A stretch of 33,649 nucleotides of DNA from Nanobdellota archaeon (GTDB lineage Archaea; Nanobdellota; Nanobdellia; Pacearchaeales; GW2011-AR1). Each line of letters opens with the position of its first letter. The stretch's first letter is position 1. A model generated the notes under the pieces. The model had not been told where the DNA came from. It searched no databases and saw nothing but the letters and a program-made list of their open reading frames with translations. The stretch covers positions 1-33,649 of the forward strand of contig DAHXOU010000045.1 of NCBI GenBank assembly GCA_027364705.1. The letters run 5' to 3'. The position numbers and the translations under genes are program-made. Of the stretch, positions 1-33,649 are shown one piece after another.

Positions 1-513
1 GTCGGTATAAATGAAACCCTTCAAAGTTTCGCAGGAATTTCGGCGACGAGAATGAACGCACGTTTCATGTCATATTTTTTCAAACAGGATCAGGAAAGAG
101 GAATTCCCCACAAACTAAGAGAATTAAAAAAGTACATAAAAAAATTTGATGTAATATTCTGCGGAGCTCTCGAATATAAACCGCATCAGACATCAGATTC
201 AACTTCCGCACAAATTGCAAAGGCACTGAAAACAGATTTCATAAATTTAAGCGACGTTCAGGGATTATATACAAAAAATCCAAAAAAATACAAAGATGCA
301 AAATTCATTCCTAAGATTTCATGGAAAGAATTTCATAAAATGGCGCACAAGGATAAATTCCAACCTGGACAACATTTTGTTCTTGACCAAACGGCATCTA
401 CAATAATTATGAAAGAAAAAATAACCACATATATTTTAGGCGAAGACATGAAACAATTAGACGCTGTTCTTCACAACCAAAAATTTAAAGGAACACTAAT
501 TGGGAATTTTTAG
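1..513 (+). CDS. pyrH: UMP kinase, archaeal type (5'-truncated by window edge)
   Basis: Frame is open from base 1 (VGINETLQSFAGISATRMNARF...); motifs GISATRMNA, P.QTSDST.A..A, NLSDVQGLY..NPK, PGQHFVLD..A, FKGT match archaeal PyrH. Confidence 0.9.
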   Translation, partial: VGINETLQSFAGISATRMNARFMSYFFKQDQERGIPHKLRELKKYIKKFDVIFCGALEYKPHQTSDSTSAQIAKALKTDFINLSDVQGLYTKNPKKYKDAKFIPKISWKEFHKMAHKDKFQPGQHFVLDQTASTIIMKEKITTYILGEDMKQLDAVLHNQKFKGTLIGNF

Positions 514-540
514 AATAGTTTTCTAAATGACATAAAAAAG

Positions 541-548
541 TTTATATA
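541..548 (+). promoter_or_regulatory. TATA box (with purine-rich BRE) of the leaderless padR operon
   Basis: AAAAAG-TTTATATA ending 24 nt before ATG at 572. Confidence 0.7.
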
Positions 549-554
549 GTAGAT

Positions 555-572
555 TATTACAATATTGTAATA
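555..572. promoter_or_regulatory. Perfect 18-bp palindrome, likely PadR operator
   Basis: TATTACAATATTGTAATA is its own reverse complement and lies between the TATA box and the padR start codon. Confidence 0.7.
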
Positions 573-1102
573 TGACAATATCAAATAAAGAAACAGCACT
601 TTTGGGACTTCTTTCAGAAGGAGCAATGCACGGATATAAAATTGAACAGGAAATTAAAAACAGATCTATGCGGGATTGGACAGAAATCTCTATGTCTTCC
701 GTCTATAAACTGCTTAGAAAGTTGGAAAAAGAAAAATTGATTAAAAGTGATATGAAAGTTTCCAGCAAAAACATTTCTCAAAAAGTTTATTCCATAACTA
801 GCGAAGGTAAAAAGGAATTAAAAGACAAAATAAAAAATCTTGTCAGCGAACCTGAAAAAACATTATCCAGAATTGACTTAGCAACTTCTCATTTAGATCA
901 ATTAACAAGAAAAGAAGCAACTGAATGTCTAAAAAAATACGAGAAGAAACTTAATGAAATGCTGACTTGCTATAAGGAACTTGAAAAATACTTGCAAAAT
1001 TGCAAATATCCAAAGCATAGTCTTGCATTGGCGAGAAGACCCCAATATCTTATTATTGGAGAATTAAATTGGATTAAGGAATATCAAAAGGAAATAAAAT
1101 GA
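572..1102 (+). CDS. PadR family transcriptional regulator
   Basis: LLGLLSEGAMHGYKI...SSVYKLLRKLEKEKLI...KVYSITSEGK wHTH signature with helical C-terminal domain. Confidence 0.92.
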   Translation: MTISNKETALLGLLSEGAMHGYKIEQEIKNRSMRDWTEISMSSVYKLLRKLEKEKLIKSDMKVSSKNISQKVYSITSEGKKELKDKIKNLVSEPEKTLSRIDLATSHLDQLTRKEATECLKKYEKKLNEMLTCYKELEKYLQNCKYPKHSLALARRPQYLIIGELNWIKEYQKEIK

Positions 1103-2328
1103 AAAAAGATAATTTCCAGAATGAGTATGCAATAAAAGCAGGAAAATATATTAATAAATTTTGTAATGTAAAACCAAATAGACAAACAGGTTCTAAAGGA
1201 AATCAGGAAGCAACTAAATTCTTTGCTGAAACAATAAAATCATTTGGATATTCTATCGATACAACTCCGTTTAAATGCCTTGATTACAAAAAAGGAAAAT
1301 CATCTTTACAGCAAGGGAAAAATAAATTTGATGTGAAAATAAGTTCTTATTCGAAAGAATGTAATGTGACCGACGAATTGATAACAGTTTCAACGATAGA
1401 AGAACTTGAAAAGGTACCTTTCACAGGAAAAATATTATTAATGATAGGAGAGATATGCAATGAATCACTTATGCCCAAAAATTTTGTATTTTATAATCCA
1501 GACCATCATAAAAAAATATACAAACTTCTCGAAGACAAAAAACCTGCTGCAATAATTACAGCAATGACAAAGAGACCCGAACTTGTTGGTGCATTATATC
1601 CTTTTCCATTAATTGAAGATGGAGATTTTGATATCCCCATAGTTTATTGTACAGAAGAGGAAGGGAAAAAAATTGCTTCACAAACAGGAAAAATATTTAC
1701 TTTGAAAGCAAACGGAAAAAGAATACCTTCGACCGCAAGCAATATCGTTGCAAAAAAAGGAGACGGTCATAAAAAAATTGTCATTTGTGCACACATTGAT
1801 GCTTATGGAAGTACACCAGGAGCTTCAGACAATGCTTCGGGAACAACAGTATTATTGCTTCTTGCAGAAATGCTTAAGGGAGAGATTACAAAAAATAAAA
1901 TAGAAATCCTAGCATTTAACGGAGAAGATAATTATAGCGTCGGAGGACAAATGGATTATCTTAGAAGATATGAAAAAGAATTTGGTAAAACATTAATTTC
2001 AATAAATATCGACGACGTTGGTTTCAAAAAAGGAAAAACAGCGTACTCTTTTTACGGATGTGAGAAAAAAATGGAGAATGAAGCAGAAGATGTATTCAAA
2101 AAATATAATGGACTTGTTCGTGGTGGAGAATGGTATCAGGGAGACCACATGATTTTTGTCCAGAATAAAATTCCAACAATAGCCGTAACTTCAGACCAGA
2201 CAGTTTACTTAATGAAGAATATAACTCACATAGAAAAAGATATTCCTGAAATATTAAATATGGAAAAAATAGTAGAGGTAGCTTCAGCATTAAAAGAGTT
2301 TATAATAAAGTATGACCAAATAAACTAA
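1099..2328 (+). CDS. M28 family zinc aminopeptidase with PA-like domain
   Basis: Motifs [26 protein letters not shown], late His; ATGA overlap with padR. Confidence 0.9.
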
Positions 2329-2335
2329 AGACAAA

Positions 2336-4591
2336 ATGGATAAGGATAAAATTATCATCAAAGGAGCAAGAACACATAATCTCAAAAATATTTCTTTGGA
2401 GATTCCAAAAAACAAAGTTGTAATATTTACAGGAGTTTCAGGTTCAGGAAAATCATCTCTAGTTTTTGATACCATTTATACTGAAGCGCAAAGACAGTTA
2501 ATAGAAACATTTTCATCTTTTGCTCGAGCAAGAATGCCTAAACTTTCCAAGCCAGATGTAGATGAAATAAGAAACATATCGACGGCAATTGTAATCGACC
2601 AGAAAAGGATGGGAACAAATTTAAGAAGCACTCTCGGAACAGCAACTGAACTTTACACTTATCTCAGACTTTTATTTTCTCGTGCTGGAGATAAATGGAT
2701 TGGTCCTTCATTTTTATTCGGATTTAATCATCCTCTTGGAATGTGTTCAGAATGTAAAGGTTTTGGAAAAAAAATAATTGTAGATGTAGATAAATTAATT
2801 GACAAAGAAAAAACTATTCGTGAAGGGGCAATTACTCACCCAGACCACAAAGTTGGCGGTTGGAACTGGAGAGAAATGGTAGCTACAAATTTATTTGACG
2901 TAGATAAAAAGCTAAAAGATTTTTCAAAAAAAGAGATGAACGATTTACTCTATGCTAAAGCAATTCCAATTGAAAAAAAACACGGAGCAGGAACATACGC
3001 TAAAGTTTTCGAAGGTATTGCAAGAAGACTTGAAAAGGCTTATCTGAATAAAGCAGAGGATGAATTGCCTGCAGAAAAGAAAAATGCATATCAAAAGTAT
3101 TTCATTTATTCAGATTGTGATTCCTGTCATGGCTCAAGAATAAATGAGAAAGCAAGAAGTGTTAAGGTAGAAGGAAAAACAATTCCTGAAGTTGTAAAAA
3201 TGGAATTAACAGAACTGGATAAATATCTAAGCACAATAAAAGGAGACATTGCAAAACCGATGGTTACCAAAATGCGACAGATTCTTTCACATATGATTGA
3301 AATAGGAATCGGATATTTATCTCTGAATCGTCCTGTTGCAACATTGTCTGGTGGAGAAAGTCAGAGAGTAAAAATGGCAAGGCAATTAGATTGCGATCTG
3401 ATAAATTTAATGTACATTTTAGACGAGCCTTCTATCGGTCTTCATCCAAGAGATAATCATAAATTAATTGAAATGCTTGGAAAATTAAGAGATAAAGGAA
3501 ACAGCGTATTTGTCGTCGAGCATGACCCAGATATAATCCAATCTGCAGAGTATATAATTGATATAGGCCCACATGCAGGAACAAAAGGCGGAGAAGTTGT
3601 TTATGCCGGACCTGCAAAAGGAATAAAAGATTCTAAGGGACTGACAGGAGAATTTTTGTCAAAGAAATTAAAAATATATGATAAAAGAAAAGAATGGACA
3701 GATTTCATCGAGATAAAAAATGCAACACTTCATAATTTAAAGAATGTCTCAACAAAAATTCCAAAAGGAATTCTAACTTGCATAACAGGAGTTGCTGGTT
3801 CTGGAAAAAGCAGTTTGATTAATGATTTATTCTTAAAACAAAATCCCGATGCAATTGTAATAAACCAGTCACCTGTTGGAAAATCATCGAGGTCAAATCC
3901 TGCAACTTACGTCGGGATATTTGATAACATAAGAAAAGAATTTGCAAAAGAAACAAAAACAAATCCTTCGTTGTTCAGTTTTAATTCAAAAGGCGCCTGT
4001 CCGAATTGTAAAGGTCTTGGAACAATATCTTATGAAATGAGTTTCCTCGATGAAGTCAAAGTAACCTGTGACGTGTGTCAGGGAAAGAGATACACCGAAG
4101 AAGTTTTGAAATTAAAGTATAACGGAAAAAATATATCAGATATTTTGAATATGACAATTTTTGAATTAAAGAATTTTTTCAAAGACCCAGAAATCAAAAG
4201 AAAACTGCAAGTATTATGCGATGTTGGATTAGAATATCTCGAAATCGGACAGCCACTGAGTACATTATCTGGAGGAGAAGCCCAAAGAATAAAATTAGCA
4301 TCAGAACTCCACAAAAAAGGAAATATTTATGTTATGGATGAACCGACAACAGGATTACACATGTCGGATATTAAAAAATTACTTGAGATAATAAAATCTC
4401 TCATCGACCATAATAATACCGTAGTTGTAATAGAACATAACTTAGATGTTATCAGACACGCAGATTGGGTTATTGACCTTGGCCCAGAAGGCGGAAACAA
4501 AGGCGGAGAAATATTATTTGAAGGAACTCCTGAAGATTTAATCAAAAGCAAAAAAAGTTACACGGCAGAATATCTCAAGAAAGTATTGTAA
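2336..4591 (+). CDS. Class II UvrA (UvrA2/DrrC-like) ABC ATPase
   Basis: GARTHNLKN, two Walker A ([18 protein letters not shown]), two LSGGE signatures, DEP Walker B, CxxC pairs; 751 aa, lacks the UvrB-binding region. Confidence 0.9.
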
Positions 4592-4625
4592 TACCAAAAA
4601 ATAAAAACTCCTTTTTCTTAATTTC

Positions 4626-5072
4626 TTGATGGAACAAATTCTCATAACAGAAACAAACTTTGACAAAGTAAGGAAACTGATAAAAGAAAATAAGGATAAA
4701 GAAATAATTTTCTCGTCGGACGATGATGAACTGAACAGAAAAATTCTTGAGAAAGAAGAAATAAAAATTCTTTTGCTGAACATGGAAAAAAGAAAAGATT
4801 TTCAAAAGCAAAGAAATTCAGGATTAAATCAGGTTCTTGCAAAACTCGCGAAGAAAAAAGATATAATTATTGGAATAAATCTTGACGAGATTATAAATTC
4901 AGAATCAAAACAAAAAGCAAGGATTCTCGCTCGCATTTCTCAAAATGTAGAATTATGCAATAAGAATAAATTGAAAATGAAATTCATAGGAAAAAATCAA
5001 AGAAATATTTACGACTTGAAAGCGCTTGGTTTAGTTTTAGGAATGCCGACATCTATGGTTAAGGAACTATAA
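4626..5072 (+). CDS. rnp3: RNase P subunit p30 (Rpp30)-like protein, shortened
   Basis: SGLNQVLAKLAKKKDIIIGIN, RI.QNVELC.K, RN.YDL.ALG.VLGM resemble the Rpp30 C-terminal half. Confidence 0.7.
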   Translation: MMEQILITETNFDKVRKLIKENKDKEIIFSSDDDELNRKILEKEEIKILLLNMEKRKDFQKQRNSGLNQVLAKLAKKKDIIIGINLDEIINSESKQKARILARISQNVELCNKNKLKMKFIGKNQRNIYDLKALGLVLGMPTSMVKEL

Positions 5073-5109
5073 CAAAAACCTTTTTAATTCATTTTATTTA
5101 ATCAATTAC

Positions 5110-6618
5110 ATGGATGAAAAACTAATTGAATCACTTAGTCCGAATGAGAGAAAAATTCTTCCTTATCTGAAGGAAAATATAAATGAAATAAGCAGACAGT
5201 CAAAACTGGACAGGACATCTGTTCTTCGTGCTTTGGAATATTTAGAGAACAAAAAGATTATAGTTTTATCGAGAGAGAGAAAAAAAATAGTTGAACTTGG
5301 AGTCAATGGTTCATTATATCATAAAAAAGGACTTCCAGAGAGAAGACTTCTTAATCTGCTTAATGAAAAAAGAATCTTAAGGTTGGATGAAGCTCAAAAA
5401 CAAAGTGCACTTTCAGATGAAGAATTCAAAGCGTCAATCGGTGCTCTGAAAAAAAAGGCACTCATAGAGATAAAAAATGAAAAATTAGTTCTGACAGGAA
5501 GCGGAGAAGAGATATCAAGAAAAACACTTGAAGAATTATTTTTAGAATTATTGCCGATGGAATATCATTTGCTAAGTCCAGAACAATTATATTCACTTAA
5601 ATCTCTGGAAAAAAGAAAAGATATTATTTTTATACGAGAAGAAGAACTTATCGATATAAGTATAACAAAACTCGGAGAAGAAGTTATCAAATCAGGAAAA
5701 GGAACAGGGGAATTAATTGAAGCGGTAACTTCAAAACTTCTTGAGAAAGAATCTGCCTGGAAAGGAAAAAAATTCAGAAGATATGATGTTACTTCTCCTT
5801 TACCGTCGGTAAACGGAGGGAAAAGACATTTTGTAAACCAGGCAACAGATTACGCAAGAAAAGTCTGGACAGAAATGGGTTTCCAGGAAATGAGTGGAAA
5901 CATAATTCAAAGTTCATTCTGGAATTTCGATGCACTTTTTACTGCGCAGGACCATCCTGTTCGTGAAATGCAAGATACATTCTTCATAAATAAAAAAGTT
6001 GAATTGCCAGATAAAAAATTAGTAAAGGCAGTAAAGGAAAGTCATGAAAAAGGAAATGATGGAAGTAAAGGATGGGGTTATGAATGGAATGAAGAAGAAG
6101 CGAAAAGATTAGTTCTTAGAACCCATACAACTTGTGTCTCTGCAAATACATTAGCAAATTTAGATAAAAAAAATATTCCCGCTAAATTTTTCGCAATAGG
6201 AAAATGTTTCAGAAATGAAACTGTGGATTGGAGTCATGGATTCGAATTTAATCAAACAGAAGGAATTGTCATCGGTAAAAATCTTAACTTCAGACATCTT
6301 CTGGGATATTTACAAGAATTCTTCAAAAAGATGGGTTTTGAAAAAGTCAGATTCCGTCCGAGTTATTTCCCTTACACAGAACCAAGCGTTGAAATTGATG
6401 TCTGGCATCCAGAGAAAAAAATATGGTTTGAGTTAGGCGGAGCAGGAATTTTCCGTCCCGAAGTTACAATTCCTCTTCTCGGAGAAAACATGACTGTCCT
6501 TGCATGGGGTCCAGGATTCGACAGAATGATAATGGATTATTATGAAATAAAAGATTTAAGAAATATGTACAAGAATGATTTATCTCAATTAAGAAAAATG
6601 AAATTTTGGATGAAATAA
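5110..6618 (+). CDS. pheS: Phenylalanine--tRNA ligase alpha subunit
   Basis: FWNFDALF..QDHP.REMQDTF, LRTHTT, FRNE..D.SH..EF.Q.EG, YFPYTEPS, ELGGAGIFRPEV. Confidence 0.98.
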   Translation: MDEKLIESLSPNERKILPYLKENINEISRQSKLDRTSVLRALEYLENKKIIVLSRERKKIVELGVNGSLYHKKGLPERRLLNLLNEKRILRLDEAQKQSALSDEEFKASIGALKKKALIEIKNEKLVLTGSGEEISRKTLEELFLELLPMEYHLLSPEQLYSLKSLEKRKDIIFIREEELIDISITKLGEEVIKSGKGTGELIEAVTSKLLEKESAWKGKKFRRYDVTSPLPSVNGGKRHFVNQATDYARKVWTEMGFQEMSGNIIQSSFWNFDALFTAQDHPVREMQDTFFINKKVELPDKKLVKAVKESHEKGNDGSKGWGYEWNEEEAKRLVLRTHTTCVSANTLANLDKKNIPAKFFAIGKCFRNETVDWSHGFEFNQTEGIVIGKNLNFRHLLGYLQEFFKKMGFEKVRFRPSYFPYTEPSVEIDVWHPEKKIWFELGGAGIFRPEVTIPLLGENMTVLAWGPGFDRMIMDYYEIKDLRNMYKNDLSQLRKMKFWMK

Positions 6619-6619
6619 A

Positions 6620-8314
6620 ATGGCAAACATAACAATAGATAGAAAACAATTTGAAAAAGAAATCGGAAAGCTCGACGAGAAAATGCAGAATAGAATTGCA
6701 ATGTTCGGAACTCCATTAGACAAATTTGACAATGAAACAATGGATATTGAAGTTTTCCCAAATCGCCCGGATTTACTTTCTTATCACGGATTCAAAAGAA
6801 GTTTTCTTTCTTTTATTGGAAAGCAAAAAGGTTTGAAAGAATACAAAGTAAACAAGCCAGAAAAAAATTATGAAGTAACGATAGACTCTTCTGTAAAAAA
6901 TATTCGTCCTTACACTGCCTGTGCAATTGTAAAAGGATTGAAATTTGACGACGATAAAATTAAGGAAATAATTGATGTTCAGGAAAAATTGCATTTCACG
7001 GTAGGAAGAAAAAGAAAGAAACTTGCGATAGGAATTTATCCTTTAGAAAAAATAAAACTTCCTATAACATTCAAAGCTCTTGAACCTGACAAAATAAAAT
7101 TCGTTCCACTTGAAACAGATAGAGAAATGTCTGGCTTGCAGATTTTGCAAAGACATCCAACAGGGAGAGAATATGCTCACTTGCTTGCAGGAAAATCAAA
7201 ATTTCCTATTTTTGTCGACGCAGACAATAATATTCTTAGTATGCCTCCGATTATAAATTCCAAGAATACAGGAAAGATAACTGAAACAACAACAGACGTG
7301 TTTGTAGAATGTTCTGGTTTTGATTTTCCTATCTTGCAAAAATGTCTGAATATGGTTGTAACAATTCTGGCAGATATGGGCGGAAAGATTTATTCAATGG
7401 AATTGAAAGAAGGAGGAAAAAAGAAAATAACTCCTGATTTAAATTCTGAAAAAATGAAATTAAATATCTCAAATACAAATTCTCTTTTGGGACTGGATTT
7501 AAACGAAAAGCAAATTAAAGAGCTAATTGAAAAAATGGGGCACAATTACAATAAAGGAGTTGTAGAAATAGCTCAATGGAGAACAGATATGCTTCATGAA
7601 GTAGATTTAATTGAAGACGTAGCAATAGCTTATGGTTATGAAAATTTCATTCCTGAAATTCCTTCAGTTGCAACAGTAGGTAAAGAAGAGGAAAAAGAAA
7701 TAATTAAAAGAAAAATTGCAGAGATTTTGGCAGGATTAAATATTCTTGAAACTTCAAATTATCATCTCACAACAAAACAGGACCAGTTCAAAAAAATGTC
7801 TGTGCAGGAAGAAGGCATAATTGAAGTAGAAGCATCAAAGACAGATTATACTATCCTAAGAAAAGATTTATCTCATTACATTATGAAAAATCTTTCAGAG
7901 AATGTTGATTCAGAATATCCTCAAAAAATTTTCGAAGTTGGAAGAGTATTCAATAATTACAAAGAAACAGAAAATCTAGCACTCGCAGTTACTCCTTCAA
8001 ATTTCACAGAAGTTAGACAGATTTTAGAATATCTTTCAAGAATGCTGAATGTGGAGATTAAAATTGCCGAGCCAAAAGATAAAATTCCAAACTGGTTTAT
8101 CGAAGGAAGATGTGCTGAAATAATTTTATCTGATGTTGAAACCGAGAATAAAAAATCAACTTCCGCTGGGGCGGGTGGGCGGGGCCCAAGTAATGAAAAA
8201 TTAATAGGTTACTTAGGAGAAATTCATCCAAAAATTCTTAAGAACTGGAAGATAAAAATGCCTGTAAGTTTATTTGAAATTAATTTGGAAGAAACTTTTA
8301 GGAAGTTAAATTAA
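6620..8314 (+). CDS. pheT: Phenylalanine--tRNA ligase beta subunit (with ~21-aa insertion near C-terminus)
   Basis: PNRPDLLS, QEKLH...GR.R...AIG, LSMPPIINS, R.D.LH.VDLIEDVAIAYGY, GEIHP. Confidence 0.97.
   Translation: MANITIDRKQFEKEIGKLDEKMQNRIAMFGTPLDKFDNETMDIEVFPNRPDLLSYHGFKRSFLSFIGKQKGLKEYKVNKPEKNYEVTIDSSVKNIRPYTACAIVKGLKFDDDKIKEIIDVQEKLHFTVGRKRKKLAIGIYPLEKIKLPITFKALEPDKIKFVPLETDREMSGLQILQRHPTGREYAHLLAGKSKFPIFVDADNNILSMPPIINSKNTGKITETTTDVFVECSGFDFPILQKCLNMVVTILADMGGKIYSMELKEGGKKKITPDLNSEKMKLNISNTNSLLGLDLNEKQIKELIEKMGHNYNKGVVEIAQWRTDMLHEVDLIEDVAIAYGYENFIPEIPSVATVGKEEEKEIIKRKIAEILAGLNILETSNYHLTTKQDQFKKMSVQEEGIIEVEASKTDYTILRKDLSHYIMKNLSENVDSEYPQKIFEVGRVFNNYKETENLALAVTPSNFTEVRQILEYLSRMLNVEIKIAEPKDKIPNWFIEGRCAEIILSDVETENKKSTSAGAGGRGPSNEKLIGYLGEIHPKILKNWKIKMPVSLFEINLEETFRKLN
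8168..8184 (+). other. G-quadruplex-forming motif inside pheT insertion
   Basis: GGGGCGGGTGGGCGGGG: four G3+ tracts with 1-nt loops. Confidence 0.75.
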
Positions 8315-8800
8315 TTACCCTAAATAATTCCCTTTCCCGTTTTCTTCTTTTGTATCCAAATTATTTTTTATAACATTAATTATATCAGAAAAATCTTTTT
8401 TTATTCTCTGCCACAACTCAAAATATTTTTTCACTGCCTCAGCCTCTTTCTTTTCAGAATATTCCAAATCAAGTTCAATAAGATCAATTTCTATCTTTGC
8501 AATTTCCTTATACATTTCAGTAAGCTTTTCCTTCTCCTTATTACCAAGAGATTTTATCACAGCAAACATAAACATTGGTCCATTGGAAGGATTAAGAATT
8601 GATTCTATAAATCTAAGATAGTTGATGAATTTATTTGTGATAATCTCACGGATTTCTCTTACAATAAAATCAGTCTCATATTCCGAAACTTTCTCAATCT
8701 GAAAGTCTTCATTGAGTTTTTCAAAAGAAGGAAGATTATATTTGTTCAAAAATATTTTATAGACTTCCTTTAATTTATTCAAATTCCATTCTTCAGCCAT
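8315..8800 (-). CDS. Hypothetical helical protein, C-terminus NYLG
   Basis: 161-aa ORF with host-like composition, TATA (8821-8830) about 25 nt upstream. Confidence 0.8.
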   Translation of the reverse strand: MAEEWNLNKLKEVYKIFLNKYNLPSFEKLNEDFQIEKVSEYETDFIVREIREIITNKFINYLRFIESILNPSNGPMFMFAVIKSLGNKEKEKLTEMYKEIAKIEIDLIELDLEYSEKKEAEAVKKYFELWQRIKKDFSDIINVIKNNLDTKEENGKGNYLG

Positions 8801-8874
8801 AGTTCCCGATAACAGAATGAATTTATAAATGTAATCAATTTGTAAAAATAATATTAGCAGTAGTGTCGTCGCAT

Positions 8875-8948
8875 GCCTGTGTAGCTCAGTCGGTAAGAGC
8901 GCAACATTGGTAATGTTGAGGTCCTGAGTTCGATTCTCAGCACAGGCT
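8875..8948 (+). tRNA. tRNA-Thr(GGT)
   Basis: Acceptor GCCTGTG/CACAGGC, anticodon arm CAACA-TTGGTAA-TGTTG, T arm CTGAG-TTCGATT-CTCAG; CCA not encoded. Confidence 0.96.
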
Positions 8949-8969
8949 TAAACTAAAAATAAGAAAGAA

Positions 8970-9332
8970 TTATTCCACTAAAGTATACTTAATTTCTTTT
9001 TTTCTTTTAGAACTTTTTTTTCTTTTAGCAGATACAGGTTTCATAATAAGGTTTTTTCTTGTTACAAATCTTATCGCAATTAAAATCAAGAAAGCTATCA
9101 GAAATCCGACAGCCATAAATCCAAAAATCATTGATGTAATATAAAACAGACTAATCAAAAAAGGATTCTTGAAAAAATAAGCGTATAAAAGATAAGAAAT
9201 ACCAGACAAGATAATAAACAAAAATAAATTCTTTACAACAACAGAAATATTACTTCTTGTTTTGGGAGTTTTTAATTTTCTCGAGGATATTTTCTTAATT
9301 TCTCTTTTTTTTGCCCTCTTTTTCGCTACCAT
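8970..9332 (-). CDS. Small two-TM membrane protein with Lys/Arg-rich termini
   Basis: Two hydrophobic segments flanked by basic tails. Confidence 0.7.
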   Translation of the reverse strand: MVAKKRAKKREIKKISSRKLKTPKTRSNISVVVKNLFLFIILSGISYLLYAYFFKNPFLISLFYITSMIFGFMAVGFLIAFLILIAIRFVTRKNLIMKPVSAKRKKSSKRKKEIKYTLVE

Positions 9333-9369
9333 TGTAATACTATCAATTAGAAAATATACTTTATAAATA

Positions 9370-9678
9370 TTATGTAGTTTTATTGCCCTGCCAGTTCATA
9401 TGAGTTACTTGTGCGGTAATTGTTTTCAAATTATCAAAGACACTTCCAACCCATGAAAAATAAAGTTTCACAACTTTCCCAACATCAGAAAAAGTTTTCA
9501 CTTCAACATTTCCGTCTCCAAATACTGCATTGAAACTAATTAATGCAAACAAAATTAATCCAACAAAAAAAACAGTAAGAAATTTTTGTTTGATATTTTT
9601 TGATTTAAAAAATATAAGCCCTGCTATAACAAGAACAGAAATAATAAGAATAATCATCCCCAAATCCATGTTAAACAA
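9370..9678 (-). CDS. Small membrane protein
   Basis: Two TM segments then amphipathic K.YFSW helix. Confidence 0.75.
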   Translation of the reverse strand: MFNMDLGMIILIISVLVIAGLIFFKSKNIKQKFLTVFFVGLILFALISFNAVFGDGNVEVKTFSDVGKVVKLYFSWVGSVFDNLKTITAQVTHMNWQGNKTT

Positions 9679-9726
9679 AGAAGAAGGCTGTATAAAAATT
9701 TTTCTTAAGTAAGTTAATAACTATTA

Positions 9727-9799
9727 TAGCCCCACCAGGATTCGAACCTGGGTCACCGCCTCCAGAGGGCGATATACTTGACCGCTGTACTATGGGGCT
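9727..9799 (-). tRNA. tRNA-Gln(CTG)
   Basis: Reverse complement AGCCCCA...TCGCC-CTCTGGA-GGCGG...CCAGG-TTCGAAT-CCTGG-TGGGGCT-A; A1-U72 typical of archaeal Gln. Confidence 0.96.
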
Positions 9800-9885
9800 C
9801 TACTAATGAGATAAAATCAGAATATTAAAAGGTTGCTATAAGAAAATTTAAATATAATCTTTGACTCAAAAATAAGATAAAGAGA

Positions 9886-10524
9886 ATGATTCATAATAGA
9901 CATCTTCATAAAAAAATTCATAGAAGAATTCACAGAAAATTAGAAAAGCATAGTCCTGAAGCTGTAAAGAAAGCGAGGAAAATATTTTCTTTTAGATATC
10001 CTAAATTAATTTTCCTTGTTTTAATGATTATATCTGCATATTACATTTTCTCAAGACCATTTATGCATAATTTCCTAAATTCTTTTAAGGAACTTGGAAA
10101 TTTAGGAATTCTCCTCTCAGGAGCATTAACTGCAATCGGATTTACAGCTCCATTTGGGATAGGATTTTTGACTTCAATAGGTAAAGAAAAGATTTTATTC
10201 GCTGCGATAATAGCTTCGATAGGAGCAACCATAGCCGATTTAATTATCTTCAAAACAGTAAAATTTTCTTTTTTGGATGAATTTAAAAAACTTGAAAATA
10301 CTCCTGTGATTAAAGAGATAAAACATTTGGTTAAGAAACATAAACATCTTGCAATCAATCATTATCTACTCTATATTTTTGCAGGCATACTTCTGGCAAC
10401 CCCGCTCCCAGACGAACTTGGAATTTCTATGCTTGCAGGATTAACAACAATAAAACCAATAAAACTGTCTGTAATTTGTTTTCTTCTGCATGGTGCATTT
10501 ATTTCATTGATATTATTGATATAA
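9886..10524 (+). CDS. Multi-pass membrane protein (possibly DedA/VTT-like) with His/basic N-terminus
   Basis: About 5-6 hydrophobic segments, GATIADL..F and TPLPDELG motifs. Confidence 0.7.
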   Translation: MIHNRHLHKKIHRRIHRKLEKHSPEAVKKARKIFSFRYPKLIFLVLMIISAYYIFSRPFMHNFLNSFKELGNLGILLSGALTAIGFTAPFGIGFLTSIGKEKILFAAIIASIGATIADLIIFKTVKFSFLDEFKKLENTPVIKEIKHLVKKHKHLAINHYLLYIFAGILLATPLPDELGISMLAGLTTIKPIKLSVICFLLHGAFISLILLI

Positions 10525-10563
10525 GCAAATCTTTTAAATAAGAAGCGAGTTGTAAATTAGAAT

Positions 10564-10769
10564 GCCCCTGTAGTCTAGAGGCCAAGGATTCCACCCTCTC
10601 AAATGATTAGAGTTTGAGCAGGATAAAATCCTGTTTAACAGAATTTAATGAAAATTAAATTCATAATGAGAGGTGATCAAAACTCGATGAGAGCAGAGAT
10701 CTATGCATCTCAATGCAATCTCTCATTGGAGTACGGTGGCGACCCGAGTTCAAATCTCGGCGGGGGCAT
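10564..10769 (+). tRNA. tRNA-Glu(CTC) with 132-nt intron at position 37/38 (intron 10602-10733)
   Basis: 5' exon GCCCCTG...CCACC-CT-CTC-A; 3' exon C-GGTGG-CGAC-CCGAG-TTCAAAT-CTCGG-CGGGGGC-A; BHB-like junction with central helix CTCT/GGAG and bulges CAA and TAC. Confidence 0.9.
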
Positions 10770-10853
10770 TAACATTGAATGAAAAACTAATTCAAATTAG
10801 ATTCTCTTCGGACAAAGTTTAAATATAAGAAATACCTTGAGAAATAAAGAGGA

Positions 10854-12182
10854 ATGAAAAAAAAATTTTTCATAGTAATATGTGCAGTAGTTGTTATTCT
10901 GATTCTTGGTTATTTTTTATATTCAAATACAATGATTAAACCAAAAATAATGCCTGGGGGAGAAGTAGGGTTAAAATTAATTGCAGACAATTTTGTTTCA
11001 CCTGTAGATATTAGATTTTATGATGATTCGGGAAAATTATTCGTAGTTGACAGACCTGGAATAATAAAAATAATAAATGCCGACGGAACAGTACAGAAAG
11101 AACCATTTTTGAATATAACAGATAGAGTAGTTTCATTAAACCCAAGTTATGACGAAAGGGGATTGTTAGGTTTAGCTTTTCATCCTGATTTCAAAAATAG
11201 CGGAAAATTTTATGTTTTTTACAACACTAAATTAAGAACAAGTGCAAGACAAAATTGGGATTCAACAATAAGAATTTCAGAGTTTAATATTCTAGAAGAA
11301 AATAAAGCAGACCCGAAATCAGAAGAAATTTTAATGGAAATTGACCACCCACAAATGAACCACAATGGAGGACAGATTTTATTTGGAAAAGACGGTTACT
11401 TATATATCTCACTCGGTGATGGAGGAAATGCAAATGATGTTGGAGAAGGACACAATCCTGAAACAGGAAATGGTCAAGATACATTTACTCTTCTTGGAAA
11501 AATATTGAGGATTGATGTGAACAACAAAACTTCATTAAGAAATTATGGAATTCCAGCAGACAATCCTTTTAGCGATGGTAAAAATGGATTAAAAGAGATT
11601 TATGCATATGGATTCAGAAATCCATGGAGAATGTCCTTTGATACGGAAACAGGAAATTTGTATGTAGGAGATGCTGGACAAAATATATGGGAAGAAATAG
11701 ATAAAGTTGAAAAAGGAAAAAATTATGGTTGGAATCTAAAAGAAGGAACTCATTGTTTTTCTCCAGAAAGTGCAAATAAATCTCCTGCAAATTGTTCGAA
11801 TGTAGGATATAAAGGCGAAGCATTAATTGATCCTTTTATAGAATATCTAAATGCCCAACAAAAAGGCGGAATTGGACATACTAACGTCGGAGGATTTATG
11901 TACAGAGGAATAGCAATCCCCGAATTTTTTGGAAAGTTTATATTCGGAGATTGGAGTACTGATTTCACAAAGACAGATGGAACATTGTTAATTGCAGAAC
12001 CATCACAGGGATTGTGGAAGATAAAGGAAATAAAAATAGCAAATCGAACTAACGGAAAAATTGGAGAAGCAATACTCGGATTAGGGCATGATGCAGATAA
12101 TGAACTATATGTTCTTACAACAAAAAAAATAGGTCCTGACAGCAATACAGGAAAAGTCTACAAAATAATTCCAAAAAGATAA
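10854..12182 (+). CDS. Membrane-anchored PQQ-dependent glucose/sorbosone dehydrogenase family protein
   Basis: N-terminal TM anchor; ERGLLGLAFHPDF, NHNGG...FG.DGYLYI..GDGG, GKILRID, YGFRNPWR, NYGW. Confidence 0.92.
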   Translation: MKKKFFIVICAVVVILILGYFLYSNTMIKPKIMPGGEVGLKLIADNFVSPVDIRFYDDSGKLFVVDRPGIIKIINADGTVQKEPFLNITDRVVSLNPSYDERGLLGLAFHPDFKNSGKFYVFYNTKLRTSARQNWDSTIRISEFNILEENKADPKSEEILMEIDHPQMNHNGGQILFGKDGYLYISLGDGGNANDVGEGHNPETGNGQDTFTLLGKILRIDVNNKTSLRNYGIPADNPFSDGKNGLKEIYAYGFRNPWRMSFDTETGNLYVGDAGQNIWEEIDKVEKGKNYGWNLKEGTHCFSPESANKSPANCSNVGYKGEALIDPFIEYLNAQQKGGIGHTNVGGFMYRGIAIPEFFGKFIFGDWSTDFTKTDGTLLIAEPSQGLWKIKEIKIANRTNGKIGEAILGLGHDADNELYVLTTKKIGPDSNTGKVYKIIPKR

Positions 12183-12785
12183 TTATTCAAAAACCATTCT
12201 GGCATCTACGACAATTGCTTTGTCTTTTTCAACCATTAAAGGATTAATATCCAGCTCAGTTATGTTAGAATATCTTTTTGATAATCTGCAGAGTTGAAAA
12301 ATATTTTTCTTAATCGCATTTAATTCTTCTTCAGTTATATTTTCCTTGATTTCTTTAATCATATTGACAGCTTCATCATCATTAAGCGGACAGACTCTGA
12401 ATGCAACTTTCTTTATTTGTTCAACACTTGTTCCACCTATTCCGAAAGCAAGAACATGACCAAACTCTTTTGTTGCTTTAAGTCCAAGAATAAATTCTTC
12501 TCCTGAAATTTGTTTCTGCAAAATAACACCTTCAGCATCCTGAATTTTTATAAAAGTATCAAAAATCTTCTCTGCCTGTTCAATAGTTTCTATTTTAGTT
12601 TTAACTCCACCAATTCTGTTCTTATGTAAAATTTTCTGCCCCGAAACTTTCATAACAAGAGGAAAACCCATCTTACCAACAGCGTCAGCAAGTTCACTTT
12701 TATCTTTGATGAAAAGAGTGTCAATAACTTCAAATCCCTGTTCATTCAAAAAAACTTCAGCTTCTTTTTCAGCAAAAATCTTCAT
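12183..12785 (-). CDS. acdB: ADP-forming acetate--CoA ligase beta (ATP-grasp) subunit
   Basis: GFPLVMKV, ILHK..IGGV, EFG....FGIGG, ELDINPL, VDARM. Confidence 0.88.
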   Translation of the reverse strand: MKIFAEKEAEVFLNEQGFEVIDTLFIKDKSELADAVGKMGFPLVMKVSGQKILHKNRIGGVKTKIETIEQAEKIFDTFIKIQDAEGVILQKQISGEEFILGLKATKEFGHVLAFGIGGTSVEQIKKVAFRVCPLNDDEAVNMIKEIKENITEEELNAIKKNIFQLCRLSKRYSNITELDINPLMVEKDKAIVVDARMVFE

Positions 12786-12804
12786 TCTGCAAAAAAGAAA
12801 TTTA

Positions 12805-12814
12805 TTTATATATA
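12805..12814. promoter_or_regulatory. Bidirectional TATA element between divergent acdB and acdA
   Basis: TTTATATATA centred in a 48-bp gap, about 20-30 nt from both start codons. Confidence 0.6.
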
Positions 12815-12833
12815 CTTTTCGCCATTAAATTGT

Positions 12834-14060
12834 ATGTTAAAATTTTTAAGAATAAAAGAGCTGGGAAAATTCCTTACCCCAAAGAACATAGCCGTAATCG
12901 GAGCGTCGGAAATAGAAGGGAAAGTAGGGTATACTTTAATGAGAAAACTTCTAAAGTTTGAAGGAGAAATAATCCCAATAAACATAGAGAAAGAAACAAT
13001 CTTTGAAAAGAAAGCTTACCATTCTGTTCTAGATTACCCAAAAAAGATCGACCTTGCAGTAATTGCAATTCCCTCAACGCATGTAAAAAATGTCCTCGAA
13101 GAATGTGGAAAAAAGAAAATAAAAAATGTAATTATAATCAGTGCAGGTTTTTCAGAATCTGGAAATAAAGAATTAGAAAATGAATTGACGGAGATAACAA
13201 AAAAATATGGTATTAATCTCATCGGACCAAATTGTTTTGGAGTTGCAAATCCTTACTTAAACTTAGACACAACTTTCGCAAATCGTTCTGCAAAAGAAGG
13301 AGACATTGCATTCATAAGTCAGAGCGGAGCATTGTGGAGTTACATTGCTGACGTATCTTCTTCCGACGGTAGTTTAGGATTTTCAGGATTTGTCAGTCTT
13401 GGAAATATGGCAGATTTAGAATTCTGCGATTTCATAGAATATTTTAGCAAGGATAAAAAAACAAAAAAAATAGTTCTTTACATTGAAAGACTAAAAGACG
13501 GAAAAAGATTTATCAAAGTCTGCAAAAAAAGCAAAAAAGAAATAATTGTAATAAAATCAGGAAGAACAAAAACAGGAAGCGAAGCAACTTTAAGTCATAC
13601 AGGAAGTCTTGCAACAGACTATGAAATCTACAAAGGTGCATTCAAACAGGCAGGAGTCAGATTAGAAAGTTCATTCCTTTCTGCATTCGGCATTTCAAAT
13701 TTGAAGATAGAACCCAAAGGGAAAAAAATTGGAATTATCACAAATGCAGGAGGAGCAGGAGCTTTAGTTACTGACCATCTTGTTGAAGAAGGATATGAAG
13801 CACTTCCGCCAGTTGATGTTCTGGGAACCGCTCTTGCTAAAGATTACAAAAATGCTTTTGAAGATTTGAAAGACAAAGTTGATTCTCTGATAATAATATT
13901 GACACCACAGAGCATGTCTCAGCCAGATGAACTTGCAAAAGAAATTGTCAAATTCTCGAAGGTAAAACCAGTAATTGCTTTTTTGCTCGGGGCAGAATCA
14001 ATAAAGAAAGCAAAAAGCATTTTAGAAAAAAATAAGATTCCCTGTATTACCAACATATAA
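12834..14060 (+). CDS. acdA: ADP-forming acetate--CoA ligase alpha (CoA-binding) subunit
   Basis: AVIGAS, IISAGFSE, GPNCFG, SQSGAL, SLGN.AD, catalytic SHTGSLA, TNAGG.G. Confidence 0.9.
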   Translation: MLKFLRIKELGKFLTPKNIAVIGASEIEGKVGYTLMRKLLKFEGEIIPINIEKETIFEKKAYHSVLDYPKKIDLAVIAIPSTHVKNVLEECGKKKIKNVIIISAGFSESGNKELENELTEITKKYGINLIGPNCFGVANPYLNLDTTFANRSAKEGDIAFISQSGALWSYIADVSSSDGSLGFSGFVSLGNMADLEFCDFIEYFSKDKKTKKIVLYIERLKDGKRFIKVCKKSKKEIIVIKSGRTKTGSEATLSHTGSLATDYEIYKGAFKQAGVRLESSFLSAFGISNLKIEPKGKKIGIITNAGGAGALVTDHLVEEGYEALPPVDVLGTALAKDYKNAFEDLKDKVDSLIIILTPQSMSQPDELAKEIVKFSKVKPVIAFLLGAESIKKAKSILEKNKIPCITNI

Positions 14061-14062
14061 TC

Positions 14063-14719
14063 ATGAACAAGTTATCTGACAGAATTGACGCAGTAATGAA
14101 TATTCTTAGAAAAAAATTTCCAATAAGCAAAACCACTCTCAATAAAATGAGAAAAAATCCAAATGCTTTCAAAATTTTAATTTCTTGTCTTCTATCATTA
14201 AGAACACAGGACAAAAATACAGAAATAGCTTCAGGAAGATTATTTGCCGTCGCGGATACTCCAAAAGAAATTATCGCGCTTCCTATGAGAAAACTGGAAA
14301 AATTAATCTTCTCGTCAGGACATTACAGAAAAAAAGCCAGAACATTAAAACATGTTTCAAAAGTTTTACTTGAAAGATTCGACGGCAAAGTTCCTAAAAC
14401 AAGAGAAGAATTAATGAGCATAAAAGGAATCGGTCCAAAAACAGCGAATATAGTTTTAGCTTTTGCTTTCGGACAAAAAGTTCTTCCGATTGACACGCAC
14501 TGTCACAGAATTCCAAATCGCCTCGGTTGGGTAAAAACAAAAACTCCTGAACAAACAGAAGCAGAACTAAACAAAATTCTTCCAAAAAAATATTGGTCCG
14601 ATTTTAATTCAATTTTCATTCAATTTGGAAAAACAATTTGTCAGCCAGTTTCTCCTTTTTGCTCGACGTGCCCGATAAACAAATATTGCTCAAGAATTGG
14701 TGTTGTGAGAAGCAGATAA
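14063..14719 (+). CDS. nth: Endonuclease III (HhH-GPD, 4Fe-4S)
   Basis: LLSLRTQD, GIGPKTAN, IDTHCHRI, C-x6-C-x2-C-x5-C cluster motif. Confidence 0.95.
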   Translation: MNKLSDRIDAVMNILRKKFPISKTTLNKMRKNPNAFKILISCLLSLRTQDKNTEIASGRLFAVADTPKEIIALPMRKLEKLIFSSGHYRKKARTLKHVSKVLLERFDGKVPKTREELMSIKGIGPKTANIVLAFAFGQKVLPIDTHCHRIPNRLGWVKTKTPEQTEAELNKILPKKYWSDFNSIFIQFGKTICQPVSPFCSTCPINKYCSRIGVVRSR

Positions 14720-14746
14720 TTTTATATTCTGTTTATTCATCAATTA

Positions 14747-14917
14747 ATGATGATAGAAAATTATGTAGAGTCCGTTAGAACAATTCCAATTAAAATAGAA
14801 AAGAATCCTAAGTTTTACAAAATTATCGACGATTATATAGAAAAGTCAACAGAGCTTCTTTTCAGAAAAAAGGAAAAAATTGAATCAGATGATTTTTATG
14901 ACAGAGCAGTTTACTAA
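14747..14917 (+). CDS. Small hypothetical protein (56 aa, below ORF-track cutoff)
   Basis: MMIENYVESVRTIPIKIEKNPKFYKIIDDYIEKSTELLFRKKEKIESDDFYDRAVY fills the gap; TTTTATAT at about 14720. Confidence 0.5.
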   Translation: MMIENYVESVRTIPIKIEKNPKFYKIIDDYIEKSTELLFRKKEKIESDDFYDRAVY

Positions 14918-14954
14918 TCAAAATATTTAATAACACAAAAACATATATTTTACA

Positions 14955-15554
14955 ATGGTAGACATCAGAAAAATAATAATTATCTTCGTCGTTGCTGTTC
15001 TTTTTTCTGTTTTAGTCTTTGCAGTTATTGAAGCAGTTTATCCTTCTCCAGAATATAATGATTTCTGCAATACACCTAATTATTATATGGGTAAACCAGA
15101 TGGTACGACAGGAACTTGTCCGAATATAACTATTGACCAGGCAGACAGAAATTCCTGCGATGAACAAAAAGGTTATATCGAATTTTCAGAATATGATACA
15201 AATAATTGCCCACAAAATTATTTCTGTAATACATGTCAAAATGAATTAAGTTTAGCACAGGAACAGTATAATAGAATGGTATTCTACATTTCAGCAATTC
15301 TAGCACTGATAGCAATTTTCATAGGATTATTCCTTCCCGCAAAAGAAAACAGTTTAAATGAATGGATTGGAACCGGTTTCATGTTAGGTGGAACTTTCGC
15401 ACTAATTTTCGGAACTGCAACTTCATTTATCTCCCTTGACAGATACGCAAGACCAATAATTATCCTCGCGGAGTTAATCTTAGTAATATTTATTTCTTAC
15501 AAAAAGATAGGGAATTTAAGAGAAGATAAGAAAAAAAGTTCTAAAAAGAAGTAA
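14955..15554 (+). CDS. Four-TM membrane protein with six-Cys extracytoplasmic loop
   Basis: TM1, loop PEYNDFC...C...C...C....C..C, then three TM segments and basic tail. Confidence 0.8.
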   Translation: MVDIRKIIIIFVVAVLFSVLVFAVIEAVYPSPEYNDFCNTPNYYMGKPDGTTGTCPNITIDQADRNSCDEQKGYIEFSEYDTNNCPQNYFCNTCQNELSLAQEQYNRMVFYISAILALIAIFIGLFLPAKENSLNEWIGTGFMLGGTFALIFGTATSFISLDRYARPIIILAELILVIFISYKKIGNLREDKKKSSKKK

Positions 15555-15591
15555 TCAAAATCTTTAAAAACCAAATTTATCTCAACTCATT

Positions 15592-15708
15592 ATGAAAAGA
15601 TCAAGCCGTAGATGGAAAAAGAAACGCCAGATGAGATGGAAATGGCAAAGAAAGAGACTCAAGAAAGAAAAGCATAAGAGAAAGATGCGAAGAGAAAGAG
15701 CTAAATAA
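15592..15708 (+). CDS. rpl41e: Ribosomal protein eL41 (L41e/eS32), 38 aa
   Basis: MKRSSRRWKKKRQMRWKWQRKRLKKEKHKRKMRRERAK has the MR.KW.KKR core; own TATA (TTTAAAAA about 15563). Confidence 0.88.
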   Translation: MKRSSRRWKKKRQMRWKWQRKRLKKEKHKRKMRRERAK

Positions 15709-15771
15709 ATATTATAATTAGCATAATTCTAGTATAAAAAAGATTAAAAATAAACTAAAATTTCTCGAACT

Positions 15772-16083
15772 ATGAGTCAGAGGAATCTAGCGATTAAAGG
15801 TTCAACAGAAATAGATGGTGAATTCTTAAGACATTTTATTCCATTAGAATGTTATCAAACGGCAAATTTAAGAATAGACAATAGCGTAGAGAAAAAATTC
15901 GAAAGAATCATTGAAAAAGAGGCAAACAGAATAAGAGCAGATTTAGCAGTTATAACCGCAATAAATGAAAGTAGAATAACTGAAACGTCTAACAAAGAGA
16001 TTATTTTCTATCAAAAAATATACCATTCAAGAAATAGACAAAGAACATATAATCATTACAATAATATTTATAAGTTCAGGTGA
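15772..16083 (+). CDS. Hypothetical protein
   Basis: 103-aa ORF filling the gap before rfcS; no recognisable motif. Confidence 0.5.
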   Translation: MSQRNLAIKGSTEIDGEFLRHFIPLECYQTANLRIDNSVEKKFERIIEKEANRIRADLAVITAINESRITETSNKEIIFYQKIYHSRNRQRTYNHYNNIYKFR

Positions 16084-16095
16084 AAAATAATATAT

Positions 16096-17055
16096 ATGAC
16101 TGCTATTTGGACAGAAAAATACAGGCCATCTAAATTCTCGGAACTTGTCGGCCAGGATAATATTGTAAAAAGAGTCGAAGCACTGACGGGTTCTATGAAC
16201 ATCCCGCACATGCTTATCGCAGGACCAGCAGGAACAGGAAAATCCAGCATGGCTGTAATAATCGTAAAAGAGCTGTATAAAGAAAACTGGAAAGATAATT
16301 ATCTGGAACTTAATGCTTCTGATGAAAGAGGAATAAATGTAGTAAGAGAAAAAGTAAAAAACTTCGCGAGAACAAAATCTCTCGGAAATGTTCCTTTCAA
16401 AATTATATTCCTTGATGAAGCAGATGCTCTAACTCCTGAAGCTCAGCAGGCACTAAGAAGAACAATGGAAAATTATTCTGCAACATGTAGATTCATTCTG
16501 TCGTGCAACTATTCAAGCAAAGTTATAGACCCAATCCAGTCACGATGTGCAATATTCAAATTCAAACTGTTAGAAAAAAAAGATATAGAAAAAGTAATTG
16601 CAAGAATTTCTGAAAAGGAAAAACTAACAATAGGTCCCGAAGCAATTGAAATATTGTACGAAGGATGTGAAGGAGATTGCCGAAGGTGCATCAATATACT
16701 TCAGTCAACATCATCAATTTCTCCGTCAATAACTCCTGAACTTATATCCACAATTATTTCAAACACAAAACCAAAAGATATCAAAGTAGTTCTTGATTAT
16801 GCAATTTCAGGAGATTTTCAGAAAGCAAAAGAAAAGCTTCTCGATATAATGTTAAAAGAAAGTATTTCTGGACAAGACGTTATAAAAGCTATCCAAAAAG
16901 AAATATGGAATCTTCCTGTTGAACCTACGATAAAAGTTAAATTGACAGAAAAAACAGGTGAGGCAGAATTCAGAATTGTCGAAGGCTCAGACCCTTTCAT
17001 CCAACTACAAGCTCTTCTGGCGAGTTTTGTTCTTGCTGGTTTGGGAAAGGAATAA
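16096..17055 (+). CDS. rfcS: Replication factor C small subunit
   Basis: WTEKYRP, GPAGTGKS, LELNASDERG, LDEADAL, IQSRC, GDCRR. Confidence 0.97.
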   Translation: MTAIWTEKYRPSKFSELVGQDNIVKRVEALTGSMNIPHMLIAGPAGTGKSSMAVIIVKELYKENWKDNYLELNASDERGINVVREKVKNFARTKSLGNVPFKIIFLDEADALTPEAQQALRRTMENYSATCRFILSCNYSSKVIDPIQSRCAIFKFKLLEKKDIEKVIARISEKEKLTIGPEAIEILYEGCEGDCRRCINILQSTSSISPSITPELISTIISNTKPKDIKVVLDYAISGDFQKAKEKLLDIMLKESISGQDVIKAIQKEIWNLPVEPTIKVKLTEKTGEAEFRIVEGSDPFIQLQALLASFVLAGLGKE

Positions 17056-17056
17056 A

Positions 17057-17590
17057 ATGTCAGAAAATATTGAGGTAGAAATTCGCTCTTTCATATCAAT
17101 AGAACAATATGTAAAATTATTAAATTTTTTTAAAACAAATGCAGAATTTGTAAAAGAAGATTTTCAGGAAACTCATTACTTTGACTCTGAACAGGATTTG
17201 AGAATTCAGAAAAATAACTTTGGTTCAAAAATTTGGATGAAGAAAGGAAAAATCCACGACGATGCAAGAGAAGAAATTGAAATAAAAACTAAAAATGAAG
17301 ATTTTGAAAATCTGAGGAAATTGTTTGATAATTTAGGATATGGTGTAAATATAAAATGGTTGAGAGAAAGAAAACAATTCAGCTGGAACGGAATAAAAGT
17401 TTGTCTTGATTATACAAAAGGTTATGGTTATATAATTGAACTTGAAAAAATTGGTTCAGAAGAAAACAAAGAAAAAATATTGGAAGAGTTGAAACAAAAA
17501 ATGAATGAATTAAACATTCCACTTACATCAAAAGAAGAATTCAACGAGAAATATAATTTCTATAAAGAAAACTGGAGAGATTTGATATGA
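17057..17590 (+). CDS. CYTH domain protein (class IV adenylate cyclase/triphosphatase family)
   Basis: EVEIR, QETHYF, LRI, REEIE, R.R, CLD...GYG..IELE; ATG at 17057 just after the rfcS stop. Confidence 0.88.
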   Translation: MSENIEVEIRSFISIEQYVKLLNFFKTNAEFVKEDFQETHYFDSEQDLRIQKNNFGSKIWMKKGKIHDDAREEIEIKTKNEDFENLRKLFDNLGYGVNIKWLRERKQFSWNGIKVCLDYTKGYGYIIELEKIGSEENKEKILEELKQKMNELNIPLTSKEEFNEKYNFYKENWRDLI

Positions 17591-18765
17591 GTACTTGGAC
17601 AGAAAAATACAGACCGAAAACGTTCGATGAAATAAAAGGGCAGGATGAAGCAATATTCAAGATTAAATTATTTCTGAAAAATTTTGGAAAAAAGAAAAGA
17701 GCAATAATTCTTTACGGACCGCCAGGAGCAGGAAAAACAAGTTTGGCTCATGCAACAGCAAGAGAGAACAATTCTGAAATTTTTGAATTAAATGCTTCTG
17801 ATTTAAGAAATAAACAAAAATTAAATGAGATACTGAGACCAGCAATAGAACAAAAATCTTTGGAAAAAGAAAATAAAATAATTCTCGTCGATGAAGTCGA
17901 TGGAATCTCAGAGTATGACTACGGCGGACTTTCTGAACTTCTGCGAATAATAGAAACAACCCCTTACCCGATGATAATAACTGCTAATGATATTTGGAGC
18001 AAGAAATTCAGTGCATTAAGAAAAAAATGTGAGCTTCTCCCCCTGAATGAAATAAACCATGAAATTGTAACAAAGGTAGTTAAGGATATTTCGCAAAAAG
18101 AAAATATTTCAATCACAGACGACCTGACAACAGAATTGATAATAAAATCAAAAGGAGATTTAAGAGCTGCAATAAATGATTTGCAAACACTTTCAAAACT
18201 TAAGGATTTTTTTGCAATTATTCTCGATGAAAGAAATAAAGAAACAGATATCTTTAATGCACTTAGAAAAGTTTTCAAGGAAAAACCTACAAATGAACTT
18301 CTTGGAGTTTTTGATTCAGTAAATATGTCAACAGATGATTTAATTCTCTGGCTGGAAGAAAATATTCCTGCCGAATATAAAGGAGAAGAACTTGCAAAAG
18401 CATACAATCTTTTGAGCAAGACAGATGTTTTCAGAGGAAGAGTTTACAAACAACAATATTGGAGATTTTTAGTTTATGAAAATATTTTCCTTAGTTATGG
18501 AATCGCTGCATCCAAAAAAATTGCAAAACCAGGATTTACTGCATACCAAAAGCCGTCGAGAATATTGCAGATTTGGTTGAACAATCAAAAAACAATTTAT
18601 AAAAAATCAATATGCGAAAAATATGCACAGCATGTACATATAAGTCAAAAAAAAGCCATGTATGATTTTCCCATAATAAAACAGGTAATAAAATCAAATC
18701 CATTAATTCAGAAAGAGCTTAAATTAGAAGAAGAGGAAATTGCTTATCTGAATTACAAAGTATAA
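17587..18765 (+). CDS. rfcL: Replication factor C large subunit
   Basis: WTEKYRP, GPPGAGKT, ELNASD.R, DEVDGI, GDLRAAINDLQ, W.EENIP. Confidence 0.96.
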   Translation: MSTWTEKYRPKTFDEIKGQDEAIFKIKLFLKNFGKKKRAIILYGPPGAGKTSLAHATARENNSEIFELNASDLRNKQKLNEILRPAIEQKSLEKENKIILVDEVDGISEYDYGGLSELLRIIETTPYPMIITANDIWSKKFSALRKKCELLPLNEINHEIVTKVVKDISQKENISITDDLTTELIIKSKGDLRAAINDLQTLSKLKDFFAIILDERNKETDIFNALRKVFKEKPTNELLGVFDSVNMSTDDLILWLEENIPAEYKGEELAKAYNLLSKTDVFRGRVYKQQYWRFLVYENIFLSYGIAASKKIAKPGFTAYQKPSRILQIWLNNQKTIYKKSICEKYAQHVHISQKKAMYDFPIIKQVIKSNPLIQKELKLEEEEIAYLNYKV

Positions 18766-19545
18766 TTAAATAATCATGAAATCAATTCTCAACCTAATTT
18801 TATACGGAGCAATTTCTCCTGCTTTTTTGACTTTCAATATTTTTATTTTCTTTCCTGCTTTCTCTGCTTCTTTCTTAACTTTATCGACGACAGAGTCAAT
18901 TTCCTCAACTTTACAAAAATCATAATAATAAATTCTTGTTCCTTTCTTGCTCAATAAAAAAGCCGATGGTAAAAACGTATCTTTCAATTGCGGACGAGGC
19001 ATTACAATAACATCAAATTTTTGATTTAGTTTGGGAGCAATTCTTTTAACATCTCCATTAACAAGTTCAACTCTGTTCTGAACTTTATTCAGTTTAATAT
19101 TTGTTTCAGCATATTTATTTGCTTCACGATTTATCTCATTTGAATAAACTTTCTTTGCTTTAGATTTTTTCGCAATGACAATTGAAAATGGTGCAACTCC
19201 CGCAAACATTACAAAGACAGTTTCATCTTTCTTTATCATAGATGCAATTTCTTTTCTCTCGTTGCTGAGTCGTGGAGAAAAATAAGTCTTGTCTATATTA
19301 AATCTAAAGACACAATCATTCTCTCGATATAGAACCTCTTTAGTATTTTCACCTGCAATAAAATTTGTAGATAATTTCCTTAATCTTCCCTTTATTTTTT
19401 CTTTTTTCTCAAGAACAGTTTTTACAGCTCGATTTGATTCTAATATTTTCTCAGCAAACTTTTTTTTGTCTTTAAGTTTAAAATTTTCAGGAAATTTAGT
19501 AAGAACAATATTTCCCAAAATATCAAAAGAACGAGGATTATTCAT
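18766..19545 (-). CDS. Trm5/Taw2 family tRNA methyltransferase (Met-10+ like)
   Basis: FD.LGNI, YFSPRL..ER, MFAGVAPF, EIN, GD, IVMP.P; start moved to ATG 19545 overlapping the upstream stop. Confidence 0.88.
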   Translation of the reverse strand: MNNPRSFDILGNIVLTKFPENFKLKDKKKFAEKILESNRAVKTVLEKKEKIKGRLRKLSTNFIAGENTKEVLYRENDCVFRFNIDKTYFSPRLSNERKEIASMIKKDETVFVMFAGVAPFSIVIAKKSKAKKVYSNEINREANKYAETNIKLNKVQNRVELVNGDVKRIAPKLNQKFDVIVMPRPQLKDTFLPSAFLLSKKGTRIYYYDFCKVEEIDSVVDKVKKEAEKAGKKIKILKVKKAGEIAPYKIRLRIDFMII

Positions 19546-20188
19546 CTTGAGTAACTGCCTTGGATAAGGCCTCTCCAACTTTTGCTCCTGTTTCCAATTT
19601 CAAACGATTTTCTTCTTCTTTTCTTTTCTTCTTGTTTTCTTTCATTTGTTTTGCAAATTGTTTTATAAAAAGGAAAACAAACACCAAAGCCACGACGATA
19701 ACTAATCCGAGAATTACTTTTACATACCAAGGGTTTTCCCCGAAGAACAATTGTATGATTAAATTAACAATCATTGAAAATAATCCAAACTGAGCCAGGA
19801 GTATAACAATTCCCAAAGAAATAAGTGTAGAAACCCATTTTGAAAAGAGACTCATTTGAAGAGCATTATTAATTACCAAAAAAGAATATATCCATAAAAT
19901 AATTATCAGAAGTAAAGCAAGAGATAATGAATAAGGCATTCCAAATAGAATCGAAAATAAAGGACTTATAGCATTAAAAAAAGAATCAATCGCCATAATG
20001 ACGGGGTTTTGAAGAAGATTATTTTTCAAATCAATTCCCCAAGTTTTCCAGTCAGAAGTTAAAGTAACTCCTTCAGCAGAAACTCCGAATATAGAATTAT
20101 CTAAAAGACTATCTTGAGCAATTACAAGGTTAGAAAATAATGAAATTGCTAACAATCCTAAAATAAAAAACACACAAACTTTTTTCAT
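19538..20188 (-). CDS. Membrane protein with signal peptide
   Basis: Signal-like N-terminus (VIA-Q), several TM segments, basic coiled C-terminus. Confidence 0.78.
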   Translation of the reverse strand: MKKVCVFFILGLLAISLFSNLVIAQDSLLDNSIFGVSAEGVTLTSDWKTWGIDLKNNLLQNPVIMAIDSFFNAISPLFSILFGMPYSLSLALLLIIILWIYSFLVINNALQMSLFSKWVSTLISLGIVILLAQFGLFSMIVNLIIQLFFGENPWYVKVILGLVIVVALVFVFLFIKQFAKQMKENKKKRKEEENRLKLETGAKVGEALSKAVTQDE

Positions 20189-20229
20189 AATCTACAAAGA
20201 AAAAAGAACTTTAAAAATTTAATCAACTA

Positions 20230-20886
20230 TTATTTTCTTTTAAATTCTTGCTGAATCTCTCTTAATCCTCGGATTGCTGCACCGGCTTCACTTGAACTTT
20301 TGATTGATTTGATATATTCTTTTTGTCCTTTTCTCTTAGCAGCCCATTTAGCAATCCAGTTACTTCCAACAGATAACCCGATAAAGATAATTATAGAAAT
20401 TATTATTTCTATTGCAATTCCCAAAGCTCCAAATCCTGCGGCAAAAGAAATTAATCCATAAGTAATATTTCGGATTATATTAGTCAAAGCAGCGATTATA
20501 GACATACCAGCAGAAATAATTAGTATAACCCACCAGTTAGAAAAAATAGTAGTAAGTTCAAGCAAATCATAAATTCCTACAAAAAGAATTAATAAAACAA
20601 TTACAGAAATAATAACATCTTTCCATGTGTTTCCGACGAGATTAAGTGCATCCCAAATATTAGAAACAGTTTCAGGAGGAGCTTCATCCAAAAATACATT
20701 TCCCGTCATTGAAATTGTATTTTCTGAAATAATATTTCCTGTCGGCTTCCCTATTGCAGCAAGCATTAAGGTAATACAAATGAATGCAATAATTCCTAAA
20801 GCAATTAAAGGAAATTTCTCTTCAAGAGATCTTTTTTTCTTATTGGAAGAATTAATTTTCATCTTTCCCCCTCTCTTTTTCTTCAT
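20230..20886 (-). CDS. Multi-pass membrane protein
   Basis: Four hydrophobic segments, two TGN motifs after TM1. Confidence 0.78.
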   Translation of the reverse strand: MKKKRGGKMKINSSNKKKRSLEEKFPLIALGIIAFICITLMLAAIGKPTGNIISENTISMTGNVFLDEAPPETVSNIWDALNLVGNTWKDVIISVIVLLILFVGIYDLLELTTIFSNWWVILIISAGMSIIAALTNIIRNITYGLISFAAGFGALGIAIEIIISIIIFIGLSVGSNWIAKWAAKRKGQKEYIKSIKSSSEAGAAIRGLREIQQEFKRK

Positions 20887-20972
20887 AAGGAAAAAAGGAC
20901 TCAGTTATTTATAAATGTTTTTAGGAAATAAAACAAGAATAAATTTATAAAAACAATTTACTAAATAATCCG

Positions 20973-21524
20973 ATGAAAAAGAGTTGGTTATTTGTCTCAT
21001 TAATATTTCTAATTAATTTTGCTAGTGCACAGGGTATAAGTGAAATACTTGAAAGCATTGACGAATCGACGATGATTCTTTATGCAGTTTTCATACTTGC
21101 CTTCACACTTTTATTTTTCACCTTATCTAAAACTCTTTTCAAAGAACCTCAAAACAAGATATTTGCAGCAGTAGTTTCTGCAGTCATTGCATTACTAATG
21201 ATATACGGAATAAATAAAATGGACTTCGATGTGAGCGGATTTTTCTTTGACCTCGGAGTTTCTGAAAATACTCTGTTGACAATAGTCCCAATAATTATTA
21301 TAGTAGGAATAATTTTTGCAATAATAAAATTCGCTAAAGATTCTTTGTTTATAGTCGGCGGAGTTTCAATCGTGCTTGGATTTTTCGTAGAAGAAAAAGT
21401 TCTGCTTTTTGTAATCGGAGGAATTTTGATAATAACAAGATTATTTATCATTCCGAAAAATGTTTGGAATTCTTCATCAGGACGAGGTTCTGATTCTTCA
21501 TCAGTAAGAAATTGGAGACCTTAA
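20973..21524 (+). CDS. Membrane protein with signal peptide
   Basis: Signal-like N-terminus (ASA-Q), about five TM segments; TATA TTTATAAA upstream. Confidence 0.78.
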   Translation: MKKSWLFVSLIFLINFASAQGISEILESIDESTMILYAVFILAFTLLFFTLSKTLFKEPQNKIFAAVVSAVIALLMIYGINKMDFDVSGFFFDLGVSENTLLTIVPIIIIVGIIFAIIKFAKDSLFIVGGVSIVLGFFVEEKVLLFVIGGILIITRLFIIPKNVWNSSSGRGSDSSSVRNWRP

Positions 21525-21536
21525 TTAGAAGTCAAA

Positions 21537-22574
21537 TTAAAACCACTTATCTAATCCCTTTTGTTTGTTCTTCTCATTAATTTCCCTTAGTCTTTCAAGT
21601 TGTTTCTGAACTCTCTCGTCGGAAAAATCATGTCTGTCTACAAGTATTTCTCGGATTTTCTTTTCATTTACTTTTTTAAACTCAAAGACAGAATGTGAAA
21701 CATTTGGCTTGTGAAATAATTCAAAAATTTCTCTCCAATCAAATTGGTCTTCTTCAGGTAAGTTTTTCATTTGTTCTTTAACGCTATCAAAAATTAAAAT
21801 CGGTTGTTTAAATCTCTGAACTACTTGCAAAGCTTTTTTCTGTCCGATTCCGGGAATTCCTTTCGGATTGTAATCTGTTCCAACTAAAATTCCGAGACAA
21901 ATCAATTGATCAATATTTATTTCAAGAGAATTCAAAACTTTGTCAAGTTCAATCATCTCAGGTTTTACTTCCATCCATCCACTAACTGTTTTTCTTTTTC
22001 TTGCAAGAGTTAAATTCCTAATCAATTTCGGCGCACCAAAAAGAAGACTATCATAATCTTGACTTGCACTCGCATAAATTCCTGCTCTCTTTGCAAGATT
22101 AGCTGCCTGCGCTTCTCCTTCTCCAGGTGCCTGAACAATAGCAATTCCCATCGCTTCAAGAAGTTCCTTGCTTTCACTAATCATTTCGTCGTTAAGTCGG
22201 ATAAGCTGACTGCTATATCTTTTCATTTTCTCAAGATTTTCCTCTCCCTTCGCCTCTTCATATCTTCCCTGTGCAATGTCTCTTGCCCCTCCACGTTTCG
22301 CAAAAGTTTTGTATTTCTGTTCTGGAGGTTTTCCGTCAAAGACATAAACAAGTTTAAGCCCATGTTCTAGAAGGGTTATATTTCTGTAAAAAATTCCTGA
22401 AAGATGACTCGTAATTCTTTTCTGGCTATCCATTAATGGCGTCCCGTCCGCTTGTCTCACCGACGACAAAAATTGATACAAACTGTTAAAAGCATCAACG
22501 CAAACTATTTTTCCCTTAAGGTCAGAAAGTTCGATATCTTTTCGGGTTATTATTTCCCTTATATTTAGTCCCAT
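21537..22574 (-). CDS. fen: Flap endonuclease 1
   Basis: DAFN.LYQFL, TSHLSG, VFDG.PP, APGEGEAQAA, SQDYDSLLFG, GTDYN, C-terminal PIP box QKGLDKWF. Confidence 0.97.
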   Translation of the reverse strand: MGLNIREIITRKDIELSDLKGKIVCVDAFNSLYQFLSSVRQADGTPLMDSQKRITSHLSGIFYRNITLLEHGLKLVYVFDGKPPEQKYKTFAKRGGARDIAQGRYEEAKGEENLEKMKRYSSQLIRLNDEMISESKELLEAMGIAIVQAPGEGEAQAANLAKRAGIYASASQDYDSLLFGAPKLIRNLTLARKRKTVSGWMEVKPEMIELDKVLNSLEINIDQLICLGILVGTDYNPKGIPGIGQKKALQVVQRFKQPILIFDSVKEQMKNLPEEDQFDWREIFELFHKPNVSHSVFEFKKVNEKKIREILVDRHDFSDERVQKQLERLREINEKNKQKGLDKWF

Positions 22575-22608
22575 TAATTATACATCTTACCCAAATATAA
22601 ATATTTTA

Positions 22609-22989
22609 TTATATTTTATCAATTCTTTCCATAGAACAATCAAGCATGTTTTTGTATATTTTGCCGACTTGCAAATCATTATAGGACTCAATATTCTGAA
22701 CACCTGTTTTTCGAAATTTAGGGAATATCAAAAGAGCTTTTCTTTTTGCTTCACTGTCGTTGCCGAAACTATTTTCATTTATTCTTGAATTTGCCCAAAG
22801 ATTGTAAAATTCCTCATATCTTTTCTGAACATTCTCTTTTCTTGGAGGAGTTTTCAATTTATTCCTTTCAAAATCCTTTTCTGCTAATATGCTAAGATAA
22901 ACTAAGTTAGCAATTTTATGTCCAACACTTCCAGTTGGATCTTTTTCAACATCATACTCTTTGTATAATCTTTCAAGTAAAGTCATCAT
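22609..22989 (-). CDS. Hypothetical protein
   Basis: 126-aa ORF between fen and polB, shares the palindromic TATA at 23012-23019. Confidence 0.6.
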   Translation of the reverse strand: MMTLLERLYKEYDVEKDPTGSVGHKIANLVYLSILAEKDFERNKLKTPPRKENVQKRYEEFYNLWANSRINENSFGNDSEAKRKALLIFPKFRKTGVQNIESYNDLQVGKIYKNMLDCSMERIDKI

Positions 22990-23041
22990 AATAAAATCCT
23001 CAAACGAGAATATTTAAATCTTATTAATGGCTGGATTAAAC

Positions 23042-25501
23042 ATGAAAATTGACTTCATTCCCGTTGATTATGACTATTTTGATTTTGAAGGTAGGAACTA
23101 TGCAAAAATAATCGGAAGAGACAAAAATGGAAAAAGAGTTTGCATAATTGATTCCTGTGATATATATTTCTGGGCAATTCTAAAAGAAAAGTTAAGTCAA
23201 AAAGAAATACAGAAACTTCAGGAAAAAATTGAAAAAATACAATTAGATGTTAAGGGAAGAAAAACCCGAGTTGAAAAAACAGAACTGCATGATAAAAAAT
23301 TTCTCGGACAGAATGTAAAAGCATTGAAAATATTCGCAACAAATTACAAAGACTTGCACGACATTGCCGACGAACTTGGAATGCCCGAAATAGAAAAGCG
23401 CCGAGGTTATGATATCGGTTTCATAAGTCATTATATCATCGAGAAAAAATTAAACCCCTTATGTTGGTATGAAATAGAAGGAGAGGTTCTGAATAACAGT
23501 TTAGATTTCGGAGGAATAGATTCTGCATTAAACGTCGATTTGTGTATCAAGACATTTTCAATAAAACAATTAGATAAAGAAAGTTTCACACCAAAAGTTC
23601 TAGCATTCGATGTCGAGGCAGACGAACTGAAAATTGGCGAAGGAGAAATTCTTATGATTTCATTTGTATCTGAAAATTTCAAGAAAGTAATAACTTGGAA
23701 AAAGCATAAAGAAATCCCGAATGTCGAATATGTAAAAGATGAAGCTGAACTTTTAGAAAAGTTCGCAGAAACAATAAAAAAAATTTCCCCCGATTTCCTC
23801 GTCGGATATTTCACTGATGGATTTGATTTTCCTTATATAAAAGCACGAGCAAATAAGTTTAAAGTTAAATTAGATATTGGGTTGGACGGAAGCCAGCCGA
23901 AATTCTCGAGAGGCGGTGCAAAAGTATTCAGCACAGCAAAAGTTGATGGAATTGTTCACATCGATTTATTGCGATTTATTGAAACAGCTTATTCACAATA
24001 TATGTCTTCGGAAACTTTGTCGCTGAATGAAGTTGCAAAAGAATTTCTCGGAGATACAAAAAAAGAGCACGAGCATAAACATTCTTCAAAAATCTCAGGC
24101 GACGAATGGACAAAATATTTTGAATACAATCTACACGATTCAGTTTTAACTTACAAGATTTTTGAAAAAATCTGGCCAGACTTAATTGAGTTCACAAGAG
24201 TTATGCACGAACCAGTTTTTGATGTTTCAAGAAATGGAATGTCAAGAAACGTCGAAGATTATATTATTCATAACCTAGAAAGATTTAATGAGATTCCCGA
24301 AAAACGTCCGACTTACGACGAGATTGGAGAAAGAAAAGGAAGAGAAAAATATGTCGGAGCTTTTGTTTTCGAACCAACAGCAGGATTGTATGAAAACTTG
24401 GGAATATTTGATTTCACAAGTTATTGGCCGAGTATAATTGTAACATTTAATCTTTCAAAATCGACGATGCTGGAGAAAAAAGAAAAAAATTCCTTTGAAG
24501 TTGATTTGGAAGATAAAAAAGTTTATTTCTCAAAAGAGCAGGGATTTTTTCCGCAAATGCTTCAGGAAATAATTGAGAAAAGAAAGAAATACAAAAAAGA
24601 ACTCGCTCAGAAATTTGATGTTATAAAAAAAGCAAGGAGCAATGCGTTCAAACTTTTAGCAAATGCTTCTTATGGATACATGGGATTTTTCGGAGCAAGA
24701 TATTATTGCCCAGAAGCTTCTGCATCAGCGACGTCGATAAGTAGGGATTTCATAAAAAAAATAATCGACAAGATAAATAATGAAGGTTACAAAACAATCT
24801 ACTCAGACACAGATTCTATTGCATTTTTGTTAAACAAAAATTCTAAAGAGAAAACTCTTGATTTTTTGAAAAAATTAAACTCTGAACTTCCGGGAGTGAT
24901 GGAACTTGAACATGAAGACTTTTACAAAAGAGGAATTTGGGTTACAAAAAGAACAGGCGAGTTTGGCGCAAAGAAAAAATATGCTCTGATAACTGACAAT
25001 GGAAAATTAAAAATTCGCGGTTTTGAAACGGTCAGAAGAGATTGGTGTATTCTGGCGAGAAATACACAGAATAAAATTTTGAGAATGGTATTGGAAGACG
25101 GAAATGAAAAAAAAGCGTTTGAATACATAAAAGAAATTATAAAAGAAGTTAAAGAAAGAAAAATCGATTTGAAAGATATGACAATCAGAACTCAATTAAA
25201 AAAACTCATAACCGAATATAAATCAATTACTCCGCACGTCGTCGCGGCACAAAAAATGGTAGAAAGAGAAATTCCCGTCGATATGGGGAGTTTGATTGAA
25301 TATTATATCTCAGAAACAGAAGGCAAGAAAAAATTAGTCCGTGATAAAGTAAAACTTATTGACGAAAAAGGAGAATATGACATAAAATATTATCTAGAAC
25401 ATCAGATTCTTCCAGCAGTTGAAAATATTTTTCAGGTTTTTAATATCGACATAAATGAAATTGCAAAAGACAAAAAACAAAGAACATTAGGAGAATTTTA
25501 A
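23042..25501 (+). CDS. polB: Family B DNA polymerase with 3'-5' exonuclease
   Basis: Exo FDVE, FDFPY, YN..DS; Pol DFTSYWPSII, KLLANASYGY, YSDTDS, KKYA, RGFE..RRDW; PIP box QRTLGEF; start 23042 preferred over 23027 from TATA spacing. Confidence 0.96.
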   Translation: MKIDFIPVDYDYFDFEGRNYAKIIGRDKNGKRVCIIDSCDIYFWAILKEKLSQKEIQKLQEKIEKIQLDVKGRKTRVEKTELHDKKFLGQNVKALKIFATNYKDLHDIADELGMPEIEKRRGYDIGFISHYIIEKKLNPLCWYEIEGEVLNNSLDFGGIDSALNVDLCIKTFSIKQLDKESFTPKVLAFDVEADELKIGEGEILMISFVSENFKKVITWKKHKEIPNVEYVKDEAELLEKFAETIKKISPDFLVGYFTDGFDFPYIKARANKFKVKLDIGLDGSQPKFSRGGAKVFSTAKVDGIVHIDLLRFIETAYSQYMSSETLSLNEVAKEFLGDTKKEHEHKHSSKISGDEWTKYFEYNLHDSVLTYKIFEKIWPDLIEFTRVMHEPVFDVSRNGMSRNVEDYIIHNLERFNEIPEKRPTYDEIGERKGREKYVGAFVFEPTAGLYENLGIFDFTSYWPSIIVTFNLSKSTMLEKKEKNSFEVDLEDKKVYFSKEQGFFPQMLQEIIEKRKKYKKELAQKFDVIKKARSNAFKLLANASYGYMGFFGARYYCPEASASATSISRDFIKKIIDKINNEGYKTIYSDTDSIAFLLNKNSKEKTLDFLKKLNSELPGVMELEHEDFYKRGIWVTKRTGEFGAKKKYALITDNGKLKIRGFETVRRDWCILARNTQNKILRMVLEDGNEKKAFEYIKEIIKEVKERKIDLKDMTIRTQLKKLITEYKSITPHVVAAQKMVEREIPVDMGSLIEYYISETEGKKKLVRDKVKLIDEKGEYDIKYYLEHQILPAVENIFQVFNIDINEIAKDKKQRTLGEF

Positions 25502-25509
25502 AAATAATT

Positions 25510-25749
25510 TTATTTCTTCATGGGACATTTACCGCCACGGATACAAGCACAATAAGAATGAACATTTGCACAAATTCCGCCGAAGATAGCTATTAAACTC
25601 CAGAATAAAGGTTTTGTAAGTATTCCTATAAGCGTTGGTTCGCTTTTAGGAAGAAGATAAATTCCCATAGTAAATCCAAAACAACCAAGGATTATCAAAG
25701 CGTGTCCAAACAATGCTAATTTTTTATTTCCCATAATAAAACTAATCAT
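25510..25749 (-). CDS. Small two-TM protein with Cys-rich C-terminus
   Basis: Two hydrophobic helices then C..VH.YCAC.....CP. Confidence 0.6.
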   Translation of the reverse strand: MISFIMGNKKLALFGHALIILGCFGFTMGIYLLPKSEPTLIGILTKPLFWSLIAIFGGICANVHSYCACIRGGKCPMKK

Positions 25750-25816
25750 ATCTATTATTTAAATTTTTTTAAAACAATAATCATAAAAACTGTTGACTAT
25801 TTCTTTTTCTATGACA

Positions 25817-25877
25817 ATCAGCCCTGAGCACAAATTTAGTGGGAAATTCGAGCGGAAGAAACCGGAGGTGTCGTCGC
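25817..25877. repeat. Structured intergenic element, copy 1
   Basis: 47 of 63 aligned columns identical to 29037-29098 (manual alignment); shared hairpins. Confidence 0.75.
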
Positions 25878-26843
25878 ATGACTAAAAGAACTTACGAACC
25901 AAAACCATTATTTCTTGAAAGAATGAAAAAACTTCTCGGAAATGATTTTGAAAATTATATGAAAATTCTGAAAGAAGACCCAGTTCGTTCTTTTCGTTGC
26001 AATACAATAAAAATTTCTCCTACAGATTTGAAAAAACGTCTTGAAGATAAAGGATGGAAAATAAAAATTCCTTTCAAAGATTATCCTGAAATTATGATTG
26101 TTGAAAATAAACTCCAGCCAGGAGAGTTAGGAAGAAGTTTAGAACATTTGCTGGGATATTATTATATCCAGGAAATTGCGAGTATGCTTCCTGCTCTTGT
26201 TCTAAATCCAAAAAGCAATGAAAGAGTTTTAGATTTGTGCGCGTCGCCAGGAAGCAAAACAACTCAAATGGCGTCGATGATGAAAAATTCTGGATTGCTA
26301 ATCGCAAATGAAGTTAAAGTCGGAAGAATAAAAATTCTCGCAGCAAATATTGAAAGATGCGGAGTCATGAATATAATTATGACAAGAAGAGATGGAATTG
26401 CATTGTGCAGAAGATTCAAGGAAGAAAATTTTCTATTTGATAAAATTCTGCTTGATGCACCATGTTCAGGAGAAGGAACAATAAGAAGTACACCTTCAAC
26501 ACTTGAAATGTGGAATATAAAAACAATTGAAAATCTTTCGAAGTTACAGAAATCACTAATCGCTTCAGCAATAGAAATTCTCAAACCCAACGGAGAATTA
26601 GTTTATTCCACTTGCACTCACGCGCCAGAAGAAAATGAAGAAGTCTTGGATTTTGCATTAAAAAATTTTAAAGTCAAAGTTGAAAAAATATCTCTGCCAA
26701 TGAAAACAAATCAGGGAGTTACAAAATGGATGGAAAAAGAATATCTTGACGATGTAAAATATTCATGCAGAGTCTATCCCCACACAGCTGATACCGAGGG
26801 ATTTTACATTTCTAAAATTAAAAAGTTGAAAACCAAAAATTAA
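25878..26843 (+). CDS. RsmB/NOP2/Sun family RNA m5C methyltransferase
   Basis: YIQE..SM.P, DLCASPGSKT, DAPCSGEG, YSTCT..PEENE; GGAGGTG 7 nt before ATG 25878. Confidence 0.95.
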   Translation: MTKRTYEPKPLFLERMKKLLGNDFENYMKILKEDPVRSFRCNTIKISPTDLKKRLEDKGWKIKIPFKDYPEIMIVENKLQPGELGRSLEHLLGYYYIQEIASMLPALVLNPKSNERVLDLCASPGSKTTQMASMMKNSGLLIANEVKVGRIKILAANIERCGVMNIIMTRRDGIALCRRFKEENFLFDKILLDAPCSGEGTIRSTPSTLEMWNIKTIENLSKLQKSLIASAIEILKPNGELVYSTCTHAPEENEEVLDFALKNFKVKVEKISLPMKTNQGVTKWMEKEYLDDVKYSCRVYPHTADTEGFYISKIKKLKTKN

Positions 26844-26844
26844 A

Positions 26845-27453
26845 ATGAAAACAAAAATGGATTATCTGATTAAAGAACTAAAGGAACACTTACCATTCAC
26901 AACATTAGCAACAGTGATTTCAATGGCCTCGATTTTATTGTTATTAAAAATTAATTCAATAAATTCATTTGTTCCTTTTTTCTACGTATTTCACCCAGCA
27001 CACATACTTTTTTCGGCGATGGTTTCAAGCGCTATGTTTTATTATTACAAGAAAAATATTTTATTTTCAATACTGACAGGATTGTTCATCTCAATAATAA
27101 TCGGCTCAATCTCAGACGTATTATTTCCTTACTTAGGAAGTTCATTATTAGGAATACCTATCTCATTTCACCTTCCTGCAATAGAAAATCCAGGATTAAT
27201 TTTAGGAGTAGGATTAATCGGAGCAACTTTTGGTGCAATAATTAAAAAAACAAAATTCCCACATTTCATCCACGTTTTTATCTCGGTGTTTGCTTCACTG
27301 TTATACATCTTTGCATACTCAACAAATTTTTCATGGGTAAGTTTAATTCTTATCTTAATTATAACTTCAATATCCGTCGTAATTCCGTGCTGTTTGGGAG
27401 ATATAGTCCTGCCAAGATTATTTCAAAATAAAATAAAAAGGAAGACAAAATGA
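26845..27453 (+). CDS. Multi-pass membrane protein with intramembrane HxxH pairs and PCC.GD motif
   Basis: EHLPFT, FHPAH, SD, PHFIH, PCCLGD within about six TM segments. Confidence 0.8.
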   Translation: MKTKMDYLIKELKEHLPFTTLATVISMASILLLLKINSINSFVPFFYVFHPAHILFSAMVSSAMFYYYKKNILFSILTGLFISIIIGSISDVLFPYLGSSLLGIPISFHLPAIENPGLILGVGLIGATFGAIIKKTKFPHFIHVFISVFASLLYIFAYSTNFSWVSLILILIITSISVVIPCCLGDIVLPRLFQNKIKRKTK

Positions 27454-27944
27454 TTCCACTAAAATTTTTCAATAAACAGGAAAAGGAAAAATTCATAAAA
27501 AAATTGAATGAACAATTCGGGATAAAAGAAATTCCGTTTGAATTAGCAAAACTCGGAAAAGAAAGAATCATGGCATTTTCAGGAGAGCTTTCAGAAAAAG
27601 AAATTTTGGAACTTGACAGAATTGCAAGGATAGAAGGAATTGGAGTCTACTTTGCAAAAATCGACGAGAACACAAAAGAGATAAGACTAAGTATTGAAGG
27701 AGTACAATTAATGCAAGAACAAATAACAAAAAATATTTTCGAACTCGACGAGAAACAAGCAGAGCAATGGATGATGGGGCAGGAAATAAATATTACTACG
27801 GGAAAAAAAGGATTTTACATTATGAGATACAAAAATGATTTTTTAGGAACCGGAAAAATATCTATAGAAAAAATCAGCAACTTCATTCCAAAAAGCAGAA
27901 GATTAAAATACAAAGAAAATAAGATAGAAGAATTAAAGCAATAG
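27450..27944 (+). CDS. NIP7/UPF0113-like (RsmF C-terminal, PUA-like) protein
   Basis: L..QFGI, G.YFAK, RLSIEG.Q, ELD..QA..WM.G, D.LG.GK, NFIPK.RR; operonic with RsmB/NOP2 gene. Confidence 0.72.
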   Translation: MIPLKFFNKQEKEKFIKKLNEQFGIKEIPFELAKLGKERIMAFSGELSEKEILELDRIARIEGIGVYFAKIDENTKEIRLSIEGVQLMQEQITKNIFELDEKQAEQWMMGQEINITTGKKGFYIMRYKNDFLGTGKISIEKISNFIPKSRRLKYKENKIEELKQ

Positions 27945-27948
27945 TAAA

Positions 27949-28839
27949 ATGACACTCACATCAAGTCAAAAACAAAAAAGTATCAGGGCAGGAGAAATTG
28001 CTAAAGAAGTAAAAAAATGGATAAAACCCCAAATAAAAAAAGGAATGACTCTTTTAGAAATTGCAGAAAAGATTGAAGATAAAATAAGAGAACTAAAAGG
28101 GAAACCGGCTTTTCCAACAAACCTTTCAATAAATGAAATTGCTGCACATTACACTCCTTCTTACAGTGATGAAACAAAAGCAAATGGTTTATTAAAAGTA
28201 GATTTTGGAATTCACGTCGACGGCTGGATTGCAGACACAGCTTTTTCAGTTGATTTAGAAAACTCAGAAGAAAATAAAAAATTAATTGAAGCAAGCAAAG
28301 AAGCTTTGAAAAATGCAATTAAAGAAGTTGGAAAAAAAAGCTCACTTGGAGAAATTGGAAGAGTTATTCAAGAAACAATTGAATCTAAAAAATTTTCTCC
28401 GATAATAAATCTAACAGGACATCAGATGGAAGAGTATGAACTTCACGGAGAACAGACAATTCTAAATATAGAAAATTCAAGACAGGAAATTCTTGAAGAA
28501 GGTTTGTATGCAATTGAACCATTCGCAACAACAGGTTCTGGAAAAATTTACGAAGGAAAACAATCAGGAATTTATATTTTAATTAATGGAAAAAATGTCA
28601 GAAGCCCTGAAGCAAGAAAAGTTCTGGATTTTATCGGCGATGAATATCAGACTCTGCCATTCTGCTCAAGATGGATTGTAAAAAAATTTGGAACAAAATC
28701 CCTCTTCGCATTGAAACAATTAGAAGACAACGGAAATCTTCATCAATACCCGCAATTAGTTGAAGCATCTCACGCAAAAGTTTCACAAGCAGAAAACACA
28801 ATTCTCGTAGATGGCGGAGTTATTGTAACAACAGAATAA
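27949..28839 (+). CDS. map: Methionine aminopeptidase type II
   Basis: AFPTNLS.NE.AAHYTP, KVDFG.H.DG.IADTA, NLTGH, AIEPFAT, LPF..RW, SQAE.T. Confidence 0.97.
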   Translation: MTLTSSQKQKSIRAGEIAKEVKKWIKPQIKKGMTLLEIAEKIEDKIRELKGKPAFPTNLSINEIAAHYTPSYSDETKANGLLKVDFGIHVDGWIADTAFSVDLENSEENKKLIEASKEALKNAIKEVGKKSSLGEIGRVIQETIESKKFSPIINLTGHQMEEYELHGEQTILNIENSRQEILEEGLYAIEPFATTGSGKIYEGKQSGIYILINGKNVRSPEARKVLDFIGDEYQTLPFCSRWIVKKFGTKSLFALKQLEDNGNLHQYPQLVEASHAKVSQAENTILVDGGVIVTTE

Positions 28840-28841
28840 AA

Positions 28842-29030
28842 CTATATTCCGTATTTCTTTGAAACTTCAGATTCACAAGTAGGGCAACAACCATCACTAA
28901 TATTTTTGTAAAGATTCAAACTCAGCTCATAAAGTTCAGGGTCTTCTTTTTCAGACAACCATCTATCTTTATCGTCGATTAAAATACTTTTACAATAAGC
29001 ACATCTTGTTAATATTTTTTCAATTGTCAT
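28842..29030 (-). CDS. Small zinc-finger-like microprotein
   Basis: CAYCK...W...ISDGCCPTC, two CxxC pairs. Confidence 0.68.
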   Translation of the reverse strand: MTIEKILTRCAYCKSILIDDKDRWLSEKEDPELYELSLNLYKNISDGCCPTCESEVSKKYGI

Positions 29031-29036
29031 TTTTTT

Positions 29037-29099
29037 ATCAGGCGTGACCCAAATTTAAAGGGAAGGTTAAGCGAAGGAAACCGATTAGGTGTCCTCGCT
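29037..29099. repeat. Structured intergenic element, copy 2
   Basis: Homologous to 25817-25877; hairpin AGCG-A-AGGA-A-ACC-GATTA-GGT-G-TCCT-CGCT. Confidence 0.75.
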
Positions 29100-31403
29100 C
29101 TATCCTAAATAACTATTATCCATAGGAATTGCTGCTTTAGCAGATTTCAGATAAGTTTCTTCAATTTTTTTGTATAAATCAATAGTTGACTTTGTAACAC
29201 TTGGTTTTATTTTTTTCAGCGCTTCTTCAAAATGTTTTTTCTTTACTTGTTTGGAATTAATATCTTCTCTCAATGCAAAATAAGCTGCTTCTCTTGCAAC
29301 TGCTTCCAAATCAGCACCAGTATATCCGCTTGTATCTTTTGCTATTTCTTTCAAATCAACATCTTTTGCAAGAGGCATTTTCTTAGTGTGAATTCCCAAG
29401 ATATTCAGTCTTCCGTCGTCTTCTGGAGCATTTACTAAAAGTATTTTATCAAATCTTCCAGGCCTTAATAATGCAGTGTCCAACATATCAGGACGATTAG
29501 TTGCTCCGATAACAATAACATCATTCAAATCTTCAAGCCCATCCATCTCAGCAAGCATTTGATTCAAAACTCTTTCAGTAACTTTAGTTCCTGTTTCCAT
29601 TCCTCTCCGTCCTGCAAGTGAATCAATCTCGTCGAAGAAAACAACGCAAGGTGCAACTTGTCGAGCTCTCTCGAAAATTTTTCTCATTCCTTCTTCAGAT
29701 TTACCAACCCACATACTCAATAATGAAGGTCCTTTAACTTGAATAAAATTAGCTTCTGATTCTTTAGCAACTGCTTTAGCCAAAAGAGTTTTACCTGTTC
29801 CAGGAGGCCCGTAAAGTAAAATACCTCTCGAAGGTCTTATTCCCATTCTCTCAAAACTATCAGCATATTTCATCGGCCATTCAACTGCTTCTTTCAATTC
29901 TTGTTTAACACTATCTAATCCTCCGACGCTATTCCATTCAACATTTGGAGTTTCAACTAAAACTTCTCTCATTGCACTTGGTCTGACTGTCTTTAATGCA
30001 TCAACAAAATCTTCATGATTGACAATTAATTTTTCAAGAATTTCAGCAGGTATCTTTTCTTCTCCTTCAAGTTTCATTTGAGGAAGAATTTTTCTCAAAA
30101 CAATAATCGCAGCTTCTTTAGTTAAAGATTCTAAATCAGCACCAACAAAACCATGAGTCAGAGAAGCAATCTCGTCGAGATTTACTTTCTTATCCATCGG
30201 CATGTTTCTTGTGTGAATTTTCAAAACCTGAAGTCTTCCTCCTTTTCCTGGAACACCAACTTCAAGTTCTCTGTCAAATCGTCCTGGTCTTCTCAAAGCA
30301 GCGTCGAGAGCATTGGGTCTGTTAGTTGCACCAATTACAACAACCTTTCCTCTACTTTTCAGACCATCCATCATAGTCAGCAACTGTGAAACAACTCTCC
30401 TCTCAACTTCTCCCTGAACATCTTCTCTCTTAGGAGCAATAGCATCAATCTCGTCGATAAAAATAATCGCAGGAGCAGTCTTCTCAGCTTCTTCAAAAAT
30501 ATCTCTTATCTTTTTTTCAGACTCTCCGTAAAACTTCGACATAATTTCTGGGCCATTAAGTAAAATAAAATTTGCCTCCGATTCATTTGCAACTGCTTTA
30601 GCCAAAAGAGTTTTACCAGTTCCAGGAGGTCCGTGAAGTAAAATTCCTTTTGGAGGTTCAATTCCCAATCTCTCAAAAATCTCTGGATGTTTTAATGGGA
30701 TTTCGACAAGCTCTCTGATTTTTTTAATTTCATCAGTTAAACCACCTATATCTTCATAAGTAATCTCAGGAATTTTCTCGTCGGAAAGTTCAACTGCTTT
30801 TGAATTTAAAGTAACTTCGGTATTTTCAGAAATGTAAACCGGCTGAGAAGGATTTGTGCTGATAACGACAAATTTAATCTGAGTTATTCCTCCACCGAGA
30901 TTTCCAAAACCCATTCCTCCAAAAAGTTCTCCTAAATTTCCGAATATATCATCCATATCACCAAACTCTTCAGACATCAAATCTCTTCTCCTTTGAACTC
31001 CACCAAGAACAACAATGTCTCCTTTCAAAACTGCTCTACCAAGAAGTCCTCTTCGCAAATTGTCAGAATCTGCTTGAATCATAATTCCTTTTTGTGCAGG
31101 AGCAATTACAATTTTTTTAGCTTCCTTAACTTCTGCTTTGCTAATTGTTACTAAATCTCCAATTCCTGTTCTTGCATTTTTTCTAAGAATACCGTCGATT
31201 CTGATAATTCCTTCACCAAGATCTGCAGGGTAAGCTCTGTCAACGATTGCAATAGTCTCTCTGTTTCCTTTAATGATTATTCTGTCTCCTCTTCGCAAAT
31301 CTAATTGTCGCATTATTTCAGAATCTATTCTTGCAATTCCTTTATACGCATCGTCCTGCATTGCTTCGACGACCTTAAGTTGAATTTGTTTTTCTTTTGC
31401 CAT
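29100..31403 (-). CDS. cdc48: Cdc48/VAT AAA+ ATPase
   Basis: N domain, two GPPGTGKT Walker A, IDEID/FDEID Walker B, two ALxRPGRFD motifs. Confidence 0.98.
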
Positions 31404-31404
31404 T

Positions 31405-31764
31405 TTATTTTTTATTTAATTTAGTTTCTTCAGTAAAATTTAAACTAAGTTTTCCTATATCTTCAAAACATAATCTAACCATATCATTCATTATTTTTTC
31501 CTGCTCTTTCATAAACGAAACAATTTCTTTCGGAATTGAAACTGCATAACTGTTTCCTACAAGTCTCATCTTGACATGAAATTCTTTGTTTTTCAAGTTT
31601 ACGAATTTGTTGTACTCATTTTCGTCAGCAGGATGAATTATTTTCTCCCCGCATTTAGGGCAGACAACTGCTCTGAATAAAAAATTATTCTTTACAATTT
31701 TTGCTTTCTGCATTTGAGTATTGCATTTGTTGCATAAGATTGTGTTATCAAAAATGTCTGACAT
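31405..31764 (-). CDS. Zn-ribbon plus AbrB/MazE-type DNA-binding protein
   Basis: CNKC...CPKCGE followed by VKMRLVGNSYAVSIPKEI; stop 1 nt before the cdc48 start. Confidence 0.82.
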   Translation of the reverse strand: MSDIFDNTILCNKCNTQMQKAKIVKNNFLFRAVVCPKCGEKIIHPADENEYNKFVNLKNKEFHVKMRLVGNSYAVSIPKEIVSFMKEQEKIMNDMVRLCFEDIGKLSLNFTEETKLNKK

Positions 31765-31772
31765 GAGTATAA

Positions 31773-31800
31773 AGCCGCACTTACCTTGTAAGATACGGCT
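31773..31800 (-). promoter_or_regulatory. 5'-UTR hairpin upstream of AbrB-cdc48 operon
   Basis: Minus strand AGCCGUA-U-CUUAC-AAG-GUAAG-UGCGGCU, 12 bp including one G-U. Confidence 0.6.
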
Positions 31801-31814
31801 GGTTGAAAGGGGTT

Positions 31815-31863
31815 AATGTGTGTGTACACATTTAGTATACACATAACATATATACTATATAAA
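31815..31863 (-). promoter_or_regulatory. TATA box plus two inverted repeats (candidate operators)
   Basis: AATGTGT-N4-ACACATT (31815-31832), TAGTATA-N11-TATACTA (31833-31857), minus-strand TTTATATA (31856-31863). Confidence 0.6.
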
Positions 31864-31906
31864 TATTTCCGTGATGGAGTAATAATAAAAAATTGATTAA
31901 AGATTA

Positions 31907-32347
31907 TTAACCAAGTCTTATCTCTTTTATTTTTTCAAGAATTTCTTTTCTCTTGTCGCTGGTAAGTCTTTTATCGAGGATAGGATAGAAATCATCTATC
32001 TCTCTCCCTTCATGTTTAAATAAAAGTTCTCGGAGAATTGAAGTGTTCGGTCTTATTCCATCGCCAATTTCTTCATCAAAATTATCTATTATTTTTCTTA
32101 TATCTTTATGGTCGTTGAGTAAACCCTGAATCTGATTAAGTTCTTTTTTGTTGGTTGAATCAACAACAGGAAAAATATTTTCCTCCTCAATAAAAAGATG
32201 TTTGTTAAGATTCCATTTGAACAAATTAAACAATTTTACAAATTGGTAAATATCATCTTCAGAAATTTTTTCAGAATCTTCAAGAAATTTATTTACAATT
32301 TGGTGTTGCTTTAACATTGCTAATGTTATTGGTCCCATTTCTGTCAT
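31907..32347 (-). CDS. Hemerythrin-like (HHE) domain protein
   Basis: H...HLFIEEENIFP...H...HEGRE...YP two HxxxE repeats. Confidence 0.88.
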   Translation of the reverse strand: MTEMGPITLAMLKQHQIVNKFLEDSEKISEDDIYQFVKLFNLFKWNLNKHLFIEEENIFPVVDSTNKKELNQIQGLLNDHKDIRKIIDNFDEEIGDGIRPNTSILRELLFKHEGREIDDFYPILDKRLTSDKRKEILEKIKEIRLG

Positions 32348-32397
32348 ACCGAATATAAGATTGAAAGATTTATAAAATTATATTCCCAAAGAGTCTG

Positions 32398-33063
32398 ATG
32401 AATTTTAAAAAGGGGTTTTTGAGTTTTAAGAATGGTTTTAAGAAATTCTGGTTTCTGTTATGGAAAGATAACAGTCTGAAAGGCTGGATTTTTTCTCTGG
32501 TATTTTTATTCGTGTTCATAAAATTTATTTTTTTCCCATTGTTAAGTCTTTTGACTGGAACTGCTTTGCCTCTTGCAATAGTCGAATCGTGCAGTATGTA
32601 TCACGAAGGAAATTTCTTCTCAAATTTTAATGATTGGTATGACGGGCATGAATCAAAATACGCTGGAATAAATATAACCAAAGAACAATTTGAAGATTTC
32701 TCTCTCCGACGAGGATTTAGTAAAGGAGATATATTATTTATCATCGGAGCAAATACTGAAAAATTAAAAATTGGTGATATAATTTTATTTAATTCAGGAA
32801 ATCAGGGAACCCCAATAATTCACAGAATAATTAAGATAAGAGAAGAAAACGGAGAAAAAATTTTCACAACAATGGGAGACAACAATAATCAAATATTAAT
32901 TCCAAGTAATAATCCAGGGGGAGTTGATGAACGTGAAATAAACTCAGACCAAGTCGTCGGAAAAGCAGTATTTAGATTAACTCCGTGGTTTGGCTGGGCA
33001 AAGCTTATATTTTTTGAAGGATTAAAACCAGAATCTGAAAGAGGATTCTGTAAAGAGAATTAG
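32398..33063 (+). CDS. sec11: Signal peptidase I, archaeal Sec11 type
   Basis: TM anchor, V.S.SM, KGD, GDII.F, PIIHR, T.GDNN, GK. Confidence 0.9.
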   Translation: MNFKKGFLSFKNGFKKFWFLLWKDNSLKGWIFSLVFLFVFIKFIFFPLLSLLTGTALPLAIVESCSMYHEGNFFSNFNDWYDGHESKYAGINITKEQFEDFSLRRGFSKGDILFIIGANTEKLKIGDIILFNSGNQGTPIIHRIIKIREENGEKIFTTMGDNNNQILIPSNNPGGVDEREINSDQVVGKAVFRLTPWFGWAKLIFFEGLKPESERGFCKEN

Positions 33064-33105
33064 GAAAGTTTTTAAATAAAAATAAGGTAAAGAACAAATA
33101 ACAAA

Positions 33106-33414
33106 ATGGATTTTTGTCCCAAGTGTGGTGCGGTCCTTGTTCAGAAAAAAACAAGGGAAGGATGTCCTCGATGTAGTTACACAGCTAAGGGAAAAATAAA
33201 AATATGTTCATCAGAAAAAATTGAAGACAAAGGAGAAGGAATAGAAGTGATAAAAAAAGACGTGCAAGCATTCCCTATCGTTTCTGAAAAATGCAAAAAA
33301 TGCGGACATGATAAAGCATATTTCTGGACAGTTCAAACACGTTCTGGCGACGAAGCAGAAACAAAATTCTTCAGATGTGTCAAGTGTGAACATACTTGGC
33401 GAGAATATCGCTGA
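33106..33414 (+). CDS. tfs: Transcription factor S
   Basis: FCPKCG, CPRC, CKKCGH..A.FW..QTRSGDE..T.FF.C..C.H.WREY. Confidence 0.96.
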   Translation: MDFCPKCGAVLVQKKTREGCPRCSYTAKGKIKICSSEKIEDKGEGIEVIKKDVQAFPIVSEKCKKCGHDKAYFWTVQTRSGDEAETKFFRCVKCEHTWREYR

Positions 33415-33471
33415 TTAGCAGATAATAGTTAATTTCTAATTATATATCTTAAATAAATAATAAATATAAAA

Positions 33472-33546
33472 TGGCCCCGATGGGATTTGAACCCACGACA
33501 CCCAGATTAAGAGTCTGGTGCTCTAACCAAGCTGAGCTACGAGGCC
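33472..33546 (-). tRNA. tRNA-Lys(CTT)
   Basis: Reverse complement GGCCTCG...CCAGA-CTCTTAA-TCTGG...GTGGG-TTCAAAT-CCCAT-CGGGGCC-A. Confidence 0.96.
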
Positions 33547-33649
33547 ATTATTAAAATAATCTTATAATACTTTAAAAACTATTCTTTTTAATATTTCAAC
33601 AACCTTTATATATTTCTTAAGCTATTTTGAGAATAGAGAGGAAAGATGG

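Follow-up and report, generated by a model that had tools for sequence, protein, structure and literature searches.

In one family of DPANN-type archaea with small genomes, CGWCG is a real, highly iterated palindrome of the HIP1-like kind. It was noticed in a 33,649-nucleotide stretch from a Nanobdellota archaeon (contig DAHXOU010000045.1, positions 1 to 33,649, referred to as the window) and recurs throughout the source genome (GCA_027364705.1, G000), a metagenome bin of 628,064 b in 49 contigs that is 89.6% complete. This genome carries 945 copies, 408 of which form the hexamer CGACGA/TCGTCG, and CGWCG is its most over-represented 5-mer, as well as the top 5-mer of its relatives G014 and G018. 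No published description of CGWCG hyper-abundance was found in the literature searched.

Abundance of CGWCG in the Window and the Genome

A first reading of the window, made from the sequence alone, had counted 37 copies of CGACGA/TCGTCG by eye; the recount on both strands returned exactly 37 at the same start coordinates, against 3.54 expected (sd 1.65, maximum 9) from 100 dinucleotide-preserving shuffles, none of which attained this number. The shorter word CGWCG occurs 67 times, from 44 to 33352 and throughout the window, against 7.76 expected (sd 2.74, maximum 13), a count likewise reached in 0 of 100 shuffles, and the 37 hexamers are among these copies. Both orientations are used (33 CGACG and 34 CGTCG on the + strand) and 63 of the 67 copies lie inside the 36 main ORFs, as the sequence-only reading had described, with 48 in the frame xxC GWC Gxx, 13 in xCG WCG and two in CGW CGx. 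The densest carrier is the family B DNA polymerase gene (23027..25501, + strand; Pfam DNA_pol_B and DNA_pol_B_exo1), with 12 sites or 4.8 per kb. The Cdc48/AAA+ ATPase gene (29100..31403, − strand) has nine sites, every one in the frame xxC GWC Gxx, including one in each Walker B box; both boxes had been read as using GAC GAG, and they are indeed spelled ATC GAC GAG in the first (IIFIDEID, site at 30452..30456, − strand) and TTC GAC GAG in the second (VVFFDEID, site at 29630..29634, − strand). Per-ORF counts place four copies outside the 36 main ORFs, at 8867..8871, 14827..14831, 28973..28977 and 44..48, the last being inside a 5′-open amino-acid-kinase ORF (1..513). Overlapping double sites, CGWCGWCG, are found at 2010..2017, 24729..24736, 25237..25244 and 28215..28222.

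Beyond the window, the ratio of observed to expected CGWCG in G000 is 6.84, 8.60 and 2.31 under first-, second- and third-order Markov models, respectively, and the motif is present on 45 of the 49 contigs, the four motif-free contigs each being at most 2.8 kb. Loss of the excess under a codon-pair or dinucleotide-preserving null, or outside the window, had been named beforehand as what would refute the motif, and Markov and synonymous-shuffle nulls as checks; the excess persists under the synonymous and dinucleotide nulls as well as the Markov models: coding sequences contain 896 copies against 198.3 (sd 12.6, maximum 230) after 40 rounds of within-gene synonymous codon shuffling, and against 316.4 (sd 15.5, maximum 349) after 40 rounds of dinucleotide-exact third-base permutation. 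Two reading frames contribute, xxC GWC Gxx with 624 copies against 148–234 under these codon-aware nulls and xCG WCG with 254 against 41–66, and the third frame holds only 18. Spacers hold 49 copies against 11.0 expected (a ratio of 4.45), and the ratio is 7.5 in core genes and 5.9 in genes without homologues, the comparison of gene classes that had been proposed. Its survival under codon-aware nulls, together with its occurrence in two reading frames, in either orientation, in spacers and on all but four of the contigs, makes the excess a DNA-level signal and not one of protein or mRNA.

The Iterated Unit and the Codons that Spell It

The unit is a discrete 5-bp degenerate palindrome, CGWCG, and not the non-palindromic hexamer CGACGA that had been proposed. 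Every hexamer that contains CGWCG occurs at 0.72–1.11 of its maximal-order Markov expectation, with CGACGA itself at 1.01, which indicates that flanking bases add nothing, and CGACG and CGTCG, which are reverse complements, are both enriched (462 and 483 on the + strand of G000). Pairs of CpG are enriched 4.74-fold at a spacing of 3 only, 945 of the 1102 such pairs having a central W, and half-sites outside the full motif are close to expectation (1058 against 1146, by arithmetic from k-mer counts). Overlapping doubles fall short of the number given by a simple chain rule (19 against 73.9 in G000; 76 against 170.9 in G014), and sites in G014 are not regularly spaced but slightly clumped (CV 1.20).

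The motif is written with disfavoured synonymous codons, a point on which the sequence-only reading was correct: CTC accounts for 0.05 of Leu, GAC for 0.28 of Asp, GTC for 0.13 of Val and GAG for 0.17 of Glu codons. Codon choice depends on both flanks, the share of GAC among Asp codons being 0.65 between C_ and _G and 0.22–0.27 otherwise, that of GTC 0.49 and 0.09–0.15, respectively; after NCG, the share of ACG is 0.405 versus 0.056 and that of TCG is 0.438 versus 0.052. Separately, avoidance of GATC pushes Asp toward GAC before C. The one-step neighbours of CGWCG are undepleted (observed/expected 0.85–1.65 under first- and second-order Markov models), including those with T for C (TGACG/CGTCA, 0.93–1.35; CGATG/CATCG, 1.17–1.65; CGACA/TGTCG, 1.46), and a lowered loss of sites therefore fits better than conversion of neighbours.

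Distribution among Relatives and Retention of Sites

The enrichment is patchy and accessory-like, occurring in some but not all close relatives. Among five genomes of similar GC content (0.32–0.35) and about 70% protein identity, whose kinship makes them non-independent, the ratio for CGWCG is 7.05 in G014, 6.84 in G000, 5.96 in G018, 3.05 in G007 and 1.28 in G016; the proposed comparison among relatives thus extends the enrichment to G014 and G018 and stops at G016, a congener that has the same gene set and lifestyle and carries 43 sites. Under the synonymous and dinucleotide-exact nulls, the coding counts are 1612 against 415 and 691 in G014, 256 against 110 and 110 in G018, and 28 against 97 and 36 in G016. 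The ratio of CGACGA to AGCAGC was used as a proxy on a wider scale, with values of at least 1.5 taken as high; it is high in 7 of 41 relatives, all of the same family, and, with kinship ignored, in 15 of 151 genomes of the family and in none of 16 genomes of other families, the highest value being 10 in G164.

Sites turn over more slowly than other synonymous states. For three classes of identical amino-acid context, the excess retention of the motif state between G000 and G014 is 0.55, 0.59 and 0.44, and the remaining synonymous states, at 0.01–0.37, all lie below it. Of the 35 G007 sites whose context is compatible, 16 share their position with a site in G000. An earlier and less controlled test of site sharing gave odds ratios of 9.0 and 7.9, with control states ranging from 2.9 to 16.5. 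The motif-poor contigs of G000 are restriction-modification and glycan islands (C7, 0.24; C28, 0.25; C43, 0.63; 1.5 per kb overall), the pattern expected if imported DNA ameliorates gradually.

Search for a Cognate Enzyme

None of the genes profiled across relatives, including those for C5 and N4/N6 methyltransferases, Vsr, MutS and NucS, tracks the enrichment. Profile searches of G000 (89.6% complete) returned neither a C5 methyltransferase nor Vsr, and its two DNA methyltransferase genes are located on the motif-poor contigs C7 and C28, the latter gene having no orthologues in the enriched relatives searched. The nearly closed genome G014, the most enriched by observed/expected ratio, has no match to PF00145, PF02384 or PF02086, its PF01555 match is only a Trm11-like tRNA enzyme, and no Vsr, MutS or NucS was recognised in it. 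PF00145 has no match over cut-off in G000, G004, G009, G012, G014, G021 or G024; G012 also lacks matches over cut-off to PF02384 and PF02086 as well as Vsr, its PF01555 match being Trm11-like only, and G024 has no match to PF00145, PF01555 or Vsr. In G061, G110 and G164, for which PF01555 was the only family searched, no match was found at E ≤ 1e-15. Vsr was found in none of six enriched genomes tested and MutS/MutL in none of five genomes searched. C5 methyltransferases are present in G008, G011, G013, G015, G018 and G027, mostly low-ratio genomes.

Of the 636 ORFs called in G014, 220 have no G016 homologue; Pfam searches of 135 of these (whole ORFs of at least 150 aa) yielded no restriction-modification or mismatch-nuclease candidate, and PADLOC, run on 66 of the 135, yielded no candidate. 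The source genome has a single gene for an HhH-GPD (endonuclease III-like) DNA glycosylase, which lies in the window (14063..14719, + strand) and contains three CGWCG copies; it was rejected as the determinant because it is common to enriched and non-enriched relatives. These searches covered metagenome bins and would miss an enzyme that is carried on a plasmid or was left unbinned.

How the Sites May Be Maintained

The reading that we favour, tentatively, is that a site-specific repair or protection protein keeps CGWCG as a neutral drive, both the agent and the drive being inferred. The force would act on double-stranded DNA, and a symmetric, probably dimeric CGWCG-recognising protein would make loss of the site's four C:G pairs less frequent, for instance if deamination or mismatch damage inside CGWCG were corrected in favour of C:G. 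The full 5-bp word, once formed, would then be kept, and sites would accumulate to 1.5–2.7 per kb wherever coding allows, through a neutral drive and not because each copy is useful. The factor responsible would be accessory, gained or lost between species, and distinct from the classical set of C5 or N4/N6 methyltransferase, Vsr and MutS.

Selection is a possible but doubtful alternative, in which CGWCG would be the binding site of an abundant DNA-binding protein, with a role in organising the nucleoid, in segregation or in marking self DNA, and would be kept by purifying selection. Positional conservation is equally expected from purifying selection on functional sites, and the motif state is retained between G000 and G014 above every other synonymous state; the rarity of overlapping, redundant sites is accounted for by occupancy or selection no less well than by repair, although coding constraints may explain it, and the trait exists without any recognised methyltransferase. 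The same reading was reached for HIP1, the sites of which are described as positionally conserved between genomes, with purifying selection on function concluded (Xu, Lawrence and Durand, 2018; PMC5861425). Against it, G016 shares the gene set and lifestyle and does without the sites, core genes, orphan genes and spacers differ little in density and the spacing is slightly clumped, and none of the candidates for a binding protein tracks the trait; on population-genetic grounds, moreover, selection would have to be effective at each of 1000–1700 weakly useful sites in symbionts with tiny genomes.

A further reading is rather unlikely: iterated palindromes would come about with neither DNA methylation nor canonical mismatch repair, through an undescribed sequence-specific maintenance factor that both writes and keeps CGWCG. 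Such a factor could be among the unannotated ORFs common to enriched genomes or could come from the host cell, through cytoplasmic bridges of the kind that DPANN symbionts are reported to form, and its range would be scattered among these archaea without MutS, NucS or methyltransferase. If this is true, the family, with enriched and non-enriched species in one genus, would be the simplest natural system in which to find the agent of HIP-like words.

The sequence-only reading had itself suggested a methyltransferase coupled to biased repair. In this improbable scheme, a CGWCG-specific methyltransferase would act together with methylation-directed or Vsr-like mismatch repair, the genes being unrecognised, unbinned (on a plasmid or virus) or provided by the host. 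As a restriction-modification specificity, CGWCG is already known from Hpy99I (PMC2699513), HIP1 and alternate HIPs of cyanobacteria are reported to accompany cognate methyltransferases (Elhai, 2015; PMC4390886), and enzyme traffic between DPANN cells and their hosts has been proposed (PMC11001535). The patchiness is typical of restriction-modification genes, and a PF01555 methyltransferase is present in 10 of the 15 high-ratio genomes of the family versus 83 of 151 overall; however, the other five high-ratio genomes, including G164 with the highest ratio, lack it, C5 methyltransferases occur mostly where the ratio is low, and G012, G024 and G014 gave no DNA methyltransferase match in the families searched for each, as detailed above. 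Vsr and MutS/MutL were likewise missing from the genomes searched, though the mechanism of Elhai needs MutS/MutL, and the transition neighbours TGWCG/CGWCA and CGWTG/CAWCG are undepleted, contrary to over-correction of the Vsr type.

Finally, a by-product of composition, whether codon usage, codon-pair bias, CpG level or palindrome avoidance (GATC, CTAG, CCGG), is highly improbable: CpG is less depleted in enriched genomes (0.88 and 0.76 versus 0.43–0.50), GATC avoidance favours GAC before C and higher-order nulls absorb part of the excess, but 2.31-fold remains over third-order Markov, the coding excess stands with amino acids and all dinucleotides kept, enrichment of this one word extends over two frames, either orientation and the spacers, CGWCG differs 25-fold between G000/G014 and G016 where other CpG words differ about 2-fold, and G018 combines low CpG (0.50) with strong CGWCG enrichment.

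Comparison with Known Systems

The iterated motif, its disfavoured codons and the analogy with HIP1 are the parts of the original interpretation that stood; its non-palindromic unit, Chi- or uptake-type role and methyltransferase-repair origin did not. Like HIP1 (GCGATCGC), CGWCG is a G+C-rich palindrome, top-ranked and hyper-abundant genome-wide, found in spacers and in more than one frame of genes, varying in presence between related genomes and positionally conserved. HIP1 is described as enriched 15- to 300-fold and as periodic along the chromosome at 10–90 kb (PMC5861425), whereas CGWCG is only 5 bp long with a degenerate centre, is enriched 7-fold and belongs to archaea whose genomes measure about 0.6 Mb; the cyanobacterial model is built on a cognate methyltransferase and MutS/MutL, neither of which was found for CGWCG in the genomes searched. 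The recognition sequence of Hpy99I, a dimeric enzyme of Helicobacter pylori (PMC2699513), is identical to the archaeal word, and M.Hpy99I is an m4C methyltransferase of the beta class with this specificity (PMC3936762). A restriction site would be expected to be avoided, whereas the archaeal CGWCG is accumulated; searches of the enriched archaeal genomes detected no gene pair of this type, and no restriction-modification part was found in G014 by family profiles or in the Pfam and PADLOC ORF sets.

Very-short-patch repair by Dcm/Vsr in Escherichia coli concerns CCWGG, a 5-bp, W-centred palindrome of the restriction-modification type, the abundance of which is raised by repair bias towards C:G. 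CGWCG has the same degenerate form, but its enrichment is far stronger, its one-transition neighbours are undepleted, PF00145 has no match over cut-off in G000, G014 and the five other genomes named with them above, and Vsr was found in none of the six enriched genomes tested. Uptake sequences (DUS/USS) and Chi/KOPS are asymmetric words of 8–12 nt, the uptake words telling self from foreign DNA and Chi/KOPS being skewed by replication strand. CGWCG is symmetric with flanks that carry no information, and a word of only five bases is too short to serve as a specific uptake tag. In every 25-kb bin of the 623-kb G014 contig, the central A/T follows the gene strand, with no switch apart from gene orientation and no replichore polarity. 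What CGWCG shares with these words is a density of about one per kb and its entry into genes by codon choice.

Over-representation of CGWCG in the window and the source genome

The window is the whole of contig C1 of its genome bin (G000; 628,064 b in 49 contigs, GC 0.32, 89.6% complete), and its gene content, as assigned by Pfam, is that of archaeal housekeeping (PheRS, RFC, FEN1, family B polymerase, Cdc48, TFS, RNase P p30, a glycosylase resembling endonuclease III and an ATPase of the UvrA2-like kind). The 37 copies of CGACGA/TCGTCG that the sequence-only reading had counted by eye were matched exactly, against 3.54 under dinucleotide-preserving shuffles (largest of 100 shuffles, 9), and the 5-mer CGACG/CGTCG (CGWCG) occurs 67 times in the window against 7.76 expected. 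The excess extends beyond the window: the motif was found on 45 of the 49 contigs of G000, with 945 CGWCG genome-wide and observed/expected (O/E) values of 6.84, 8.60 and 2.31 under first-, second- and third-order Markov models, respectively, and CGWCG is the most over-represented 5-mer of this genome.

The hexamer was rejected as the unit, since CGACGA occurs at 1.01 times its maximal-order Markov expectation and all CGWCG-containing hexamers lie at 0.72–1.11, which places the sixth base outside the signal. The description of the motif as non-palindromic was not supported; CGACG and CGTCG are mutual reverse complements, present 462 and 483 times on the plus strand. Pairs of CpG show a 4.74-fold excess at a spacing of 3 only, A or T is the central base in 945 of 1102 cases, and the enrichment of CGSCG in G000 is just 1.8–2.0-fold. 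Overlapping doubles (CGWCGWCG) fall below the chain-rule prediction both in G000 (19 versus 73.9) and in its relative G014 (76 versus 170.9), so that CGWCG acts as a discrete unit. Its one-mutation neighbours have O/E values of 0.85–1.65 under first- and second-order models, unlike the depletion expected from a Vsr-type over-correction that converts neighbours into sites.

ORF calling in G000 was crude (670 ORFs, 91% of the genome), and the "spacers" thus also take in RNA genes and small protein-size ORFs counted as small genes. The coding sequences contain 896 CGWCG, compared with 198.3 (sd 12.6, max 230) after a within-gene shuffle of synonymous codons and 316.4 (sd 15.5, max 349) after a third-base permutation, which was confined to codons with the same amino acid, the same first two bases and the same following base and therefore kept every dinucleotide; the enrichment survives both kinds of null. 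The frames xxC GWC Gxx (624 sites) and xCG WCG (254 sites) are each 3–6 times their nulls. As had been proposed, the motif is written through otherwise disfavoured synonymous codons, usage shifting only when both neighbours fit: in G000, GAC makes up 65% of Asp codons between C and G versus 22–27% otherwise, the share of GTC is 49% in the motif context versus 9–15% otherwise, and ACG or TCG following NCG reaches 40–44% versus 5–6%. The spacers of G000 contain 49 CGWCG against 11.0 expected, O/E is 5.9–7.5 in genes conserved in four relatives, in some and in none, and the position of the sites within genes is flat.

Distribution among relatives

The ratio of CGACGA to its reversed control AGCAGC, calibrated on five genomes in which it gave the same rank order as O/E, served as a proxy for enrichment. 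In phylogenetically uncorrected counts across relatives that are not independent, a ratio of 1.5 or more (termed high) was found in 7 of 41 genomes, all 7 among the 25 of the same family, and each of the 16 genomes from eight other families of the order had a ratio of 0.39 or less. A family sample of 151 genomes (one per genus plus G000) contained 15 with a high ratio, about a tenth, the highest being G164 (10.0), G149 (8.7) and G046 (7.0).

Four relatives with a GC of 0.32–0.35 and 67–72% protein identity to G000 were analysed whole. CGWCG is the top 5-mer in G014 (1702 sites, 2.67 per kb, O/E 7.05) and in G018, which belongs to another genus (289 sites, O/E 5.96); G007 has 146 sites (O/E 3.05) and the non-enriched congener G016 has 43 (0.08 per kb, O/E 1.28). 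Against the two codon-aware nulls, coding sites number 1612 versus 415 and 691 in G014, 256 versus 110 and 110 in G018, 123 versus 145 and 78 in G007, and 28 versus 97 and 36 in G016. The genomes closest to G000 by PolB identity, G009 and G014 (83%), are both enriched, and at 74–78% identity the high-ratio G004 and G012 stand alongside the low-ratio G015, G011, G006 and G016; the trait ranges from strong to absent among congeners of about 70% protein identity.

Retention and polarity of sites

G000 and G014 were aligned codon by codon over 450 orthologous segments. A total of 1639 contexts with conserved amino acids allow a frame-2 motif, which is common to both genomes in 196, confined to G000 in 89 and confined to G014 in 261. 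A first control for this sharing gave odds ratios of 9.0 and 7.9, both within the range of other states (2.9–16.5). A cleaner design was based on contexts in which all synonymous states are equally available, and the excess retention from G000 to G014 was 0.55 for the motif state of NNY-GAY-G versus 0.15–0.28 for the other three states (0.13–0.28 for NNY-GAY states before A or T), 0.59 for NCN-ACN versus 0.06–0.37 for eight other states, and 0.44 for NCN-TCN versus 0.01–0.23 for five other states. Motif retention is weaker in the reverse direction (0.27), because G014 has more sites. In G007, 16 of 35 sites in such contexts lie at G000 site positions. The retention of the motif state above that of other synonymous states indicates that sites are kept in place and not merely re-created at random.

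A strand bias relative to replichores, which had been put forward as a check, was not seen in G014, where the central base tracks gene orientation along the 623-kb contig, with CGACG over CGTCG at about 1.5 to 1 on the coding strand of this genome.

Search for an agent

The bins are 76–92% complete, and genes missing from them are described as "not found", not as "absent". A search for a cognate methyltransferase or Vsr-like gene had been put forward as a check, and none that tracks the trait was found. Neither a C5 methyltransferase nor Vsr was found in G000, in which PF01555 matched a 555-aa DNA methyltransferase on contig C28 and a gene on C29; the latter is a Trm11-like tRNA enzyme, and for the former no orthologue was found among the enriched relatives searched, its sole homologue being in G008 at 33% identity. 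At E <= 1e-15, PF01555 was matched in 10 of 15 high-ratio genomes versus 83 of the 151 family genomes overall. In the separate PF01555 results for individual relatives, the only match in G014 and G012 was Trm11-like, and G024 and G018 had none. A type I HsdM-like gene on C7 was discarded, as this contig is motif-poor. C5 methyltransferases exceeded the cut-off in 8 of 41 relatives (clear and full-length in G008, G011, G013, G015, G018 and G027) and are unlinked to the trait, occurring in 0 of the 7 high-ratio genomes among these relatives. PF02384 and PF02086 were not found in G014 or G016, with none over the cut-off in G012; none of 5 additional enriched genomes gave a Vsr match; and neither MutS nor NucS/EndoMS over the cut-off was found in any of G000, G014, G018, G007 and G016.

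Loss of uracil-DNA glycosylase (UDG) was rejected. The first 41 relatives showed a striking negative link, none of the 13 with UDG exceeding a ratio of 0.22, which disappeared in the 151-genome family sample, where UDG is present in 5 of the 15 high-ratio genomes versus 62 of 151 overall. Within the five whole genomes, UDG was found solely in G016, and one endonuclease III-like glycosylase in each. A second HhH-GPD (Mig-like) glycosylase was set aside, each of the five having a single HhH-GPD copy. An AlkD-like glycosylase and a Cas4-like PD-(D/E)XK nuclease, which G000, G014 and G018 share and G016 lacks, are family-wide (20/24 and 23/24 family genomes), and G016 is missing the whole region, gyrA and aIF2-gamma included. 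The cluster at window 572–4591, consisting of a PadR regulator, an M28 peptidase and a 751-aa UvrA2-like ATPase, has a counterpart at 76–88% identity in G014, and none turned up in the other three whole genomes (G018, G007 and G016); it was rejected, being shared with G014 only and not with the enriched G018. The ATPase has the UvrA DNA-binding domain and is shorter than canonical UvrA.

Of 636 ORFs in G014, 220 have no G016 homologue, and 135 of these (150 aa or longer and unsplit across tiles) were analysed with Pfam. No restriction-modification part was found among the 135, nor by PADLOC in 66 of them; the matches comprised the Cas4-like nuclease, a DinG-like helicase, the AlkD-like glycosylase, two ExoIII-family proteins, a Holliday-junction-resolvase-like nuclease and DisA, alongside many ORFs without a family. 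Regular expressions for methyltransferase motifs I and IV identified 12 ORFs, one of which, a 184-aa enzyme, carries both; G016 has it too, and it was excluded.

Possible origin of the pattern

How and why genomes fill with one short palindrome is a question that dates from the description of HIP1, the highly iterated palindrome of cyanobacteria. The CGWCG pattern fits the descriptive definition of such a palindrome, and the likeness to HIP1 that had been suggested extends to positional conservation, which excerpts of Xu et al. (2018; PMC5861425) report for HIP1 and which CGWCG shows between G000 and G014. It does not extend to the association with a methyltransferase described for HIP1 in excerpts of Elhai (2015; PMC4390886), whose model, the leading one, rests as given there on a cognate methyltransferase and also needs MutS/MutL.

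CGWCG is a known restriction-modification specificity, that of Hpy99I/M.Hpy99I (m4C; excerpts of PMC2699513 and PMC3936762), which makes a dimeric reader of the restriction-modification type a natural suspect; no such reader was found in these metagenome bins.

We tentatively favour, at somewhat less than even chance, a site-specific lowering of loss: an accessory factor would reduce the loss rate specifically at CGWCG sites, and their accumulation would be neutral drive. Selection for binding sites is a rather less probable explanation. Rated lower again, and unlikely, is a methyltransferase-repair pair that is hidden, unbinned or supplied by the host. The proposal, in an excerpt of PMC11001535, that a DPANN symbiont may methylate host DNA through cytoplasmic bridges makes a trans-acting enzyme conceivable; however, no DNA methyltransferase, Vsr, MutS or NucS was found in G014. 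A by-product of composition is very improbable, given the 896 coding sites that remain against 316.4 with every dinucleotide kept, and an excess of CGWCG of about 25-fold over G016 in both G000 and G014, set against about 2-fold differences in other CpG words.

Among the literature matches listed, no description of CGWCG over-representation was found, those on CGWCG concerning, by title, Helicobacter enzymes or methods. A HIP1-type pattern occurs here in archaeal genomes of 0.5–0.6 Mb in which neither a methyltransferase nor MutS/MutL-type repair was found, and the family offers a small, gene-poor comparative system, with about 600–700 genes per genome, in which the agent could be identified or methylation shown to be unnecessary.

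Motif-poor regions and other sequence features

The motif-poor contigs of G000, C7 (0.24 CGWCG per kb), C28 (0.25) and C43 (0.63), are those showing signs of imported DNA; C7 bears a type I methyltransferase and C28 a type II methyltransferase. C28, with 1 CGWCG in 3,964 b, encodes at 343–3182 the 555-aa N6/N4 DNA methyltransferase, a 90-aa winged-helix protein and a 237-aa ORF. The methyltransferase has a permuted motif order, with motif I ahead of the "DPPH" motif IV, and the 237-aa ORF, which has no family, is a possible endonuclease. In G014, positions 1–100000 of contig C3 have a CGWCG density one third to one half of that of the remainder and are rich in sugar-modifying genes (glycosyltransferases, C-methyltransferases, epimerases, NeuB and an aminotransferase). 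CGWCG density separates native from recently imported DNA in these genomes, and the motif should be allowed for when statistics on codon usage or CpG are interpreted in DPANN bins.

Several window genes are patchily distributed. A membrane protein, judged by sequence (14955–15554), and a small protein without a Pfam family (22609–22989) have homologues in G014 only. An ORF without a Pfam family (9886–10524) and an ADP-forming acyl-CoA synthetase pair with ATP-grasp_5 and CoA-ligase domains (12183–14060) have homologues in G016 at 59–66% identity and none in the closer G014, nor in G007 or G018; for the neighbouring gene of a glucose/sorbosone dehydrogenase (10854–12182), all four relatives lack a homologue.

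All five whole genomes show strong avoidance of GATC (O/E 0.06–0.30) and avoidance of CTAG (0.13–0.44); that of TCGA varies by species, with an O/E of 0.18 in G007, 0.40 in G016 and 0.72–0.76 in the CGWCG-rich genomes. This pattern suggests past or present restriction pressure of the GATC and TCGA types; the avoidance of GATC shifts Asp codons to GAC before C. CCTGC/GCAGG, CAGGA/TCCTG and ACAGG/CCTGT are 2.3–3.1-fold over first-order expectation in all five genomes, enriched or not, with a maximal-order O/E of about 1.1; this excess is a matter of composition throughout the family and has no connection with CGWCG. PolB lies in one long open frame in G008 (C93:9184–12840, 1231 aa) and G031 (C3:105482–109120, 1217 aa), both interrupted between query residues about 596–643 by what looks, from its sequence, like an intein, and the G014 orthologue has one in-frame TGA.

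Follow-up and report, generated by a model that had tools for sequence, protein, structure and literature searches.

Two short elements in the window, by which we mean the whole 33,649-nt stretch of DNA analysed here, are copies of a dispersed repeat family and not a two-copy RNA gene, and both are lineage-specific insertions. The pair probably belongs to a family of non-autonomous interspersed repeats in DPANN archaea of the Pacearchaeota type, a family that inserts strand-specifically, is selfish and has sometimes been co-opted as a 5' leader.

The two copies in the window

The initial annotation had regarded positions 25817-25877 and 29037-29098 (both plus strand) as homologous, and the MAFFT alignment of the family gives the same figure of 47/63 identical columns. 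In local alignment the two copies score 43, which is significant against shuffled sequence (mean 12.5, sd 2.2, maximum 26), as 0 of 5000 shuffles equalled that score. A profile HMM trained on only five copies from other contigs, with both window copies left out, recovers 29037-29098 (E 5.5e-22) and 25817-25877 (E 4.3e-9) with exact edges, and gives no third match with E < 1 within the 33.6-kb window. The same annotation described the pair as the only GC-rich stretches between genes in this area. This holds for the intergenic DNA (GC 0.43 and 0.37-0.38 vs approximately 0.30) but not overall, nearby coding stretches reaching 0.40-0.44.

Copy 1 (25817-25877, plus strand) is a leader-type variant with a GGA loop, preceded by an AT-rich region and followed by the NOP2 start codon. 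Its helix 1 (25821-25829, plus strand) consists of the pairs G25821-C25829 and C25822-G25828, both of which covary family-wide, and closes the 5-nt loop CCUGA. The 3' module (25841-25877, plus strand) is made up of GGGAAATTCGA and the hairpin at 25852-25877. Read from the sequence, a GGAGGTG Shine-Dalgarno motif (25864-25870, plus strand) occupies the hairpin loop and 3' strand, 7 nt before the ATG at 25878. The last base of the copy directly precedes this ATG, as had been claimed, and the gene that follows (25878-26843, plus strand) encodes an RsmB/F-NOP2 methyltransferase (Pfam PF01189, E 9.4e-54). The GTG-extended NOP2 frame at 25839-26843 is a spurious ORF created by the repeat.

Copy 2 (29037-29098, plus strand) is of the typical form, with a GATTA loop, and lies antisense to both neighbouring genes. 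Here helix 1 (29041-29049, plus strand) pairs G29041 with C29049 and G29042 with C29048 around the loop CGUGA, and the 3' module (29060-29098, plus strand), which is the part conserved across genera, comprises GGGAAGGTTAA and the hairpin at 29071-29098. The copy was correctly said to adjoin the cdc48 stop: it ends 1 nt before the TAG (29100-29102, minus strand) of the CDC48 AAA ATPase gene (29100-31403, minus strand). Small Cys-rich ORFs on the minus strand had also been pointed out next to the two copies. Both exist, one of 79 aa with five Cys and without a Pfam match (25510-25749, minus strand), the other of 62 aa, also with five Cys (28842-29030, minus strand), which begins 6 nt away from copy 2, at the 5' end of the latter. 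Their link to the repeat is incidental, as in the relatives G014 and G015 the small ORF at the position of copy 2 begins 0-1 nt past the cdc48 stop with no repeat in between.

Family size and distribution

The 628-kb genome of the window contains seven full copies and two variants, the seven being alike over their full length with a mean column identity of 90%. Further copies, which the annotation had proposed to look for in this genome and its relatives, are numerous. Matches were found in 24 of 60 related genomes, among them 12/16 of the same genus, and their number per same-genus genome ranges from 0 (G005, G006, G012, G015) to 60 (G003); the same-genus genomes are 75-92% complete. The family reaches 60 copies in approximately 0.7 Mb. 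Some of the G003 copies form head-to-tail tandem arrays with a 62-nt period and no spacers. Exact-motif matches occur in approximately 40 MAGs labelled Pacearchaeota, Woesearchaeota or Nanoarchaeota, and the 38-nt module is nearly identical in many MAGs. No known family had been recognised from the letters, and the Rfam scan likewise returned no match for the repeat even at E up to 10.

Structure of the element

In the genus of the window the unit of approximately 62 nt consists of a 5' module and a 3' module of approximately 38 nt. The former is composed of ATCAG, a CNUGA loop on a 2-bp helix and an A/T-rich stretch; in the latter an unpaired GGGAAGRTTAA leads into a hairpin of 10 bp. This 3' hairpin alone is constant, the 5' part being exchangeable between copies. 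Within the hairpin the base covaries freely and the top, GAAACC/GGTGTC with an A-G mismatch, is near-invariant. Whole stems have been swapped, as in GCGAAGGA/TCCTCGC, TGTCAAGA/TCTTACA, CAAAAGA/TCTTTTG and GATAAAGA/TCTTTAT. In the covariation test 97.4% of cells were paired, 7 of 12 pairs had changed on both sides and 0/500 shuffles matched this result; a control with the 3' partners shifted by 1-3 columns gave 35-53% paired. The small 5' helix varies in the same manner, pair 5/13 being GC in 39, AU in 9, GU in 3 and CG in 2 copies, and pair 6/12 CG in 22, GC in 12, UA in 9 and AU in 2. The earlier suggestion that differences between the copies preserve pairing is therefore upheld by covariation for two helices, the terminal stem and the small one at the 5' end, but not for CAC/GTG versus CCC/GGG around AAATTTA, a pairing that other copies do not retain.

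Pairs that are G-U on the plus strand read as A-C on the minus strand, and the more stable fold is that of the plus strand in 81 of 111 distinct hairpins and of the minus strand in 25. Both G-U pairs and fold stability thus favour the plus strand. A Shine-Dalgarno motif, AGGTG or GGAGGTG, forms part of the hairpin's 3' strand, with 7 nt between it and the end of the element; it matches the 16S rRNA tail of the same-genus genome G014 (GGATCACCTCCT / GATCACCTCCT). Terminal inverted repeats are lacking: ATCAG... at one end is no inverted counterpart of ...CTCGC at the other. No constant target duplication was seen, the comparison of filled with empty sites showing at most 1-2 duplicated A/T bases, and no fixed target word, including one of 4-5 nt, stands next to either end, where the flanks are A/T-rich and variable. 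Copies adjacent to tRNA genes do carry duplications of 11-15 nt and are enclosed by an extra stem in which the duplicated tRNA end pairs with its inverted copy.

Empty orthologous sites

Both copies in the window are missing at the orthologous positions of relatives, a comparison for empty sites having been proposed in the annotation. Copy 2 is absent from the cdc48 3' junction in 14/14 same-genus loci. In G014 and G015 the unoccupied site runs from a TAA stop across 0-1 nt to an ATG, the cdc48 stop being TAG where copy 2 is present. Copy 1 is absent upstream of NOP2 in 15/15 same-genus genomes, and in five of these the 79-aa ORF and copy 1, together approximately 376 nt, are missing between polB and NOP2. 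A third, long copy lies in front of the ATG of a 581-aa gene, downstream of a conserved promoter-like box, ATTAATAAAT; this gene has the element upstream only in G000 and G001, in differing forms, and lacks it in 15/17 genomes. With the many copies and the 0-60 copies per same-genus genome, such empty sites support the REP/MITE-like dispersed repeat that had been put forward as one possibility. As to recent movement, no empty-site form was found in the contigs of three DNA runs.

Orientation along the chromosome

Copies tend to share one orientation over long distances. On a 623-kb contig of G014 (C3) 28/28 copies lie on one strand over 90-590 kb, the gene-poorer of the two (381 plus-strand ORFs, 260 minus-strand). 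Similarly, 45/48 copies of G003 agree with the majority orientation of their contig, and in G007 all six copies of contig C1 are co-oriented, with orientation switches within C2 and C4. Copies run counter to the local GC skew in 38/44 cases in G014, G007 and G000, and in only 30/50 in G003. No clear switch was seen in the GC skew of G014, and in neither G014 nor G007 does a polarity switch coincide with the single orc1/cdc6 gene. The link of orientation to replication is weak.

Genomic settings and alternative explanations

Copies are located in intergenic spacers, in 5' leaders, in tRNA introns and in frame within ORFs. The ATG of an ORF of at least 50 codons comes right after the module in 24 of 62 loci, at +0 (14), +1 (9) or +3 (1), and genes for a ribosomal protein, an EF-2-like protein and PheRS are among them; the same genes are preceded in different MAGs, PheRS beta three times and L11 twice (all names assigned by eye from N-termini). 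In three cases tRNA +1 follows directly after the 3' end of the element, although RNase P RNA is present. Shine-Dalgarno spacing alone is an insufficient account of how precisely this end adjoins such features.

Such placements could also be those of an RNA functioning in cis, namely a portable 5' leader (a translation operator or a 5'-end protecting hairpin with a ribosome-binding site) serving many highly expressed genes and pre-tRNAs, of which the extra copies in the window's genus would be decayed or redundant. In addition to the ORFs and the three tRNAs that begin just after the module, the match of its Shine-Dalgarno motif to the 16S tail, the hairpin kept by covariation and its more stable plus-strand fold agree with this explanation. 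AT-rich TATA-like boxes, recognised by eye 20-30 nt upstream of many modules, would allow the module to be the entire 5' UTR, the presence of the element at the same gene in G000 and G001 fits as well, and a near-identical module at PheRS beta and L11 across MAGs could mean selection for function. We nevertheless consider a portable leader rather unlikely. The module is not kept at orthologues (NOP2 0/15, 581-aa gene 2/17), and four same-genus genomes have zero copies. Copy 2 and many others lie antisense to a convergent gene, which leaves no space for a gene downstream of them, further copies are antisense within tRNA introns or translated within ORFs, and all 28 copies of G014 are on the gene-poorer strand. 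The plus-strand fold z-scores of the two window copies, +0.51 and -1.34, are unremarkable. A conserved cis-regulatory leader or riboswitch would stand in sense orientation upstream of orthologous genes across species; the element is present at NOP2 in none of 15 same-genus genomes and at the 581-aa gene in two of 17, and many copies are antisense to both neighbours.

The copies within tRNAs and ORFs bring up a mobile intervening sequence acting at the RNA level, a bulge-helix-bulge intron-like element that would be excised by the tRNA splicing endonuclease and hence tolerated in tRNAs, leaders and ORFs. The element does occur in long introns of at least four tRNAs and in two methyltransferase ORFs, and the extra stem enclosing the tRNA-adjacent copies is in line with such an origin. 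However, the four tRNAs in which the Rfam tRNA model spans the element hold both orientations, two sense (L253, L266) and two antisense (L020, L226). The module is translated in frame as GRLSEGNRRCPR in TRM5/TYW2-type and Eco57I/HemK-type methyltransferase ORFs (3/62 loci, none in the window's genome), and 3/3 of these insertions are multiples of 3 nt, stop-free and read in one common frame, none of which would be necessary for splicing. Pairing between the ends of the 62-nt unit that could build the motif was not found by eye, and co-orientation irrespective of which way the genes run is a property of the DNA. Excision as an intron is therefore very doubtful.

In archaeal C/D box sRNAs a C box (RUGAUGA) close to the 5' end forms a K-turn with a D box (CUGA) close to the 3' end, and internal C'/D' boxes accompany variable guides of 10-12 nt. 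The annotation's other proposal, a family of small trans-acting RNA genes including a minus-strand C/D-box or K-turn RNA, draws on the compact size of approximately 60 nt, the conserved structure, the raised GC in an AT-rich genome and the CUGA at the minus-strand end, but it is exceedingly improbable: the minus strand starts with GCGACGA or GCGAGGA, so that CUGA has no matching C box, C'/D' boxes and any Rfam match are lacking, the likeness of the copies over their full length leaves no variable guides, the plus-strand G-U pairs turn into A-C, copies abut coding sequence on both sides with no conserved promoter at a fixed distance, and the 0-60 copies per same-genus genome include spacerless tandem arrays.

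Comparison with known mobile elements

As a dispersed repeat family, the elements are best read as closest to Rickettsia palindromic elements (RPE), REP sequences and IS200-type elements. Neither chromosome-wide co-orientation nor a Shine-Dalgarno-bearing end is known as a feature of RPEs. Both families are short hairpin repeats of reduced genomes, found in intergenic DNA, in RNA genes and in frame in ORFs to which they add peptide, and a transposase is known for neither. RPEs are described as inserting in frame in protein genes in the review PMC10969869, and in the present family one and the same repeat is intergenic, in tRNA introns and in frame in ORFs. What this shows is a likeness of behaviour and not homology. 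The hosts belong to different domains of life, the unit is approximately 38-62 nt here and 100-150 bp in RPEs, and only 3/62 loci here are in ORFs.

REP/REPIN sequences, which go with the Y1 HUH transposase RAYT, resemble the family in the unit of approximately 35-40 nt, in which a conserved single-stranded word precedes an imperfect hairpin, and in being extragenic, multi-copy and vertically persistent. However, the conserved 5' word is GGGAAGRTTAA and not the tetranucleotide GTAG or CGTC given as the REP tag in PMC3733652, and inverted doublets are replaced by co-oriented copies and head-to-tail arrays. Non-autonomous derivatives of IS200/IS605 (PATE-like, with the IS608/ISDra2 mechanism) are partly similar, in having hairpins and in lacking terminal inverted repeats and a constant duplication. 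Strong strand bias is common to both, and for IS200/IS605 it is the expectation for insertion into the lagging-strand template (PMC6006769). The family differs in having no fixed tetra- or pentanucleotide target beside one end, in combining a strong 3' hairpin with only a 2-bp helix at the 5' end, in lacking a tnpA gene and in showing no polarity switch at orc1.

MITEs such as Correia and ERIC donate expression signals. An inserted repeat of this type joins transcripts and can supply signals, and here a Shine-Dalgarno motif is present at the right distance. Classical MITEs, however, depend on DDE transposases and possess terminal inverted repeats and duplications of fixed length, neither of which is found in the family.

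Candidate mobilising enzymes

A search for an IS200/RAYT-type transposase had been suggested, and no mobilising enzyme was found. Y1/HUH genes (PF01797) are present in only 2/17 same-genus genomes, G008 and G010, where they are not flanked by the repeat, and are absent from the other 15, the window's genome included; G000, G003 (60 copies) and G014 (28 copies) are all among the latter. A TnpB-type domain exceeds the Pfam cut-off only in G015, a genome without copies, and reverse transcriptase occurs in 2/17. In the 17 same-genus genomes no Y1 transposase, TnpB or reverse transcriptase tracks the copy number; an enzyme could have been missed because these genomes are 75-92% complete.

Proposed mechanism and significance

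For a selfish repeat that inserts strand-specifically, the hairpin would be the structure recognised by an enzyme acting in trans, and either insertion or survival would depend on the strand. The simplest route may be insertion at replication forks, into DNA that is single-stranded there, as with elements of the IS200/IS605 type. An element landing before a start codon could supply a ribosome-binding site, because AGGTG or GGAGGTG lies 7 nt from its end, and could so be tolerated or co-opted. Copy 1 would be such a leader for NOP2. Copy 2 would have inserted neutrally where cdc48 and the small ORF are only 0-1 nt apart, its last bases presumably having converted the cdc48 stop from TAA to TAG.

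A bolder and unlikely reading is that of a new kind of archaeal mobile element without a recognisable transposase, in which a fork-coupled, strand-specific process reads the invariant hairpin top and the copies record fork direction. If so, co-orientation of 28/28 copies over 500 kb of a 623-kb contig would mean a chromosome replicated almost entirely one way, and element orientation would be a ready-made replication map for uncultivated archaea. The exact siting at tRNA +1 and at start codons would then suggest that, beyond selection, the insertion step itself detects the boundaries of functional units.

The genomes of DPANN archaea are among the smallest and most compact of any cells, and thriving selfish repeats are unexpected in them. 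The family shapes these genomes by entering tRNA introns and protein genes, rewriting stop codons and supplying ribosome-binding sites, and it is a source of contig breaks in MAGs. It should be masked in annotation, as it creates spurious ORFs and could be mistaken for regulatory RNA. For the biology of these archaea it raises the questions of which strand-specific process places or keeps the hairpins and whether their orientation reports the direction of replication.

The two copies in the window

Two stretches of the plus strand, at 25817-25877 (copy 1) and 29037-29098 (copy 2), had been described in the initial annotation as diverged copies of one structured element sharing 47 of 63 alignment columns, and both the positions and the column count were reproduced here. 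The similarity is significant: local alignment of the copies scores 43, whereas shuffled DNA gives a mean of 12.5 (sd 2.2, maximum 26) and none of 5000 shuffles reaches 43. An HMM built from five copies on other contigs recovered exactly 29037-29098 (E 5.5e-22) and exactly 25817-25877 (E 4.3e-9), and no further match at E < 1 in the rest of the window. The ATG of the NOP2 gene (RsmB/F-NOP2 methyltransferase) directly follows the last base of copy 1, and 1 nt separates the end of copy 2 from the TAG stop codon of the CDC48 ATPase gene, encoded on the opposite strand. Rfam yielded no match at the element, whether gathering thresholds were applied or E values up to 10 were admitted. The C/D-like RNA that had been proposed as an alternative for the minus strand is rejected. 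In a search of sequencing runs, no RNA run containing the window stretch was found.

Structure of the repeat

The constant part of the repeat is a 3' module of ~38 nt, GGGAAGRTTAA followed by a hairpin. The hairpin top, GAAACC-loop-GGTGTC with an A-G mismatch, is near-constant in the copies picked by the model and the motif patterns, and the rare changes seen in these copies (GGTTTC, GGTGTT and similar) preserve or restore pairing. The loop is variable (GATTA, GATAA, GGA, GTA, GCA, TT and others) and the hairpin base covaries. Among 85 model-aligned matches (75 distinct), a set partly selected by a pattern with an invariable 5' strand and therefore understating variation, 97.4% of the cells are paired and 7 of the 12 pairs are changed on both sides. 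These values were reached by none of 500 shuffles, and pairing falls to 35-53% when the 3' partners are shifted by 1-3 columns. Whole stems have been exchanged in two genomes of the same genus, G014 and G003 (GCGAAGGA/TCCTCGC, TGTCAAGA/TCTTACA, CAAAAGA/TCTTTTG and GATAAAGA/TCTTTAT).

In the genus of the window the 5' module consists of ATCAG, a 2-bp helix around a CNUGA loop and an A/T-rich stretch, and both pairs of the helix covary among GC, CG, AU, UA and GU. In other genera the 5' parts are unrelated, or there is a different 5' hairpin, GCGATTTCC..GGAGGCA..GAAATCGC. The differences between copies 1 and 2 had been thought to keep pairing; this holds for the terminal stem and the 5' helix, but the CAC/GTG versus CCC/GGG pair is not kept in other copies. 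G-U pairs are present on the plus strand, their minus-strand equivalents being A-C. For 111 distinct hairpins, the plus strand folds better in 81 and the minus strand in 25, by small differences.

Some other readings of the element are dismissed. Two of its frames are open, but subtypes differ in length by 1 nt, which shifts the frame and speaks against a coding unit. Three motif readings were compared by eye with the respective consensus: for an integron attC-like site, GTTAAGC is lost in variants; the candidate TATA-box AAATTTAAA changes to ATTGCAAAG or ACTCAAG; and for a K-turn, GA is absent from the non-bulged strand.

Family size and distribution

The genome to which the window belongs (G000; 628 kb in 49 contigs, 32% GC, 89.6% complete) was searched with nhmmer, with regular expressions and with the covariance model R1, which comprises 12 pairs and is based on 7 copies. 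It contains seven full-length copies (two on contig C1 and one each on C2, C8, C16, C29 and C32), a truncated copy next to a tRNA-Gly gene on C12, a long variant with a ~56-nt insert on C29 and three more weak matches (E 0.06-0.11). A search of relatives had been proposed in the initial annotation. Of 60 related genomes, 24 have matches to R1, and 12 of the 16 genomes from the same genus are among these. Their numbers range from 60 in G003, 31 in G008, 28 in G014 and 21 in G004 to none in G005, G006, G012 and G015. Of 24 genomes from outside the family-level group, just 3 have matches.

An exact 23-nt motif was scanned for in 185,579 species genomes and was found at 62 loci in ~40 MAGs, the record titles of which read Pacearchaeota, Woesearchaeota, Nanoarchaeota or Nanoarchaeia. 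Two module-carrying contigs, L246 and L274, labelled as CPR (Patescibacteria, Saccharibacteria), are probably mis-binned, since one of the two has an archaeal-type intron-bearing tRNA. Viral contigs gave no match to the strict pattern; at least 117 stretches fit the loose pattern, and among the 80 listed ones, which were scored, there was no convincing match, the best three having 18-22 bits.

In G003 units of the repeat also follow one another head to tail, in perfect arrays of 62-nt period. These arrays (C4:10840-11060, 29000-29150 and 114270-114420; C9:22820-23010) have 2-3 units without a spacer, and neighbouring units are often identical. At C8:10514-10600 of the own genome (L005), GTGTCGTCGCAT lies 14 nt past a full copy and resembles what is left of the 3' end of an older copy of the leader type, the variant to which copy 1, with its GGA loop, belongs. 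This tail recurs as a loose end among the contigs of DNA runs.

Insertions at orthologous sites

Comparison of orthologous loci, another check proposed earlier, showed empty sites at both positions. At the cdc48 junction the repeat is present in none of 14 orthologous loci of the genus. In G014 and G015 a TAA stop codon, 0-1 nt and the ATG of the small ORF follow each other at this junction, and in the window 69 nt separate the stop codon, here TAG, from the ATG. All four typical copies of the own genome whose 3' end lies at a convergent gene meet a TAG stop, the G of which matches the last bases of the element. Of the 641 long ORFs of G014, just 64 end in TAG. We infer from these frequencies that the repeat supplies the G of such stop codons.

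Upstream of NOP2 the repeat is absent from all 15 same-genus genomes. The polB and NOP2 genes are adjacent in G009, G014, G015, G013 and G010; in the window, ~376 extra nt between them (25502-25877) comprise copy 1 and a minus-strand ORF of 79 aa with no Pfam match, for which tblastn found no second copy in G000, G014 and G007. In G003, G004 and G008, BLAST matches to NOP2 are split by low-complexity inserts, which proved unrelated to the repeat. These are in-frame inserts of 73-166 nt after ..EIMIVEGK (L324, L320 and L323, respectively). In the window, the NOP2 methyltransferase (25878-26843) and a protein with its PUA-like domain (27450-27944; PF13636) are encoded by separate genes, which a 202-aa ORF without a Pfam match (26845-27453) keeps apart. 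Immediately upstream of the PUA-domain gene, G014 has a long variant of the repeat instead.

A 581-aa gene lies beside the long copy on C29, and the module is found there in 2 of 17 genomes, G000 and G001, in differing forms. In both it sits between a conserved promoter-like box, ATTAATAAAT, and the ATG, and must be transcribed at this locus as a 5' leader. The box, (A/G)ATTAATAAAT(T/A)A, is conserved upstream of the gene in most same-genus genomes (loci L366-L382). Where the repeat is absent, some 20-45 nt separate it from the ATG, and it is probably the TATA/BRE promoter signature of the genus. Contigs from three DNA runs (one study, at most two samples) contained no empty-site form; they break at the repeat, with loose ends leading to other copies.

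Start codons, tRNA genes and reading frames

At 24 of the 62 exact-motif loci the ATG of an ORF of at least 50 codons lies at +0 (14), +1 (9) or +3 (1) past the hairpin. Judged by eye from the N-termini, the genes after the module include those for L11 (twice), L37Ae, L39e, S3Ae, PheRS beta (three times), and EF-2-like and SMC-like proteins. The 3' strand of the hairpin contains AGGTG (GGAGGTG in copy 1) 7 nt before the end of the element. The 3' end of 16S rRNA is GATCACCTCCT in G014, the gene being absent from the assembly of the own genome; between GGGAAGGTTAA and the 16S 3' tail no extended pairing was found.

Position +1 of a tRNA directly follows the module three times (G014 at 173828 and 466647, and L260). 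That such tRNAs are leaderless for want of RNase P is rejected, as RNase P RNA was found in all four genomes tested. The Rfam tRNA model spans the element in long introns of four tRNAs, in sense in L253 and L266 and antisense in L020 and L226; several further intron cases were recognized by eye only. Copies adjacent to tRNA genes (the C12 tRNA-Gly of the own genome, L217, L248 and L262) are flanked by duplicated tRNA ends of 11-15 nt in direct orientation, part of which is also present internally as an inverted copy. At C12:13268-13402 (L009:969-1103), a 59-nt insertion lies directly after tRNA-Gly(CCC). It begins with 6 of the last 11 bases of the tRNA in inverted form, ends in the 3' module and precedes a direct repeat of these 11 nt. 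L217, L248 and L262 show the same layout at the 5' ends of tRNAs.

At three loci (L218, L230 and L223) the element lies within an ORF, open in one common frame and read as GRLSEGNRRCPR. In two MAGs it interrupts a TRM5/TYW2-type domain; the third insertion is in an Eco57I/HemK-type methyltransferase, immediately ahead of the NPPY strand. The sites precede FDVIVMP / YDLIIFNPPY. In L218 and L223 a second 5' module contributes ~20 aa more.

Search for a partner enzyme

An IS200/RAYT-type tyrosine transposase, for which a search had been suggested earlier, was not found in association with the repeat. The Y1 transposase domain (PF01797) occurs in 2 of 17 same-genus genomes, G008 (three genes, one of them interrupted by a stop codon) and G010 (one), and the repeat does not flank these genes: below E 0.1 there are just three matches, at L073 (G008:C77), all on the downstream side, and none at L074-L076. 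Two leader-type copies lie ~0.8-1.3 kb downstream of one Y1 gene, on the opposite strand. A TnpB-type domain exceeded the Pfam cut-off in G015 only, a genome without copies, and reverse transcriptase was found in 2 of the 17 genomes. As none of the three tracks copy number, they are rejected as the autonomous partner.

Orientation along the chromosome

On the 623-kb contig C3 of G014 all 28 nhmmer matches, between 90 and 590 kb, are on the minus strand; this and the following polarity counts are of non-independent events, on MAG contigs that may be mis-joined. Long ORFs on this contig number 381 on the plus versus 260 on the minus strand, and genes beside the copies occur in every orientation combination. 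The ~123 kb at 590.7-623.1 and 0-90.4 kb have no copies, as compared with a computed expectation of ~7. In G003, 45 of 48 matches on contigs with at least two agree with the contig majority, and in G007 all six on C1 are on the plus strand, with one switch each on C2 and C4.

Orientation is opposite to local GC skew (+/-10 kb) in 38 of the 44 elements of G014, G007 and G000, and to the local gene-strand majority in 29 of 44 only; in G003 the skew relation is weak (opposite in 30 of 50). Plus-strand GC skew on C3 of G014 is positive in almost all 40-kb bins, with no clear switch. A single orc1/cdc6 gene is located within the uniformly oriented stretch in G014 (near 100 kb) and in G007.

Place among known systems

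The repeat family behaves as selfish, non-autonomous DNA, as seen from its patchy copy number, the empty orthologous sites, its presence in either orientation to host genes and inside introns and ORFs, and its tandem arrays. The dispersed repeat proposed initially is borne out by the many copies in the own genome and relatives and by the empty sites. The repeat has a fixed single-stranded word, a covarying stem base, a fixed mismatched top and a free loop, which is how conservation would look in a hairpin read by a protein, as at the ends of REP/RAYT and IS200/IS605 elements (in part PMC6006769).

Chromosome-scale co-orientation points to a strand-specific step, for which insertion into single-stranded DNA at the fork would be the simplest candidate. 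The SD-bearing end would explain the survival of insertions right before start codons, which may be co-opted. Copy 1 belongs to these insertions, and copy 2 is read as neutral. The placement before tRNA +1, which is just as precise, is not accounted for by SD spacing.

In behaviour, the closest analogue is the Rickettsia palindromic element (PMC10969869). No description of this repeat family was found in a literature search; a MITE census, which gives 105 MITEs per Mb for 'a Woesearchaea genome', could include it (PMC11602168). To the small structured repeats known from bacteria, the family adds a new form, which occurs in DPANN archaea and is unusually polar.
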